Source: Candidatus Obscuribacterales bacterium | GTDB taxonomy: Bacteria; Cyanobacteriota; Vampirovibrionia; Obscuribacterales; Obscuribacteraceae | DNA length: 64,000 bases | Reading direction: 5' to 3' | Assembly: GCA_965228855.1 (NCBI GenBank) | Contig: CBDDIJ010000003.1 | Location: forward strand, 608,001-672,000 | Shown: one piece after another, positions 1 to 64,000 of the stretch | Numbering within the stretch: the first letter of the stretch is position 1 | How the letters are laid out: each line of letters starts with the position of its first letter | Notes under the pieces: generated by a model | Told to the model about the DNA's origin: nothing | The model's database searches: none | What the model saw: the letters and a program-made list of their open reading frames with translations, nothing else | Translations under genes and position numbers: made by a program

Positions 1-2
1 TG

Positions 3-365
3 CTCACTCCAGGTGTACTCAAGTTGTTCAGTGGAGCGCTTATTGCAGGTCTGATGAGCACTTTCCGTTCTATGACTGTTTCAGTAGACGAGAAACAAAT
101 TGCGTTGCGATTCGGCGCCTGGCTGGAAGCGAAGAAGATCAACGTTGTGTCAATCAAATCATTTCGCAAGACGCGCATGAGCCCAATCAATGGCTGGGGC
201 ATCCACTTTGTCGGAAATGGATGGCTATACAACATTTACGGACTCGATGCGGTTGAAGTCGAATTGCTTGACGGAAGCAAAACGTTCATCGGCACCGACC
301 AGCCGCAGGCGTTGTGTGAGGCGATCACTCAGGCTTTGGTCGACCTGGAGCCCTCTCCGCATTAA
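3..365 (+). CDS. Hypothetical membrane-associated protein, 5'-partial (PH-like/DUF3093-like C-terminus)
   Basis: Frame is open to the window start; GWGIH..W.YNI.G..AVE.EL..G...IGTD.P pattern is typical of this small membrane family. Confidence 0.6.
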   Translation, partial: LTPGVLKLFSGALIAGLMSTFRSMTVSVDEKQIALRFGAWLEAKKINVVSIKSFRKTRMSPINGWGIHFVGNGWLYNIYGLDAVEVELLDGSKTFIGTDQPQALCEAITQALVDLEPSPH

Positions 366-413
366 AACCGCTCGCAATCATATCGAAGCTGCTGTCTTCC
401 AGCTAATATTCTG

Positions 414-447
414 ACGATGACGAACTAGACCGACGTTTCGTCGTCGT
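414..447. terminator. Candidate hairpin between convergent genes
   Basis: ACGATGACGAA (414-424) pairs with TTCGTCGTCGT (437-447), 12-nt loop, one wobble. Confidence 0.35.
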
Positions 448-471
448 AATTTCAATGTTCGTGGTTTCGAA

Positions 472-636
472 TTAATATCCGCGGTCCGCTAGATATGCGG
501 ACTTCACTGCTTTGTAGGCAATGTATCCGTAAACCAGAAACAGCAAGGTAAATCCGATGACGTAAAACTTGAAGCCGAACCTGAGAAGGGGTCGGAGAAG
601 GAGGTCAATAAAAAGTATCCCGGTACCAGCGCCCAT
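472..636 (-). CDS. Small 54-aa single-pass membrane protein (not in ORF track)
   Basis: Manual translation MGAGTGILFIDLLLRPLLRFGFKFYVIGFTLLFLVYGYIAYKAVKSAYLADRGY*; GAGG 8 nt upstream of ATG; fills an otherwise empty gap. Confidence 0.55.
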   Translation of the reverse strand: MGAGTGILFIDLLLRPLLRFGFKFYVIGFTLLFLVYGYIAYKAVKSAYLADRGY

Positions 637-906
637 TGCTTAAGCCTCTGACTATGCACCATTGAAGGGAATGAAGACGATGGAAATTTTAGCGCGCCAC
701 CATATCTGACGTCACAGTTGTAAATGTAAAATGTTGCCAGTCTTTCGCCTCCTCTTGAAAAGGTGGCTGAAGCCTAATTTTGAGGCTCTTCTTTTCAAAG
801 ATGTGCGGTGGTTTCGACTGGGCGTGGCGCGGCTCGCGCATCTTTGCAACTGGTGGTAATTGAACCATGAATGCTCAGGGTGCCTTCGGTCTGAGACAAT
901 GAGGCG

Positions 907-2493
907 ATGTCTGAAGCTGTTTCCTCTCCAAACCGTTCTGAAAGATTTCTAGAAGGTGCTCTGTTCTTTGCACTGGTAATCCATTTCGTCGCCACCGTCT
1001 CCATGGGATTGCTCCTGTTGCCCGCCATGCCTGGTGCCATCAACTCCGACGTCGACCGGGTCCGGTATATTGCTGAGCATCAGGTCTTGTGGCACATTGG
1101 CTGGTTGCCGTGGCATCTTTGTGCGCTGTCGGATTTCGTTCTAGCCGTTGCGATGTTTCGAACACGCTGGATTCCTAAGATTCCGGTGATCGCCACTTTT
1201 GTATTTACGCTGCTGGCTGTGGCAGTAGAGCAACCGGCGGAGTTGCGCTGGAACCTAGAAGGGGTTTCAGTCGCACAGCTATGCATGAAGGCCAACGACA
1301 TTGCGCCTTACCTTGATTTTGAGAGTGAAGTCTACTTGCTGGTCGCGGCGGTAGCGGCAGTTCTCTACGCATTCATGGCTATCTGTTGGACCTGGGCGTT
1401 TGCGGCTGCTGGAACATGGAATCGCTTACTAACGTGGGTTTCAATATTCACATGGTCCACGTTGACATTTGCGGCTGCCGGTCCACTGCTGCCCGAGCCA
1501 TATCGCCCGCCGGCACTTGTGTCGGGCATTGCGAATGCCGTTGGTTTCAACGGTATGGCACTTTGGTTTATTCTTGTACTGGAAGCTGTTTTGCGCAGAT
1601 CCAGGATCAACGAATTCTGGGGAAGAATGGCCAACTGGCGTCATCCGCGAGCCGGATTGACTGGAACAGTGTTGACCGCTATCGGAAACAGTCGTGTTCT
1701 TCGATACCTGGGTGAGATAGTCCCGGCAGTTAGAATGGTCAGTGACATCGAAGACGTAATTTACATCAACTATCTTGTGGATGCAAAACTGCTGGAGCCG
1801 CTTGTACCGCTCGGTTTGGAGTTGCAACGTCTGGGACCTGAGCAGAGCTATGCGTTGTTTACAGTCCTGACCTACAAACACGGCAATTTTGGTCCTCAGG
1901 TTTTCGGTCCTCTGCGGAAATTTCTTCCGTCACCGGTTCAAAGCAATTGGCGAATTCACGTTCGTGATCGTGCCGGTGTCGAGGGAATTTTCTTTGTTGC
2001 GACGGTTGTTACCAGTTCAATTGTTTCGCTAGGAGGAAGAATCTTCGCAGACGGGGTTCCCATGCACATTGCCGAGGCTGGCTCAGTCACCACCGGTAGT
2101 GACGGTGGGTTTGCTGTTACTCTTGTCGCTGGCACTGGCTCGTCACCAGATATAGTGGCGAAGCTATTGCCGTGCAGCAAACCAGTTTTAACCGGATCCT
2201 GGCAAGAGTGTTTTCGCGATTTCGATTCATTTCTTGCCTATTGCGTTCCACAAGACCGAGCTATATCAGGGCAACCCTGGTATCAACAGATAACTAAACA
2301 AGAAATCAATCTCGGGATTCCGCTCAGCAGCTGCGAGCCACTTGAAGGCAAGATTCAATCTCGGACCATCGATCAGCTAATTGGTCGAGGACCGCAACCG
2401 ATTTGCTTCCGTGTTCCACGAGTCAGCTTCTCGCTCGAGAAAGTTGATAGATACAGAATGGATAAAAAAGATCGTGGAAGTGAGTTGAGTTAA
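907..2493 (+). CDS. Multi-pass membrane protein fused to a DUF2071/YqjF-like (acetoacetate decarboxylase-like fold) domain
   Basis: About 6 hydrophobic segments in the first 230 aa, then DVIYINYLVDAKLLEPLVP.GLEL and NWRIHVRD..G..GIFF motifs; GAGG RBS. Confidence 0.6.
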   Translation: MSEAVSSPNRSERFLEGALFFALVIHFVATVSMGLLLLPAMPGAINSDVDRVRYIAEHQVLWHIGWLPWHLCALSDFVLAVAMFRTRWIPKIPVIATFVFTLLAVAVEQPAELRWNLEGVSVAQLCMKANDIAPYLDFESEVYLLVAAVAAVLYAFMAICWTWAFAAAGTWNRLLTWVSIFTWSTLTFAAAGPLLPEPYRPPALVSGIANAVGFNGMALWFILVLEAVLRRSRINEFWGRMANWRHPRAGLTGTVLTAIGNSRVLRYLGEIVPAVRMVSDIEDVIYINYLVDAKLLEPLVPLGLELQRLGPEQSYALFTVLTYKHGNFGPQVFGPLRKFLPSPVQSNWRIHVRDRAGVEGIFFVATVVTSSIVSLGGRIFADGVPMHIAEAGSVTTGSDGGFAVTLVAGTGSSPDIVAKLLPCSKPVLTGSWQECFRDFDSFLAYCVPQDRAISGQPWYQQITKQEINLGIPLSSCEPLEGKIQSRTIDQLIGRGPQPICFRVPRVSFSLEKVDRYRMDKKDRGSELS

Positions 2494-2590
2494 CGTCACA
2501 CAGTCTTGAAATGTTTGTTGAGCTGCGTTTAGTCTAATAAAACGTTTTTGGTGTCAGTGTAAACGAGAGAAGAAATCAGGAGTGAGCAAC

Positions 2591-2995
2591 ATGAAGCGCG
2601 AGAATTTTTCCACCAACACTCCATGGGAACCAATCGTTGGATACTCGCGAGCAGTGCGGGTCGGTCAGCATGTTTTCGTTTCGGGAACGACCGCTACCGA
2701 TGAGAAAGGAGAATTGGTCGGTCTCGGAGATGCTTACGAGCAGGCGATGCAAATACTGCGTAATATCGAGACCGCGTTGCTACGCGCTGGTGCAAGTTTA
2801 AAAGATGTTGTAAGAACCCGCATCTACGTTACCGACATCTCAACGTGGGAAGAAGTCGGCAAAGCGCATGGCGAGTTCTTCCGTGATATCAGACCTGCGA
2901 CGGCTCTGCTCGAAGTGAGCAAACTTGTTTCACCGAACATGCTTGTCGAAATCGAGGCAGACGCTATAGTCGGCGATAAAACGTTCGATGATTAG
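2591..2995 (+). CDS. RidA/YjgF/UK114 family protein
   Basis: [58 protein letters not shown] supports ATG 2591. Confidence 0.9.
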
Positions 2996-4599
2996 TTGCT
3001 GCTCTCCCAGGGCCACCTGAAGCCCTGAGGCTTTGGCTTTGTAGGTAGGTATACGAGCTTTGTGTTCCACGGGATTTTATGCAGTCCATTTGGATCCACA
3101 GTTAGCAGATGTTGCACTCGTATCGTGCGTCCTGGATCATCATCGTAAACTTGAGAATTCCAGAATCTTCTTCCTACAAAGTAAGATTCGACATAGTCGT
3201 CCCAGCTTTTGTAGAGTTTTTGAATACGAACCGCCGCCGGTAGCATAATAGCGAAAGCTTCTTCTTCTGTTAAGTAGCCTGCCGTGTATCCCCAGCGGCA
3301 ACTCGATATTACTCGCCCTAACTCGTAAGCCAATATCCCGCGATCTCCAAATTTGTCGCCATACTTTTGGATGAGTTGAACTTCAGATGAACTTTTCTTT
3401 TGCCCTTTAAAATATGCCGGATTTTTTTTGTAAGCTTCTCGCATTGCAATCCACGATGGATTGCACATCTGACCGTTAGTGCACTTGATCGCGGCGGCCT
3501 TCAGCTCTGCTGCATTGTGTATCTTCCATGAACTCGCCATCTTATCTCGTTCTTCTTCGCGACGCTCCGGCGTCGGTTCGGCACCCGGCAGAGACTCGAA
3601 GCCCTGGTTATTGTATTCAGAAATTGGAGCTGAGCATGCCAAAACCCAACGCTTGGCCGGATCCTTTTCCGCATGAAGATGGTCGTATTCGAAATTATCT
3701 ATTCGTTGCTTCCACCAATCCATCTCTGTCCAACCTTTACTCTCGGAAAGCTTGATATCAGAGCGAGCGGCGTAAAAATCGAACAACCTGGCATTCGATT
3801 TGCTTCGAATGAAGTACGCTTTTGGGTTGGCCCCAGCCAGAACGACCTTGTTGCAATTGTGACGCGCCCATTGGTACTGCGCGTCATAATACTGTAGCTC
3901 TGCTTTGAGTAGAAGAGTTCCTGGATCTTCTGGTGCCATCGCATGTAGTACCAGCAAATCCTGCTTCGCCAGATCGATTTCATCAAGTTCAAAGTATAGG
4001 TCGCCTCTTTGGACTCTGGCCTCAATGTTTTTGGGATCTAGTTTGATAATCTGTGAAAAGGTTTTGATCGCGTCGCTGTCTTCGTCATTGTTTCTAAGCA
4101 CATAAGCCTTTTGAAGAAGTGCGTCTATGTAGTTAGGATCCCGCTTAAGGGCGGCATTAAGGTATTTGAGTGTTGCCTCTTCACCATCCGGCCCTACGCA
4201 TACATACCACATCGCGAAATTATTCGAGGCGGAGCCCGGGTCGATAGCCAGACCAGCCTTAAATGACTTTTTGCCTTCGAACGAATTATGCCTGTACGAG
4301 TAGTCAGTCCAACCTTTAATAAAGAGTTCGCCGGCTTTTGTAGGTGTTCCGTCCTTTTTCTTGTCGGTACTGCTAATGGGGAATTTCATCTCCGCCATCT
4401 GGACGGGACTTGCCGTTTTTTTATCTGGCTTACCGACATTGTTGCCAGTCACAGTCGCCTTAGTCACGTTAGTCTTCGAGACGGCGGTGCTAGATTTGGC
4501 TGTTGGAGCCGGTGCCGCTAAACCGTCGCACTGCACGCCAAGTGAGAGAGCGAATGCGATAGCGATAGCAATTTGCATATGCAAAGTATGTTTTTCCAA
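2992..4599 (-). CDS. Exported TPR-repeat protein with C-terminal DUF1266 domain
   Basis: Signal-like N-terminus, TPR helices ([12 protein letters not shown]), C-terminal [35 protein letters not shown]; start moved to TTG 4599 (GGAG RBS) to avoid overlap with the upstream paralog. Confidence 0.7.
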
Positions 4600-4621
4600 A
4601 GGTTCTCCCACTCTACTGATG

Positions 4622-5950
4622 TTATTTTGCGTCGTACACAAGCTTAGTGTCCCAGGGAATCTTTCGCAAAATATTCGGATCTGATTTAAGCGAATGAATG
4701 ACACGGTCCACGCGAGCGGGGCCGTCAGTGTAACTAAAAGGGTTCCAAAATCTTCGCCCCACGAAGTAACCCGTGACGAAGTCATCCCAGTTGGTATACT
4801 CCTTTTGAATGCGCACCGCCGCTGGTAGCATCAGGTCGAAAGCTTCGCCTTCTGTGAGGAAGCCGCCCATGTATCCCCATCGGCAGAGGGAGACTACTCG
4901 GCTAAGATCGAAGGCTTGAATGCCATGCTCTCCGAATTTGTCTCCATATTCCTTGATTAACATCAATTTTGTGTCGCCTTCTTTCCCGTCGAACGCGGCC
5001 GGATTTTTTTTATAGGCGCGATAGGTTGCCATCCATCGAGGATGATGCATTCCCCCGTTCAGCAACCTGGTGATTGTATTTACTAACTTAGTTTTGCTGG
5101 TAATTCCCCACCATTCGTCGAGGGTCCGCAACTCCTCGGCTTTTTGCTGCGCGTTGGGTTCGGCTCCAGCAAGAGATTCTATTCCCCGGTTATTGAATTC
5201 GAACATCGGTGCGGAGCAGGCTAACGCCCAACGTTTGGCAGGATCCTTTTCCGCGTGTTTATGATCCCACTCGAAATCGGAAAGTCGCTCTCGTTCCCAT
5301 TTTAAGTCGCTCAATCCCTTATTGCCAGCGAGCGTCAGGTCTGATTGTGCGGCAGGAAAGTTGAACAAACGAGCGTGAGCATTGCTGCGCAGAAAGTAGG
5401 TTCTAGCAGTTGCATCTTTAGATAAAATTTTGTCGCAGCTGGCAATTGCTGATTTGTATTGGGCGTCGTAGCTTTGTAGCTCGGACATCAGGGTGAGCGT
5501 TCTCAGATTTTCAGGACCAAAATTGTTTGCGCTTACCAGGTCCTTTCGGGCGTTCGGCAAGTCGTTGTAAGAGTAATAAGATAAACCTCTCCAAGCATAC
5601 GCCTCTGCGTTTTTCGGATCCATTTCAATCACTGAATCAAATGCTTTGATGGCGTTTCGGTATTGACCCTTTCTCCAGCAATTTGCTCCTTTGAGCATTA
5701 ACTGCGACTTGCTGTCACTGTTAACTCCTGCCGAAGTTTGTTCCCGCGACGTCGTTTGGTTGGCTTGCTTTCGGCTGGCATTCAGACTGGTCGTCGCTGT
5801 TTTGGAACTCAAGATTTTGTCGCTCTTTGTTCCAGACTTTTCGGTCGCAGCGAAGGCAGTGCTCCATCCGTGCACTGTCCCGACCACGAGGATAATGCCT
5901 GTAGCTCTAGCGATTGGAATGTATGTTTTTAAATACACTGTTGATCTCAA
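4622..5950 (-). CDS. Exported TPR-repeat protein with C-terminal DUF1266 domain (paralog of 2992-4599)
   Basis: Shares [38 protein letters not shown] and KIPW.TKLVY blocks with its neighbour. Confidence 0.7.
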   Translation of the reverse strand: MRSTVYLKTYIPIARATGIILVVGTVHGWSTAFAATEKSGTKSDKILSSKTATTSLNASRKQANQTTSREQTSAGVNSDSKSQLMLKGANCWRKGQYRNAIKAFDSVIEMDPKNAEAYAWRGLSYYSYNDLPNARKDLVSANNFGPENLRTLTLMSELQSYDAQYKSAIASCDKILSKDATARTYFLRSNAHARLFNFPAAQSDLTLAGNKGLSDLKWERERLSDFEWDHKHAEKDPAKRWALACSAPMFEFNNRGIESLAGAEPNAQQKAEELRTLDEWWGITSKTKLVNTITRLLNGGMHHPRWMATYRAYKKNPAAFDGKEGDTKLMLIKEYGDKFGEHGIQAFDLSRVVSLCRWGYMGGFLTEGEAFDLMLPAAVRIQKEYTNWDDFVTGYFVGRRFWNPFSYTDGPARVDRVIHSLKSDPNILRKIPWDTKLVYDAK

Positions 5951-6038
5951 ACAAAAGGTGACATTCCCTTATACCCTGTTTTGCGATAAGCTTGAGTGAG
6001 TCAGTCCGATTAGAACCTGAGGGCGGAAAGAGCGAGCG

Positions 6039-6425
6039 ATGAAAACGAGAAAGTTGAACATCTTTTTTATTGGCGCCCTGGCACTGTCGATCATTGGCGG
6101 TATCGCTTATGGTCAGCTGGTACCGCGCGAGGCGTTCTTGAAGGACATGGATGCTGCAGAGTTACTGCAGATTATGGCAACAGAAAAAAGTGCGCATTCT
6201 CGAATTGAGAAGATTACTGAATGTGCCGAAGGGGGCGAACTTCCTGACTGGATTGTTGAGTTTAAAAATCCAAACGCTGAGAGAATTGTTCGCAATTTCA
6301 ACATGGATCAAAGAAACGAAGCTATCCAAAGAGTCGCAGAATATAGGATTCGGAAGTTTAATATGCAACCGGATGATTCGGGTGCCTCCGTTCTAATCCG
6401 AAGTATTTTCGGTATGAATCGCTAA
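6039..6425 (+). CDS. Hypothetical exported or membrane-anchored protein
   Basis: 128-aa ORF with basic and hydrophobic N-terminus; fills the gap. Confidence 0.55.
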   Translation: MKTRKLNIFFIGALALSIIGGIAYGQLVPREAFLKDMDAAELLQIMATEKSAHSRIEKITECAEGGELPDWIVEFKNPNAERIVRNFNMDQRNEAIQRVAEYRIRKFNMQPDDSGASVLIRSIFGMNR

Positions 6426-6495
6426 CAATCTCTTCGAGCAAAGATCACCCTTTCGTACGAGTTTGAATTTTCGATTTGAGGGAACGAACGGCGGC

Positions 6496-6515
6496 TGCTA
6501 CCGTATGCGGTAGCA
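6496..6515. terminator. Candidate hairpin terminator between convergent genes
   Basis: TGCTACCG-TATG-CGGTAGCA, perfect 8-bp stem. Confidence 0.45.
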
Positions 6516-6548
6516 CCAAACAGAGAAGCCACGCTCGCTGATTGTTTC

Positions 6549-7922
6549 CTATTTCAAGTTAAGCAACTGTTGAACCGACTCTCTGAATACTCTGGTGTGA
6601 TGATAGATGTCGGCTTCGGTTGTTGCTGGGCACATCAATGCCATGTTGTGAAACGGAGTCATTAAGATGCCGCGATTTAGCGCGGCGAGGTGCATATAGC
6701 GGTCCAGCTCATAGTCGCCTGATGCCGCCGCTTCTCCGCCGTTGACCGGCGGCTTATCGCGGAACCAATATTCCGCGCGGCAACCCAGTTGTTGTACAAC
6801 CCAGGGCAAATTGAACTCTTTGATATTCTCTTCGACACCTTTTACGAAACGATCGCACAGCGGAATTGTTTTTCGATAGGCGTCTTCGGTTAGAACCTTT
6901 TCCAGTGTGGCGCGCATAGCTGCGATGGAGAGCGCGTTGCCTGCCAGCGTCCCACCGATGCCTGAAGTATCGCAGTCTTCGACCTTCGAGTTCGCGAATA
7001 TTCGTTGTGCAATTTCCTCAGTGCAACCATAGACAGCACCTGGTATTCCACTGCCCAGTGGTTTGCCCAGTGTCATCATATCCGGTGCCAGATTGTGCGT
7101 ACCGGTGTAGCCTCCGGGACCGGTGCAAATTGTGTGGGTTTCATCGTAAATCAAGATCGTGTCAGTCTTTCGTGTGAGCTCACGAAGCGCGTCGAGGAAG
7201 CCGGGCTTGGGATGCACGATTCCGATGTTTGTCATGACGGGCTCTGCTAAAACGCAAGCTACGTCTTTAGCAGCGAGTGCTTTCTCTAGAGCATCAATGT
7301 CGTTGAATTCGACGACCTTTGTTGTTTTTACCGGGTCAATTTGCGGTCCGCAGTTTCCCTTGCGAGCATGCGGTTTGCCGTCCACAAGCGTGATGAACGA
7401 TTCATCTACGGTACCGTGGTAGCACCAGTTGAATACGAGGACATAAGGTCGTCCAGTGATCTGGCGGGCCAGCCGTAGTGCGAAACGGTTTGCATCGGTC
7501 GCCGTCAAGGTGAATTGCCAGTACTTTAAACCGAAGCGCCGATGCAGTTCTTCACCAACCCACAAACTGTTTTCGGTCGGCAGCATGTAAGTGATGCCCT
7601 TGTTGATTTGTTCGATAATCGAGGCTGTAGATTGCTCCGGCGAGTGACCGGTCATCGCGCCCGTGTCGCCGAGGCAAAGGTCGACGTAGTCATTACCGTC
7701 CACGTCAGTAAAGTGAGCGCCCTTCGCTTCTTTTACGAATACAGGGTATGGCGACGCCCACTTGATCATCCAATTCATAGGGACGCCGCCGAGCAGGTGT
7801 TCTTGCGCCTTCTGAAAAAGTTCAGCCGACTTCGGGTGATCTTTTCTGAACAGTTCTTCTTCTTTCTTGAGAAGCTCGTCAAGTCTGGTTCTATCGATAG
7901 TACTCAAATTCGTTGATGACAT
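6549..7922 (-). CDS. Class III PLP-dependent aminotransferase (GSA aminomutase-like), substrate unknown
   Basis: GAHFTDVDGN.YVD, YHG, AEP, LIYDETHT, TLGK (PLP Lys), GGTLAGN. Confidence 0.85.
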   Translation of the reverse strand: MSSTNLSTIDRTRLDELLKKEEELFRKDHPKSAELFQKAQEHLLGGVPMNWMIKWASPYPVFVKEAKGAHFTDVDGNDYVDLCLGDTGAMTGHSPEQSTASIIEQINKGITYMLPTENSLWVGEELHRRFGLKYWQFTLTATDANRFALRLARQITGRPYVLVFNWCYHGTVDESFITLVDGKPHARKGNCGPQIDPVKTTKVVEFNDIDALEKALAAKDVACVLAEPVMTNIGIVHPKPGFLDALRELTRKTDTILIYDETHTICTGPGGYTGTHNLAPDMMTLGKPLGSGIPGAVYGCTEEIAQRIFANSKVEDCDTSGIGGTLAGNALSIAAMRATLEKVLTEDAYRKTIPLCDRFVKGVEENIKEFNLPWVVQQLGCRAEYWFRDKPPVNGGEAAASGDYELDRYMHLAALNRGILMTPFHNMALMCPATTEADIYHHTRVFRESVQQLLNLK

Positions 7923-8071
7923 GCTCTCCGCCCTCTATTCTGCGATGCATATCTTATCGAATGCGGGTCACCCGCGCATTAACCTTGATAATTGATTGGG
8001 TTGTCGAGAATCTGTTTCTTCCGGTGCCTGAGGGCGGCAGGTAAACGAACACTAAATACGTCTGGAAAAGT

Positions 8072-8776
8072 TCAACCCGGTCTGCGATAGATGCAGCTGA
8101 AGCTTGTAGCATCGTGCCAATCAACCGCAGGAGTCAGCCGGCGTTTCCATTCGCGATTTTGGGCAACACGATGGAGCGAGCGCAGACCGCCCAGTGCTTT
8201 CTGCAAGGCAGTTTCATCCGCTGCTTCGAAGATAGTGAGATGCCGGACCTTCTCTCGCCCGACGCTAGAGTAACGGCGACAGGCTGCAAAGCTGGGAATG
8301 TCGGCAATTTGCAATGGCAGATACTCTGTTTCGTACCAGGACTGAAACTGGTCGTCTGCCTCCGGCTTCATCTCTAGTGACCAGAGCAAAAACGGTCTGC
8401 TTCCAAAGTGTCCGTCGAGGGGGATGCGCTGATGCTCCCATCGCGGAGTATATGAAATTCGACTGAAGTGTTTTAAGTCATTCGTTTTCCACGACTGAAA
8501 CTCGCGCGTCAAGTCCTGCATGCCTTTGCGCTGAAAAATCTCATCAGCGTTGGCTATCGCCTCTTTATTCGCGAGTTCGTAAATAGTGACGTACTGCTTG
8601 TTGTACCATCGCAATGAACTGCCGAAGTTCATTTCTTCGTATCGGAGAATTGATAAAACTTCGGGTGCCGACGCCAGAATTCCAGGAAGGAATTTATGCT
8701 GGTAGAAATCGTTGAATTCGCCCTCTTTTTCCGGCGCGACGCTCAAGGTGATAAGCATGATTGGATTAGGTTCCAT
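8072..8776 (-). CDS. Tandem EthD/DUF4286-like alpha-beta barrel protein
   Basis: Internal duplication: PEKEGEFNDFY...LP...RY...YVTIYE and PEADDQFQSWY...LP...RRY...HLTIFE; AAGGAG RBS. Confidence 0.6.
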   Translation of the reverse strand: MEPNPIMLITLSVAPEKEGEFNDFYQHKFLPGILASAPEVLSILRYEEMNFGSSLRWYNKQYVTIYELANKEAIANADEIFQRKGMQDLTREFQSWKTNDLKHFSRISYTPRWEHQRIPLDGHFGSRPFLLWSLEMKPEADDQFQSWYETEYLPLQIADIPSFAACRRYSSVGREKVRHLTIFEAADETALQKALGGLRSLHRVAQNREWKRRLTPAVDWHDATSFSCIYRRPG

Positions 8777-8930
8777 ACAAGCTCCTTTTAGAGGTTGTTC
8801 TTCGACTCGATGTGCAAATAGTACACCATCAAGTCACCGCCGGTGAGAATTTAGGTTATTGTAGAAAGATGCATCAAGGAATCCCAGGACCTCGTGGATT
8901 GACTCTCGTTTAGATACGACTCGGTGCCAA

Positions 8931-9743
8931 ATGCTCGTTTTGAAACTAGTTAGCAGTCTAGCTCTGTGCTCGTTGACGATTTTGTCAGCCATAGCCAGGG
9001 CACCGGATGGTGGTGCTACTCGGCGACGCCAACCTGCCGGTTTGGAAGCAATTCCATCCGGTGCTCATTTGGAATTGAAACAGATTCATCGAATCTATGG
9101 AAAGGTCAACGTACAAGTCACCAGGGACGGTGCACTCTTAAAAGGCGAAAACACTGATTATACTTTCGTCTGTCGTGCGCCTTCGTGGGACATGGTTCTG
9201 TTTTCCGACAAGAGACATATGGTTGCGCGTCGCTCTCGCGCAGATTGGTCAAAGAAAGGTATTAAAACGGCCCTGAGCATTATGGACAACTCCGCGCTGC
9301 ATAAGTGGCCGCGCACTCTTGTCGCAACTAAGAATTATCATGGTCTGAAATCCTGTGTGTATGCGTTTCCGTATAAATATGAGAACGGGTATCCGGCGGA
9401 CTTAAAACATGGAAAGTTCGGTGAGTACATTTTGTCTGATTCCAAGTTGGCTCGCGCCGAAGTGGTGTCTTTTCTGCAGGCTCTATATGATTGTCCGCCC
9501 GCTGACGGCATTCCGCTCAAGCTAGCTAAGTATGCCCAGGGTAATAGCTTCGGTCTCGGTTTGAATTACAACAAAAAGGAAGACATCGTTTCAATTTTGG
9601 AGACGGTGTCGACTGCGTTGATCAACAAACCTCTCGATATCTCCACGGCTCACACTAAGAATTACAAGCTCGTCTCTGAAAGCGACATCGTCGTGAAGCA
9701 TGACGATCTGTCAGATGCCTTTCAGCACCTGGTCGATGAGTAG
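8931..9743 (+). CDS. Hypothetical exported protein
   Basis: 270-aa ORF with signal-peptide-like N-terminus. Confidence 0.6.
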   Translation: MLVLKLVSSLALCSLTILSAIARAPDGGATRRRQPAGLEAIPSGAHLELKQIHRIYGKVNVQVTRDGALLKGENTDYTFVCRAPSWDMVLFSDKRHMVARRSRADWSKKGIKTALSIMDNSALHKWPRTLVATKNYHGLKSCVYAFPYKYENGYPADLKHGKFGEYILSDSKLARAEVVSFLQALYDCPPADGIPLKLAKYAQGNSFGLGLNYNKKEDIVSILETVSTALINKPLDISTAHTKNYKLVSESDIVVKHDDLSDAFQHLVDE

Positions 9744-9801
9744 CGTTTGGCGAAATCGAGGTCGTTTGCGCGTAGGCTCGAATTCCTTCACTCTACAAGC
9801 A

Positions 9802-10065
9802 TTACCGCGATTCTGCGACGGGATGTTCATCGACAGTAGGTGAATGCTTTTGTGTGCGAGGCGACAATTTTTCTCCCGCGAGAATGTATGGAGACAAACA
9901 GCAAGTGCACCCATCCGCAATACCGGTATTGGTGCCTTCCTGAATTGCTCGTGTCGTTTTGGGCAGGAGTTTCTGGTGGTTTTTTGGAACGTTTTCGGAC
10001 GCTAGACAAGCCGAAGCCAGGCTTGATAAAGCGAGGATTAGCGCCAAACCAAAAGAAGTTCTCAT
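9802..10065 (-). CDS. Small exported protein with CTCC motif
   Basis: Signal peptide MRTSFGLALILALSSLASACLA; start overlaps the upstream stop (TAATG). Confidence 0.55.
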   Translation of the reverse strand: MRTSFGLALILALSSLASACLASENVPKNHQKLLPKTTRAIQEGTNTGIADGCTCCLSPYILAGEKLSPRTQKHSPTVDEHPVAESR

Positions 10066-10865
10066 TAGCGACCCATGTCGGCGAGGGTCTTTGTCGCGTT
10101 GGCGGATACGTATACGTTCTCATCCGTTGATAGTTTTTCGAGAACATGAACAGGCAATTTTCTGTTCATAGACAAACCCAGTCGCACGTCATCATCCGGA
10201 TCTGATACCAGATTTTCTAATGCCGCTTCGGGGATGTTTGGATTCTCTGCGGCTGCGAGTCTGACTTCGACGCTTTCGTCTTCGGCAAGTTTTTTCATAA
10301 TGCTGGCAGGAGCATTTTCGTTTTCCGCGACGCGGCGTCGCACCTTTTCATCGCCATCACCGGAAAGTTGAACAAGAACCGACTCGGATGTGTGCGGATT
10401 GCCAGCGAGAACCAGCTTGATGAGCGCGTCTTCGCCGCCGGCGCCTGAGTGACCGCCCAGCTCGTTTTCGAGTTGGTGAATCAAACGCAGCAGCGCTGAG
10501 AGTTTTTGAGCAGTGACTGGTTTTGCTACGTAATAGTTCATCTTCAGCTTGAGCGCTTCTTGAACATCTTCGTCTTGCTGCGAAACTGTGAGCAAAACGA
10601 CTGGAATTTTTTTCAACACGTCGTCTGCCTTTATTTCGGCGAGAACCTCGTGCCCGTTTTTCTTCGGCATGTTCAAATCGAGCAAAATTACGTCCGGCAG
10701 TTTTGAAGCCGACTTTGCTTTTTCCAGAAACTCTGTTGCTTGCTCACCATCGTTGACCACGCTGAGTTCGTAAGTGAGTTCCGATCGCTTCAAAGCTTCT
10801 TCCGTCAACCTGACGTCGGAAGGTGTATCTTCGACGAGCAGTATCTCAATCTTCTCTTTCATCAA
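10065..10865 (-). CDS. Response regulator: Rcp1-like receiver plus C-terminal LRV/HEAT-like repeats
   Basis: ILLVEDT, DVILLDLNMPKKNG, YVAKP; repeated LA.NP....L..L..D.D..VR units. Confidence 0.85.
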   Translation of the reverse strand: MMKEKIEILLVEDTPSDVRLTEEALKRSELTYELSVVNDGEQATEFLEKAKSASKLPDVILLDLNMPKKNGHEVLAEIKADDVLKKIPVVLLTVSQQDEDVQEALKLKMNYYVAKPVTAQKLSALLRLIHQLENELGGHSGAGGEDALIKLVLAGNPHTSESVLVQLSGDGDEKVRRRVAENENAPASIMKKLAEDESVEVRLAAAENPNIPEAALENLVSDPDDDVRLGLSMNRKLPVHVLEKLSTDENVYVSANATKTLADMGR

Positions 10866-12355
10866 TGTGCTCCTTGATTGTGTGCAGCAGGTAGTGTGAA
10901 CAGAAAAATTGAACCTTCTCCCGGGACTGATTCAACTGAGATTGTTCCTCCGTGTGACTTAACGATTCTTTTGCAGATCGCCAGCCCCATTCCGGTCCCG
11001 GAATACTCCGTCTTGCCGTGAAGCCGAGAGAACATATCGAAAATCTTGTCCGTGTACTTGGGATCTATTCCGATGCCGTTGTCACGTACCGAGAATAACC
11101 AGAAATCTCCGCTTATATCGACTTTTATGTAAATATGCGGCGGTTCTTCCTTACTTCGATATTTTAGCGCGTTACTGATCAAATTCTGAAAAAGCTGCAC
11201 AAGATGTGATCGTTCCACCCTGACTTCCGGAAGATTGTCTATTTCAAAGACGGCTTCGGTCTCGCGAATGGTCGCGCTTAAATTAGTTAGCACATCTTCT
11301 ATGACGTCGTTGCACTTTGTCACGTGCACTTCGGAGCTGTCCCGGTGAATACTCGAGTGTGTCAGAACCGACTGAATCAGGTTTTGCATCCGAGCTGTTC
11401 CGTCCAAAATAAAATCTACAAACTCGGTCGCATCTTTATCGAGTTTTCCGTCAGTATTTTCCTTTAAAAGATTGGCGAACCCTTGCACCGCCCGCAGTGG
11501 CTCTTGCAGGTCGTGCGACGCAATTTTTGCAAACTGTTTTAGTTCCTCATTGCTTTGAGTAAGGCGCTCTGTCCGCTCCGCAACCTTTCGTTCCAGCTCC
11601 TCGTTTAAACGCTTTCTATCTGTAATGTCTCGGACGAACGCGCAGTAGAGGTAATCAACTTCCTCTCGAATCTTGAAGATTACAAATTCAATCGGAAACT
11701 GTCTGCCATCCTTATCAACTGCTTGGAGTTCGTAATTCGCTCGCAAAACGCTTCTCGACTGTTTATCAAAGCGTTTTTCTACTAGCTGAGCGTACTGCTT
11801 TCGAAAGTGTTTCGGAACGATTGATGACAGCGGTTTTCCCATCATCTCTTGTTTCGTCCAACCGAAAGTAGTTTCGGCCTGGGGGTTCCAATCCGTAATA
11901 TTCCAATTCTCGTCGGCAGCTATGAATGCGTCATAAGAGTTTTCCAGAATGATGCGAAGACGTTTTTCGCTCTTCAGGAGTGCTTGACCAACTTTGGTTT
12001 CCTCAATTGCAAACTCGATTCGGCGATGAATTGCTTCGCAGCTGGCGCTGCTCTTCAGGACGTGACCTTGCGCACCACCCTCGATGGCTTTAAGGGCTAG
12101 TTCTTCTTCGTCAATATCGGTCGAAACGATTATGGGAACGCCTGGCGCGACTTCTCTCACGCGATTGTATGTTTCAATACCATGACTGTCCGCCAGGCTA
12201 AGGTCTAAAAAGATGGCATCGAAAGTTCCTTCTGCAAGACTCGCAAAGGTCTCCGCCAGGTTTGTCGCTGTTTCAACCTTAAGCCCACGAGCGGTGAGCC
12301 CGGTTTTCAGTTCTTTTAGAAGCTTTTGGCTGCCTTCGACCAGAAGAACGTGCAT
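10862..12355 (-). CDS. Hybrid sensor histidine kinase (REC-PAS-HisKA-HATPase)
   Basis: N-terminal receiver, PAS (WNPQAETTFGW), SHDLQEPLR H-box, NLISNALKY, DNGIGI, GTGMGL. Confidence 0.9.
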   Translation of the reverse strand: MHVLLVEGSQKLLKELKTGLTARGLKVETATNLAETFASLAEGTFDAIFLDLSLADSHGIETYNRVREVAPGVPIIVSTDIDEEELALKAIEGGAQGHVLKSSASCEAIHRRIEFAIEETKVGQALLKSEKRLRIILENSYDAFIAADENWNITDWNPQAETTFGWTKQEMMGKPLSSIVPKHFRKQYAQLVEKRFDKQSRSVLRANYELQAVDKDGRQFPIEFVIFKIREEVDYLYCAFVRDITDRKRLNEELERKVAERTERLTQSNEELKQFAKIASHDLQEPLRAVQGFANLLKENTDGKLDKDATEFVDFILDGTARMQNLIQSVLTHSSIHRDSSEVHVTKCNDVIEDVLTNLSATIRETEAVFEIDNLPEVRVERSHLVQLFQNLISNALKYRSKEEPPHIYIKVDISGDFWLFSVRDNGIGIDPKYTDKIFDMFSRLHGKTEYSGTGMGLAICKRIVKSHGGTISVESVPGEGSIFLFTLPAAHNQGAH

Positions 12356-12534
12356 AATCGAGTCTCATTGAAGGTCCTGAGAAGACCACTATATAGGATT
12401 TGTGCTTGCGGTGGGTAGAGAGATCGCCTTTGGGGCGAATCGATTTAGGCAACATCCCGGTCGTCAATGAAATCGTTTTGTAGTTCAGGTGTACCACGTA
12501 CTCGTTTAGCTCCGTATTTGGTGCTTTATCTCAG

Positions 12535-12885
12535 CTAATGCGACTCCGCTTCCTCGCGTTTGGCCAGGAACTCATCGACATCCGCCGAAGCTTTCGCTGC
12601 TATCGTTTTCTCATCAGAGTACACTTTCCGTCGGTGCGCGACCCGCAATACCAGCACAGTGATTGTGATTGTTTCTTTTGAGACGTAACAGATGACTCGT
12701 ATGTCTCCAACTCGATAGCGATGAAAGCCTCCAAGCTTTCCTGTTAGAGCTTTTCCAACTGTTGTCGGATCTTCCAATACGGACACTCTCTCGTCCATGT
12801 AGTCGAGAATGCTTTTAGCTAGCTGCTTATCGAGCTTCTTAAGCCCTTTCAGAGCGCTATCGGAATATTCAATCGTCCAGGCCAA
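12535..12885 (-). CDS. relE: Type II toxin, RelE/StbE family
   Basis: WTIEYSDSALK.LKKLD, GKALTG.LGG..RYRVGDIRVIC, VLRVAHRRKVY. Confidence 0.85.
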   Translation of the reverse strand: MAWTIEYSDSALKGLKKLDKQLAKSILDYMDERVSVLEDPTTVGKALTGKLGGFHRYRVGDIRVICYVSKETITITVLVLRVAHRRKVYSDEKTIAAKASADVDEFLAKREEAESH

Positions 12886-13096
12886 GATGCTCTCTCACTG
12901 ACTCGGCGCTGTGCGTTTTTTCTCGGCCAGCGCGAACGCGCTCTAATGTAGCGCTCGCTAGATAATAGTCTTCTAGTTCATCCAGATGACTTTCGACCAG
13001 TTCTCGGATGTAATAGCTCTTGCTGCGTCCTGTCAATCGAGCTAACTCATCCAAGCGCTTCTCAATTTGTTCGTTGAATCGAACTGAAGTCGTCAT
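12869..13096 (-). CDS. Ribbon-helix-helix antitoxin (RelB/TraY-like)
   Basis: TSVRF....EKRLDELA..TGRSKSYYIRE...LDELEDYYLA; overlaps the toxin start. Confidence 0.85.
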   Translation of the reverse strand: MTTSVRFNEQIEKRLDELARLTGRSKSYYIRELVESHLDELEDYYLASATLERVRAGREKTHSAESVREHLGLDD

Positions 13097-13108
13097 CTTT
13101 TCTTACCT

Positions 13109-13135
13109 TGTAATACATGTATTAAGTGTAATACA
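13109..13135. promoter_or_regulatory. Toxin-antitoxin autoregulatory operator
   Basis: Three TAATACA boxes: palindrome TAATACA-TGTATTA (13111-13124) overlapping TGTATTA-AGTG-TAATACA (13118-13135), just upstream of the antitoxin ATG. Confidence 0.7.
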
Positions 13136-13252
13136 AATTGGCAAAAATGGCAACTATTCACGCTTTGCCGAGAAAATAGCTTGCGATTGTTCCTTGTCCA
13201 TAGTGACAAATCAACGCAAATGTCCAAAGAACGCTCCGCAAAAGAACGAGCG

Positions 13253-15184
13253 CTACATCGCCAGTGGCCGTCTAGCCACTGGCGCGAATCCATCACTAAA
13301 GTCACCGATTTCACCGACCTTGTCTCCGATTTCGAAGACCGTGCGACCGGTCTTATCGATGAAGTATTTTTTCTCACCAGTTTCGACGTATGCGACGCCG
13401 TCTTTGAAATTTCTCGCATGACTGAACGCAGGCTCAATAACCACGGTTCCCGTCTTATCGATAAATCCGCACAGATATTTCGCCCTCATCTCTTCATAGC
13501 TGACATCAGATGGTGGCGGTGTCGGGTAAACCCAAGCATATCCCTCACTGAAAACGCAGGCCTCGTAGAATTGGAACGGTATCGCCAACTCTCCGGAACG
13601 ATTCAGGAAACCATATAGCCCCTTCGAACGAACCAACAACATCCCCTCACAGAACTGACTCAACGTCGGATCAAAATCGTGACTATGGTCACCGCGTGAC
13701 AATGACCGTTCAAATTCTTCCGGCGGCCCTGCATACAAGTATCCATCGTACTTCTCATTAAATGGTCGCCAGGCGGGACCTGACTTTGTCGTTCCGGTCA
13801 ATTCGCGTAAAACGCGATTGAGATCTATCGCAACCTTTCCGTTTCGGTCTAGGTATTTGACCATTTCCCGATTCACGACGGTCTCATAGGTTACAGTTTT
13901 TGCGAGCCCGTCGGAGAAGACGCCAGCCTCCTCGAACTCGAAGTCTGTGACCGCCTCTCCGTGCAGATCAATGAAGGCAATTTTTCCGTTCAAGCTAACT
14001 GCGGCTCTCTCTTCTCGAAACGACAATACTGTTTCGTAACTTGGAGAGACAACCCACTCACCATCCTTGTTGATAAAACCCCACACGCCACCCCATCGCA
14101 CCGCGGCAAGTCCGTTGCTAAATGGCCGCGCATCCTCGAACGCGGCCTGAATCGTAAACTCCCCATGAACATCAATGTATCCCCATCTCTCGTCGATGAG
14201 AACATTCGCAAGATCTTCTGAGAACGTTTCCGCCCACCGAAACGATTTTCCGAAAACATCCTTTCCATTCTTGTCGAGGAACTTCGCATCGCAATATCCC
14301 TGGGAACAAAACACGCCGCTCGCAAACTTAGCCGAAATCATTATATCGTCGGTCTCGAACAAGAACTTGCCAGTCTTGTCGATGACACCACTCCTCTCGT
14401 GCACATACGAATTCGGATTCGCGTCGAATTGCTTTTTCAAGACTCTCACCGAGCGCCGCAACTGGAACTGGTAATACTTGGTGAATATTGGTTCGAGCCA
14501 TTGATACTTTTGATACAGTAGCTGCAATGGGCGTCTCAGGGTGGTCCGAATATTGTACAGAGCACTTCTGGCGTCGCGATTTGTTGGTTCCAAGGCGAGA
14601 GCCTGATCAAACCAAGATTTAGCCCGCAGCAGCTTAACTCTATTCAGCCACAGATTTCCGATTGCCACAATTGCATCAATGTAATTTGGGTTGAACGTAT
14701 AGACTTTCTCATAGCAATTTAGCGCTGCGCGGAAATGTCCTTGGTCCTCGTAAAGTTCGGCGAGGGTCATGTAACCCGGCTCAAATTTCGGATGTCGTAC
14801 CACACATTGCTGCGCAAGAGAGTATGCGATTTCACGAGAGTTCGAGTCCGCGTTCTCGCCGCCGCGGGAACGACGATGCGCATTGCGCGCCAGAAGATTG
14901 AGTTCCACTGCCTCAACCGATGGTATCACGGATGGTAGCTTGGTCTTTCGCATGTGCACGACGCGTTCTCTTTCCTCTGCGTCGAGGGCTTCGGCACGCT
15001 TGAGACATTCAAACGCATGATGAATCCAGCTGTTTTTCGAATATCTCCAACCGAGCCAGTAGTACTCCTCCGCAAATAGTTCGTCAGGAATCTGTAACGG
15101 CAGTTGACCGTCGTAAGGAGTCTCCAGCTGTTCCAGAACCGAATATAGTTTGATCAAATCGTTGAAGTCGATTTCGTTTGGCAT
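13253..15184 (-). CDS. TPR plus WG (KWG) repeat protein
   Basis: N-terminal TPRs, then repeated FSEGLA.V....WG(Y/F)ID..G units. Confidence 0.85.
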   Translation of the reverse strand: MPNEIDFNDLIKLYSVLEQLETPYDGQLPLQIPDELFAEEYYWLGWRYSKNSWIHHAFECLKRAEALDAEERERVVHMRKTKLPSVIPSVEAVELNLLARNAHRRSRGGENADSNSREIAYSLAQQCVVRHPKFEPGYMTLAELYEDQGHFRAALNCYEKVYTFNPNYIDAIVAIGNLWLNRVKLLRAKSWFDQALALEPTNRDARSALYNIRTTLRRPLQLLYQKYQWLEPIFTKYYQFQLRRSVRVLKKQFDANPNSYVHERSGVIDKTGKFLFETDDIMISAKFASGVFCSQGYCDAKFLDKNGKDVFGKSFRWAETFSEDLANVLIDERWGYIDVHGEFTIQAAFEDARPFSNGLAAVRWGGVWGFINKDGEWVVSPSYETVLSFREERAAVSLNGKIAFIDLHGEAVTDFEFEEAGVFSDGLAKTVTYETVVNREMVKYLDRNGKVAIDLNRVLRELTGTTKSGPAWRPFNEKYDGYLYAGPPEEFERSLSRGDHSHDFDPTLSQFCEGMLLVRSKGLYGFLNRSGELAIPFQFYEACVFSEGYAWVYPTPPPSDVSYEEMRAKYLCGFIDKTGTVVIEPAFSHARNFKDGVAYVETGEKKYFIDKTGRTVFEIGDKVGEIGDFSDGFAPVARRPLAM

Positions 15185-15246
15185 GGAGTTAATCTCGCGG
15201 CACCCAAAGTGTGGTCATTTGAAATTGCAGTATCTGCATCCACTGA

Positions 15247-17199
15247 TTAGAGAAATAAACGACGAGGCCTCTCCACGGCCGCCAACACGCCGTGGAAGTC
15301 GCCCACACGTCCAACGTTCTTGCCAAGCTCGAACACCTTGTTTCCCGCCTTGTCGATAAACCACCTGTGCTTATAATCATCATACACATAAGCGAGCCCA
15401 CTGCTAAATGACCGCGCGTGATGCCCCGGTTCTAGCCGAATTGCGATCTGCCCGTTGTCGTCGATGTAAGCCAATGTAATTTTCATACTGTCCGTTCGAT
15501 CAAGGCGTACAACCTCCACCTTATCGAGCGACACGAGCGCCAACCCGTCAGCAAATGCGGCGCCGATATAAAATTCAACTGGTATCACAAGCGCACCGCT
15601 GCGATCCAAGTAACCACACTTGCTTCCTTGATTCACTTTCAATCTGCCATTGGAGAATTGATTCGTCGGCTTCTCAAAAATCATGCGACGCACCGATGAA
15701 GTCAATGTATGCCGCGACTTACCCGGTCCCGCAAACAAGTATTCATCAGTATTTCGATACCGGTCGTTCGCCTCACGACCATACCCGATCGTATTTTCGC
15801 CGAACAAATCGAGATACACACTATTCAGATCAAAAGAAATCTCGCCGTCGCGATCCAGAAATTTGACCGAGTGCCGCTCGACTTCGGTTTCGTACTTAAC
15901 CGTCCTCGCCAGCCCGTCCGCAAAGCGGCCGACCTCATCAAACTCGAAATCGGTAATCGGTTGTCCACGCGAATCGACAATCGCAATCTTGCCATTGAGG
16001 CTGACAGCCGCCCGTCCCTCCGAAAACGCTAGAACATTCTCGAACCTCGGCTCGACAACCCACTCCCCCTTATTGTCGATGAAGCCCCAAAGCCCATTGT
16101 GCCGCGCCGCGGCAAGCCCGTCGCTGAACCTGCCGACATCCTCAAATTGCGGCTCGATCGCAAAATGTCCGTGACGCTCAATGAATCCCCACTTCTCACT
16201 GACAAGAACAGACGCAAGATTCTCCGAGAAATCCTCCGCCCATCGAAACTCACGCCCGCCGAAGGCGTCATTACCGCTCTTGTCGACAAACGACGCACTC
16301 TGCCTTTTCTGAACGCAATAGAAAAACGCATCGGAGAATTTCGATTCAGCTCTGACACCATCATGGTGAAAGACAAAATTTCCGCTTCGGTCGATAAACC
16401 CACTACGCTCCTTTCTGGGGAGCAAATTTGGATTCTCCTCTTTTTTGAGATGCGCGTCGCGCAAAAGTTTCCTTAAAGCTTTTTGGTGCTGCCACTCTGC
16501 AATCGCGCTCACCCACGCGTATTTGCAGCTAAGAAGCCACATCGGCTTGTTCAAAAAGTTTTGAACGCTGTTGAGCCGAATCTCCGCCGCCGAATTTTCA
16601 GGGTTGCATTCTAGCGCTTTCTCGAACCAAGCTTTTGCCTTGAGTATCTTGACCCGCCGCAACCATACTCCGCCAAGCTGTACCATCGCTTCTACGCAAA
16701 ATGGATTACGTTCTAACGCTTTCTCGTACGCCGCAATTGCTGCTCGGTGCTCGTTTCGAATGTCTTCCAGCTCGCCTAGGGTCAAGTGACTACCATCAAA
16801 GTCAGGAAAACGCTGCACACAATATTTTGCTAGCGCATACGCCGAATCAAACGACCTCTGTTCGTTGTAGTTCCTGCTTCTTGTGGCGTGAAACTCATTC
16901 CGCGCCAGGAGATTCGCTTCCACTGCTTCAACTGATGGTATCATTGGCGGTAGCGTTATTTTTTGCAAATGCTCGATGTGATCTTTCCATTCCGGATTGA
17001 GCGCTGCTGCGCGCCGCAAAGTTTCATTGGCATGATGAACCCAGCGATAGTGAATGTACTTCTCCGCCAACCGATAATACTCGTCCGCTGTCAACTGCTC
17101 CGGAACACGCAAAGGAAGCCGCTGTTCACGCGTGTCATGCAGCTTCTCCAAAATGGTGTAGCGCTCGATGAGTTTATTGAGGTCGATTTCGTTTGGCAT
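15247..17199 (-). CDS. TPR plus WG (KWG) repeat protein (paralog of 13253-15184)
   Basis: Same MPNEID start, IPSVEAVE.NLLARN, AAVSLNGKIA and WG repeats. Confidence 0.85.
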   Translation of the reverse strand: MPNEIDLNKLIERYTILEKLHDTREQRLPLRVPEQLTADEYYRLAEKYIHYRWVHHANETLRRAAALNPEWKDHIEHLQKITLPPMIPSVEAVEANLLARNEFHATRSRNYNEQRSFDSAYALAKYCVQRFPDFDGSHLTLGELEDIRNEHRAAIAAYEKALERNPFCVEAMVQLGGVWLRRVKILKAKAWFEKALECNPENSAAEIRLNSVQNFLNKPMWLLSCKYAWVSAIAEWQHQKALRKLLRDAHLKKEENPNLLPRKERSGFIDRSGNFVFHHDGVRAESKFSDAFFYCVQKRQSASFVDKSGNDAFGGREFRWAEDFSENLASVLVSEKWGFIERHGHFAIEPQFEDVGRFSDGLAAARHNGLWGFIDNKGEWVVEPRFENVLAFSEGRAAVSLNGKIAIVDSRGQPITDFEFDEVGRFADGLARTVKYETEVERHSVKFLDRDGEISFDLNSVYLDLFGENTIGYGREANDRYRNTDEYLFAGPGKSRHTLTSSVRRMIFEKPTNQFSNGRLKVNQGSKCGYLDRSGALVIPVEFYIGAAFADGLALVSLDKVEVVRLDRTDSMKITLAYIDDNGQIAIRLEPGHHARSFSSGLAYVYDDYKHRWFIDKAGNKVFELGKNVGRVGDFHGVLAAVERPRRLFL

Positions 17200-17250
17200 A
17201 GAACTAATCTCGCTGCACCGGATGCGGAGCAGAGAATTCTGGTTGATCTT

Positions 17251-17904
17251 CTAATTTGAAATTCTCGTGGCTTCCCACTCGCCAACTATGGAACCATCAG
17301 TTTTAGATTTGCCAAACTCATCCACTTTCTTGGGATCAGGTTGGATGATCTTGACCTTTCCAATGATCTTTACCGTGCCGTCTTTTGAATTCACAACTTT
17401 GCCGATATAAGATTGCCAGCGCATAGGTGGATTATGAGCGGGCGGCGTTTTAAATTCGATTGCTGTTGGAGATATGAAAGTCCCCTCGACAGTTTCCGGC
17501 TTCCAGTTGGTTGGACTTATGCCCGGTTTTACATCGCGCAGCCGTACAACTGTTATTGTGCCGCTTAAATGCTTTCCGTCTTGGTGTAATTCAAGAGTTT
17601 CATCGAGATCTGGGATCTTCGAGATTCCCATGTAGCGCCCGAAGCGGCGATGAATCATTTCATAGCGACCTTCAAGCTGCGCTGGAATAAAGTTCGGATC
17701 AGTCGATGCCGCGAAGGCAGGATCCTCCGGTTCCTTTGTGTCAAAAAGAACAATACTTTTTCCATCTCGCTTCTTCGGTTTCGCAGAAAGTTTGACGTTT
17801 ATCTTTAGATTGGCAGCGATGAAAATGCCCACGGCAAATAGCGTCAGCAGAAGCGCAACGGCGCTGCCAAAAATCCAAATCATCTTTGCTGACGGTTTCT
17901 GCAT
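17251..17904 (-). CDS. Hypothetical membrane-anchored protein
   Basis: 217-aa ORF with one N-terminal hydrophobic helix. Confidence 0.6.
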   Translation of the reverse strand: MQKPSAKMIWIFGSAVALLLTLFAVGIFIAANLKINVKLSAKPKKRDGKSIVLFDTKEPEDPAFAASTDPNFIPAQLEGRYEMIHRRFGRYMGISKIPDLDETLELHQDGKHLSGTITVVRLRDVKPGISPTNWKPETVEGTFISPTAIEFKTPPAHNPPMRWQSYIGKVVNSKDGTVKIIGKVKIIQPDPKKVDEFGKSKTDGSIVGEWEATRISN

Positions 17905-17932
17905 CTTCTGATTCTACCACCAAGCAGAAACA

Positions 17933-18808
17933 CTAAGCCGCGATTTCTTGCTCCGCGACAATCATTGTTCCCGAACTTCCCGGTTTCAGAATTGCAGACA
18001 AAAGGTCTCCTTCGTTTTCGGCGCTGGCGATAAGGATTGAACCTATGCCCTTCTTGATTCCTGACGCGCAGTTTCTTACTTTTGGAATCATGCCACCACT
18101 GATGATGCCGCTCTCGATCAGGACGCTGATTTCGTCCAGCGAAATAGTCGGGATGACGTGATCTTTATCCATTAAGATCCCGGGAACATCTGTGATGTAT
18201 ACCAGCTTATCTGCGTGCAGACCGACGGCTGCCGCCATCGCGACATTGTCTGCGTTTACATTATAAAGCTGGCCGCTCTCATCATGCGCGAGTGATGCAA
18301 TTACTGGAAGCGAATCATCCAGGATTGCCATAAGTTTTTCACTGTCGACGCCGGAGATTTCACCGACCCAGCCGATATCCAGTTTTGCGCCGGAGCTGCA
18401 GGCGATAATTTTCTTTTTCGCGGTAAACATTCCCTGCGTTTTTGAATTGATCGCCGTTGCGTTGATTCCGAGATTGTTCAGTTTCGTGACTAGCGTTTCA
18501 TTCAACTCGTCGAGCACTTTCTGCGCAATAGCAAGAACGTTGTCGTCAGTCACACGCAAGCCCTCGATGAAGTGCGGCTTCTCACCGGTCTCCGCGATCG
18601 CTTTGGAGATAGCAGGTCCGCCACCGTGAACGAGAACGACTTTTGCACCGGTTTCAGAAATCACGGCGACTTCATTGACTAGGCTCATCATTGCTTGTTC
18701 GCTGGTCAGCGTGCTGCCGCCAATTTTGATGACGACGATTTCTTGAGTCTTGGGAGTGGGCTGTGAAACGATTTTGTTTTGAATCTTTGCTTGGCTAACT
18801 TTTGTCAT
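17933..18808 (-). CDS. argB: Acetylglutamate kinase
   Basis: VIKIGGS, VHGGGP, GLRVTD, YNVNAD, SGGMIPKV; in arg cluster. Confidence 0.93.
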   Translation of the reverse strand: MTKVSQAKIQNKIVSQPTPKTQEIVVIKIGGSTLTSEQAMMSLVNEVAVISETGAKVVLVHGGGPAISKAIAETGEKPHFIEGLRVTDDNVLAIAQKVLDELNETLVTKLNNLGINATAINSKTQGMFTAKKKIIACSSGAKLDIGWVGEISGVDSEKLMAILDDSLPVIASLAHDESGQLYNVNADNVAMAAAVGLHADKLVYITDVPGILMDKDHVIPTISLDEISVLIESGIISGGMIPKVRNCASGIKKGIGSILIASAENEGDLLSAILKPGSSGTMIVAEQEIAA

Positions 18809-18898
18809 GATAAAAACTCCTGGAAAAATTTTCTGTCTCGTTCAAATCAGGTGCTTCGGTGGTTCGATAGCTGAAGCGAACCGGCACCGCGCGCGGTA

Positions 18899-20125
18899 TT
18901 ATTTCCCGTACGCGCCGTTGATTCGGACGTAGTCGTAGCTAAGGTCGCAGCCCCAGGCTGTCGCTTCGGAAAGTCCGCCGGATTTTAAGTCGATTCCGAT
19001 GCGGATATCTTTCTCGCTGAGAACCTTTTGTGCGTCAGCCGGTTCAACGATAAGAGGTTGACCGTTTGCCATGAGCGGAAGCTGCCCGCCATCGCTGGCA
19101 AACCAGATTGACAATTTTGCCGGGTCGAATTGAACTCCTCCGCGACCGAGGGCTGCGATGATTCTTCCCCAGTTGGCGTCTTCGCCGAACATTGCGGTTT
19201 TAACGAGACTGGATGACACGACGCATTTAGCGAGTTTTTGTGCATCTTCTCTGGATTCACTGCCGACGATGGAAACTTCAACGAACTTGGTTGCGCCTTC
19301 GCCGTCTCTAGCGACGAGTTTCGCCAGATGCGTATTCACCGTATGTAGTGCGTGGGCAAAGATTTTGTAACCTTCGTCATCTGCGCTTTCGATCAGCTCG
19401 TTGCCGGCGAGTCCGTTGGCGAACACGAGCGCCATGTCATTGGTGCTGGTATCACCGTCGACCGAGATCATGTTGTATGTCGTGGATACACTTTCCTTCA
19501 TCGCTTTCGAGAGGAGCTCTTGGGTGATGTTCAGGTCGGTTGTGACGAACGCAAGCATGGTCGCCATGTTGGGATGCACCATCCCGGAGCCTTTAGCCAT
19601 ACCGCCTATCATGACGGTTGTTCCGCCGATCTCCAGTTCGAATGCGATCTCTTTTGTGAAAACATCTGTTGTACGGATTGCTTCAGCGCAAGCCGTTCCC
19701 ATCGCCTCTGTGTTGTCGAGTAAACCGGCAACTACAGGGATGCCAGCCTTGATCTTGTCGATTGGCAGCTGCACGCCGATGTATCCGGTTGATGCGACGC
19801 AGACGTGTTCCGGTTCACAGCCGAGCGCTTCAGCTGTGGCTTCCGCCATGGCTACGCAGTTGACATAACCCTCTTCGCCTGTGCAGGAATTTGCATGACC
19901 ACTGTTTATGACGACCGCCTTAATAGGAGTACCGGCGGTCGCAACTTTTTGCGACCAGACTACGGGAGCACCTTTCACGACGTTGGTTGTGAAGACACCA
20001 GCTACGGTGGCTGGAACTTCGCTCATCAGGATTGCCAGGTCTTTGCGCTTGCGCTTGAGCCCTACGTGTTCGCCGGCAGCTTTGAACCCTTTGGGAACAG
20101 TAACTCCACCAACTACTTTCTTCAT
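18899..20125 (-). CDS. argJ: Ornithine acetyltransferase / N-acetylglutamate synthase
   Basis: AKGSGMVHPNMATML, VDGDTSTND, DGEGATK, WGCDLSYDYVRIN. Confidence 0.95.
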   Translation of the reverse strand: MKKVVGGVTVPKGFKAAGEHVGLKRKRKDLAILMSEVPATVAGVFTTNVVKGAPVVWSQKVATAGTPIKAVVINSGHANSCTGEEGYVNCVAMAEATAEALGCEPEHVCVASTGYIGVQLPIDKIKAGIPVVAGLLDNTEAMGTACAEAIRTTDVFTKEIAFELEIGGTTVMIGGMAKGSGMVHPNMATMLAFVTTDLNITQELLSKAMKESVSTTYNMISVDGDTSTNDMALVFANGLAGNELIESADDEGYKIFAHALHTVNTHLAKLVARDGEGATKFVEVSIVGSESREDAQKLAKCVVSSSLVKTAMFGEDANWGRIIAALGRGGVQFDPAKLSIWFASDGGQLPLMANGQPLIVEPADAQKVLSEKDIRIGIDLKSGGLSEATAWGCDLSYDYVRINGAYGK

Positions 20126-20159
20126 TTCGACCTTACCTCCAGATGAGCTTCGTGCTCTG

Positions 20160-21254
20160 TTATAAAAACGTTGGGACTTGATTTAAACCTTTGGTCTCGT
20201 CTATTCCGAGAATGATGTTCATGTTCTGAATTGCTTGACCTGCTGCGCCTTTTATTAGATTGTCGATAGCGCTGACGACCACAATTCGGTTGCTTCGCCT
20301 ATCTACTGCAAAACCGATATCGCAGTAGTTGGAGCCTTTGACCCATCGAGTCTCCGGCATGCCTTTGCCCGGCGGTTTCATTCGGATAAACGGTTCTCCT
20401 TCGTAAACTTCGTTATATGCAGCCATCACTTCGTCGTCGGAGACTGGCTTGGTGAGGGTTCCATAAGCCGTGAGCAGAATTCCTCTGTGCATTGGAACCA
20501 GATGAGCTGCGAATGTGGTGACCACTTCATCGTTCGTAAACTTCGAAAGAGTTTCTTCGATTTCGGGTGTGTGTCTATGAGTCGGAAGTTGATAAGCCTT
20601 CATCGATTCATTGCACTCATTGAAGTGCGTCTTCAGGCTGGCAGCTCTGCCTGCGCCCGATACTCCCGACTTGCCGTCGATGATGATGCTGCTCGGAGCG
20701 ATTAGACCGGCTTTAACAAGCGGGGCGAGTGCCAGAATTGCCGCGGTAGCGTAACAGCCAGGATTGGCAATGAACTTGGAGCCTTGAATAGCGGCTTTGT
20801 TGAGTTCGCATATTCCGTAAACGGCTGTATTTTTATTCGCACCAGCGGCGGAACCGTACCACTCGGATTTGACCTCTGGATTCTCTATTCTGAAGTCGCC
20901 GCTCAGGTCGATGACTTTGGTTTTTGCCAAAACCGTTTCGCTTACTACAGAGGCGGCGATACCGTGCGGCAGCGCCAGGAACAACACATCCGATTGCGAA
21001 GCAAGCGCCTCCAGATCGACTGCGCAAAAGGTTTTGCTCAAAAGACCAGAGAAGCCGGGAAAAATGTCTTCGAAGTTTTCGCCTTCGTTACTGTTGGATG
21101 CGACGGCGGTGATTTCCACTTCAGGATGCTGAAGGAGCAGTTTGATCAACTCCTGACCGACATAACCGGTAGCACCTGCGATGGCTACTTTGGTCTTGGT
21201 TTTTGTCGCCGAATCCTGGCAGTTTTGCGAAATCGGTTTTTCTAAGGTGTACAT
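20160..21254 (-). CDS. argC: N-acetyl-gamma-glutamyl-phosphate reductase
   Basis: GATGYVG, ANPGCY, SGVSGAG, HRHTPEI, DNLIKGAAGQAIQN; AGGAG RBS supports ATG 21254. Confidence 0.95.
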   Translation of the reverse strand: MYTLEKPISQNCQDSATKTKTKVAIAGATGYVGQELIKLLLQHPEVEITAVASNSNEGENFEDIFPGFSGLLSKTFCAVDLEALASQSDVLFLALPHGIAASVVSETVLAKTKVIDLSGDFRIENPEVKSEWYGSAAGANKNTAVYGICELNKAAIQGSKFIANPGCYATAAILALAPLVKAGLIAPSSIIIDGKSGVSGAGRAASLKTHFNECNESMKAYQLPTHRHTPEIEETLSKFTNDEVVTTFAAHLVPMHRGILLTAYGTLTKPVSDDEVMAAYNEVYEGEPFIRMKPPGKGMPETRWVKGSNYCDIGFAVDRRSNRIVVVSAIDNLIKGAAGQAIQNMNIILGIDETKGLNQVPTFL

Positions 21255-21415
21255 TGCTGTGCTCCTGAAGTGCGTTTCAAGAGAAGAGGTTTCCGCCGCT
21301 GCATATAAATGATGCAGAACGTTCTCTTCGTCTACGACGTTCAAAGAAAACTCGTATGCTCAAATAGACCTGAACATCGGCTTTCTAAACTCTGGCTATT
21401 CGTTGGTTGAAGCGA

Positions 21416-21883
21416 TCAACCTAGAAGTGATTCGAGATCCTTAACTACCTTCTTGGCTGTTACGTCTCGTTTGACGACCATGAGAATTGTGTTGTCTCCT
21501 GCCACGGTCCCTAGCAGCTGGCTCAGTTCGAGGCGATCGATTGCCTCTGCCACATGAGATGCTGCGCCGCTGTCAGTGATGATTACAACTGTATTCCCTG
21601 ACCAATCGATGTTTCTTACAAAGCGTTTTACGCTCGCAAGCGACGCATGCATCGCAGGCTTCGTCGTCGTCGACGGTTCGATATTTTGACGACTGGCATA
21701 GCGATAGCGTCCTCCGCTTGCGATCTTTACTAGACCCAGCTCCCGAATGTCCCTCGATAGTGTCGCCTGAGTTACGCGAACCCCTATCCTTTTTAGAGCC
21801 TTTTCTAAATCCGTCTGAGTTCCAATTTCCTGGTTTTCAACGAGGTCTAGAATTTTTCGGTGCCGTTCTTCTCTTGTTTGCAT
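21416..21883 (-). CDS. argR: Arginine repressor
   Basis: VTQATLSRDIRELGLVK, GTVAGDNTI. Confidence 0.93.
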   Translation of the reverse strand: MQTREERHRKILDLVENQEIGTQTDLEKALKRIGVRVTQATLSRDIRELGLVKIASGGRYRYASRQNIEPSTTTKPAMHASLASVKRFVRNIDWSGNTVVIITDSGAASHVAEAIDRLELSQLLGTVAGDNTILMVVKRDVTAKKVVKDLESLLG

Positions 21884-21913
21884 AATCATACATTCCCTCT
21901 GAATAATTATGCA
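21879..21913. promoter_or_regulatory. Tandem ARG boxes (ArgR operator)
   Basis: TGCATAATCATACA (21879-21892) and TGAATAATTATGCA (21900-21913), 21 bp centre to centre as in canonical tandem ARG boxes; they overlap the argR RBS and start. Confidence 0.85.
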
Positions 21914-22137
21914 CAACCTGAAGCTCTATGTAACCAAAATGTAACGCGAAAGTTGCCTGCCTGCCGGTTTTGAGTCCAGTACGCGCCCTGCGATGGCTTT
22001 GGGTCTTTTCTTTACCCCTCCATCCCGGTTTGCTGGCTTTCAAATAGCCAACTCTTATATACAATGTCTGCATGCATTGTGACCGGTGTCTGGCGAGGTT
22101 TGGCTTGCCGTCTAACCTCCCCGTATGGGTATGAATC

Positions 22138-25100
22138 TTGCCTGTAAATTTGAGCGATATTAAAAAGGCTTTTCTGGGCTATTTTGACGATTGGACGCTG
22201 GCGAAAGGGCGGAGTTATGTCGCCGGTCAGAAAGTCCTGGATATGCGAAACCGTCGCGAAGATGAAATCGAAGGCAGAGTTTCGGGCTCGATGGGGCAAA
22301 AATACCTCACCAGACTTTACCTAGACCATTTTGGATGCAAATTGATAGAAACCGATTGCAGTTGTCCGGTTGGGATTGACTGCAAGCACGCTGCCGCTGT
22401 TTATATCAAACACATTGAGCAGGTCCCGCTTCCTGCTTTGTATGCGTCGTTGAATGAGAATCCCGATCTCCTCTATTCTTCGCCCACATCGAAGGTGTCC
22501 AGTTTCGAAGCACCGCCGGCGGTAGCAAGCGAAAGTGATATTGACCCGGCAATGTTGCCGTTGCCCTCCGAAATATCGAATAGCTTCAAGGAATTTGCTC
22601 AGTCGATTGCTCCTCAGAGAGAGGCGCGAGTAGAACGGAAGACGGCGCCGACATCGAAATTGGTCTATCTTATTGGACTTGAAGCCGTAAAGGGAGAGCC
22701 CAAGATAGAGATTCGTTCCGTTAGCATCTCTAAAGCCGGCACCCTCTCGAAGGGAACAAAAATTTCCCCTGATAAGCTCCTCAGTAATCCGCCCATTCAA
22801 GCGCTTGACGAAGATCTGGAAATTATTCGCTTCTGGTTTTCGATTTCGAAGTCGATGTATTATTGGAACGGGAATTACTCATTAATCGATGCCGATTCCA
22901 ATTTAGTGCAGCTTTTGATGACTAAGATTCTTGCCACCAATCGCTGTTTCTTCAACGCGGCGGGTTCCAATCCTCTGCAACTTGGCCCTGAACTCCCAGG
23001 CGAACTTTCGTGGGAAGAACATCAGCCCCAATTTTTTCGTCTTGGTCTTGTCGCCAGGGATGGTGACAACGTCTACAAGTGTATGCGCTCGAGCGCATTG
23101 CCATGGTATATCGATGAAGAGAAGTCTCTATGCGGGCCTGTAAGTGCTCCCTTCGATCCCAAAAAGTTGAAACCACTTCTAGACATGCGTAATCTAACCC
23201 TTGACGAAGCGCAACGCTTGCCGCTTCTTCTCAATAATCTGGCACTTTCTAATTTGATTCCGATGCCGGATGTGCCGAACCGTGTGAACTTGCGTGTATT
23301 AAACGTGGGTCCTACGCTTGAGATTCAAACTCAGAGATCCTTGCGTCCAGTCGTACTGCCGGATCAGCGTATAATTCCAGCTGGCGAAGAGATTAGAACT
23401 CTCACGATATCCACGCATTCAGATTCTAATGGTATGCCTTATCGCGACGAGTCCGGCCAATTGATCGTGTCGCGAACAGCAGCATTCGAAACTGAAAGAG
23501 CTCGATTGATTCTGGCGAAGCTCGGTTTCGGTGAGCTGCCGCCGGCAGTTTTTGGTGAAATTCGTTCAGACAAACTCTCCTTCATGGCGCCAAACCCGGC
23601 GTCCTGGTCTCATTTTTCATCTGAAGGTTTGGATAAGCTTCGCGAGATTGGTTGGAACATTTCTGAGGAGATGGAAACGGCATGTCAGCCGGTAGAAATC
23701 GAAGATGAGGCTTTTGATTTTGAACTGAGCGGCGAAGATAATTGGTGGTTCTCGCTGGCTCTGGACATCGATGTAAACGGTAAGACCGTTTCGCTTTTGC
23801 CGGTGTTGGTTTCGGCTATCAGAAAGCTGAGCAGTTCCGAATCTATCGGTGATTCAATCGATACTCTGAGTCAAAATGGAAGATTTATTGGGCACCTTAG
23901 TGATGGCACCATGATCAGCATTCCGTTTGAACGAATCAGATCAATACTTATATCGATCAAGGAGTTGATCGAAAAAGGTCTTGATCCAAACGGTGAGTTA
24001 CCGGCTGTCGATGCTGCAGATGTATTTTCTGATGAAACCCTTTCGCGCAATCGTTTCATTGGCTCTGCAAAGATAATCAGATTGGTTCAGATGTTAACGG
24101 CGCTGAAACAAATTCAAACAGTCGCGGCTCCCGAGAATTTTAAAACTACTCTGAGACCTTATCAATTGGAAGGTCTCAGTTGGTTGCAGTTCCTCGCCGA
24201 GCAAGAATTCGCCGGAATCTTGGCGGACGATATGGGACTGGGAAAAACGATCCAGTTGCTCGCGCATATTTGTCTGGAAAAAGAAGGCGGACGGCTGAAA
24301 TCACCATATCTGGTGCTTTGCCCCACAAGCGTTTTACCGAACTGGTTGTCTGAAGCCGAAAAGTTTGCGCCACATTTGAACGTGGTTTCATTCCACGGTC
24401 TCGCGCGCCATGCAAACTTGGAGAGAATTCAGAATGCGGATCTTGTGGTCACCACTTATCCGCTATTGTCTCGTGATCTATCCATCTTTTCCAATGTGAC
24501 ATGGCACGGAGTGGCTCTTGATGAGGCTCAGGCTATAAAGAATTACAAGACAAAAATGGCTCAGGCTGCCCGTTCGCTCAAAGCTAATCACCGCTTCTGT
24601 CTTACCGGTACTCCAGTCGAAAATCATCTTGGTGAATTATGGTCGCAATTCCAATTTCTACTCCCTGGTCTTCTGGGTGACTCTAATACATTTAAAAATG
24701 TCTTTCGCGATCCTATTGAAAAAATCGGTGATGTTCACCGCCGCAAGATGCTGGCGCGTCGCGTAAAACCGTTTATCATGCGCCGGACCAAACAGGAAGT
24801 TGCTCAAGAACTCCCGGATAAAACAGTGATAGTCCAAAACATAGAGCTTGAGGGAGATCAAAGAGATCTGTACGAAACTGTCCGCCTTGCTTCAGTTAAG
24901 CAAGTTCGAGAAGAGATTGCGAAGAAAGGTTTCAAACACAGTCAGATTATGATTTTGGATGCATTGCTCAAAATGCGACAGGTCTGCTGTGATCCAAGAC
25001 TTGTTAAACTCAGCGCGGCAGCTACGGTTACGTCCACTGCAAAACTGGACGCTCTGATTGAGATGCTGGAGCAGCAAATCGAGGAGGGGCACAAAGTTCT

Positions 25101-25548
25101 TGTGTTCTCACAATTTACCAGTATGCTCGAACTCATCGAAGCGCGATTGCGGCAGAGTAAGCTCTCGTACGTAAAGTTGACAGGTGAAACCAAGGACCGC
25201 GCTAAGCCGGTGAAAGAGTTTCAGGAAGGTTCAACTCCAATATTCTTGATCAGCTTAAAGGCCGGTGGTACCGGTCTAAACCTTACGCAGGCTGACGTCG
25301 TAATTCACTACGACCCCTGGTGGAATCCAGCGGTCGAGGAGCAGGCTACGGACCGAGCTCACCGTATCGGTCAGACGAAAAAGGTTTTTGTATATAAATT
25401 GATTGCAAAAGGCACCATCGAACAGCGTATGGTCGAGATGCAAGAACGCAAGCGTTCTATTGCATCCAGTGTGTACGACGAGGACGGAAATTTCAATTTG
25501 AAATTCACCGAGCAAGACCTCGAAGCACTTCTGTTACCGATAGATTAA
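22138..25548 (+). CDS. SWIM zinc-finger SNF2-family helicase
   Basis: CSCPVGIDCKH (SWIM), LADDMGLGKT, DEAQ, TGTPVEN, SLKAGGTGLNL, QATDRAHRIGQ. Confidence 0.93.
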   Translation: MPVNLSDIKKAFLGYFDDWTLAKGRSYVAGQKVLDMRNRREDEIEGRVSGSMGQKYLTRLYLDHFGCKLIETDCSCPVGIDCKHAAAVYIKHIEQVPLPALYASLNENPDLLYSSPTSKVSSFEAPPAVASESDIDPAMLPLPSEISNSFKEFAQSIAPQREARVERKTAPTSKLVYLIGLEAVKGEPKIEIRSVSISKAGTLSKGTKISPDKLLSNPPIQALDEDLEIIRFWFSISKSMYYWNGNYSLIDADSNLVQLLMTKILATNRCFFNAAGSNPLQLGPELPGELSWEEHQPQFFRLGLVARDGDNVYKCMRSSALPWYIDEEKSLCGPVSAPFDPKKLKPLLDMRNLTLDEAQRLPLLLNNLALSNLIPMPDVPNRVNLRVLNVGPTLEIQTQRSLRPVVLPDQRIIPAGEEIRTLTISTHSDSNGMPYRDESGQLIVSRTAAFETERARLILAKLGFGELPPAVFGEIRSDKLSFMAPNPASWSHFSSEGLDKLREIGWNISEEMETACQPVEIEDEAFDFELSGEDNWWFSLALDIDVNGKTVSLLPVLVSAIRKLSSSESIGDSIDTLSQNGRFIGHLSDGTMISIPFERIRSILISIKELIEKGLDPNGELPAVDAADVFSDETLSRNRFIGSAKIIRLVQMLTALKQIQTVAAPENFKTTLRPYQLEGLSWLQFLAEQEFAGILADDMGLGKTIQLLAHICLEKEGGRLKSPYLVLCPTSVLPNWLSEAEKFAPHLNVVSFHGLARHANLERIQNADLVVTTYPLLSRDLSIFSNVTWHGVALDEAQAIKNYKTKMAQAARSLKANHRFCLTGTPVENHLGELWSQFQFLLPGLLGDSNTFKNVFRDPIEKIGDVHRRKMLARRVKPFIMRRTKQEVAQELPDKTVIVQNIELEGDQRDLYETVRLASVKQVREEIAKKGFKHSQIMILDALLKMRQVCCDPRLVKLSAAATVTSTAKLDALIEMLEQQIEEGHKVLVFSQFTSMLELIEARLRQSKLSYVKLTGETKDRAKPVKEFQEGSTPIFLISLKAGGTGLNLTQADVVIHYDPWWNPAVEEQATDRAHRIGQTKKVFVYKLIAKGTIEQRMVEMQERKRSIASSVYDEDGNFNLKFTEQDLEALLLPID

Positions 25549-25570
25549 GACTGCGAAATCGTCGGCTAAG

Positions 25571-25774
25571 TTAGCCCGCCAGCAAGCGGCGCCTGCTGTA
25601 AGCTCTGCCTTTTGCCCACTGGTTTCTATAAAACTGAATGTTTTGATCTGGCGTGTCTAATTCTTTCAGTGATTCCAACCAGCTTGCGGAATGGCGAAGT
25701 TTTGGAAAGTAATGCGCGATGCGTGCAACGTTGGCTCGCGTATTGTTGAGTAAATTGGAACTCAAGTTATTCAT
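25571..25774 (-). CDS. Small hypothetical protein
   Basis: 67-aa ORF, GGAG upstream, no overlap with other genes. Confidence 0.35.
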   Translation of the reverse strand: MNNLSSNLLNNTRANVARIAHYFPKLRHSASWLESLKELDTPDQNIQFYRNQWAKGRAYSRRRLLAG

Positions 25775-26050
25775 TATAAGGATTCTCCATGCTCTATAGA
25801 ATCAAGCGCTGGGCGCTTCGCTCGGCTCAACCAGAAAGACGGCAAGGTTGGCTGAGTCCCATGCTTTTCCATCTTGACCGAAACTCGAGATTGTCGCGTC
25901 CTCCTCCAGGGTTACGAGGCTCCCTCGAAAGTGTCATTTTCAGCGGTGATTGGCAAAATACTGCAAATGGGTTACCCCGTATGAGTCACCCATTCTGTTT
26001 CATGTCTCTTCCGGTTTGTAATTGCGCCGAGGGCTAGTTTCGGATAAGGC

Positions 26051-26070
26051 GATCATCCTTTTGGTTCAAT
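26051..26070. promoter_or_regulatory. Island palindrome, degenerate site
   Basis: GATCATCC-TTTT-GGTTCAAT, 76 nt upstream of the USP gene. Confidence 0.45.
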
Positions 26071-26146
26071 TGCAATAAGCATTTTGAACGAAGAGGCTTT
26101 GCCGCGGTGATGCAAGAATTGATGCAGAACCGTAGGAGAGCGTGTT

Positions 26147-26641
26147 ATGAAAATTGTGGTTGCAGTTGATGATTCAGATTGTTCTCAATATTCAATTGAT
26201 TACATTTTGAAACGTGCTTGGAGCACCGATACTGAGTTTCTGGTTCTGAACGTCGTCGAACCAATTCCAGTAGAGGTGGGTGTCGGTTATATGCCACCGC
26301 CTAGTGGTGAGATAGAGCAGCGTTTTTATGACGAAAGTGCTGAAATGGTCGCAAAGGCTGCCGCACTTCTCCGCGACAAATTCCCTGAGCTAAAGGTTGA
26401 TGTTAAAGTAGCGACTGGTCTGGCAGCTGAAACTATTTGCAATGTTGCCTCTGCTTTTGATGCGGATCTGATACTAATGGGATCGCACGGTCGCAAAGGA
26501 ATCAGCCACTTTTTCTTGGGAAGCGTCGCTGAAGAGGTTTTGAAAAAATCTTCTTGTTCCGTCGAGGTCATTAAACGCAAAACCTCGAAGACTGTGACCA
26601 AGAGCGAAGATAAGAAGGAAAAGACGGGAGCATCTAAGTGA
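26147..26641 (+). CDS. Universal stress protein
   Basis: MKIVVAVDDS, ADLILMGSHGRKG..FFLGSVAEEV. Confidence 0.92.
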   Translation: MKIVVAVDDSDCSQYSIDYILKRAWSTDTEFLVLNVVEPIPVEVGVGYMPPPSGEIEQRFYDESAEMVAKAAALLRDKFPELKVDVKVATGLAAETICNVASAFDADLILMGSHGRKGISHFFLGSVAEEVLKKSSCSVEVIKRKTSKTVTKSEDKKEKTGASK

Positions 26642-27123
26642 GAATTATTCAGCCAGTTCGCGTGACACTAGGAGTGGTGACAACTCTTTTCGTGCTATCC
26701 AACGGCGCCTTTGCTAAACCGGCGGCTAAAAATGAGACGGTGAAGCAGGGTTCTGGTGGCGCCGTTCCGAAGAAGGTCAAGACCGAGAAGTCGGAAAACA
26801 GTTCCAAGACTTTGTCTGCTCAGACTGCCTCGTCCAAGGGGCGCAGGTTGTTCGAGTCCCATTGCGCTTCGTGTCATGCGGGCGGGGGGAATTTAGTGGT
26901 TCCGAAAAAGCCTGTAATCGGCTCTCAAGTGCTGGTTACCGGCGCTACGTTCAAGAGCTATCTTAATCAGCCCGTCGGAACCATGCCTCACTACGAGGAC
27001 CTCATCCGGGATGATGGTCTGTTGACCGAGCTATATACTTACGTCAAGTCGATGAAAGCGGCTTCTGTCGAGCAGAAGAATCAAACCGTTGTCGATAAGA
27101 AACAACCGCTTAAGCAAAAGTAG
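26638..27123 (+). CDS. Monoheme cytochrome c, c6/PetJ-like
   Basis: Signal peptide, G..LF...CASCHAGGGN..PKK, GTMP axial Met; start overlaps the USP stop. Confidence 0.8.
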   Translation: MRIIQPVRVTLGVVTTLFVLSNGAFAKPAAKNETVKQGSGGAVPKKVKTEKSENSSKTLSAQTASSKGRRLFESHCASCHAGGGNLVVPKKPVIGSQVLVTGATFKSYLNQPVGTMPHYEDLIRDDGLLTELYTYVKSMKAASVEQKNQTVVDKKQPLKQK

Positions 27124-27186
27124 TCGGACTGAGCATTACTGCAATGTCGTAAGCGGCGGGACCAGCGCTGAAAAATTTCTTCCTGG

Positions 27187-27206
27187 AATCATCCTTTAGG
27201 ATGATT
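27187..27206. promoter_or_regulatory. Island palindrome, perfect site (could also act as a terminator hairpin)
   Basis: AATCATCC-TTTA-GGATGATT between the convergent cytochrome c and hypE genes. Confidence 0.55.
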
Positions 27207-27207
27207 C

Positions 27208-28242
27208 CTAACAAATTCTGGGAAGTTGGTCTCCCGTCAGTTTATCGATAAGGCGTCTTCCGCCGATTGCCGTTCGACTGATGACTTTATTCTTGTCAGT
27301 TTCGGTGATTTTACCGATCACGACTGCATCCCTACCGGGAGCGTGTGTTTTTAGGGTTTGAACGACCTCGTCCGCTATACTCGGCTCAACGATGCAGATA
27401 AAGCGACCTTCGCAGGCTACATACAAAGGGTCGAGTCCGAGCAACTCGCATGCTCCGCGAACCTCCGGACAGATCGGAATATCGGAATCGTTAATCTCGA
27501 TTCCGACCGCGGAAGCTCCCGCAATTTCAGAGAGTATGGAGGCCAGACCTCCCCGGGTTACGTCCCTCATGACGTGAATGCCTGGTGCATATTTTGCTAG
27601 TTCGAGTGCGGCAAAGGTCAGGCATGTACTATCGCTGAGTAGTTCCGATTCGATCTCCAGATTTTCACGAGCGCACATGACTGCTATACCATGCCGTCCG
27701 ATATCTCCACTAACTATGAGGATATCTCCAGGCTTTGCACGTGATACTGCAGGTGGTGATTCGACTAGTATTGAACCGATGCCGGTCGTATTGATGTATA
27801 CGCCGTCACCGGCCCCTTTGTTCACAACCTTAGTGTCCGCTGCAACGGTGACAACCTGAGCCTGTCTACATGCTTCCGCGAAAGACTCCACTATGCTTTC
27901 CAGGTCTTTAATCAAAAATCCTTCTTCGATGATGAACGCTGCCGTCAAAAATTTTGGTCTTGCCAGGCGCATGGCAAGGTCGTTTACAGTGCCGTGTACA
28001 GCGAGAGAACCGATATTGCCGCCCGGAAAAAATATGGGTTTAACTACGAATGAATCGGTGGAAATTGCTACTCTATTGCTGTCGTTCTCGACCAAGACAG
28101 CGTCCTCTAAGTCGTTCAAAATCTTGTTTCCCAGGTGGGGCAAGAATATTCGCTCGATTAACTGTTCTGACAAACGTCCACCACTGCCGTGTCCCAGGCG
28201 GATAACATCATCAGGCTGAAATGGGATACCGCAAGACTTCAT
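27208..28242 (-). CDS. hypE: Hydrogenase maturation protein HypE
   Basis: HGSGG, TDSFVV.PIFFPGG.IG.LAV.GTVNDL, DTKVV, RDVTRGG, C-terminal PRIC. Confidence 0.95.
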   Translation of the reverse strand: MKSCGIPFQPDDVIRLGHGSGGRLSEQLIERIFLPHLGNKILNDLEDAVLVENDSNRVAISTDSFVVKPIFFPGGNIGSLAVHGTVNDLAMRLARPKFLTAAFIIEEGFLIKDLESIVESFAEACRQAQVVTVAADTKVVNKGAGDGVYINTTGIGSILVESPPAVSRAKPGDILIVSGDIGRHGIAVMCARENLEIESELLSDSTCLTFAALELAKYAPGIHVMRDVTRGGLASILSEIAGASAVGIEINDSDIPICPEVRGACELLGLDPLYVACEGRFICIVEPSIADEVVQTLKTHAPGRDAVVIGKITETDKNKVISRTAIGGRRLIDKLTGDQLPRIC

Positions 28243-28258
28243 GTCGGTTTAAACATCC

Positions 28259-29350
28259 TCAGTGATTTTTGAATCTGAAATAGTTAGAGCAGGTTCCCTC
28301 TACGGATACCATCGTCGCTCCGATGGGAGTTTCCGGTGTGCAGGCTTTGCCGAACTCCGGGCAATCAGTTGGTTTCTTATTCCCCAGAAGTATTTGATCG
28401 CTTATACATTGGCGGGGTTGCTGCTGTTTAATCTGCCGAGAAACGTCCGGAAACTCTTTCTCAGCGTCGAATGACGAAAATTTTTCAGATAATCCCAACC
28501 CGCTCAGTGGTATCACCCCCAATGCTCTCCATTCGCGGTCGCATGGGCTAAACACTTCGTTCACAACATCTTGCGCTACGTGATTGCCCACGTTCTCGAC
28601 AGCTCTGCTGTATTCGTTTACAACGCTTGGAGACCGACTCTCCAGCAGTTTTACACAAGTTGATAGCGCTTGCAGCAGGTCTATAGGCTCGAACCCTGCC
28701 ACTACAATCGGTATCGAGAAGTCTCTGGATAGTTTCTCGTATTGTTCTAAACCTGCAACAGTACAAACATGGCCCGGTCCAATGAGCGCCTGCACCTTGC
28801 ATTCTGGTTCGCTCAAGACCATGGAGCAGACTGGTGGTACGAGAACCTGTGCGGAGAGCACGAAAAAGTTTTCTAAGCCCATGTTGTGGGCATGTTTAAT
28901 CGCCATTGCATTAGCGGGCGCTGTAGTTTCAAAACCGACGGCAAAAAAAACGACTTTGCGATCTTGATGTTTTTTCGCGAGCTTAACTGCATCGAGCGGC
29001 GAATACACAATTCGGACGTCGGCTCCTTTTGCCTTCGTGGTCAGCAAATCTTCGCTCGTTCCTGGAACGCGGAGCATGTCACCAAAAGTGCATAATATAA
29101 CTTCCGATATATTGGCAATGCCGATTGCCCAGTCGATTAGCTGCACCGGCGTGACGCATACCGGGCAACCCGGACCGTGAACCAGATTTATAGATTCTGG
29201 AAGTAAATCTGGAATGCCGTACCTGAGAATCGTATGTGTTTGACCACCGCAGACTTCCATGATGGTCCATGGTTGTGTGCAAGCAACTTCAATTTCTTTC
29301 GAGATCTTCTTTGCCAACTCCAGGTCGCGGTACTCGTCGACATACTTCAT
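28259..29350 (-). CDS. hypD: Hydrogenase maturation protein HypD
   Basis: MEVCGGQTH, GPGCPVC, GFETT, PGHV, MVS.EG.C; ATGA overlap with the upstream stop. Confidence 0.95.
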   Translation of the reverse strand: MKYVDEYRDLELAKKISKEIEVACTQPWTIMEVCGGQTHTILRYGIPDLLPESINLVHGPGCPVCVTPVQLIDWAIGIANISEVILCTFGDMLRVPGTSEDLLTTKAKGADVRIVYSPLDAVKLAKKHQDRKVVFFAVGFETTAPANAMAIKHAHNMGLENFFVLSAQVLVPPVCSMVLSEPECKVQALIGPGHVCTVAGLEQYEKLSRDFSIPIVVAGFEPIDLLQALSTCVKLLESRSPSVVNEYSRAVENVGNHVAQDVVNEVFSPCDREWRALGVIPLSGLGLSEKFSSFDAEKEFPDVSRQIKQQQPRQCISDQILLGNKKPTDCPEFGKACTPETPIGATMVSVEGTCSNYFRFKNH

Positions 29351-30663
29351 AGCCAAGGTACTCCAGCCGCTTCTTTTTCGAGCGTCTCCCTGAAGTCCGG
29401 GTGAGCGATGCCGATGAGGGCTTTTGCTCGCGCTTTCAAATCTTTGCCCCAGAGATCAGCGATACCATATTCGGTTACAACATAATGGACGTCGCCACGT
29501 GATGTCACAACACCGCTTCCTCTGCTGAGATGCGTTACAAGCCTAGACACGCTACCGTTTTTAGCAGTTGATGGTAACGCGATAATCGGTCTTCCGTGCG
29601 TGGACCGCGCAGCACCTCTAATGAAATCTACTTGACCTCCGAAACCGCTGTACAGCTGCTCGCCGACGGAGTCTGCACAAATTTGTCCGCTCAGATCCAC
29701 CTGAAGGGCAGAGTTTATGGCTGTCATTTTGTTGTTCTGCGCGATGATGGAGGGGTCGTTTATATAATCGCTTGTTTGAAATTCAATTAGCGGGTTGTTG
29801 TCCACAAAGTCGTACAGTCGCTTTGAACCCATAACAAAAGACACTGCGATCTTTCCAGGCAAAACGCTTTTCTTATCGTTGGTAACAATGCCTGCTTCGA
29901 CAAGGTCGAGTACACCATCAGAGAACATCTCACTATGAATACCGAGATCCTTCTTGTCCATCAAGCATCGCAAAACAGCATCGGGTATTTCGCCGATACC
30001 CATCTGCAAAGTAGCACCATCATCTACTAGTGACGCCACGTTCTTTCCGATAGCTAACGACACTTCATCTGGTGGCTTACTTATGTGCTCCGGGAGCGGT
30101 CGATCTGTTTCAACAATATAGTCGAGCCTGCTCACGTGAACGAAGGAGCGTCCGAGCGTTCGAGGCATTTGTTTATTCACCTCAGCGATGACAATTTTTG
30201 CAGCCTTCCTGGCCGCAAGCGTGCAATCGACCGAGACGCCGAAACTGCAGTATCCATGCTGATCTGGGGGCGAAACTTGGATGAGGCAAACATCAAGAGG
30301 TCGTTTGCCTGAGAGAAACAACGTCGGAATTTCGCTCAGAAACATGGGTGTGTAACTTGCTCTGCCTTCGTTAACCGCTTGTCTAACATTGGCGCCTATG
30401 AACAGCGCGTGTACGTGGAAGGAATCTTTAAATTCCTTCTCCGTATACTTTGCCGGACCCATAGTGAGGATGTGATAGATTTCGACGTTCTTCAACTCGC
30501 CGGCGCGAGCGACAAGTGCGTCAATCAGAGGAACAGGCGCTGCCGCGTTGGAATGGACGTAGATACTCTGGTCCGAGTGAATCTGCCTAACCGCCTCTTC
30601 TGCGGACACGACCTTGCTCTTATATTCGTCCAACCACGTCTTTCTGATATTCGCGACCGTCAT
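29347..30663 (-). CDS. Acetyl-CoA hydrolase/transferase family (4-hydroxybutyrate CoA-transferase-like)
   Basis: DGATLQMGIG.IP, LGIHSEM (catalytic Glu), SGFGGQVDF.RGA, VVTEYG, IAHPDFR. Confidence 0.9.
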   Translation of the reverse strand: MTVANIRKTWLDEYKSKVVSAEEAVRQIHSDQSIYVHSNAAAPVPLIDALVARAGELKNVEIYHILTMGPAKYTEKEFKDSFHVHALFIGANVRQAVNEGRASYTPMFLSEIPTLFLSGKRPLDVCLIQVSPPDQHGYCSFGVSVDCTLAARKAAKIVIAEVNKQMPRTLGRSFVHVSRLDYIVETDRPLPEHISKPPDEVSLAIGKNVASLVDDGATLQMGIGEIPDAVLRCLMDKKDLGIHSEMFSDGVLDLVEAGIVTNDKKSVLPGKIAVSFVMGSKRLYDFVDNNPLIEFQTSDYINDPSIIAQNNKMTAINSALQVDLSGQICADSVGEQLYSGFGGQVDFIRGAARSTHGRPIIALPSTAKNGSVSRLVTHLSRGSGVVTSRGDVHYVVTEYGIADLWGKDLKARAKALIGIAHPDFRETLEKEAAGVPWL

Positions 30664-30681
30664 AAAGTCCTCGTCATTGCT

Positions 30682-30984
<303 letters not shown>

Positions 30985-30995
30985 TATTTTAATCC

Positions 30996-33470
30996 TCAGT
31001 CGACAAGTCTATCAGGTTCCCACATTCCAAGGTGACTTAACGCCGCGACCGCTTGACCGAGGGACAGGCCTCCGTCATTGATTGGTACCAGGCGGTTCCA
31101 GTAGACTTTGAATCCTGCGTCTCTCAGCTGAAAAATGGACATCTCCAACAGTAGTCGATTTTGAAAAACACCACCCGACAGACAGACAGTATTGAGATTT
31201 TGTCGGTCTCTAATCTCTTTGCAAACCTCTAGAATCATTGTTGCGGTCCAGTCGTGAAACCTTGTCGAAATCTCTCCTATGCTCTTGCCCTCAGCTAGAT
31301 CAAACAGAACGTCTGAAATGACTCCAGTTGTGTCGATGTCTAAGAACGGTTGCGGCTGCCATGGAGCGGTCGATGCACCAGCTTCTCTCCGCTGAAGAAC
31401 CAATGAATATTCGCCACCTATGCGACGACTCAGTGGCAGTTCTTGCGAATTAAGAAACAGCTCGGCCTCTCGCTGGAGCAAAACTGCCGCGTGACCCTCA
31501 TACTGATTGATATCGCATATTCCAAGCAGGCAGGCTACCGCGTCAAACAGCCGACCACAGCTGGTTGTTCTCGGACTTATGGATGAGTTCGCTACACTTG
31601 TCACATCAGAAACCAGTTTCTCTCCAAAGCGCTCGACCAGTCGTTCCAGAACGCGTTGCCTGCCGGCTGAGTTCTCAACGTTTACCAGAAAGCCCAAAGC
31701 CATCCGCCACGGATCCCTGATTGATGAGTTACCTCCAGGCATTTTTACCGGTTTTAATGCTGCTATTCTTGTAAATTTCGCCAGTGTACACAGCAGAAAC
31801 TCGCCGCCCCAAATGTTTCCGTCGGTACCATAACCGGTACCATCGAAAGCCACACCGATAACGGTATCATCCACGTGATTCTCCGCCATACAACTCACCA
31901 CATGCGCAAAGTGGTGTTGCACCGGTATCACCTTTTCTATCAAGTCTACCGAAAACGGAGGAGTGTCTTTCCTGGAAAGCCAGTTTGAAACGATTCTACT
32001 CGAGCCATAATCCGGATGCATATCCAGTGCGATTAATCGTGGCTCGATTTTGAATAGTCTGATGTAATCGTTCAACGTCTCGGTGAAAAAATGCAGTGAT
32101 TCAACGCTTTCTAGATCACCTATATGCTGGCTCAGGTAAGCCTTATCGTCGTGAACTAAACAGAAAGTGTTTTTCAAGTGTCCACCAACGGCCAGCATTG
32201 GCAGCTTCGCTCGATACGGCAGTTGAACAGCTTGTGGTGCAAAACCCCTTGCGCGTCGCACGACCATCGGCTTCTCAGCAACGATACTGCAAACGGTGTC
32301 ATCATATCGAGACACGATATCTCTGTTGTTGAGCAAAAATCCGTCGGCAATGGTCTTGAGTCTCGCTAGGGCTTCCCGGTTTCCGGCTGCAATTGGTTCT
32401 TCACTAACATTGCCACTTGTGACTACGAGCGGTAGTTTTGTCTTGCGTAGAAGCAGGTGATGCAACGGCGTATAAGGCAGCATGACTCCGAGGGTATTCG
32501 TTGTCGGAGCCACTTGATTCGAAATCCGGTGTTGATTGTTTTTCTTGTTGAGCAAGACTATTGGTCTGGCTGAACAAGTCAGAAGCTCCGATTCTCTCTG
32601 AGAAATATCGCAGATGGCCTGTGCGGCTTCCAGGTCCGAGACCATCAAGGCGAAGGGCTTTGCTTCTCGTCCTTTACGCTCCCTCAGCCTTTTAACGGTG
32701 TCGTCATTAGTGGCATCACAAATCAACTGGAAACCGCCGAGTCCTTTGACTGCGATTATTGAGCCGGAGCGGATCTCCAAAACTGCCCGAGTCAGCTCAT
32801 CCTCGGAGCTATCGTTTTTCAACGCACTTAATTGCATCTGTTGAAGCTCTGGGTTTCCACCCTTCTCGAACCAAAGGGCAGGGCCGCATCTCGGACAAGC
32901 TGTGGGTTCCGCATGAAAGCGTCTGTCGGCAGGATCTTCGTACTCTAGGCTACAGTCTTCGCACATCGGAAAGCAGGCAAGACTCGTTTCAGACCTATCG
33001 TAAGGCAGATTTTTGATTACGGTAAAACGCGGTCCGCAGTCAACGCAATTTAGGAAAGGATAGTTGAATCGCCTGTCTTTATCGGAAAAAAGTTCCTTTA
33101 AACACGCTTCGCAAGTCGCTATATCCGGTGGAATATTTGCTCCCTGAGTTGTGAGAACCTGGCTTTCTATAATTCTAAAGCTGTTCACGTCAATGGAACT
33201 ACCGCACTGGCCTTCGGTACGCTCAATGCCATCGATTCTCGCAAGAGGCGGCAGTTCTTCGGACATTCGAGAGATAAACGTCGCAATCTCTTCAGAAGTG
33301 CCGATGATCTCAACCTCCACAAATGCTCCCTTGTTGAGAACCATACCTCTGAGCCCCAAAGCGGTTGCCAGACGGTATATAAACGGGCGAAAGCCCACTC
33401 CCTGCACGACTCCATAAATCCTCAGAATTGAGTGATGAAGCCCTTCAGTTTCCATTGAGTGAATAGCCAA
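30996..33470 (-). CDS. hypF: Carbamoyltransferase HypF
   Basis: GVVQGVGFRPF, zinc fingers (CEAC..NCVDCGPRF; CEDC..CPRCGP), KGLGGF, QHHFAH, NDGGLSLGQ. Confidence 0.95.
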   Translation of the reverse strand: MAIHSMETEGLHHSILRIYGVVQGVGFRPFIYRLATALGLRGMVLNKGAFVEVEIIGTSEEIATFISRMSEELPPLARIDGIERTEGQCGSSIDVNSFRIIESQVLTTQGANIPPDIATCEACLKELFSDKDRRFNYPFLNCVDCGPRFTVIKNLPYDRSETSLACFPMCEDCSLEYEDPADRRFHAEPTACPRCGPALWFEKGGNPELQQMQLSALKNDSSEDELTRAVLEIRSGSIIAVKGLGGFQLICDATNDDTVKRLRERKGREAKPFALMVSDLEAAQAICDISQRESELLTCSARPIVLLNKKNNQHRISNQVAPTTNTLGVMLPYTPLHHLLLRKTKLPLVVTSGNVSEEPIAAGNREALARLKTIADGFLLNNRDIVSRYDDTVCSIVAEKPMVVRRARGFAPQAVQLPYRAKLPMLAVGGHLKNTFCLVHDDKAYLSQHIGDLESVESLHFFTETLNDYIRLFKIEPRLIALDMHPDYGSSRIVSNWLSRKDTPPFSVDLIEKVIPVQHHFAHVVSCMAENHVDDTVIGVAFDGTGYGTDGNIWGGEFLLCTLAKFTRIAALKPVKMPGGNSSIRDPWRMALGFLVNVENSAGRQRVLERLVERFGEKLVSDVTSVANSSISPRTTSCGRLFDAVACLLGICDINQYEGHAAVLLQREAELFLNSQELPLSRRIGGEYSLVLQRREAGASTAPWQPQPFLDIDTTGVISDVLFDLAEGKSIGEISTRFHDWTATMILEVCKEIRDRQNLNTVCLSGGVFQNRLLLEMSIFQLRDAGFKVYWNRLVPINDGGLSLGQAVAALSHLGMWEPDRLVD

Positions 33471-33473
33471 AAT

Positions 33474-33917
33474 CTAGCGTCCTTCGACGTTGTCGTCTGC
33501 ATCTTGGAGTTCAATACCAGTGATGTTCAACTCCTCGCCTCTCAGCATTGTCTCCAGGCTGCCACCGCAAATGGTGCATGCAAAATATGAGTCCGGCAGC
33601 GGATGATACTCGTGCTTCTGAGCGCAAACCGCGCGAGCCTCTACCAAATTGATTTTCAATGACGCATCTTTGAGTTCTTGCGAATCTTTCCTGAGCGATT
33701 CAAATGCGAAAGTTAAGCTTTCCGGATCGATGTTTCTGAACTCGCCTATCTCGACTTTGATGCTCACAACTCGCGGCTTGCCTGATGTATGAGGGTGCCC
33801 GAGTCCTTCCGCCTTCAGATTTGAGTTTCCCATGGACGCTAATTCTGCGGCAAACCTGTTAGAGAGCGCCTCTGACGCTTTAGTTAAAATTGCAATTGCT
33901 ACGGTCGCTTCATGCAT
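33474..33917 (-). CDS. hypA: Nickel metallochaperone HypA (atypical)
   Basis: MHE start, IGE...DPESL.FAF, CTICG, GEEL; first CxxC altered to CAQKH. Confidence 0.85.
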   Translation of the reverse strand: MHEATVAIAILTKASEALSNRFAAELASMGNSNLKAEGLGHPHTSGKPRVVSIKVEIGEFRNIDPESLTFAFESLRKDSQELKDASLKINLVEARAVCAQKHEYHPLPDSYFACTICGGSLETMLRGEELNITGIELQDADDNVEGR

Positions 33918-34488
33918 TGCTGCAGCCTTTTCTAAGTAGATTCAAATTCTTTTTAAAGCTTTCTTTCATTTGAACCCAGTTGGTTTCAGATATGGAGCTG
34001 CTTATGCCGAGGAAACTGACGGCAGGCATCCGTCCGTTCTCGAGCAAATCGAATTTTAGTTCATCTAACCAGGATAAACCATGTGTTGCCGAGATTGCTA
34101 AAGACGGTTGTGCTAGCAGTTCCGGTGTTAGCGAAGAAAATACCCAACCGCGAAAATCATCCAGATTCTCAGAAACTGTATCCACGACGACAATCTGGTC
34201 GTGTAAACGCAGGAGCGTTTTAAACCATGCAAAACCGCTATCCATCGCGAAGACGCAGATTCCATCTTCGTTCCAGTCTCTTTGAGTTTCGGCTATAAGT
34301 CTAGCCGCCTTCGAATCCTTTTCGACAATAGGGTTGCCTATCGCGATGATTGCAATTGCTTCAGACTCAGAGTCCAGCGTCGTCGCCAAGACAGACCCGA
34401 CCTGATCGAGGTGCTTGCAGTGCGACGTTAACTGGAGGGTATGTTCGTGCATACCGAACAATTTATCGCGCTCGTGAGAAGCTGTCAA
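33910..34488 (-). CDS. Divergent hydrogenase maturation protease (HycI/HybD-like); start uncertain
   Basis: IAIGNP...D, IVVVDT, SATHG spacing as in HycI family; directly upstream of hypA. Confidence 0.6.
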   Translation of the reverse strand: MTASHERDKLFGMHEHTLQLTSHCKHLDQVGSVLATTLDSESEAIAIIAIGNPIVEKDSKAARLIAETQRDWNEDGICVFAMDSGFAWFKTLLRLHDQIVVVDTVSENLDDFRGWVFSSLTPELLAQPSLAISATHGLSWLDELKFDLLENGRMPAVSFLGISSSISETNWVQMKESFKKNLNLLRKGCSNA

Positions 34489-34495
34489 AAGATGG

Positions 34496-34927
34496 TCAGG
34501 CTGTTTGCAGTTGTTCTACGGTGACTAGTTTAACAACTTCGACAGAGCAAGGCGCGTCATGCACCACCCCGGATGCCACGCTGCCAATTGTTTCCGGTCG
34601 TACTCCGGTATCTCCGTGCGAGCCGAGAACAATCAAGTCTGCTTTCCAGCGTCGAGCCTCCTGAACTATTGTCGCTCTGGCGTCGCCGGTGAAGATTTCG
34701 CTGTCGATTTCTTGCACCTCTTTAAGACGCTCTTTCAATCGGGAGACACGATCGTCGAGAATTGTTTTAGCTTGATGACCAAGTTCTAAATCAGTTTCGT
34801 AGTTGCCAGTGGGGCGGACAACTGTAATTACTCTGAATTGGGTGTCCTTCGACCAGCTTCGTTGCGTGATGTTTTTCAGAATCTCGCAGGCGTAGCTGGA
34901 ACTATCAAGGGCTATCAAGATTTTCAT
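34496..34927 (-). CDS. Universal stress protein
   Basis: MKILIALDSS, ADLIVLGSHG, GSVA..V...APCSVEVV; GGAGG RBS. Confidence 0.9.
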   Translation of the reverse strand: MKILIALDSSSYACEILKNITQRSWSKDTQFRVITVVRPTGNYETDLELGHQAKTILDDRVSRLKERLKEVQEIDSEIFTGDARATIVQEARRWKADLIVLGSHGDTGVRPETIGSVASGVVHDAPCSVEVVKLVTVEQLQTA

Positions 34928-34961
34928 ATTCCCTCCAATCACAATTAGCAAATTAGTGTGT

Positions 34962-35432
34962 CTACGCAATGCTGGATTCAAACGGTTGGTGCCCTTTTAC
35001 AATTTCCACGGAACAGCCGGCATGTCCGGCAATTGCTTCCGCTGTACTGCCGAGGAAAAATTTCGAAATTCCCGATCGTCCGTGGGAGCCAACTACGATG
35101 AGGTCCGCTCCCCATTCATTAGCTCGTTCAATGATGCCCGGCCAAACAGCGCCTTCTCGTATGCAGCAGGTGACGTTTTCCTTTCCAAAAACCTTTTCAA
35201 GTTCCTGAACTTTTTCACGAACAAACTCTTTGCGTAGTTTCAAGAGCTCTTGTTCCGTATCGATCATGGTGACTGGCATGTATGCTGCGTTCCAGCCGAC
35301 GCACGTCATCGCAAGTGGCTCGAAAACACTCATGACTTCGAACTTAGTGTCTTGCGGCCATTTACGCTTTAAAACCGATTCAACTGCCATGTTTGAACAG
35401 TCGGATTGGTCCACGGCTAACATCACTTTCAT
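34962..35432 (-). CDS. Universal stress protein
   Basis: MKVMLAVDQS, ADLIVVGSHGRSG..FFLGSTA..CSVEIV. Confidence 0.92.
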   Translation of the reverse strand: MKVMLAVDQSDCSNMAVESVLKRKWPQDTKFEVMSVFEPLAMTCVGWNAAYMPVTMIDTEQELLKLRKEFVREKVQELEKVFGKENVTCCIREGAVWPGIIERANEWGADLIVVGSHGRSGISKFFLGSTAEAIAGHAGCSVEIVKGHQPFESSIA

Positions 35433-35658
35433 CGTAAGCACTCCCGGAAACTACATTTTTATTATCGTTTTCACCATCGGGTCTAAGCATCAGTCTTTAT
35501 GGGTAATCAACCGGATGATTAGTCGCAAAAAGAATGAAGACGCCGAGTGGACGGCGTCTTCAAATCGAGGTCTGGCGGTATGTGTTACTACAAATGAGCG
35601 GTTCAGTTTTACTCGTCCGTAGCTTCACTCTTCATTTTGTCAGAACTGTATCCAGGAT

Positions 35659-35701
35659 AATCGACCCGCAGGATGATTTTCAGTCATCCCTTCGGATGAT
35701 T
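35659..35701. promoter_or_regulatory. Island palindrome, tandem pair
   Basis: AATCGACC-CGCA-GGATGATT (35659-35678) and AGTCATCC-CTTC-GGATGATT (35682-35701) upstream of the USP-USP-hyp block; extra GGATGATT half-site at 35513-35520. Confidence 0.65.
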
Positions 35702-35752
35702 GATAGCGGAGAGTCTCGAGAGTTGCTATCGTTACTGGTCCTCTTCTGTGAA

Positions 35753-37462
35753 CTATTTAGCCTGACCCATTCGCGATTGCACGATTTGTTTGATGGACGC
35801 GAGGTCGCGTTTTCCATTTCCCAAAATAGGAATTTCCTCAACCCTTATGAAGTCGGTTTCCTGTGGTATCCAAATTCGAGGCATCGCAGACGCCCTCATC
35901 CTGCTTACAACTGTATGTGGTGGCATCTGATTCAAGTCTGCGTAAACCACGACGAGCCTTTCTCCTTGTTTTAAATCCTCTGCGGACGTCACGCAAACGT
36001 TGTGCTGTGCAGCTCCTGTTATTCGAACTATTTCTTCTTCAACTGCCAGATGTGAAACCATTTCGCCACCAATTTTAGAGAACTGGCTCAGTCTGCCGGT
36101 TATTGTAAGAAAACCTTCGTCGTCCAGGTAGCCGATGTCCCCCGTCTCAAACCATCCATCCTTGATGACTCGTTTAGTCTCTTCCGGTTTGCCAAGGTAT
36201 CCGAGCATGACTTGTGGTCCCTTCACCATGATCATGCCTTCCAAATTTCGTGCCAATGTCTCGCCGTTCTCTAAATTTAGGATTTTGATTTTGGTTCCCG
36301 GAATTGGCATTCCTACGGATCCATTTTTTCGGCCGGGCACGGTCCTGCCATTAGATATCCTTACGTCGTTTGAAACATTGCACGCTACCACTGGAGCGGT
36401 TTCAGCCAGACCGTAACCTTCCAGCGGGTGAATTCCCAGTGCATCCTCGAACTCCTGTCGCTGCTGCTCGTGCAGCTTTTCTCCGCCGATGATGCAGTTT
36501 TTCAACGATGCAAATTTTTCGACGGAGCACCTTCTAATGTAGGTACTCAACATCGTTGGCGTGCACACAAGAGTTGTGGCTTTGAACTTTTCGCAAAGGT
36601 CGGCAATTCTTCGGGCATCGAATGGGTTGTAGTGATAGACAACCATCTCTCCAAGGCATAGTGGCGTCCATAGTGTCATTGTTAGACCGAACGAATGAAA
36701 GTATGGAACTACTCCTAAGACGACCTCTCCATTTTTTATGTGTCCTCGCCAGCGAATTGCATGGATGTTAGACAATATGTTCTCATGAGAGAGAACCACT
36801 CCTTTTGGTGTTCCTGTACTGCCGGATGTGAAAATCACCGTCGCCGGCACGCTCAAACTGTTTTCCGTCTGAAGTTTGTCTGAATACAGGTGTCCCCACT
36901 TTGAGTCGAATCTCAAATGCTGCTGAGTGGAGAGACCTGGAAAAATTGTTCGCAAGAGTGACTCGGGAACTACCTCGGCTTCAGTCCATGCCTTGACGCG
37001 TTTAAACAATCCCAGATCGCTTGCCATATTGTCGAGATTGACCATGCGTTCAGGCTCGACCGTGAGCGTTATCCTCTTCAAAAACTTTTCCGACGAGATC
37101 ACCACGCTGATCTCGCATTCTTTTATACATGCATTGCAAATAGCCTGGGAAGTTGTGTAATTCAGGTTTGCCGAAACCTTGCCGAGCAGGGCTACGGCAA
37201 GGTTCGCAACGGCCGCAGCCGCTGATGGCGGTAAAAGAATGCCGATTGGAGCATCGTCTAGTGCTCGTTTTCCGAGTTCATTGGCGAGGGCGACAGCGGC
37301 TAAAAGCAATCCACGGTAGGTTAGTCTTGTCCCTAGAGAGTCTACGACCGCTGTGGCGTCAGGTGTTTGTCGCACTTGATGCAGGAATGCGTGAGGCAAG
37401 GAAAACCAGGACTCCGGTAAGGGAGGAAGTTCATTGTTGATATCGTTTTTCAATCCAAGCAT
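35753..37462 (-). CDS. AMP-binding acyl-ACP/CoA synthetase (Aas-like adenylation domain)
   Basis: FTSGSTGTPKG, EGYGLAE, GWFETGD, GRLSQFSKIGGEMVS, GK.D. Confidence 0.88.
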   Translation of the reverse strand: MLGLKNDINNELPPLPESWFSLPHAFLHQVRQTPDATAVVDSLGTRLTYRGLLLAAVALANELGKRALDDAPIGILLPPSAAAAVANLAVALLGKVSANLNYTTSQAICNACIKECEISVVISSEKFLKRITLTVEPERMVNLDNMASDLGLFKRVKAWTEAEVVPESLLRTIFPGLSTQQHLRFDSKWGHLYSDKLQTENSLSVPATVIFTSGSTGTPKGVVLSHENILSNIHAIRWRGHIKNGEVVLGVVPYFHSFGLTMTLWTPLCLGEMVVYHYNPFDARRIADLCEKFKATTLVCTPTMLSTYIRRCSVEKFASLKNCIIGGEKLHEQQRQEFEDALGIHPLEGYGLAETAPVVACNVSNDVRISNGRTVPGRKNGSVGMPIPGTKIKILNLENGETLARNLEGMIMVKGPQVMLGYLGKPEETKRVIKDGWFETGDIGYLDDEGFLTITGRLSQFSKIGGEMVSHLAVEEEIVRITGAAQHNVCVTSAEDLKQGERLVVVYADLNQMPPHTVVSRMRASAMPRIWIPQETDFIRVEEIPILGNGKRDLASIKQIVQSRMGQAK

Positions 37463-37714
37463 CGCACTGTACCTGAGGTCTGCGAACGGTCTACTATTTT
37501 CAGGTTACTGCCAGAAAGGTCATAAACACATCCATCGAAAGATGCATTCCGGGTTCGGTGTAGTTGCAATTTCTGGTACTGGAGCTCATTGCCGCGATGA
37601 AAAACACCATATTCGGTGCCACTGGCTTTGAATATGGTGCCTTTCCCCTGGTCTCTCTCAAAGTTGTGCGTATTTATTCGCTGCTTTCATTATGGCAAAG
37701 TCTATCGCGCCGTG

Positions 37715-37734
37715 AATCATCCTAAATGCGTATT
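37715..37734. promoter_or_regulatory. Island palindrome, perfect left half-site
   Basis: AATCATCC-TAAA-TGCGTATT in the divergent aas/cytochrome c intergenic region. Confidence 0.45.
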
Positions 37735-37812
37735 TCGGCAATTAGTCGAATTTTGAGATAATGCAATCCGGGCATACTTATATTGGATATTGGCCCTGCG
37801 GAGCTCCCAATT

Positions 37813-38562
37813 ATGAAATTCAACCTCGTACGACCCCTGAAGCCTATCGCCGTGAGTGCTGCCGTGCTTGCGCTTTTTGTTCTTGCTGATGACAGATCTG
37901 CTGCAAATGCGCCGAGCAATGACGCCGAGAAACTGATGGACAAGCAAGGATGTCTCCATTGCCATTATCTGCGAGGAAGAGGCGGTTTCATCGGACCACC
38001 GCTGGAGGGAATTCGCAAATTCAGGACAGAGGACGACATTGTGGCGGTTTTGACGCAGAGCCGACATCTGCCGGAATCATATCCCAAGGGCATCGTCGAC
38101 TCTACTGACTTCATGAAGCATGTTCATTTAAGCAAGGATGACGCGAAAACAGTAGCATCTTACCTTCTTTCGATTCCGGACGAGGATGCCTTTGAGGTAA
38201 AGGGTCATGGTGAGGACGAACCGGATGCGATTCCACAAGGATTTAACTTCAAGCCAAAGGCACCCTCGGAGTCGTCGCGCAAAGGGATGGCGGTTTATAA
38301 GGAAGCGGGTTGCGTAGCCTGCCACTCCATCGCTGGTTTTGGCGGATGGCGTGGTCCGTCTCTTGATGCAGTCGGCGCAAGATTGAATAAAACTGCGATA
38401 GAAAACCGAATTAGCCGCGGAGCTACGGTATTTTTCGAGGGGAAAGAATACAAGCCAAGCGAGTATTCGATGCCCCCCGCAGAGCTGGCACCTGAGCAGA
38501 TTAGCGACATCACCGAGTTCCTGTTGACCCTACCACAAAAAGCAGCCAAAGAAGAAAATTAG
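37813..38562 (+). CDS. Exported diheme cytochrome c
   Basis: Signal peptide, CLHCH..GPPLEG, CVACH..GPSLD, MPP axial Met. Confidence 0.85.
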   Translation: MKFNLVRPLKPIAVSAAVLALFVLADDRSAANAPSNDAEKLMDKQGCLHCHYLRGRGGFIGPPLEGIRKFRTEDDIVAVLTQSRHLPESYPKGIVDSTDFMKHVHLSKDDAKTVASYLLSIPDEDAFEVKGHGEDEPDAIPQGFNFKPKAPSESSRKGMAVYKEAGCVACHSIAGFGGWRGPSLDAVGARLNKTAIENRISRGATVFFEGKEYKPSEYSMPPAELAPEQISDITEFLLTLPQKAAKEEN

Positions 38563-38597
38563 GCTTGCCACCGGATATGGTATCGGCTCCGGAAGTG

Positions 38598-40472
38598 TTA
38601 GCGCGCCGGTTCCAGATGTTTCATATTAGTCGACGTTTTGAAAATTGTGTTTAGCTCTTCCTCGGTGATGGTTTCCTTCTGGAGAAGCAGTTCCGCTCCT
38701 GCGTGCAGAGCAGACTCGTTCTTCTCCAAAATATTTTCGGCTCTTTCGTATGCCTGGTGGACCAACTCTTTGACGGCGTCATCAATATCCATCTTGGTTT
38801 TTTCACTGAGGTCATGGTTGATGTTGAAACCTAGATTGCCGTTCAAAAAGGGCGACTGTTCCTGCGAATACGTTACCATGCCGGTTTCGTCGACCATTCC
38901 ATAGCGGGTCACCATGTCCCGAGCGATTTCGGTAGCTTTTGCGAAGTCATCAGACGCGCCGGTGGATGAGTCATGAAAAATTATCTGTTCAGCGGCTCGT
39001 CCGCCCATAAGAACGCTCATCTTGTTAAGCAGTTCTTGCTTTGACATGAGAAAGCGATCCTCGATAGGGCGCCGCAAAGTGTATCCCAGTGCGCCTATGC
39101 CTCGTGGAATTATTGAAACCTTCTGGACCGGCTCGGTATCTGGAAAGTTCAACGCCACTAATGCGTGTCCCATTTCGTGGAATGCCACGACCTCTCGCTC
39201 ATGCTTGTTCAACAGTCGATTCTTTTTCTCCAGACCGGCAACGATTCTTTCAAACGCTGCAATCACATCATCTTTGGTTACTGCATTTGCATTTCGGCGC
39301 GCTGCCAGAAGTGTGGACTCATTTACCAGATTCGCCAGATCTGCTCCGCTGAAGCCTGTTGTGAGTGCTGCTATCTCTTCAAGCGCGATATCATCTGCAG
39401 TTTTTACATTCTTCAGATGTACTTTCAGAATGGCGATTCTACCCACTTTGTCGGGGCGGTCTACTAAAACCTGTCGATCGAATCTTCCAGCGCGCAGCAA
39501 AGCCGGATCCAGAATTTCGGGGCGATTGGTAGCGGCCAGAAGGATGACACCACCTACGGTGTCGAAACCATCCAGCTCAGATAACAACTGATTCAAAGTC
39601 TGTTCTTTCTCGTCGTGACCTCCTGCTACCGGGCCCATTCCCCGTGCTCTTCCGAGTGCGTCGAGTTCGTCAATGAATATGATGCAAGGCGCCTTCGCTT
39701 TTGCCTGTTCAAATAGGTCGCGAACTCGGGCCGCGCCAACTCCGACGAAAAGCTCAACAAATTCCGAGCCGGAAATTGAGAAGAAAGGAACCTTGGCTTC
39801 ACCTGCTATCGCCCTGGCTAGAAGTGTCTTTCCTGTGCCCGGAGGTCCGACCAGAAGGACTCCTTTCGGTAGTTTCCCGCCAAGCCTGCGATATCGATCC
39901 GGTTCGCGCAGGAATGTGACGATCTCTTGCAGTTCTTCCTTTGCTTCATCTACGCCGGCTACGTCGTCGAAGGTGACTTTGATATCTTCCTCCATGTAGA
40001 CCCTTGCCCGACTTCGTCCGACAGAAAGCAAGCCGCCCGCTCCGCCCTCCTCTCGAACGCCTTTGACGAATCTCGAGATTAGAAACCAGATAACCAGCAT
40101 TGGAAGAACAAATTGTGCAATGCCAAACCAATTATTATCCTCTGGCTCTGCGGAATATTTCAAAGATTTTGATTGTTCGAGCACCTTAAGGATGGGTTGG
40201 TCTATTGCGACTGTTTTAAACTTTGTTGTCTTTTCTTTGCCTGAAGTATTTGTTGACAGTGTGCCTGAGATCTCTCGGCCTTTCACGGACACTTCGATGA
40301 CTTTATCGTTTTTCAAAGCGTCTAAAAACTCGCTGTAGCGAAGATCCTTGTATTGCGCAGTTTGAAAAATGTAAGCCAGAATAATTAGAACAAGCCACCA
40401 GACCAGAAAATATTGAAAGCCGTCCAGTGGGGCTTCCTTTGTGGGGCTTTTATCCTTCTTGATTTCAGGCAA
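38598..40472 (-). CDS. ftsH: ATP-dependent zinc metalloprotease FtsH
   Basis: 2 TM segments, [39 protein letters not shown]. Confidence 0.95.
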
Positions 40473-40665
40473 TGGTCCGACCTCAGAGTTACATTCCTCT
40501 TATTGTCGCGTGGGACCGAGAACTACGCATCAGCCTGACAGTCCATGTGCAGTCAGTCTTTGGGTGGATTGCTCCTCTATTACTACCAGGCACGCTACGC
40601 ATGAGGATGGAAGCATTATTTCGTCATATAAGGGATCATATGCTTATTGACGGAAAGGACACGAG

Positions 40666-43416
40666 ATGGACGATAAGAAACTGAATCCGAGAAATCCGGT
40701 GGTATTGGAGTTCACCTCTAAGCCGGCGGTTGAAGAATTTGGACTTCAGTCCGCAGGGGAAGTGCTGGAGCGGTTTCAATCAAACATGCGGCAAGGTTTG
40801 TCGCAAGATTCCGCCGAAAAGTTGCTTGGTAAGTTTGGTCCCAACGAGATTAGTTTCAAGCGATCTGAAAGTCCGCTGGTTCTGCTTTTTCGGCAGTTCA
40901 ACTCTAGTGTAGTAATACTCTTACTGGTAGCTGCCGGGATATCTTTTGCCACTCGCGATCACCTTCAAGCCGTTGGAATATTAGTGGCAGTCGTGATCAA
41001 TGCTGGTGTCGGTTTTGCCACCGAATTAAAAGCACAATTTTCTTTAGCTGCTTTGAGGGATATAGCGGCTGCGACAGCGCGAGTTGTCCGATCTGGACAT
41101 CATAAATTGGTGCCCGCTTCTGAACTTGTCGCCGGTGACATCGTTGTGTTGGAACCTGGGTCGCGAATTCCTGCGGATGTGCGTTTCGTTGAGGCCGCAG
41201 CTCTCAAAGTTGACGAATCGATCCTTACCGGAGAGAGTCTTCCTGTTGAGAAGTCCGCCGAGTATGTCGACGGAGAGGCGATCTCCTGCACTCTCGGTTT
41301 TCACGGGACGCATGTTCTCAACGGTCGCGCTAGAGCGCTCGTGGTCAAGACGGGTAGAGATACCAGTCTCGGCAAGTTGCAGTGTTCTTTGATGGAGGGG
41401 CATTCCGTTCCGACTCCACTGGAGGTCAAACTGGATGAGCTTGGTAAGCAACTTTCGATTTTAACGGTTGTCGTTTGCGTCGTTATCGGAATTGCCGGTT
41501 TATTGATCCAGATCGATTTATGGTCGATGCTGGAAACAAGCATCGCACTGGCAGTGGCCGCAATCCCGGAAGGATTGCCAGTGGTGGCAACTCTTGCGCT
41601 CGCGATTGGTACGCAGCGAATGGTCAAAGCCGGTGTTTTGATTCGACAGCTTGCGGCTGTAGAAACTCTTGGCTGCACGACCGTAATATGTACTGATAAG
41701 ACTGGAACTCTGACCGAAAACAAGCTCTTAGTTACCGACATCTTCATCGATAACCGTGAAATCAAAGTCACAGGATCTGGTTATTCTCCGGAAGGACTTA
41801 TCACCGAATCTGGTGTCACGATTTCAGAAGATGAACTTTTGAATGCCTTGCTTACGGCCTCGGCGCTCTGCAATGATGCGAGACTGGAGCAAAGCGAGGA
41901 CTCGGGCAGTTGGAGCATCGCGGGCGATCCTACCGAAGGAGCGCTGCTTGTTGCTGCCGCTAAGTTTGGACTTGATCAAAGGCAGCTGAGGTTGAGCTAT
42001 CCCCGAGCGGCGGAAAGACCGTTCGACCTGGTGCGAAAAAAAATGGCAACTGTTCATCATGTTGGCGGCGATCGATATGTTGTTTTCGTCAAAGGTTCTC
42101 CGGAGCGAATGATCGAAGACTCTGAGCGCTTGAACAAAGCAAGCGGCGTCGAGGTTTTCGACAGGGAAACAAAACGTCAGTATTTAGAGCGAAATACTGA
42201 ATATGCGCGCCAAGGATTGCGCGTACTCGGCATCGCGAGGAAGGAAATTAATGGAAACATTGAAGGCGTCGATTTGGAGTCCGACCTTGTCTTTCTTGGT
42301 CTCATCTGTATGCGAGACCTGCCACGAGAGGGCGTATCTCAAGCGATCTCCGAGTGCAAGGACGCCGGTATAAAAGTGATAATGTTGACAGGCGATCAAG
42401 TCGATACCGCCATCAGTGTGGCACGCGATTTAGGTATCGAGCATGGTGCGGAGGCGCTGACTGGCGATACCCTGAAGAGTTTACCCAAGACTGAGTGGGC
42501 TGGAGCGTTGGCTAAGACAGGTGTTTTGGCTCGGGTTACGCCTGACGTTAAACTGGATGTGGTCAAGGCTCTGCAAGCGCAAGGAGCAATTGTGGCGATG
42601 ACCGGGGACGGAGTCAACGACGCTCCTGCTCTTCAACAAGCAAACATTGGAGTGGCAATGGGGCTTTCCGGCACGGACTTAGCGAAGGAAGCCTCTAATA
42701 TGGTGATTACCGACGATAATTTCTCAACCATCGTCAAAGCCATAGAACAGGGGAGAATCATTTATGACAACATTCGCAAAGCCATCTGTTATTTGCTTAC
42801 AGCGTCTGTTGCGTCAGTCATCACTATTGGCTTAGTTTTGTTCACAACCGGGTCGCTCGCCCTGAATCCTCTCCAATTGTTATGGTTGAACTTAATCATG
42901 CACGTATTTCCGGGATTGGGGATCGTTTTGCAGAAGGCTGCTCCCGGCACCATGCAGCGTCCTCCCAGAGATCCGGCAGATAAGCTTGTGGGTTCGTTCG
43001 AACTGTCTGAAATCGTTGGACGTGCTTCTATGGTATCGCTGGCGGTATTGGTGTCAGTGCTCGGTTTGAAAACATCGGCAGCGAGTGTGCTTTCTACTGC
43101 AGCTTTCGCAACGGTATCGCTCGCGCTTTTGTATCAAGCCTGGAACTGGCTATATATCACTGCTGATGCACGGCCCGAATTCTCCCCGATTAACCAGCTC
43201 ATGTACGCGATGATGGCGCTATCGTATGGCCTGGTTTTTGCTGCAATTTATGCTCCACCGCTTCAAGCTGTTCTGAACACGGTTTCGCTGGATGGTCCGA
43301 CGCTCTGGTTTACCCTACAGACATCTACCGCTTCTATACTTGCTTCCCTAGCGTTCTCGATACTCCATTCATTAGTGCGGCGCAGAATGGTTGCGAAGTC
43401 AAAGTCGGTTGCGTGA
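40666..43416 (+). CDS. P2A-like cation-transporting P-type ATPase with non-canonical ion site
   Basis: TGES, IPEGLP, DKTGTLT, KGSPE, MTGDGVNDAPAL. Confidence 0.92.
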   Translation: MDDKKLNPRNPVVLEFTSKPAVEEFGLQSAGEVLERFQSNMRQGLSQDSAEKLLGKFGPNEISFKRSESPLVLLFRQFNSSVVILLLVAAGISFATRDHLQAVGILVAVVINAGVGFATELKAQFSLAALRDIAAATARVVRSGHHKLVPASELVAGDIVVLEPGSRIPADVRFVEAAALKVDESILTGESLPVEKSAEYVDGEAISCTLGFHGTHVLNGRARALVVKTGRDTSLGKLQCSLMEGHSVPTPLEVKLDELGKQLSILTVVVCVVIGIAGLLIQIDLWSMLETSIALAVAAIPEGLPVVATLALAIGTQRMVKAGVLIRQLAAVETLGCTTVICTDKTGTLTENKLLVTDIFIDNREIKVTGSGYSPEGLITESGVTISEDELLNALLTASALCNDARLEQSEDSGSWSIAGDPTEGALLVAAAKFGLDQRQLRLSYPRAAERPFDLVRKKMATVHHVGGDRYVVFVKGSPERMIEDSERLNKASGVEVFDRETKRQYLERNTEYARQGLRVLGIARKEINGNIEGVDLESDLVFLGLICMRDLPREGVSQAISECKDAGIKVIMLTGDQVDTAISVARDLGIEHGAEALTGDTLKSLPKTEWAGALAKTGVLARVTPDVKLDVVKALQAQGAIVAMTGDGVNDAPALQQANIGVAMGLSGTDLAKEASNMVITDDNFSTIVKAIEQGRIIYDNIRKAICYLLTASVASVITIGLVLFTTGSLALNPLQLLWLNLIMHVFPGLGIVLQKAAPGTMQRPPRDPADKLVGSFELSEIVGRASMVSLAVLVSVLGLKTSAASVLSTAAFATVSLALLYQAWNWLYITADARPEFSPINQLMYAMMALSYGLVFAAIYAPPLQAVLNTVSLDGPTLWFTLQTSTASILASLAFSILHSLVRRRMVAKSKSVA

Positions 43417-43471
43417 CCTCAACGGATATGTAACCGTCACCAATAGAAGCGAATTTAGCGACCAGTCACGA

Positions 43472-43717
43472 TTATCGGTTTTGATTCCAGGGCAGCTTGC
43501 CGATCAGCATTCCGAGGGCGCAGCTATTAGTTAAGCCGGAGAGAATCATGCCTAGCGCCGCCACTATAGAGATCCAGATGAAGGGCGGAAAAACTACGTA
43601 AGCCAGGGCAATGCCAATCAAGACCAGAGAGCCGGCTGCTATTCTAACTTGTCTCTCTATCGATGGTACTCGTGTGCCGTCATTGTAAGTTTCACAATTA
43701 TCTTTCTGAGTATTCAT
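43472..43717 (-). CDS. DUF2892 / YgaP-like membrane protein
   Basis: ERQVRIAAG.L...G...C.....L.KLPWN. Confidence 0.8.
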   Translation of the reverse strand: MNTQKDNCETYNDGTRVPSIERQVRIAAGSLVLIGIALAYVVFPPFIWISIVAALGMILSGLTNSCALGMLIGKLPWNQNR

Positions 43718-43774
43718 GAGCGTCTCCGATTTTTCTCGAGCTGTACTTCTAATCGTTTATATCGTGCCTCTGAA

Positions 43775-44701
43775 CTATGTGGTTTGCCCGGCACCAACCT
43801 CTTCTTTGAAGTCTTCGATATGCACTGTCACATCTACAACTCCTTCTATTTTTTCAATCAAGACCTTCTCTACCTCTGAGGCAATCGCATGACCGGCGGC
43901 GACCGAAAGGTAGGGCGATACTTCGACGTGCAGATCGATGAACATATGGTCTGAAGCCCCTCTGCTCCTGATTGCGTGGCAAGCTATCACTCCTGGAACC
44001 GCCAGGACTAATTTCTCCACTGCAGCCGAATCGATGACGACAGCGTCGACTAAACTGCCAAGATTACGACTGATGATCGTGAAGCCTGCGTGGACGATGA
44101 CTCCGACAATCACAACTGAAGCGAGCAGGTCCATCCAGTAGAGGTTGAAACGGGCCGCGACCACCGCAGCAAGAACGCTGAATGAGACATAAATGTCGGA
44201 CATTGTATGCTCGGAATCGGCATGCAACAGCTGTGAATTCAATTCCTTGGACTTGATCTTTTCATACCTGCTGACGAGGAAGTTGATGAAAATTGTGGCT
44301 CCTATCACCACATACGATACCGATGTCACATGAGGAACTGCAGCTCCGAATAAACAACGGTCGATCGCGGTTGTGATTATGTGGAGACCGGCAAAGAAAA
44401 GCAGAAAGGAAATGCAAACTGAAGCAAGCGCCTCGAATTTTCGGTGTCCGTAAGGATGACCGTTATCGGCCGGCTTGATTGCTACGCTCAGCGCTATGAT
44501 GCCGACTATATTGGACGATGCATCGAGGAGCGAATGGAAGCCGTCTGCGGTCATGCTCAGAATGTTGGAGGATGCGCCGCAAATTAGTTTTGCAATTGCG
44601 ACAATCAGATTGAGACCGAGCGTTTGAATAAATACTCGCCGAGCGGCCCGCATATTGCTTGACTGATCGCAGCGTTCGTTCTGTACAGTATCGCAAGACA
44701 T
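43775..44701 (-). CDS. Cation diffusion facilitator (FieF-like)
   Basis: ADGFHSLLD, HPYGHRKFE, ADSEHTMSD, C-terminal DLHVEV..GH...VHIE. Confidence 0.9.
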   Translation of the reverse strand: MSCDTVQNERCDQSSNMRAARRVFIQTLGLNLIVAIAKLICGASSNILSMTADGFHSLLDASSNIVGIIALSVAIKPADNGHPYGHRKFEALASVCISFLLFFAGLHIITTAIDRCLFGAAVPHVTSVSYVVIGATIFINFLVSRYEKIKSKELNSQLLHADSEHTMSDIYVSFSVLAAVVAARFNLYWMDLLASVVIVGVIVHAGFTIISRNLGSLVDAVVIDSAAVEKLVLAVPGVIACHAIRSRGASDHMFIDLHVEVSPYLSVAAGHAIASEVEKVLIEKIEGVVDVTVHIEDFKEEVGAGQTT

Positions 44702-44869
44702 TTATCATACCCAGGTGATAACTATAAAAATTCTGACAGCCTTGTTATGTTAGGGCATCAGCTAAAATACTGAAACTCGATTGGCCGAACGATTGATGTA
44801 GTTTTCGATTTTCAATTTAGAATGGTCTTAAGCGCGAGCGGAATCTTTACACTGGGGAGATGCAATTGA

Positions 44870-45631
44870 ATGAAGACGGCAAAAATTCTGGTTCTCAGTC
44901 TCGTTTCGGGACTTCTGGTGACCAGTATGACCCTGGAAGTATTGGCCAGTTCTACATCCAGTAAGGTCGTTAAGCCAAAAATATACAAACCGAAGCCACA
45001 AAGTCCACTTGCTGCTAAGGGCAAAGAATTCTTCGAGAAAAACAATTGCGCGGTTTGCCACACAATTTCTGGTGATGGTGGATGCCTGGCGCCGCCTCTC
45101 GATGGCATTGGTAGTCGACGCTCTCAGAAATTTATCAAGATTAGAATTACCAGTGGCTCGTCGCAAGAGACTAAATTTGCTGAACTCTATGGAAAAACAG
45201 AGCTCATGCCTCACGTCCGAGTTCCAGCTGCGACAGCTGAGGCGATTTCTCAATATCTCCTTACCTTAAAGGAGCCCGAGCGTGGCTTCAAAATAATCGG
45301 TCACGAGGACAAATCCGATAGTTCCATCTCTCCTCCCGCGCAGGGTAGCGTTGATGATAAATCCGTAGCTAGAGGACGAGCACTGCTTAGCAGCAAAGGC
45401 TGTCTGGCCTGTCACTCGTTCGGTAATCTCGGTGGAACATTTGCAGTTAAGTTTGATGGTGTGGGAAGTCGGCTGACCGTCGATGCCATCAAAAAGCAAT
45501 TGACTAATGCTCAGCTGCTGACTTTGGAGAACGACACCGAGTATGGCGCTCGCGGGACTACAATGCCGCCTCTTGACCTGACGGATGATGAAATTGCGGA
45601 CCTGACGGCGTATCTAGCCTCTTTAAAATAA
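44870..45631 (+). CDS. Exported diheme cytochrome c (paralog of 37813-38562)
   Basis: Signal peptide, CAVCH..PPLDGI..MPHV, CLACH..DGVG.RL..MPP. Confidence 0.85.
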   Translation: MKTAKILVLSLVSGLLVTSMTLEVLASSTSSKVVKPKIYKPKPQSPLAAKGKEFFEKNNCAVCHTISGDGGCLAPPLDGIGSRRSQKFIKIRITSGSSQETKFAELYGKTELMPHVRVPAATAEAISQYLLTLKEPERGFKIIGHEDKSDSSISPPAQGSVDDKSVARGRALLSSKGCLACHSFGNLGGTFAVKFDGVGSRLTVDAIKKQLTNAQLLTLENDTEYGARGTTMPPLDLTDDEIADLTAYLASLK

Positions 45632-45712
45632 GCGCCGCAAATAGTCCGACGGATTGATGCCAACACGCCTCGACTGTAGCAGGATTGAATGCATGCGGAG
45701 GAGGTCTTCAAC

Positions 45713-46663
45713 ATGCATAAATTATCCATACTTTTAGGACTGACCGGTTCTGAACAGTCTAAATACGCCGCGGAAGTGGCGTGGTCAATTGCAAAAGACA
45801 ACGATGGTCGTGTGACAGCGATGCACGTTGTCGATACAAGAATGGCTTGGGAACTGCTGCGAAACGATCGCCCGGGATTCGTCGGAAGTGGTGTATATGT
45901 CGAGGCGTTCGAACAATTGTCCAGTTCACTGGAGCGCATCGGACAAACTGTAATCGAAAAGTTTGAGGCTGTTGCGGCCGGGCAAGAGGTTCCAACTAAA
46001 ACCATTCTGGCTCAGGGAAGCCCGGTCAGTAGAATGTCAGAGCGAGCCGGAGAGTTCGATCTCGTCGTGATCGGACACCAGGCGCGCGACCCCCGCTGTA
46101 AGGAAGCGGAACATTGCAATTTCATTCGGTACGCTGTTGCCGAAGGGTTGGCTCATGACTGTCCGCGTCCGCTATTGGTAGTACAAGACAAAGTGTATCG
46201 CTGGTCATCGATGTCTATACTGGTCTCGGTCGATCACATCAACTTTAGCTACATTGCCGCATGTCGGAAGATGGCTGATACGCTCGGGCTTCAAACCAAG
46301 CTGGTGATTCTTGCTAGTGGAGAACGAGAGGCTTCACCTGTTGCGATTCTAAATGACCTTCGGTCCTCGCATACTGAGCTCACCGATGTGGATATTTCTG
46401 TGGAATTTGTTCAAGGAATTGCGATGGAAAAGCATTCAAGCCCCTGGCGACATGAACCCATCGACCTTGAATGGACTCCCGATCCAGAGACTCTGCTTGT
46501 CATTCCAACCAGGAAAACCGGCGGTCACCGCATCACCGTATTTGATACCACCCCGGATGCATTCGTGCGGTGTCTTGGTCTTCCGACCATAATGATGTGG
46601 CCGGAAGAGCACACTGAGTTCGATGTGAAGATGCCGGAAGAAAGAGCCGCAGCAGCAAGATAG
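45713..46663 (+). CDS. Universal stress protein, two-domain, divergent
   Basis: SILLGLTGSE.S..A, V.AMHVVD, DLVVIGH, CPRPLLVV; GGAGGAGG RBS before ATG 45713. Confidence 0.8.
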   Translation: MHKLSILLGLTGSEQSKYAAEVAWSIAKDNDGRVTAMHVVDTRMAWELLRNDRPGFVGSGVYVEAFEQLSSSLERIGQTVIEKFEAVAAGQEVPTKTILAQGSPVSRMSERAGEFDLVVIGHQARDPRCKEAEHCNFIRYAVAEGLAHDCPRPLLVVQDKVYRWSSMSILVSVDHINFSYIAACRKMADTLGLQTKLVILASGEREASPVAILNDLRSSHTELTDVDISVEFVQGIAMEKHSSPWRHEPIDLEWTPDPETLLVIPTRKTGGHRITVFDTTPDAFVRCLGLPTIMMWPEEHTEFDVKMPEERAAAAR

Positions 46664-46682
46664 CAGGCTCGAAGGTTTCCCC

Positions 46683-46702
46683 AATCATCCCAAGGGACGA
46701 TG
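46683..46702. promoter_or_regulatory. Island palindrome
   Basis: AATCATCC-CAAG-GGACGATG upstream of gpmA. Confidence 0.6.
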
Positions 46703-46966
46703 AAACGCGTCTGCGCGTTGGCTATCATGTAATCACGGTGAATGGATGGAGTTTGACGCCACCAGGAGCCGAGGGGATGGTTCGAATGAATCGATACGCC
46801 GATTGCTTAAGAACGAAACCCGCCCGATGCGCATGCTAGCCACCGTTTCGGGAAGCTCACGCAGAGCACCAACAGGCACCACTTTCCAGGAGTGGTGTTT
46901 GTTGTTTCAGGAGCTACGTAGTTGCCACTGAATATGGTGTCGCTGGTATGAAAAATGGAGTACGAG

Positions 46967-47626
46967 ATGGCTAAGCTGATACTCTTGAGACATGGTCAGT
47001 CGCAGTGGAACCTGGAAAACCGCTTCACCGGCTCAGTCGATGTGTGCCTGTCGGCTATGGGGCTGGATGAGGCTGTCCGTGCCGGCGAAATTCTCAAAAC
47101 GATCCCGATAGATTTGATATTTACGTCCACCATGAAGCGGGCTATTGAGACTGCGGACATCGTAACGCGCTCCCGCAGTGGTTGTGAACCGGTATCAGTG
47201 AAGCGGAACAGCGCGTTAAACGAACGGAGCTATGGCGATTTGCAGGGAATGAACAAGGCTGAGGCCGCAAAGCTTTTCGGCGCGGACCAGGTGAAGCTCT
47301 GGCGGCGTTCGTATGACGTCCGACCTCCGAATGGCGAGAGTTTGAGCGACACTGCTAATCGCACGATACCGTATATGGTGAGAGAAATTATGCCGGAAGT
47401 CAAGGCTGGCAGAAACGTCTTGGTTGTCGCGCACGGTAATAGTCTGAGATCGATCTACATGTTCCTCGATGGATTGAGTCGTGAGCAAGTGCTCGAATTG
47501 AATATTCCGACCGGAGTTCCTAAGGTCTATGAAATCGACAGTCAGGGGGCAATAACTTCCAGCTACTATCTCGAACCTCGACAATCAGATTCCGGGAATG
47601 GCGCGGTCAGCCGGCGAGTTAGTTAG
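46967..47626 (+). CDS. gpmA: 2,3-bisphosphoglycerate-dependent phosphoglycerate mutase
   Basis: LLRHGQS.WN..NRFTG, LNER.YG.LQG, WRRSYD, AHGNSLR, IPTG.P. Confidence 0.93.
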   Translation: MAKLILLRHGQSQWNLENRFTGSVDVCLSAMGLDEAVRAGEILKTIPIDLIFTSTMKRAIETADIVTRSRSGCEPVSVKRNSALNERSYGDLQGMNKAEAAKLFGADQVKLWRRSYDVRPPNGESLSDTANRTIPYMVREIMPEVKAGRNVLVVAHGNSLRSIYMFLDGLSREQVLELNIPTGVPKVYEIDSQGAITSSYYLEPRQSDSGNGAVSRRVS

Positions 47627-47671
47627 CCAGGGGGAACTCGAGCTTAGAGTTTGCAGTTTAGCAAATATAGA

Positions 47672-48064
47672 TTATTCGAGCCGGCAGAGCTTCTTTCCAT
47701 CGCTGGTTAGCGCGGAAATTATTAAAATGACAATTCCGCCCAGGATTGCTGGCGTCCAGCCCACAATCGTCAGATAGTCAGGTAGCAATGTGGCCGTCAT
47801 TTTCAATACGACGGCAGGAAGAAACCAGAATCCAATCAGCCAAATTGGGATGAGAAAAAGCAGTGCTGTTCCAAACGAGGTGATCGTTAGAAACACCGAT
47901 AATGCGATTGCGAGAAACTCGACCAGCCAGGTTAAAAGCGAGAAAAATATACCTGCTCCGATCGCGTGCAGGAAGTTTCCATGCAGTTGAAAACCGGGAA
48001 GCATAGGCAGTAAAAAGTAAAAGGCGCATGCCGTTAGAAGCAAGCGCGTGAGGAACGTCTTCAT
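47672..48064 (-). CDS. 4-TM membrane protein, YvlD/'phage holin family 4'-like
   Basis: LPGF.L.G.F..A..A, L.ITSFG, A.LLP.....GW..AILG pattern. Confidence 0.7.
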   Translation of the reverse strand: MKTFLTRLLLTACAFYFLLPMLPGFQLHGNFLHAIGAGIFFSLLTWLVEFLAIALSVFLTITSFGTALLFLIPIWLIGFWFLPAVVLKMTATLLPDYLTIVGWTPAILGGIVILIISALTSDGKKLCRLE

Positions 48065-48393
48065 TGAGTGTTCTCCCTGGGCTGAATTTGGTGCTCTCCA
48101 TCGGCGGCGTCGGAATTCAAGTCGTAGATTCTCAGTTGCGCCAGCTTGCGCTCCAGGTCTCGAATCTCTTCTTGCTTGCCTTCTTGACTCTGATACAGGT
48201 CGATAAGGCTTTCGACTATTTCGCGCATGGCGTACTCGACTACAATCATTTGTTGCTCGACATTTTTTAGACTTGTCTTCAGAAGGCGTTCTGCCTGTCT
48301 CAGGTCTCCCTTTTGACTGGCTCTCTTGCTGGCATCGATGAATGCGTTAAAACCGTCTCTGTTGCCGCTCATTTCATATACTCGACTGAACAT
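48061..48393 (-). CDS. Small TPR-like hypothetical protein; start uncertain
   Basis: Helical A..GD..QAE.LL...L..LY..QEGK pattern; ATGA overlap with the next gene. Confidence 0.55.
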   Translation of the reverse strand: MFSRVYEMSGNRDGFNAFIDASKRASQKGDLRQAERLLKTSLKNVEQQMIVVEYAMREIVESLIDLYQSQEGKQEEIRDLERKLAQLRIYDLNSDAADGEHQIQPRENTQ

Positions 48394-48584
48394 ACTGTTA
48401 ATACCGGGTGTCTTAGTAATTGCGAGCTAGCAAGCTCCATTTACCTCTTCATTATTGGAGAGATGACCTTTCTGCGCATCAGTAGAATTGTTGATTGTGA
48501 TGAGTATATGAGCGTTTTCCGAACTAGTCCTGGGGAATGACTTCCCAAGACCTCAACGAGATTTTCCTGGAAAATGGCATCGCA

Positions 48585-48604
48585 AATCATCCGAGAGGAT
48601 GATG
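48585..48604. promoter_or_regulatory. Island palindrome
   Basis: AATCATCC-GAGA-GGATGATG in a divergent intergenic region. Confidence 0.65.
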
Positions 48605-48694
48605 CCTCAATGTCAGTTTTTCAATACTCTGATATGAGTGGCATTCTGGAGCCGCTTAATTGTGTGCGATTAAAACTGGAAACCTCTTAGCAAG

Positions 48695-49084
48695 ATGGAA
48701 CTACGATTTCCGAAGGCGCGACTTTTCGCTTACGACAGAATACTGCAGGGACAGCCTTGTAGTTCTGTGCTGGTCAACGCCATCGTCGATGCGGGACTTA
48801 TCTCTGAGGATTCATTAAAGACGGTAAGCGGCGAAGCCTGCTGTAAGGGACGTTGTCAGTCCGTATCTGCTGCGAAGGGCATCATAGAAGCCTATATGAT
48901 CGAAAGGCATCAACCGCCGGAGGCTTCGCGATTGGCGCGCACTGCTTTCAAGCACCTCAAGACTGAGTGGAAAGGCTGGCTGACCAGACGGGAAGAGACT
49001 CTATCTGCGCAGCAAATCGATGAATGTCGAGAGAATGCACCGGTCGTCCTCGATCTCTTGCTTCAGCAGTTGATGAAACACTAA
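48695..49084 (+). CDS. Hypothetical protein with Cys cluster (CCKGRC)
   Basis: 129-aa ORF downstream of a palindrome site. Confidence 0.5.
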   Translation: MELRFPKARLFAYDRILQGQPCSSVLVNAIVDAGLISEDSLKTVSGEACCKGRCQSVSAAKGIIEAYMIERHQPPEASRLARTAFKHLKTEWKGWLTRREETLSAQQIDECRENAPVVLDLLLQQLMKH

Positions 49085-49327
49085 CTTCGATGGGGCGGCG
49101 CCGACAGGACAAGTCGGCTGTTCAAACTCGAAAAGTCTGTTAGTCGTTGCTCCGTTATCTTGCATTTGTTGTGCAATCTCGTACAGAAAGCTAAGCATGC
49201 GGATCGCATCGTAATCCTGCCACCATATGCGGTTTCTTGAAAATTGTTCCATAAGGTTTTACTCCTTGTACGAAACACTCCTCACTAGCCATCATGCACG
49301 GCACGAAGCGCCGACAACTCTTTGCAA

Positions 49328-49347
49328 AGTCGTCCACGAGGATGACT
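49328..49347. promoter_or_regulatory. Island palindrome
   Basis: AGTCGTCC-ACGA-GGATGACT, 88 nt upstream of the HdrA-N-like gene. Confidence 0.65.
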
Positions 49348-49435
49348 CCAAATAATCCCTGGTGCGTATGCGAAAGAGCGCTCTCGTGTGTTGGAATAGT
49401 CAGAGCTCAACGTCAAGCAAAAACAGGAGGCGGGC

Positions 49436-49870
49436 ATGAAGATCAAAGTGATACTTTGTAACTGCAAGGGATTGTGTCCATCCTTCAAAGATATCGATAT
49501 GAATAAGCTACCTTTCGAGTGTGAGTCCGAACTCGACATTGAATTTGTCACTCTCAGCCCGCAGACATGTGGTGCGGGCGGCAATAAGGTGCTCCTGGAT
49601 CTGATGAAGAACGCGGATGCCGATACCTATATACTGTCCGGCGCCTGCGCTCCGGAAGCCCAAAAGAAGTTGTTCAGGCGCGTAATTCGCGAATCCGGCT
49701 TCGACCCGAAACACTTCATTGCGGTGGATATCCGCGAGACCAACAATGATGGAGCGCTCCTAAGACTCAAGGACACGACCGAATTTGTCCAGGAAAAGGG
49801 TGCATGTCCTTGTGAATTCGCCGCCGGACCGTGCCCGGAAGAAATACCGATTGAATTCGAACATCGCTAA
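49436..49870 (+). CDS. Stand-alone HdrA N-terminal-domain-like Fe-S protein
   Basis: V.LCNC...ID, C..GG, GAC.P....LFR..I.E.G......DIRE matches the HdrA N-terminal pattern (VYVCHC, CS..GQ, AACSP, FR, NIRE); AGGAGG RBS. Confidence 0.65.
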   Translation: MKIKVILCNCKGLCPSFKDIDMNKLPFECESELDIEFVTLSPQTCGAGGNKVLLDLMKNADADTYILSGACAPEAQKKLFRRVIRESGFDPKHFIAVDIRETNNDGALLRLKDTTEFVQEKGACPCEFAAGPCPEEIPIEFEHR

Positions 49871-49912
49871 ACATAGAAACTTCCTGCGATTACAGGCAAG
49901 ATTCCGGGCGAC

Positions 49913-49948
49913 TTGACACCTCTAAAACATTTCGATAATATTGGAAAT
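49913..49948 (+). promoter_or_regulatory. Sigma70-type promoter with ArsR-type operator
   Basis: TTGACA (49913-49918), 17-nt spacer, TAATAT; imperfect palindrome ATTTCGATAATATTGGAAAT (49929-49948) over the -10. Confidence 0.6.
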
Positions 49949-50093
49949 ATAAAAACGAGCAAAGCAGACTCGGCTTTCTGCCTTGGCTCATTAATCACGT
50001 TTGGAAACAGGCTACTTGTGCGCAGGGACCCTTAGTCGGGCTGGCAGCGGCGAGCTTAGCAAGACTCTAGGTCTTCCGCCAGCAACAAATCTC
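49949..50093 (+). pseudogene. arsR: Decayed, truncated ArsR-family repressor
   Basis: Fragments across frames: (ATA)KTSKA.SA / SALAH*SRLE / RLLVR / GLAA / GELSKTLGLPPAT; start codon lost, internal stop, several frameshifts. Confidence 0.65.
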
Positions 50094-50108
50094 GAAGAGG
50101 GGCTGCAA

Positions 50109-50507
50109 TTGAAGGTTTTATTCATCTGTGTAGAGAATAGTTGCCGGAGCCAAATGGCCGAAGGCTTCGGACGACTGCTGGGACTTGAGGCTGATAGCGC
50201 CGGTGTAAAAGCCGGCGCCGGCGTCAACCCCGAGGCTGTAAAGGTCATGGGCGAAATTGGCGTCGACATATCGAAGCAGTACTCGAAGGCAATCGACAAC
50301 GAAAAGCTCGGCAACTACGATGCAATTATTTCAATGTGCTCCGTAAAAACTGCCGACTTCTGTCCCTCAACTTTTATTGGCACGCAAGACAATTGGAACA
50401 TTGAAGATCCTAAAGGGCAGCTGCCAGAGGTATTCCGGCGGGTGCGTGACGAGATAAAGTCAAAGGTCGAAGAACTAGCTAAAGAAAAAACAACCCGACG
50501 TAATTGA
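50109..50507 (+). CDS. arsC: Arsenate reductase, LMW-PTP (thioredoxin-type) family
   Basis: CVENSCRSQMAEG P-loop, distal MC......CP cysteines, W.IEDP; GAGGGG RBS before TTG 50109. Confidence 0.85.
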   Translation: MKVLFICVENSCRSQMAEGFGRLLGLEADSAGVKAGAGVNPEAVKVMGEIGVDISKQYSKAIDNEKLGNYDAIISMCSVKTADFCPSTFIGTQDNWNIEDPKGQLPEVFRRVRDEIKSKVEELAKEKTTRRN

Positions 50508-50643
50508 AGAAAGGAATTCGTAAGCAATCCAGTTCTTTCTAAATTGCGCAGAGATGCTCTGTGGTTGGCAGATTTTGAAAGCTCACTCGCCGCCTTCTTG
50601 AACAGGTCATTTTAGAGAAAATAGAACGCTGGAGGCGTCGTAA

Positions 50644-51726
50644 ATGTCCGGACAAGCAGAAGCTAAAGAAGAAAACAAAAATTCTGAGGCGGCTATCGGC
50701 TTCTTTGAACGCTGGCTGACCCTCTGGGTTTTTCTCTGCATCGCTGCAGGTATTATTCTTGGCCAACTTCTGCCTGAGCCAGTCAAGTTCATTGGGTCTC
50801 TTGAAGTTGCCAGAGTGAACATTCCGGTAGGTTTGCTGATCTGGCTGATGATCATACCAATGCTTTTGAAAATCGACTTCGGTGCTCTAGGACAAGTGAA
50901 GGAACATTGGAAAGGCATAGCTGTAACGCTGTTCATAAACTGGGCAGTTAAGCCATTTTCCATGGCTCTTCTTGCATATGTATTTATTCGTGTTCTTTTC
51001 GCGCCGCTTTTACCTGCGGATCAGCTCGATAGCTATGTCGCCGGTTTGATTCTTCTTGCTGCTGCACCATGCACCGCGATGGTCTTCGTCTGGAGCCAAC
51101 TCACAAAGGGCGATCCGTACTTCACTCTTTCGCAAGTTGCCGTAAACGACGTCATCATGATCTTTGCGTTCGCGCCAATTGTCGGGCTTCTGTTGGGACT
51201 TTCTTCAATAACTGTGCCGTGGGACACGCTGCTCATGTCTGTTGGACTGTACATCGTGATCCCGGTCTTTATTGCACAAGCATGGCGAGGTGTATTGTTG
51301 AAATCAGGGCAGAGCGCGTTTGATAAAACTCTCGCGTTCCTTCAGCCAGTCTCGCTCTCTGCATTGCTTATTACGTTGGTTCTATTATTTGCATTTCAGG
51401 GAGAAGCAATACTAAAACAACCGCTCGTCATCGCGATGCTTGCCGTGCCTATTCTGATTCAGGTTTTCTTCAACTCCTCAGTCGCTTACTTATTGAACAG
51501 GAGGCTTGGCGTCGCGCACTCCGTTGCGTGCCCATCAGCCTTAATCGGAGCAAGCAATTTTTTCGAGCTTGCCGTAGCTACAGCAATCAGCCTCTTTGGC
51601 TTTCATTCCGGCGCTGCTCTAGCCACCGTAGTTGGTGTCTTGATTGAAGTTCCGGTTATGCTCGCCGTTGTTCGCATCGTCAACAGTAGTAGAAACTGGT
51701 ATGAACAAGGACTTGCACACAAGTAG
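50644..51726 (+). CDS. acr3: ACR3 family arsenite efflux transporter
   Basis: FERWLTLWV, AAPCTAMVFVWS, GASNFFELAVA, GVLIEVPVM. Confidence 0.95.
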   Translation: MSGQAEAKEENKNSEAAIGFFERWLTLWVFLCIAAGIILGQLLPEPVKFIGSLEVARVNIPVGLLIWLMIIPMLLKIDFGALGQVKEHWKGIAVTLFINWAVKPFSMALLAYVFIRVLFAPLLPADQLDSYVAGLILLAAAPCTAMVFVWSQLTKGDPYFTLSQVAVNDVIMIFAFAPIVGLLLGLSSITVPWDTLLMSVGLYIVIPVFIAQAWRGVLLKSGQSAFDKTLAFLQPVSLSALLITLVLLFAFQGEAILKQPLVIAMLAVPILIQVFFNSSVAYLLNRRLGVAHSVACPSALIGASNFFELAVATAISLFGFHSGAALATVVGVLIEVPVMLAVVRIVNSSRNWYEQGLAHK

Positions 51727-51761
51727 AAGGATGATACAGCCTTTGTTTCTGGCAAGCCCAT

Positions 51762-53390
51762 TTAAGCCATCTCTACATTATTGAGAGTGAACGAAAACGT
51801 GCTTCCCTTGCCGACTTCGCTATCGCACCAGAGTTTGCCTCCATGTGATTCGATGATCTTGCTACAGAGATAAAGCCCCAGACCCGTACTCGCGTAGTAT
51901 CGACCTCCGGATGATGCCTGCCAGAATCTCTGAAATAATTTAGGTTTGTCCGCATCTGAGATGCCCTTGCCTGTGTCCGTTACGGAAACTGTTGTCATTT
52001 GTTCGTCCTGAGCTAAATCTATACTGATTGAGCCTTTCGATTGCGTGTATTTGAGCGAGTTGTCGATAAGGTTTTGCATTACTCTGCGGATTTCGTCTAT
52101 GTCACAGATAACCGGAATGTTGCTTTCCGAAGATGTGAACGTCAGGTTAATCTGTTTCTGTTTCGCCAGAGGGGATAGCTCGGCCACTAACGTTTCGATA
52201 GAAGCAGGGAGGTCTGTCGGTAGCATGGTCAGCTGTTTCACACCGCTGTCGTATTTATAAACATCAAGCAAGGTGAGCACCATCTGGTACATAGCGTTGT
52301 TGCTCTGAAGAATAGTTTCAATAATGCTTCTCTGAGAATCTTGAATTGGACCGAAGTCACCTTCCATCAGAAGCTTCAGAGCCCGGTTCGCGGCCAGGAT
52401 CGGCGTTTTCAGATCATGCGTGAGGGTCGCAACGAAGTCTTCGCGTTGCTGTTGTAAGCGAACACTATCAGTTACCATCGTAAAGGTTGCCACCAGCGCC
52501 GATACCACATCATTCCTCTCCTTGATGGGCCAGATTGCCCAGTCGAAAAACGATTCATGATCGGAATTGAAAAATGTCAATTTAGCGGCTGATGCTCGTT
52601 TTGCCACTCCAAAATTGAGGGCTTCTTCCAGGTCCGAACGCGGCAGGTCTTCGCACAATTCAAATATGGATCGCCCAATAATCTGCTCGTCAGAGTCAAT
52701 AAAATTGAGAAACTCTGAATTTGCCTCTAAGCACTTGAAGTCTGGCGAAAGTCTGACAATGCCGATGGGTGCGTTTTCCACGATGCTCTTGCTGACGGTT
52801 CGTTCAGTCTCCAACCTCGAGATCATGTCCTTGTGTTCTCGGATCGCCTGAATTTTGGCGGTGTTATAGGTATCGATCGCTAAGCCCATATCAAAGAATA
52901 TAAGTTTGGTAAGCGAGTCGACTAGCCGATTTGAGAGTTCAGGATCATCTTTGAATTCCTCCACAATGAGTGTGCGCAGGTACTTGAGTGCTCGGTAGTA
53001 CGCCCCTAAGTACCAGCGTGTGTCCAGACCAATTCGATAGTGTGTCTTCCCTACAATCAGGCGGTTGTCAACGTACTCACGATCGTACTTGCCGCACGTC
53101 AGTTTCAGAAAATATTGGCGCTGTCCTGCCTTGGCTCGGTTTAAGATTTCTTCATTCGGAAAGAAACTAGCGGTGTCCTCGTGAGCCAGAAAGTGGTCGT
53201 AAAGGAAGTCCATGAGCCCGTCTACATTGCGAGCGACAAGCTGATCGAGAAGAGCTATGTTGGCCTCATCATCAGGCCCCAGTCCTAGCCACACTTTTCG
53301 GTTTTCGATCTCCTCATCAGACATCTCCAGGTGAATGTCAGGAATGGCTGGGTAATTATAGTCAGAGAATCTCGTAGTCGGCTCTGCCAT
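51762..53390 (-). CDS. Globin-coupled sensor histidine kinase (protoglobin-PAS-HisKA-HATPase)
   Basis: HemAT-like globin (FLYDH, Q..YF..L..G.YD..Y...R..VG.THYRIGL...WY.GAY), PAS, THDLKTP H-box, NLIDNSLKY, DTGKGI, TGLGL. Confidence 0.88.
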   Translation of the reverse strand: MAEPTTRFSDYNYPAIPDIHLEMSDEEIENRKVWLGLGPDDEANIALLDQLVARNVDGLMDFLYDHFLAHEDTASFFPNEEILNRAKAGQRQYFLKLTCGKYDREYVDNRLIVGKTHYRIGLDTRWYLGAYYRALKYLRTLIVEEFKDDPELSNRLVDSLTKLIFFDMGLAIDTYNTAKIQAIREHKDMISRLETERTVSKSIVENAPIGIVRLSPDFKCLEANSEFLNFIDSDEQIIGRSIFELCEDLPRSDLEEALNFGVAKRASAAKLTFFNSDHESFFDWAIWPIKERNDVVSALVATFTMVTDSVRLQQQREDFVATLTHDLKTPILAANRALKLLMEGDFGPIQDSQRSIIETILQSNNAMYQMVLTLLDVYKYDSGVKQLTMLPTDLPASIETLVAELSPLAKQKQINLTFTSSESNIPVICDIDEIRRVMQNLIDNSLKYTQSKGSISIDLAQDEQMTTVSVTDTGKGISDADKPKLFQRFWQASSGGRYYASTGLGLYLCSKIIESHGGKLWCDSEVGKGSTFSFTLNNVEMA

Positions 53391-53525
53391 GGCGTTTTGC
53401 CCCTTTCCTAAGAAGATGTCGTGCTCAACTCAGCGGGTCGTGATGTTGACATGAGGTGACCCTGACTATTTATTATCGCAATTCGGAAATATAATGGGGT
53501 CAGATGGCTGCACTTCTACTACATA

Positions 53526-54293
53526 ATGCAAGGCGAAGTTTTCATGGGCGAATCTCCTGGAAGTAATCAAATCAATGTTCTCCTGGTCGAAGACCATCAG
53601 CTCACCCGAATTGGACTGAAAACTGTGCTCGAGCGAACAGATGATATCAAGGTGATCGGCGAAGCCGAGAACGGCGAGGAAGCAATTCGGAAAGTCGGTG
53701 AGTTGAAACCTGATGTTGTCCTAATGGACGTGGGAATGCCGATAATGGACGGAATTGAGGCTGTCAATAACATTCAGCAACAGTATCAGAATGTAAACAC
53801 GATTATGCTGACATCTCATGATAACGAGCAGGATATCTTGGCTTCATTGTCGGCCGGTGCCAGTGGATACTGCCTGAAAGATGTTGATCCGCATCGTTTA
53901 TATAGTGCCATCAGGGCAGTGAACGGGGGAGATATCTGGCTGGACTCGTCTATAGCAAGCCGGGTAATGAAAATCCAGCAAGCTCGAATGATGAAAGCCG
54001 AAACAGGTCACAGTGAGCATGCCAGAGGTGAGACTGCCGTTCAGCATGCTACCGCTGGTGGTGCGGGTGTCAAAAATCAGCCACAGCTGCCACCCCTTCC
54101 GGACGCGCTTTCTCCCAGAGAGATGGAAGTACTCTCTCTACTCGTGGAGGGATTGTCGAACCAGGAAATCGCGGACAAGCTGATCATCTCGTTGGCAACC
54201 GCGAAAACGCACGTTCGAAACATATTGAATAAGCTTGCTGTCGATGATAGAACGCAAGCAGCTGTGCAAGCGATGCGCCGCGGTCTGGTTTAG
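53526..54293 (+). CDS. NarL/LuxR-family response regulator (alternative start 53544)
   Basis: LVEDH, PDVVLMDVGMP, GYCLK; LSPREMEVL..L..GLSNQEIA..L.IS..TAKTHV.NIL.KL. Confidence 0.93.
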   Translation: MQGEVFMGESPGSNQINVLLVEDHQLTRIGLKTVLERTDDIKVIGEAENGEEAIRKVGELKPDVVLMDVGMPIMDGIEAVNNIQQQYQNVNTIMLTSHDNEQDILASLSAGASGYCLKDVDPHRLYSAIRAVNGGDIWLDSSIASRVMKIQQARMMKAETGHSEHARGETAVQHATAGGAGVKNQPQLPPLPDALSPREMEVLSLLVEGLSNQEIADKLIISLATAKTHVRNILNKLAVDDRTQAAVQAMRRGLV

Positions 54294-54325
54294 TACCGAC
54301 CGTTTCAATCCGAATTCTAGAACCG

Positions 54326-56743
54326 TTACTTAGATGGAACCGGAATTCGGCTGTCTTGTGCTTCTTCTCTGGCGATTAACAGGATCGTTTTGATAACGGT
54401 ATCCTCATTTAGTGAAATGCTGTCTATCTTTTGTTTCACTAAAAATCTGGTGAACTCCGGATAGTCGCTGGGCGCCTGTCCGCAAATACCGATTTTGCGC
54501 CCGCGCTTTTGTGCACCAGCGATTGCCATTTCAATCGCTCTGGTCACAGCAGGATTTCGTTCATCAAAAAGTTCGGCCAGACCTTCGTTGTCTCGATCGA
54601 CTCCCAGAATCAATTGAGTCAGATCGTTTGAACCGATTGAAAAGCCGTCAAATATTTCCGCAAATTCGTCGATTGCCAGGACATTTGATGGCAATTCGCA
54701 CATCACGTAGATTTCTAAACCATTAGCGCCTTGTTCCAAACCGTTTTTTGAAAGTTCGCGAATGACCTTTTTGCCCTCGGCAACTGTGCGGCAGAATGGA
54801 ACCATGAGTTTCACATTGGTCAGACCCATTTGCTCGCGCACCTGTTTCAGAGCTTTGCATTCCAGGGCGAACCCGTCTTTATAGTCGGGACTGTAATAAC
54901 GCGATGCGCCCCTGAAGCCAATCATCGGGTTGTCTTCGCTAGTTTCAAACTGTCGACCGCCGAGTAGATTGGCGTACTCGTTCGTCTTAAAATCAGAGAG
55001 TCGCACTATCACCGGTCTCGGATAAAATGCTGCGGCAATTGTCGAAATTCCTTCGGCGAGCTTCTGAACGAAATAGTCTGTTTTTGAAGAATAATGTTTT
55101 GTCAGCTCGACTATTTGTTCGCGAGCGTGTTCGTCGGTGAGTTTGTCGAAGCGCGTAAGCGCCAGTGGATGAACTTTAACTTCATTCGCGATTATGAATT
55201 CTTCCCGAGCTAAGCCGACTCCAGCCACCGGTAGTTTCGCCAGATTGAATGCTTGGTCTGGATTGCCCACGTTAACCATAACTTGGGTCGCGGTCGACGG
55301 GATATTTTCTAAATCCAAAATTTGTTTTTGAAAAGAAAGCTTGCCATCGTATACGATACCGGTATCGCCTTCTGCGCAGCTGACGGTGATCGCTTGACCC
55401 TGTTCTAAAACATCGGTGGCACGCTGGGTTCCTACGACGCAAGGCACACCGATTTCACGGCTGACGATGGCCGCGTGGCAAGTTCTTCCGCCTCGATTGG
55501 TGACAATCGCCGCTGCCCGTTTCATAATCGGTTCCCAATCCGGGTCAGTCATGTCGGCGACTAAGACATCTCCGTCCTTGAAGTCGACGAGCTCATGCAT
55601 TGAGTGGATCACGCGAACGCAGCCAGCGCCGATCTTCTCTCCAATTGATCTACCGGATAGAATGGCTTTGCCTTTATTTTCCAGTCTGTAAGACTCAATT
55701 GTTCGTCTGTTTGAACTGGAGTATACGGTTTCAGGACGGGCTTGAACTATATAAAGTTTGCCATCGTCACCGTCTTTCGCCCACTCGATATCCATCGCTG
55801 TCGAACGACCGAGTCTTTTTGAATAATACTTTTCGATCTGAACCGCCCATTCTGACAGTTTCAGAACATCTTCGTCGCTGATACTAAACCGCTCCTGACG
55901 CTCGGGAGCGACATCTATGTTTTTCGTGGTGCGAGATCCGTGTCCGGAGTAAATCATTTGCAGTCTTTTGGTACCGACTTTTCGACGCAAAATTGGTTTA
56001 AAACCCTGTTCGAGTGTGGGTTTAAAAACTATGAATTCATCCGGATCGACGCGGCCGGCGACAACATTTTCACCAAGTCCGTAAGCCGACGTAATGAGAA
56101 CGACGTCGCGAAAACCACTTTCCGTATCGAGTGTGAATATGACGCCTGCTGCGCCACGGTCTGACCTGACCATCTTCTGCACCGCGATTGCCAGCTTGAC
56201 GGACATGTGGTCGAAACCTTTGTCTAATCTGTATGAGATCGCTCTCTCTGTGAATAAGGATGCGAAGCAGTTTAAACATGCATTTAGCAGTTCAGCTTCG
56301 CCGCGTATGTTGAGAAAACTCTCTTGCTGACCGGCAAAGGAGGCATCCGGCAAGTCTTCTGCGGTCGCGCTCGAACGCACCGCGACGTCCGTAGCTTCGC
56401 CATACTCTTTCGAAAGTTGTTGATACGCTGCCACTATATCTTTGGCGAGCGCATCAGGAATTCCCGCTCCCTTAATCAGCGATCTCGCTTCTAAGGCCTT
56501 CTTATTGAGATCGTCAAGATCGTTTTTGTTCACCGAACCGAGCAACTGTACGAGCTTCTGGCGGATACCGCCCTCGTCCAGCAGCAGCGAATACGCATCG
56601 GCGGTTATGCAGAAGCCATTTGGCACGGAAATTCCCGATGATGCCATTCCGCGAGTCATCTCGCCAAGGGAGGCGCTTTTCCCGCCCACGAGCGGAATGT
56701 CGTCTATTGACACCTGATTGAACCAGCGAATAAAATTCGACAT
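54326..56743 (-). CDS. ppsA: Phosphoenolpyruvate synthase (pyruvate,water dikinase)
   Basis: VGGK.ASLGEM, VRSSATAEDLP.ASFAGQQ, GGRTCHAAI phospho-His, FSIGSNDLTQ, GICGQAPSD. Confidence 0.95.
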   Translation of the reverse strand: MSNFIRWFNQVSIDDIPLVGGKSASLGEMTRGMASSGISVPNGFCITADAYSLLLDEGGIRQKLVQLLGSVNKNDLDDLNKKALEARSLIKGAGIPDALAKDIVAAYQQLSKEYGEATDVAVRSSATAEDLPDASFAGQQESFLNIRGEAELLNACLNCFASLFTERAISYRLDKGFDHMSVKLAIAVQKMVRSDRGAAGVIFTLDTESGFRDVVLITSAYGLGENVVAGRVDPDEFIVFKPTLEQGFKPILRRKVGTKRLQMIYSGHGSRTTKNIDVAPERQERFSISDEDVLKLSEWAVQIEKYYSKRLGRSTAMDIEWAKDGDDGKLYIVQARPETVYSSSNRRTIESYRLENKGKAILSGRSIGEKIGAGCVRVIHSMHELVDFKDGDVLVADMTDPDWEPIMKRAAAIVTNRGGRTCHAAIVSREIGVPCVVGTQRATDVLEQGQAITVSCAEGDTGIVYDGKLSFQKQILDLENIPSTATQVMVNVGNPDQAFNLAKLPVAGVGLAREEFIIANEVKVHPLALTRFDKLTDEHAREQIVELTKHYSSKTDYFVQKLAEGISTIAAAFYPRPVIVRLSDFKTNEYANLLGGRQFETSEDNPMIGFRGASRYYSPDYKDGFALECKALKQVREQMGLTNVKLMVPFCRTVAEGKKVIRELSKNGLEQGANGLEIYVMCELPSNVLAIDEFAEIFDGFSIGSNDLTQLILGVDRDNEGLAELFDERNPAVTRAIEMAIAGAQKRGRKIGICGQAPSDYPEFTRFLVKQKIDSISLNEDTVIKTILLIAREEAQDSRIPVPSK

Positions 56744-56773
56744 TTTTTCTCTCCCTTTGTTATCTTCTTCGTA

Positions 56774-58426
56774 CTATTTCGCGAGAATAGCCGCCAGATC
56801 CTTTGATGGTTCAGTCACGAGCTTCAGTTGATAGCCTTCCGACAGAGTCTTCAAGATAGTTGGTGTGACGAACGCTGGTGCATTCGGGCCGATGCGAATA
56901 TCTTTTATTCCTAAGTGAAGCAGTGAGAGTAGTACCGCCACGGCTTTCTGCTCAAACCAGGAAATGATGAGCGACAGCGGAAGGTCGTTTACCGAACAAC
57001 CAAATGCGTTTGCAAGGGCGGAAGCGATAACGACTGCAGAGTGTGCATCGTTACACTGACCCAGATCAAGCAAGCGAGGAATTCCACCGATGTCGCCAAA
57101 TTCGATATCGTTGAAGCGGTATTTGCCGCAGCCGAGGGTCAAAATGACGCAGTCTTCGGGTACTTGCTCTGCAACTTCGGTAAAATAATTTCGTGCGAAT
57201 TCGGCTCCATCACAGCCGCCAATTAAGAAGAAGTGTTTGATTTTTCCTTGCTTCACCGCTTCAATAACTTTATCGGCGACGCTCAACACTGCATGGTGTC
57301 CGAATCCGACCGTGATACTTTTCTCCGGCTGATCGTCAGGGAAGCCCGGCAATTCAAGCGCTTGTTCGATCAATCTAGAAAAGTCATACGCTGCGACTTT
57401 CGGTATGCCTTCCCACCCAACAACATCTATGGTGTACAGCCTGTTTTTGTAAGACTCGGCAGGTGGTTTCAAACAATTAGTCGTCATGACTATAGGACCC
57501 GGGAATAGCTCGAATTCTCTCACCTGATTTTGCCAGGCTGTTCCGTAATTTCCTCGCAGATGCGGGAACCGTTTGAGAACCGGGTATCCATGCGCCGGCA
57601 GCATTTCTCCGTGAGTGTAAACGTCAATGCCTTTATCTTCTGTTTGACGCAATAGCTCAAGCAGGCTTCTCATATCGTGTCCTGATACGAGGATGCATTT
57701 ACCCTTCTTATGGGTTGTGAGAACCTGCGTCGGTACTGGAGAGCCGAGTGTCTCCGTATGAGCCTGGTCCAGCAATTCCATGACCCGCAAATTCATTGCA
57801 CCTGTTTTCAAACAAAGATCCAACAAGCGCGATTCATCAGGTTCTTGCTCGGCCAGGCAGGCGAGAGACTCGTGCACAAAAGCGAAGACTTGTTCGTCAA
57901 CATAGCCGAGCATTGCGGCGTGATGCGCATAAGCCGCCATACCCTTGATTCCGTAAACTGCCATTTCACGTAGACCAGTGAGGTCCGGTCCCTGATCCCT
58001 GATGCTGCCGAGGATTGAAATTGTATTGGCGAAATCAAGCAACTCCTGCTTTGTCTTGGGCACAACCCAGACAGCTGGACCTGAAAATTCGCGAGGATTT
58101 ACACCTCTTGCCTTGCAAGCACACAGATACATTTCATGTGCGCGGTCGCGTAACTGACCAAGGTATTCGATATATTTGACGTGCTCATCCTCGTCGAAGT
58201 TGACGTTGGTGAGCGTCATGAATAGGGCTGCCAGTGTGGTCTCGTTAATACGTTCATCAGTGGTTCCCAGGAGCCTGGCTTCATGAGCGTATACGGAAAT
58301 TCCTTTGACAAGATAGATGATGACGTCTTGCAGATTCGCCGTTTCCGTTGTTTTTCCACAAACACCGAGGCTGGTGCACGCTACACACTGTGCCGTTTGC
58401 TCACACTGGTAACAGAACATACTCAT
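56774..58426 (-). CDS. hcp: Hybrid cluster protein (hydroxylamine/NO reductase)
   Basis: MFCYQCEQT...CT..GVCGK, SGHD, YTHGEMLPAH, TTNC, GGCDG, GCGKYRF, GQCND, WFEQKA. Confidence 0.95.
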   Translation of the reverse strand: MSMFCYQCEQTAQCVACTSLGVCGKTTETANLQDVIIYLVKGISVYAHEARLLGTTDERINETTLAALFMTLTNVNFDEDEHVKYIEYLGQLRDRAHEMYLCACKARGVNPREFSGPAVWVVPKTKQELLDFANTISILGSIRDQGPDLTGLREMAVYGIKGMAAYAHHAAMLGYVDEQVFAFVHESLACLAEQEPDESRLLDLCLKTGAMNLRVMELLDQAHTETLGSPVPTQVLTTHKKGKCILVSGHDMRSLLELLRQTEDKGIDVYTHGEMLPAHGYPVLKRFPHLRGNYGTAWQNQVREFELFPGPIVMTTNCLKPPAESYKNRLYTIDVVGWEGIPKVAAYDFSRLIEQALELPGFPDDQPEKSITVGFGHHAVLSVADKVIEAVKQGKIKHFFLIGGCDGAEFARNYFTEVAEQVPEDCVILTLGCGKYRFNDIEFGDIGGIPRLLDLGQCNDAHSAVVIASALANAFGCSVNDLPLSLIISWFEQKAVAVLLSLLHLGIKDIRIGPNAPAFVTPTILKTLSEGYQLKLVTEPSKDLAAILAK

Positions 58427-58483
58427 TTATAAAACCTCGCAATAGCTCATTTTGTAATCGTCGCAAATCAGCCGCTCCTACGG

Positions 58484-58503
58484 AATTAGTCGAAAGGATG
58501 ATT
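58484..58503. promoter_or_regulatory. Island palindrome, perfect right half-site
   Basis: AATTAGTC-GAAA-GGATGATT, 57 nt upstream of hcp. Confidence 0.55.
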
Positions 58504-58519
58504 CTTTGCCTGATGAGAC

Positions 58520-59440
58520 TCAGGCGATCAGATACAGACCGCTTTTTCTGAGTCTTTTGGATTTTGTCACTTCGGTCGTGCAATGCGTATGCATTGCAAC
58601 TCCTTCAGAGACGCTACCAAGCACGAGTTTCTCGAAGCTTTGTTTGCCATGTGAACCGAGCATGATCAGGTCTGCCGGCCACTCTGCTGCATATTCGAGA
58701 ATCCGCTCTTTCGGATCACCTAATAAAACCTGACCGTTCGCGACCTTTTGCTCGTACTTCGTGTTGATTATGTCTGCCACTGAGTTTATCCATTCTTGAT
58801 GTTTGCGAACGACTTCATTGAAGCTGTCCACGATGTTCTCAACGGCTAGGGTGTCGTCATCCAAAAACAGACCGGGCCCCAGGTTTGGTACAACGTGAAT
58901 ACAAGTGAATCTGGTGTTTTCAGCCCATGGAAAAGAGAGCACATGGTCCAATAAATGTTTCGAGTGTTCGGACTCTTCGAGTGCTATAAGAACGTTGTTA
59001 CGCGTCGTGTCAGAAGTCGGTTGCGGTGTAGCGCGTACGATTCGCACCGCACATGGTGCATGAAGAAGTAGGCCACGAGATACGCTGCCTAAGAAGAACC
59101 GTTTAACGCCGCTGCGTCCGTGTGATCCTACTACGAGTAAATCTGCAAGCCAATTTCTGCATAGTTTAAGAATTGCGTCTACGGCGAAGCCGTCGAGTAT
59201 ATCCGCGCTGATGTCAGCATCAGGATGTGCAGCAGCCAGTTCCGTCACCGCTTCCTGGACCAGCTCGTTCGCCTTTCGATATTCTCGCAGTTGTACGTCA
59301 GGTAAGGCTGTGAAGGGGTGCCACAGGTCTACTGCAGTCGCTACTTTAATTTCCGTGCCCACCGGACAGACCATTGACTTTAGCCCTCTAAGGGCTTCGC
59401 GCGAACAGGCAGAGCCATCGGTCGCAAATACAATTCTCAT
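58520..59440 (-). CDS. Universal stress protein, tandem two-domain
   Basis: Two ADL.V.GSHG...LGSVS units. Confidence 0.92.
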   Translation of the reverse strand: MRIVFATDGSACSREALRGLKSMVCPVGTEIKVATAVDLWHPFTALPDVQLREYRKANELVQEAVTELAAAHPDADISADILDGFAVDAILKLCRNWLADLLVVGSHGRSGVKRFFLGSVSRGLLLHAPCAVRIVRATPQPTSDTTRNNVLIALEESEHSKHLLDHVLSFPWAENTRFTCIHVVPNLGPGLFLDDDTLAVENIVDSFNEVVRKHQEWINSVADIINTKYEQKVANGQVLLGDPKERILEYAAEWPADLIMLGSHGKQSFEKLVLGSVSEGVAMHTHCTTEVTKSKRLRKSGLYLIA

Positions 59441-59549
59441 ACAAGACCCCTTTCACAATCCAGTGCATTCAGCTCGTGCGTCGTCGCGTTATTTCTTCCT
59501 GGGCGATCGTACATCTGGATATAGCATCGCAAAAGTACGAAGATGAGCG

Positions 59550-59569
59550 CATCATCCCAGCGACGTATT
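59550..59569. promoter_or_regulatory. Island palindrome, degenerate site
   Basis: CATCATCC-CAGC-GACGTATT upstream of the tandem USP. Confidence 0.4.
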
Positions 59570-59583
59570 CGTGAGCTCAGGCG

Positions 59584-60924
59584 TTAAGTAATCCTTAGCG
59601 AGACCATGTGGGTCGCGCATGTGTTGCAAGGGTCGTATGCGCGAACAAGAGTCTCCAGATTTGCACGAAGATTGGTTGCAATTTCATCTGATTCTGACGG
59701 CAGTAATTGCGAAACCACTTCTTGAATGTCACGTTCTATTCTGTACGTGTTTTGTGCTGAGGGTGTGACCATATCAGCTTTCGACACTTTACCATTATCG
59801 TCAATCTCGTAGTAATGGTAAAGTGTTCCCCTTGGGCACTCGACTGTTCCACAGCCACTACCAGCAGTGGCGTCAAGTTTTACGCGTGTATGTTGGCGAG
59901 CGTCAAAGGTGTTCCAGACATCCGCAGTTCTTTCCAGTTCAGCTACGATACTGACGGCACGGTGAAACGCTTCCACAATTTCAATCGCCTGCGCCAAGTT
60001 ATTCCAGATCGTATTGTTATCGCCTTTTGACATGGCACTGGAGCCGTAGATACTCTTCGCCTCACCGGTCAGGAGGCTTCCAAAGAGAGCCAACCTCGCC
60101 ATTGATCCAACCATTATCGGTTGACCGTTGACGGATGATCGTTTCGCGTGACTATGCGACACCGCTTCTTCTTTAAGGTAGCTTTTGTACTCGTTGACGT
60201 CGCATTCGAAACCGCTGGTTGCGCGGATTTTTGTACCAAAGTATCCGTAGTGATCACTTTCGGGAATTAGAGCGAAAAAAATCGGTTCACTGGTTCTCCT
60301 TACACTGGGAGGGAACCGCATTAAAACCTCGCAGGTTCGAATTGTCAATTGCAGATTTTCCTGAAGGAGTGATTTGATCTGCAGAAGACTTTCGAGTTGC
60401 GGAAAGCTTGAGAAACCGCCGACATGCAAGTTTACGGGATGGAACGGGCGTCCTCCTATAGTGGTTTGAATTAAGGCTCCGATGTTCCGCAAGGAGGTCC
60501 ATGCTTTAAATTCTTCCGTATGTTCCGAAGCAAACTTATGGACGTTATCGAAACCAAGGAAATCGGGCAATGCAAGTGCATAGATGTGCGTAGCGTTCGA
60601 CTCAATGATCATACCGAGGTGCATTAACTCTCTAAGGAGAGAAACTGTTGCGCTCGGCGTAAAGCCTGCAATTCGCTCAACCGCTCTGATGGCGGCTATA
60701 ACGTGTCCGGTGGAGCAAATTGCACAGACCCTGGAAGTTATGTGCGGAATCTCGTCTTGATGATGCCCCACAATCAGTCGTTCGAAAAACCTTGTTCCTT
60801 CAAATACATCAAGTTTTACTTGAGTGACTTTGTCGCCTTCAATTTCGACATGCACTGCTGAGTGCCCTTCCACTCGGCATATCTCCGAAATCTCGATCTT
60901 TTTCCTGGATTCTTCGTCTGCCAT
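59584..60924 (-). CDS. hydA: Group 3b [NiFe] hydrogenase large (alpha) subunit
   Basis: RVEGH, L1 SRVCAIC, ECPRG.LYH, L2 DPCNTCATH plus 7-aa cleavable tail; beta-gamma-delta-alpha gene order. Confidence 0.9.
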   Translation of the reverse strand: MADEESRKKIEISEICRVEGHSAVHVEIEGDKVTQVKLDVFEGTRFFERLIVGHHQDEIPHITSRVCAICSTGHVIAAIRAVERIAGFTPSATVSLLRELMHLGMIIESNATHIYALALPDFLGFDNVHKFASEHTEEFKAWTSLRNIGALIQTTIGGRPFHPVNLHVGGFSSFPQLESLLQIKSLLQENLQLTIRTCEVLMRFPPSVRRTSEPIFFALIPESDHYGYFGTKIRATSGFECDVNEYKSYLKEEAVSHSHAKRSSVNGQPIMVGSMARLALFGSLLTGEAKSIYGSSAMSKGDNNTIWNNLAQAIEIVEAFHRAVSIVAELERTADVWNTFDARQHTRVKLDATAGSGCGTVECPRGTLYHYYEIDDNGKVSKADMVTPSAQNTYRIERDIQEVVSQLLPSESDEIATNLRANLETLVRAYDPCNTCATHMVSLRIT

Positions 60925-60930
60925 CGTTCC

Positions 60931-61740
60931 CTAGCTCTTTGCCGTGAGGTTCTTCTTTACTCTCTCAAACAGTTCGTCTGGTGCTCCGAAAGCGAACAAG
61001 CGGGACATAACTTCTTGCATGTCGAAGCCCTTCTCTTCCAAAATTGTAGCCATCGCCTCCATCTGCGGTTGCTCGCAAGGTCCCCAACACCCGTAGCATG
61101 CTGCACCATATGTGGGGCAAAGTGCACCACAACCGCCAGCGGTGACCGGACCGAGACAAGGGAGATTTTGCTCTATAAGAACGCATGCGTTTTCCCTGAG
61201 TTTGCATTCGAGGCAGACTGGTTTGCTGGTGATGTACGGTAGATGGTCTCTCAGCAAGCTAGCAGTCACAGCAAGGAGCTGAGTGGCATTGATCGGACAC
61301 CCCGACAGTTTTACATCAACTCTAACATGGTCCTGTAGTGGCGTTGCGGGGAGGCATTCAATCGGTGAATCTTCGCCATAGGTTTCGTGTAGGAGTGAAA
61401 CTGTACTCTGGTTCCGGCATCCTCCTTTTTGAACACACCCCCAAACTGCGCAGTTTCCAACTGCGACAAGCCAGCGCGCTTGCGCTCTGATTTTTAGAAG
61501 GCGCTCCAGATCGTGTGGTTGACTAACGCTTCCTTCTACAAAAGCGATATCCACGGGGCGATCGTCGTCGTTTGCACTTTGCGCAAATGGGAAACTGGCA
61601 ACGCGAACGTACGGAATTAGCTGCTCCAGGTTCTCCAGAATGACGAGCAATTCGCCTGCGCAACCGGTTAAACCGTGAACGGCGATTGATGGAATGGTCT
61701 GGGATCTTTCCTGCCCTTTGCTCATGTTTGAATTTAGCAT
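60931..61740 (-). CDS. hydD: Group 3b hydrogenase small (delta) subunit
   Basis: VEGSV, GNCA, GCP, VCLECK...C..CLGP...GC.A.CP....C.GC.G; first motif is CAGE. Confidence 0.88.
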   Translation of the reverse strand: MLNSNMSKGQERSQTIPSIAVHGLTGCAGELLVILENLEQLIPYVRVASFPFAQSANDDDRPVDIAFVEGSVSQPHDLERLLKIRAQARWLVAVGNCAVWGCVQKGGCRNQSTVSLLHETYGEDSPIECLPATPLQDHVRVDVKLSGCPINATQLLAVTASLLRDHLPYITSKPVCLECKLRENACVLIEQNLPCLGPVTAGGCGALCPTYGAACYGCWGPCEQPQMEAMATILEEKGFDMQEVMSRLFAFGAPDELFERVKKNLTAKS

Positions 61741-62585
61741 TCAATAACTTCCGGTAAGAAACGAAGAGTGTCCATGCGAAACACTGGACCGTCTCGACAA
61801 GTAAACGTGCCGCCTACGAAGCAATGTCCGCATTTGCCAACTGCACACTTCATGTGCCGCTCGATAGAAAGCCAGATTTGCGAAGGGGAGAGACCTTTTT
61901 GTTTAAGTTCCTCGACAACAAACTTGTACATCACCGGCGGGCCACAGATTGCCGCAACAAAACCAGGGTCGATTTCAGCTTGTTTGATCATGTCTGTGAC
62001 GCGTCCGAGCTGCCATGAAACAGTTGGGAGGTCGGGACCGATTACCTCTTCAGCTGCGATATAAACTCTCATGTCCGAACGGCGCAGCAGAAGCTTAAGC
62101 TCCTGTCGGAAAAGCAATTGCTGAGAATGGCGCATTCCATATATCAATACAATCTTTCCAAAATCTTCTCTGCGGTCGAGAAGGTATTGCCAGAGTGAGC
62201 GAATTGGTGCAATTCCTAAACCGCCTGCAATTAGCACTATATCTTTGCCGAGGTAGTCATCGATCGGAAAGCCGATTCCGTAGGGTCCCCTCAACCCGAC
62301 CCAGTCGCCCTCCGTTAAATTGAAAAGAGCGCCTGTAACCCTGCCGGCCTTGCGAACGCAAAGTTCGAGGGTTCCGTCTGTTCTACCTGAACAAACCGAA
62401 ATCGGTGATTCACCTACACCCGGAAGCCATAGCTGGACAAACTGTCCCGGCATACATGAGGAAAACTCCCCAGGTTTGTCAAGTAAGAACTCGAACAGAT
62501 AGTTGTCCTGAGACATAGGCGTGATCGAGCGTAATTTCGCTTGAGTAGGAAGAAACGGAGATTGGCACGGAGTATGGTTATGCAT
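61734..62585 (-). CDS. hydG: Group 3b hydrogenase gamma subunit (FAD/NAD(P)-binding, 2Fe-2S)
   Basis: PGQF, GESPIS, RGPYG.GF, AGGLGIAP, CGPPVM, ER.MKC.VGKCGHC...C.DGPVF; ATG 62585 overlaps the beta stop. Confidence 0.9.
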   Translation of the reverse strand: MHNHTPCQSPFLPTQAKLRSITPMSQDNYLFEFLLDKPGEFSSCMPGQFVQLWLPGVGESPISVCSGRTDGTLELCVRKAGRVTGALFNLTEGDWVGLRGPYGIGFPIDDYLGKDIVLIAGGLGIAPIRSLWQYLLDRREDFGKIVLIYGMRHSQQLLFRQELKLLLRRSDMRVYIAAEEVIGPDLPTVSWQLGRVTDMIKQAEIDPGFVAAICGPPVMYKFVVEELKQKGLSPSQIWLSIERHMKCAVGKCGHCFVGGTFTCRDGPVFRMDTLRFLPEVIEC

Positions 62586-63723
62586 GTTTATCACCATCTG
62601 CGGTATCGCACTGGCAGTCACCGCAGCTAGTACCGCAGCTAGTACCGCAGCTAGTACCGCAGCCTCCGGTTTGAGTCTTCTTCTTATCAGTTACCAATAT
62701 TGACGGTTTTCCTTGTAAGCGCAAGACTACATTCACAATATCGTCGATTCCTGCAGGACAAGATTCCGTGCACCTTCCGCATCCGACGCAGGTCGGCAGT
62801 CCATGCGGGTCCTCGAATCCATGCAGCTTGTGTCGATACCAGAATTTCAATCTGTCGACCGGTCCCGGCCGAAAGTTGGTATCACCGGCTACTTTAGCAA
62901 AACCGACAAACTGACAGCTGTCCCATTCTCGAACACGTTCGCCTCTATTTGCGTGAAGGCTCGCGACATCAACCATGTCGAAGCAATAGCAAGTTGGACA
63001 AACGGGAGTGCAATTACCACAACTCAAGCAGCGATTTCCTAAGTCATCCCATACCTGACTGTTCCACTCCATATCCATGATTGCCGGCAAATTTTCGGAT
63101 TCGAAGTGCGAACTAAAGGCTTTATCGCGCGTTGTCCAAAAGTCTTTGAAAGTTTGATCTTCTTGCGCTTCGGGGCGGGAGAAAAAGTCCGGCATAGATT
63201 CAATCAGGTTTAAACCATTCGCTGAATGTATTTGAACGAAATATTTGTCACCAATATCGGTTAAGAAAAGATCGTAGTCCGACGTCGGAGAATCGGTGCC
63301 CATGGATTTGCAGAAGCAGTGTTTGTCGGGCATACAAGAAAGACCTACCAACATGGTCGCCTGGCGTCTGGCGATGTAATGCGGGTCTGGCGGTGATGCG
63401 GTGTAGACTTTGTCCATTATCCCCAGACCTGCCAGATCGCAAGGATGAACTCCGAAGATGACTTGCTGTTGTGTCTCCGGTTTTACCTCGTGTATGCCAT
63501 TCTCATCATATGAGAGAATCGGCTCATGCTGCTGGAAGAAGAACTTCTTCGGTGGCAGAATTGTTCTCAGTGCTTCGAAAGCAATCTGAGAGGGTGATTC
63601 GATCGATTTAAACGAGAACGACTTTTCTGATACACGAACGGGCGCAAAAACCTTTCCAAAGCTTTTTAACAAACAAAAGAACTGTTCAAATTGCTCTTTT
63701 TTGAAAGTAGCGGTCCGTTCCAT
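62578..63723 (-). CDS. hydB: Group 3b hydrogenase beta subunit (4Fe-4S dicluster, AsrA-like)
   Basis: PPKKFF, GVHPCD, CFC, CLSCGNC..VCPTCYC, WDSC, CVGCGRC...CP. Confidence 0.9.
   Translation of the reverse strand: MERTATFKKEQFEQFFCLLKSFGKVFAPVRVSEKSFSFKSIESPSQIAFEALRTILPPKKFFFQQHEPILSYDENGIHEVKPETQQQVIFGVHPCDLAGLGIMDKVYTASPPDPHYIARRQATMLVGLSCMPDKHCFCKSMGTDSPTSDYDLFLTDIGDKYFVQIHSANGLNLIESMPDFFSRPEAQEDQTFKDFWTTRDKAFSSHFESENLPAIMDMEWNSQVWDDLGNRCLSCGNCTPVCPTCYCFDMVDVASLHANRGERVREWDSCQFVGFAKVAGDTNFRPGPVDRLKFWYRHKLHGFEDPHGLPTCVGCGRCTESCPAGIDDIVNVVLRLQGKPSILVTDKKKTQTGGCGTSCGTSCGTSCGDCQCDTADGDKHA
62620..62663 (-). repeat. 12-bp tandem repeat (ACCGCAGCTAGT x3.7) encoding CGTS units
   Basis: Directly visible; in frame in the beta subunit C-terminus. 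Confidence 0.9.
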
Positions 63724-63730
63724 CTTAACC

Positions 63731-64000
63731 TCAGTGGCTGTGAGAATGTGCCGTTGCTTCTGCTGCCTTTAAACTCATGGCGCATTTGTCGTTAAGCCAC
63801 GAGCAAAATCCTTCGATACCTTCACCAGATTTCGCACTTACTTTGAATAGTTCAGCTTTGCTGTTTAAACTTGAAATTGCTTTATGTAGGCGATCGAAAT
63901 CAAAATCCACCAGTTCCGCTAAATCCATTTTTGTTATCACAACCGCGTCGCAGTTGCGAAAAATGACCGGATATTTCAGTGGTTTGTCATCGCCCTCGGT
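63731..64000 (-). CDS. hypB: Nickel GTPase HypB, 5'-partial
   Basis: Manual translation from the window end: TEGDDKPLKYPVIF...VVITKMDL...VSAKSGEG. Confidence 0.92.
   Translation of the reverse strand, partial: TEGDDKPLKYPVIFRNCDAVVITKMDLAELVDFDFDRLHKAISSLNSKAELFKVSAKSGEGIEGFCSWLNDKCAMSLKAAEATAHSHSH

Follow-up and report, generated by a model that had tools for sequence, protein, structure and literature searches.

The window, i.e. the whole 64-kb stretch of DNA that was analyzed, contains a globin-coupled histidine kinase gene next to a NarL/FixJ-type response regulator gene, together with genes for USPs, Hyp maturation proteins, a group-3b-like hydrogenase, hcp and PEP synthase (Table 1). 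A hypB-like ORF starts upstream of the hydrogenase genes, at the window end. A 20-bp palindrome with the consensus AATCATCC-N4-GGATGATT recurs between these genes, which were delimited with a crude longest-ORF caller.

Table 1. Palindrome sites and associated genes in the 64-kb window
Feature	Position	Strand	Remarks
Weak site	26051..26070		10.3 bits; 76 nt upstream of USP-cytochrome c pair
Perfect palindrome AATCATCCTTTAGGATGATT	27187..27206		32.1 bits
USP, USP, unk192, hypA, hypF, hypC, acetyl-CoA hydrolase/transferase, hypD, hypE string	27208..35441	-	Predicted target
Proximal site of tandem pair	35659..35678		20.7 bits; 217 nt upstream of USP-USP-unk192-hyp string (-)
Distal site of tandem pair	35682..35701		26.8 bits
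Weak site	37715..37734		12.3 bits; divergent, between AMP-binding enzyme gene (-) and cytochrome c gene (+)
Weak site	40551..40570		12.8 bits; between ftsH (-) and P-type ATPase gene (+)
Site	46683..46702		22.8 bits; gpmA-like phosphoglycerate mutase gene 252 nt downstream
dPGM-type phosphoglycerate mutase-like gene	46955..47626	+	Predicted target
Site in divergent region	48585..48604		25.8 bits; 90 nt from unk129 (+), 191 nt from unk110 (-)
unk129, conserved 129-aa Cys-containing protein	48695..49084	+	Best-conserved site
Site	49328..49347		19.1 bits; Cys-rich 144-aa ORF 88 nt downstream
Globin-coupled histidine kinase (Protoglobin + HisKA + HATPase_c)	51762..53390	-	Predicted sensor
NarL/FixJ-type response regulator (REC + GerE HTH)	53526..54293	+	Predicted palindrome binder
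hcp (hydroxylamine reductase / hybrid cluster protein), then PEP synthase	54326..58426	-	Predicted target
Site	58484..58503		15.6 bits, left half degenerate; 57 nt upstream of hcp
Four-subunit group-3b-like [NiFe] hydrogenase genes	59584..63723	-	

Seven matches to the consensus with at most three mismatches were found in the window, at 27187 (no mismatch), 35682 and 48585 (one each), 35659 and 46683 (two each), and 49328 and 58484 (three each). In 100 dinucleotide shuffles the mean was 0.41 and the maximum three, and none reached seven. The six near-consensus copies listed in the original prediction were all recovered at the positions given there, and the features ascribed to them were borne out: together with the 58484 site they lie between ORFs (7/7), and no window match of ≥12 bits falls inside an ORF; the N4 spacer is nearly information-free (IC ≤0.19 bit per position); and bases 1–26000 of the window contain no match with up to three mismatches. 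The sites proposed to have one good half were of uneven quality. The one at 58484 is fair and those at 37715 and 26051 are weak, whereas 59550, with 4.8 bits, was indistinguishable from background and was rejected. A further weak site, at 40551, was absent from the earlier list. Distances from site to facing start codon in the window were 57, 88, 90/191, 217/240 and 252 nt, within the approximately 55–270 nt that had been claimed. The exception is the 27187 site, which sits between two convergent gene ends (the cytochrome c gene end at 27123 and the hypE stop at 27208) and is therefore upstream of nothing and not at a promoter.

Across the 8.2-Mb genome (G000) the palindrome is rare but likewise enriched. 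Thirteen sites with at most two mismatches were counted (zero for the reversed control), and 11 of these were intergenic (the intergenic share of the genome is 11%); the half-swapped and direct-repeat controls gave two and six matches, respectively, the latter with none intergenic. With a PWM trained on the G000 sites, there were 58 matches of ≥14 bits (29 intergenic), compared with 9 (2 intergenic) for the reversed PWM, and 22 matches of ≥18 bits (16 intergenic), compared with zero. Ten of these 22 lie within C3:634–763 kb, which is 1.6% of the genome, and an unbiased 5-mer dyad scan of the intergenic DNA of this interval yielded this motif alone, as the three enriched dyads were all registers of it. 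An island-wide regulon was originally proposed, but the sites are not confined to the island: the regulon reaches at least 90 kb past the window end, and scattered members occur elsewhere in the genome. Four sites (13.3–20.8 bits) are located just past the window (G000:C3:672487–672937), between the hypB-like ORF (-) and a USP pair (+). A gene start is faced by 25 of the 26 intergenic matches of ≥15 bits, at a median distance of 113 nt from the facing start codon. These 26 matches are distributed over tandem (15), divergent (10) and convergent (1) regions, whereas convergent regions account for 17% of intergenic bases.

This distribution bears on a first alternative, a structural repeat (a REP-like element, the end of a MITE or a terminator hairpin) that no protein recognises by sequence at promoters. 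Such an element would be compatible with the perfect 27187 copy, which lies 1 nt past the hypE stop codon, between convergent genes, and which could fold into a 10-bp stem (-15.6 kcal/mol) when the GG/CC on either side is included. However, this copy lacks a T-tract and was not called as a terminator, an Rfam search of the window matched no family, and matches in convergent regions are rarer than the baseline. Changes in the arms were one-sided in 169 cases, two-sided and complementary in 11, and two-sided and non-complementary in 20; arms that lack compensatory changes are not those of a hairpin or REP element. The flanks of the copies are unrelated, which argues against a longer repeat. Promoter-side location, independence of the arms and phasing with -10 hexamers (see below) largely refute a structural repeat, and we regard it as highly improbable.

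The palindrome is positioned exactly 20 bp upstream of -10-like hexamers. At this distance (offset 21 after the motif), NANNNT was present in 28 of 102 flanks, against a background of 7.3 (P = 5e-10), TANNNT in 13/102 flanks (about 1.2 at other offsets), and TATAAT with at most two mismatches in 20/102 (compared with 4.6; P = 3e-8). The phasing was repeated in 35 further sites from relatives (NANNNT in 16/70, compared with 4.8; P = 1.6e-5). A co-oriented gene within 450 nt was found for 34 of the 44 flanks with a phased -10 and for 69 of the 128 without one (Fisher P = 0.007). In the window, the phased hexamers are TATCAT (46723–46728) for the 46683 site, TACTCT (48625–48630) for the 48585 site and, on the minus side, CATAAT (37689–37694) for the 37715 site. 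The flanking bases are devoid of information (IC ≤0.09 bit), so there is no conserved -35 element. The 20-bp phasing therefore places the motif centre near -42.5, an activator position, when the start is taken to lie about 7 nt past the -10. The geometry is that of a class II activator, with the centre about 42.5 bp upstream of the predicted start and no conserved -35; in class II activators such as FNR and CRP (at -41.5), a dimer site around -42 likewise replaces the -35 element. A phased -10 was present on at least one side in only 24 of the first 51 sites. It is absent on either side of the 27187 site and on the hcp side of the four hcp-linked sites, so some sites must use another geometry.

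The same sites enter into a second alternative, according to which the adjacent regulator would be mainly a repressor or roadblock, sitting on the -35 region while the kinase is active (e.g. O2-bound) and released in hypoxia. The hcp-linked sites would be compatible with this, and the perfect 27187 site, being at no promoter, could serve as a roadblock where two genes converge. AfGcHK, a characterised globin-coupled kinase, is reportedly switched on by O2 binding, and kinases of this type that are active when O2-bound would therefore imply the opposite logic for an anaerobic regulon. However, repressor sites usually occupy variable positions over otherwise complete promoters, and the strict 20-bp phasing seen here is typical of class II activation. 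The promoters also look activator-dependent because they have a -10 without a conserved -35. Predominant repression consequently appears distinctly improbable.

Among the genomes compared, the motif is enriched within the family only. Across 24 genomes of the same family (Obscuribacterales relatives, which are not independent of one another), 110 matches were found, compared with 2 control matches, in support of the motif; in 16 genomes of other families, 10 matches compared with 8 for the control correspond to background. In the sister-family genome G027, which has a homologous kinase-regulator pair by hypF and hypC, no site of ≥11 bits was found in 11 kb. The best-conserved site is that of unk129, whose orthologues have a site 86–91 nt from the ATG in four of seven genomes, other genera among them, with unrelated flanks; the position of the 48585 site is shared with the orthologous promoters of G001, G005 and G019. 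In these three genomes and in G020, unk129 adjoins the kinase gene. The sole lead on this protein family is C_GCAxxG_C_C-like (score 0.86). Sites also precede hyp genes in G001, G005 and G011, and hcp also adjoins a site in G001, G004 and G022. Overall, the motif recurs before USP, hyp, hcp, gpmA-like, Hsp20 and RIC genes and the conserved 129-aa gene. The predicted co-regulation of USP, hyp, hcp and gpmA genes is thus matched by sites, but the cytochromes, also named in the original prediction, would be included only through the weak sites at 26051 and 37715. A horizontally acquired island feature was rejected, since the regulon extends past the window and is conserved across the family.

The kinase gene lies next to the regulator gene in each of the relatives' 11 loci examined, and around the pair are palindrome sites as well as genes for USPs, Hyp proteins, hydrogenase, PEP synthase and P-type ATPase. 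Regulator-proximal clusters of three to four matches (at most one mismatch) within about 45–85 kb are found in G001, G007, G020 and G022, and in every genome mapped the sites were densest near the pair. The kinase aligns with three solved globin-coupled sensor domains at both the proximal His and the distal Tyr. In the regulator, 10 of 11 aligned f1 orthologues share the recognition region LIISLATAKTHVRNILNKLAVDDRTQAAV unchanged, and three paralogues deviate from it. The E-values of the regulator are 6e-47 against VraR, 2e-34 against NarL and 2.6e-30 against DevR (receiver domain only).

A genuine activator-type operator could also be bound by another protein, either a NarL-type paralogue or a dimeric HTH protein (an Rrf2/NsrR-like NO sensor), in which case the neighbouring pair would be merely co-located members of the regulon. 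The genome encodes at least 10 other REC-GerE regulators, and the choice among them is beyond computation alone. In G005 and G022 there are Rrf2 genes adjoining sites, with RIC/ScdA and cytochrome genes alongside, and NsrR of other bacteria classically controls hcp and RIC. The region between the kinase and regulator genes has no site of ≥7 bits in G000 and none of ≥13 bits in the maps of relatives, hence no autoregulation is visible. The pair and the motif are also not strictly coupled, as G009 has three matches without the pair and G011 has the pair without a strict match. Yet the matches generally track the pair, with 105 in the 20 family genomes that have it and 5 in the 4 in which it went undetected; the regulator gene probably escaped assembly in G003 and G006, where the kinase gene is cut at a contig start. 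Moreover, all three Rrf2 genes of G000 are on another contig, far from any site, and bases 26000–64000 of the window encode no other DNA-binding regulator. The peak of site density at the pair and a recognition helix that is nearly invariant in orthologues and different in paralogues also argue against another binder, which we consider unlikely.

The palindrome is thus a real, family-conserved promoter element and probably the operator through which the adjacent regulator would activate a hypoxia/NO-stress regulon. The original reading, that of an unfamiliar operator for co-regulation of the island, probably by the NarL-type regulator, fits all the computational tests that were run: enrichment, intergenic bias, promoter side, -10 phasing, absence of stem covariation, conservation in orthologous promoters and co-occurrence with the pair. 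What is new here is the -10 phasing, the independence of the arms, the family enrichment, the clustering around the kinase and regulator genes, and the recurrence before the named genes. We infer that the regulator binds the palindrome and that the signal is O2/NO. Of the sequencing runs listed as containing the locus, none is registered as RNA. In the proposed mechanism, the haem of the globin domain would sense O2 and possibly NO or CO as well, and the kinase would phosphorylate the NarL-type regulator. A regulator dimer would then occupy two TCATCC half-sites one helical turn apart and recruit RNA polymerase. The predicted outcome is increased expression of USPs, Hyp maturation proteins, the group-3b-like hydrogenase, hcp, PEP synthase and the gpmA-like mutase, and also of a ribosome hibernation factor, hemA and small conserved proteins; in relatives the regulon would additionally include Hsp20, RIC/ScdA and globin genes.

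Elements of this arrangement are found in several known systems. NreC (TAGGG-N4-CCCTA) and ComA (TTGCGG-N4-CCGCAA) are NarL-family activators whose arms are also 4 bp apart, but the motif matches neither of these boxes nor those of FNR and CRP; the FNR box (TTGAT-N4-ATCAA) does not fit it, as had been noted originally. The lxa (low-oxygen-activated) locus of Burkholderia cenocepacia is likewise a large USP-rich chromosomal cluster that is on at low oxygen. It belongs to another phylum and has a different type of regulator, and we know of no motif that it has in common with the palindrome. When the sensor globin is aligned with those of AfGcHK (Anaeromyxobacter, PDB 5OHE), HemAT and GsGCS, the proximal His and distal Tyr are in register, and the globin is likewise fused to a HisKA/HATPase kinase core. 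To our knowledge, the partner regulator of AfGcHK has no DNA-binding output and no known regulon, whereas the partner here carries a GerE HTH and can be assigned a candidate operator and regulon. Our literature search found no paper in which the partner of a globin-coupled kinase is a NarL-type DNA-binding protein whose operator has been defined.

The closest parallels are with DosR/DevR-DosS/DosT of Mycobacterium (and the related OsdR of Streptomyces), which likewise combine a haem-based sensor kinase with a NarL/GerE-type regulator. The DosR operator is also a 20-bp palindrome with arms 4 bp apart. DosR sites overlap the -35 region, and some form tandem pairs about two helical turns apart; the sites described here also overlap the -35 region, with tandem pairs at 22–23 bp (23 bp centre to centre for 35659 and 35682). 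Gene content in common includes many USPs, a P-type ATPase, ferredoxin, an S30AE hibernation factor and hydrogenase/hyp genes, and in relatives also Hsp20. There are clear differences: the sensor domain is globin-coupled (Protoglobin) instead of the tandem GAF of DosS/DosT, the regulator is no closer to DevR than to VraR or NarL, the half-site is TCATCC and not GGGAC, no autoregulatory site was found, and the lineage is Vampirovibrionia/Obscuribacterales and not Actinobacteria. DosRS of M. tuberculosis is described in PMC10034137 as inducing about 50 genes on hypoxia, CO and NO. In summary, the predicted regulon is similar to the DosR/DevR dormancy regulon in its logic and in the genes it contains, with a different sensor domain, regulator lineage and DNA word. 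If the proposed mechanism is correct, a non-photosynthetic relative of cyanobacteria would have a predicted equivalent of the DosR dormancy switch of mycobacteria.

A mismatch search of the window recovered seven copies of the inverted repeat AATCATCC-N4-GGATGATT against a chance expectation of 0.41, and none of 100 dinucleotide shuffles reached seven. All seven lie between ORFs, as called with a greedy longest-ORF caller, and the first 26 kb of the window contained no copy. The original prediction, which had described near-consensus copies of an intergenic palindrome with a freely varying spacer that is missing from the first 26 kb, was borne out in each of these respects. Under a position-weight matrix (PWM) derived from 16 intergenic copies of the genome that holds the window (G000), and hence trained on this genome itself, the seven copies score 15.6 to 32.1 bits. 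The information content is found at positions 1–8 and 13–20, mostly in the TCATCC and GGATGA cores, with a concentration at positions 3–8 and 13–18, and none is contributed by the spacer or the flanks in the PWM alignment. The two cores are 10 bp apart from centre to centre, so that roughly one helical turn separates the half-sites of the inverted repeat. The positions that had been proposed as sites with one good half fared unevenly: 58484 belongs to the seven copies (at least 15.6 bits), 37715 and 26051 are weak, and 59550 was rejected, since its score of 4.8 bits is at background level.

Palindrome copies, weaker sites and selected genes of the window
Position	Strand	Feature	PWM score (bits)
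12535-12885	-	ParE-family toxin ORF, in the motif-free first 26 kb
17933-21916	-	argR-argC-argJ-argB gene string, in the motif-free first 26 kb
26051		weak half-site	10.3
27187-27206		palindrome, perfect and strongest copy
35659		palindrome
35682		palindrome
37715		weak half-site	12.3
40551		weak site, absent from the original prediction	12.8
46683		palindrome
48585		palindrome
48695-49084	+	unk129, 129-aa ORF
49328		palindrome
49436-51726		Cys-rich 144-aa ORF, arsC-like LMW phosphatase and ACR3/SBF-type transporter, between unk129 and the kinase gene
51762-53390	-	globin-coupled histidine kinase (Protoglobin, HisKA, HATPase_c)
53391-53525		kinase-regulator intergenic region
53526-54293	+	NarL-type regulator (Response_reg, GerE)
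58484		palindrome, hcp-linked

Across the six contigs (8.2 Mb) of G000, 13 sites with at most two mismatches were found, versus none for the reversed control, and 11 of the 13 are intergenic, while the intergenic share of the genome is only 11% by a crude ORF call. A half-swapped motif gave two hits, and a direct-repeat control gave six, none of them intergenic. With the PWM, 58 hits (29 intergenic) were obtained at ≥14 bits versus 9 (2 intergenic) for the reversed matrix, and 22 (16 intergenic) versus none at ≥18 bits. The occurrence is also far from uniform: positions 634–763 kb of the contig that carries the window (C3, with the window at 608001-672000) make up 1.6% of the genome and contain 10 of these 22 strongest hits, six of which are in the window, so the cluster extends ~90 kb beyond the window end. 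An unbiased de novo scan for inverted dyads of 5-mers (spacers of 0–12), which compared the intergenic DNA of C3:634–763 kb with the remainder of the genome, returned only TCATC-N6, ATCAT-N8 and CATCC-N4. All three are registers of one motif, and the scan thus yielded the palindrome alone. Of the proposed island-wide regulon, the clustering was confirmed and the confinement was not, as the sites run past the window end, occur elsewhere in the genome and are found throughout the family. Three tandem pairs of sites are present in G000 (C3:643659/643682, 672816/672839 and 1694690/1694712), and their centres are 22–23 bp apart. As this spacing is about two helical turns, it suggests cooperative binding of two dimers. 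Among the weaker hits in G000 there is a related palindrome with TCACCC/GGGTGA-like arms (C2:1975446, C2:974506, C5:1244809 and C2:1980162), which may be a second, related operator. Its copy at C2:1975446 is located 134 nt upstream of a paralogous REC-GerE regulator (C2:1975603-1976304) that is 50% identical to the window regulator overall and 66% identical in the DNA-binding domain.

According to Pfam and NCBIfam, bases 26000–64000 of the window encode six universal stress proteins (USPs), HypA, HypC, HypD, HypE and HypF, a four-subunit group-3b-like [NiFe] hydrogenase, the hybrid cluster protein (hcp), PEP synthase, a dPGM-type mutase, an acetyl-CoA hydrolase/transferase, an AMP-forming ligase, c-type cytochromes, FtsH, a P-type ATPase, a CDF transporter, an arsC-like/ACR3 pair and several small unknown ORFs, together with the divergent kinase-regulator pair. 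The first 26 kb contains arginine genes with ArgR, TPR proteins, an SNF2 helicase and a PAS kinase with a non-DNA-binding receiver. Four further sites lie immediately beyond the window, in front of a hypB-like ORF and of a USP pair that diverges from it, upstream of the hydrogenase gene string. The other sites of G000 outside the window precede further USP genes, an S30AE hibernation-factor gene, a cytochrome b/bd-like cluster, a ferredoxin-containing pair, a two-domain glyoxalase-fold gene, hemA and a SOUL haem-binding gene. The gene cluster was also considered as a horizontally acquired island; however, no pointer to recent transfer was seen, because GC is flat across the window (0.475–0.519) and the cluster is conserved across genera.

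An inverted repeat could also be conserved as a REP element or terminator hairpin, in which case it would be expected mostly downstream of genes. The strongest copy, at 27187, has this appearance: it lies 1 nt past the hypE stop codon, between convergent genes, and with its GG/CC flanks could form a 10-bp stem (−15.6 kcal/mol). However, it is the only one among the 26 intergenic G000 hits of ≥15 bits in a convergent region, as 15 are in tandem and 10 in divergent regions, and convergent regions account for 17% of the intergenic bases of G000. The claim that the sites lie upstream of start codons thus stands for 25 of the 26 and fails for 27187; the median distance from the motif to the facing start codon is 113 nt. 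At 27187 no T-tract is present and no terminator was called by prediction, and no Rfam family reached its gathering score anywhere in the window. In addition, the arms of 88 sites show 169 one-sided changes relative to the consensus, 11 two-sided complementary changes and 20 two-sided non-complementary changes. With so few compensatory changes, it is the sequence and not the pairing that is under conservation, and the flanks of the sites are unrelated to one another. The hairpin explanation was therefore rejected. The 27187 copy has a phased −10 hexamer on neither side, and no counterpart was seen at the hypE end in the related genome G001; a roadblock, a looping anchor, a decoy and an antisense promoter are candidate roles for it.

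The position of the sites relative to promoters was analyzed by searching for −10-like hexamers at every offset from 51 sites, comprising 32 from G000 and 19 from the regulator-flanking DNA of relatives, the latter with no ORF filter applied. A single sharp peak was obtained, exactly 20 nt past the motif. At this phased place, TANNNT occurs in 13 of 102 flanks (versus ~1.2 at other offsets), NANNNT in 28 (versus 7.3; P = 5 × 10−10) and TATAAT with at most two mismatches in 20 (versus 4.6; P = 3 × 10−8). As the PWM stops short of the phased hexamer, this result is independent of the choice of sites, and it was repeated in 35 other intergenic sites of relatives (NANNNT in 16 of 70 flanks versus 4.8; TANNNT in 8 versus 0.84). 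A co-oriented gene is present within 450 nt for 34 of 44 flanks with the phased hexamer versus 69 of 128 without it (P = 0.007). With a start assumed ~7 nt after the −10 hexamer, the palindrome would span about −52 to −33 of the predicted starts, with its centre near −42.5. This predicted position, together with the absence of a conserved −35 element from the flanks in the PWM alignment, corresponds to the layout of a class II activator site. An alternative explanation would be that the GGATGA half is itself the −35 element of an alternative sigma factor. This was rejected, because 22 nt separate the end of the half-site from the −10, more than a −35/−10 pair allows, and because a palindrome is not expected for a sigma factor. 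The palindrome is very probably a sequence-specific operator at activator-dependent promoters. The phased hexamer was found on at least one side in 24 of the first 51 sites; those without it, hcp-linked ones included, must act in another register or have no function. The hcp-linked sites of four genomes (58484 in the window, and L070:2557, L082:2482 and L057:2504 in loci from relatives) are about 57 to 165 nt from the hcp start, and in all four no phased −10 is present on the hcp side. Control of hcp may follow a different register or involve a second factor as well.

The 18-nt core of the palindrome with at most one mismatch gave 110 hits in 24 genomes of the same family, which are mutually related and do not represent independent samples, versus 2 for the reversed control, and 22 of the 24 contain at least one hit. 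In 16 genomes from other families of the class, the 10 hits versus 8 for the control correspond to background. Out-of-family hits in G028, G035, G039 and G040 are inside ORFs (e.g. thrS) and look like chance occurrences. The only perfect intergenic copy outside the family is AATCATCCTTAAGGATGATT at L050:3092-3111 of G033, 137 nt upstream of a cytochrome c gene. The regulator of this 1.9-Mb genome that comes closest to that of the window is only 49% identical to it (74% within the DNA-binding domain), and no match to the globin region was seen in the kinase, so the copy could be either chance or a remnant of wider use. Hits inside dnaE (L072 of G001 and L085 of G004) were rejected as conserved coding sequence; they score 21.8 bits at the same place in two species, which demonstrates that some ORF-internal hits are false positives. 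In all 11 regulator neighbourhoods read in relatives, the kinase and regulator genes are adjacent and are surrounded by a shared set of genes (USPs, hyp, hydrogenase, PEP synthase, P-type ATPase, FtsH and cytochromes) with intergenic sites among them. Further loci were chosen by motif hit, so their counts show recurrence and not rates. In these, sites adjoin hcp in G001, G004 and G022, as in G000, USP genes in G001, G002, G016, G020 and G022, RIC/ScdA-hemerythrin genes in G005 and G012, a globin gene and a gpmA-like gene in G002, and cytochrome c genes in G022. An M17_N-like 224-aa gene is adjoined in G005 and G012, as in G000, and Hsp20 twice in G020, the only relative with Hsp20 sites.

Several observations suggest which protein reads the palindrome. 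The NarL-type REC-GerE protein is the sole DNA-binding regulator encoded in bases 26000–64000, and the density of sites is highest around the regulator in each genome mapped. Arms separated by four base pairs are a geometry used by GerE-type dimers such as DosR, NreC and ComA. Ten of 11 orthologues, drawn from different genera, share the recognition region LIISLATAKTHVRNILNKLAVDDRTQAAV unchanged, despite varying linkers and N-termini, and this region differs in three paralogues of the same genome. In a domain-only search, a DNA-binding domain with ≥84% identity was found in 19 of 25 family genomes, and identity did not exceed 78% outside the family. In G003 and G006 the kinase orthologue (72–74% identical) is cut at a contig start, and for this reason the divergent regulator gene is probably unassembled. 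With these two included, 20 relatives with the pair contain 105 core hits, and the four in which the pair was not found (G008, G009, G013 and G014) contain 5; one of the latter, G013, is a 7.7-Mb genome that is 94% complete and has one hit. There are two exceptions: G009 has three hits and no pair found, and G011 has the pair and no strict hit, with only 13–16-bit sites nearby. Also counting against the window regulator, the region between the kinase and regulator genes contains no site, and in the sister family no site of ≥11 bits was present in the 11 kb read around a homologous pair beside hypF and hypC (G027). Other binders were considered. An FNR or CRP box (TTGAT-N4-ATCAA or TGTGA-N6-TCACA) differs from the palindrome, as the original prediction had stated, and no Crp/Fnr-family protein is encoded among the ORFs of the window. 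The most obvious alternative is an NsrR-like protein, and at motif-picked loci of G005 and G022 sites adjoin Rrf2 genes. In G000 it is not supported, because all three Rrf2 genes of this genome map to contig C2, distant from every site. The palindrome also does not appear to match the NsrR box, an 11-1-11 repeat. The GGATGA core is similar to the core of the MalT box, presumably another GerE-type target, and this is regarded only as a lead. The window regulator is therefore the most likely binder of the palindrome.

The clearest conservation of a site is found at unk129, a conserved, Cys-containing ORF with orthologues at L030, L046, L040 and L036. In four of seven orthologous promoters, the palindrome is located 86–91 nt before the ATG, and TACTCT, TAAGTT, TATTCT or TATCCT is present at the phased place, while the remaining upstream DNA is unrelated. 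Two of the other promoters have a single half-site ~100 nt upstream and one has no site. At L034 (G016) the expected position retains one half-site only, and a copy with a 3-bp spacer (AATCATCC-GGT-GGATGATC) is found about 190 nt upstream of the unk129 orthologue. The protein has no Pfam or NCBIfam match, and a weak Atlas lead was obtained (C_GCAxxG_C_C, 0.86). As unk129 directly adjoins the kinase gene in G001, G005, G019 and G020, its product may serve as an accessory component in signalling; for the same reason, the segment that separates the two genes in the window looks like an insertion.

The kinase contains a Protoglobin domain (E = 2.6 × 10−35) fused to a kinase core. A public MAG of Candidatus Obscuribacterales encodes a kinase 99% identical to it, which assigns the organism to the non-photosynthetic Vampirovibrionia (Melainabacteria). 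Over its N-terminal 190 residues, the kinase can be aligned to the solved sensor domains of three globin-coupled proteins, Geobacter GCS (2w31), AfGcHK (5ohe) and HemAT (1or4). These alignments match both the proximal His (within THYRIGL) and the distal Tyr (within LYDHF), on which basis the kinase is predicted to be a haem-based gas sensor. Among characterized sensors, AfGcHK is active with O2 bound, and DosS and DosT are active when deoxy. The gene content, with hydrogenase and maturation genes, hcp, RIC, USPs and a hibernation factor, points to a regulon that would be switched on under hypoxia or NO.

In summary, the analysis supports the palindrome as a conserved promoter element of the activator type, most likely read by the neighbouring kinase-regulator pair, with a regulon that spans the family and not the island alone. 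The full chain, once the particular regulator and its gas signal are included, is somewhat favoured. A search of the literature alone found no description of the motif or of any Obscuribacterales regulon, and none of a globin-coupled kinase whose NarL-type partner binds DNA at a defined operator. For these relatives of cyanobacteria, most of them uncultured, the available physiology has been deduced from gene content. With a named operator, a predicted promoter geometry and a sensor/regulator pair, switching between oxic and anoxic conditions becomes directly testable at about 30 predicted promoters. A more far-reaching proposal, which we put forward tentatively and consider to have slightly less than an even chance, is that the Obscuribacteraceae, non-photosynthetic sisters of cyanobacteria, would have a dormancy-type programme for hypoxia/NO in which a globin-coupled histidine kinase acts with a NarL-type activator recognizing TCATCC-N4-GGATGA at −42.5, and in which 27187 would have an architectural or roadblock function. 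In that case, a globin-coupled kinase would for the first time have a defined operator and regulon, and a class of kinases whose outputs are poorly known would gain a transcriptional read-out.

The closest parallel is the DosR/DevR system, which likewise combines a haem kinase (predicted here), a NarL-type activator, a 20-bp palindrome over the −35 region and USP-rich stress genes, with occasional tandem sites two helical turns apart. The DosR/DevR regulon is induced by hypoxia, NO or CO and typically includes multiple USPs, alpha-crystallin, ferredoxin, a CtpF-type ATPase and a hibernation factor. In G000, USP, S30AE, ferredoxin, hyp and hcp genes have sites, the P-type ATPase has a 12.8-bit site only, and sites at Hsp20 were seen solely in G020. 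The DosR box has the consensus TTSGGGACTWWAGTCCCSAA, and only the geometry (20 bp, arms 4 bp apart) is shared with the half-site AATCATCC found here. In similarity to the window regulator, DevR does not surpass VraR or NarL: DevR (3c3w) is sixth among the solved chains that match it, after three VraR sequences, NarL and ChrA, and no NCBIfam equivalog was assigned to it at cut-off. The DosR/DevR sensors bind haem in a GAF domain and not in a Protoglobin domain, and, unlike in DosR/DevR, autoregulation was not seen, as no site of ≥7 bits is present between the kinase and regulator genes. Because of the differences in half-site, regulator kinship, sensor and autoregulation, the system falls outside the DosR/DevR family. 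Under the tentative proposal, it would be an independent invention of the DosR solution, built from USPs, hydrogenase and maturation genes, hcp, a hibernation factor and a small Cys protein by the sensor, and, if true, would represent convergence on a DosR-type dormancy regulon outside Actinobacteria.
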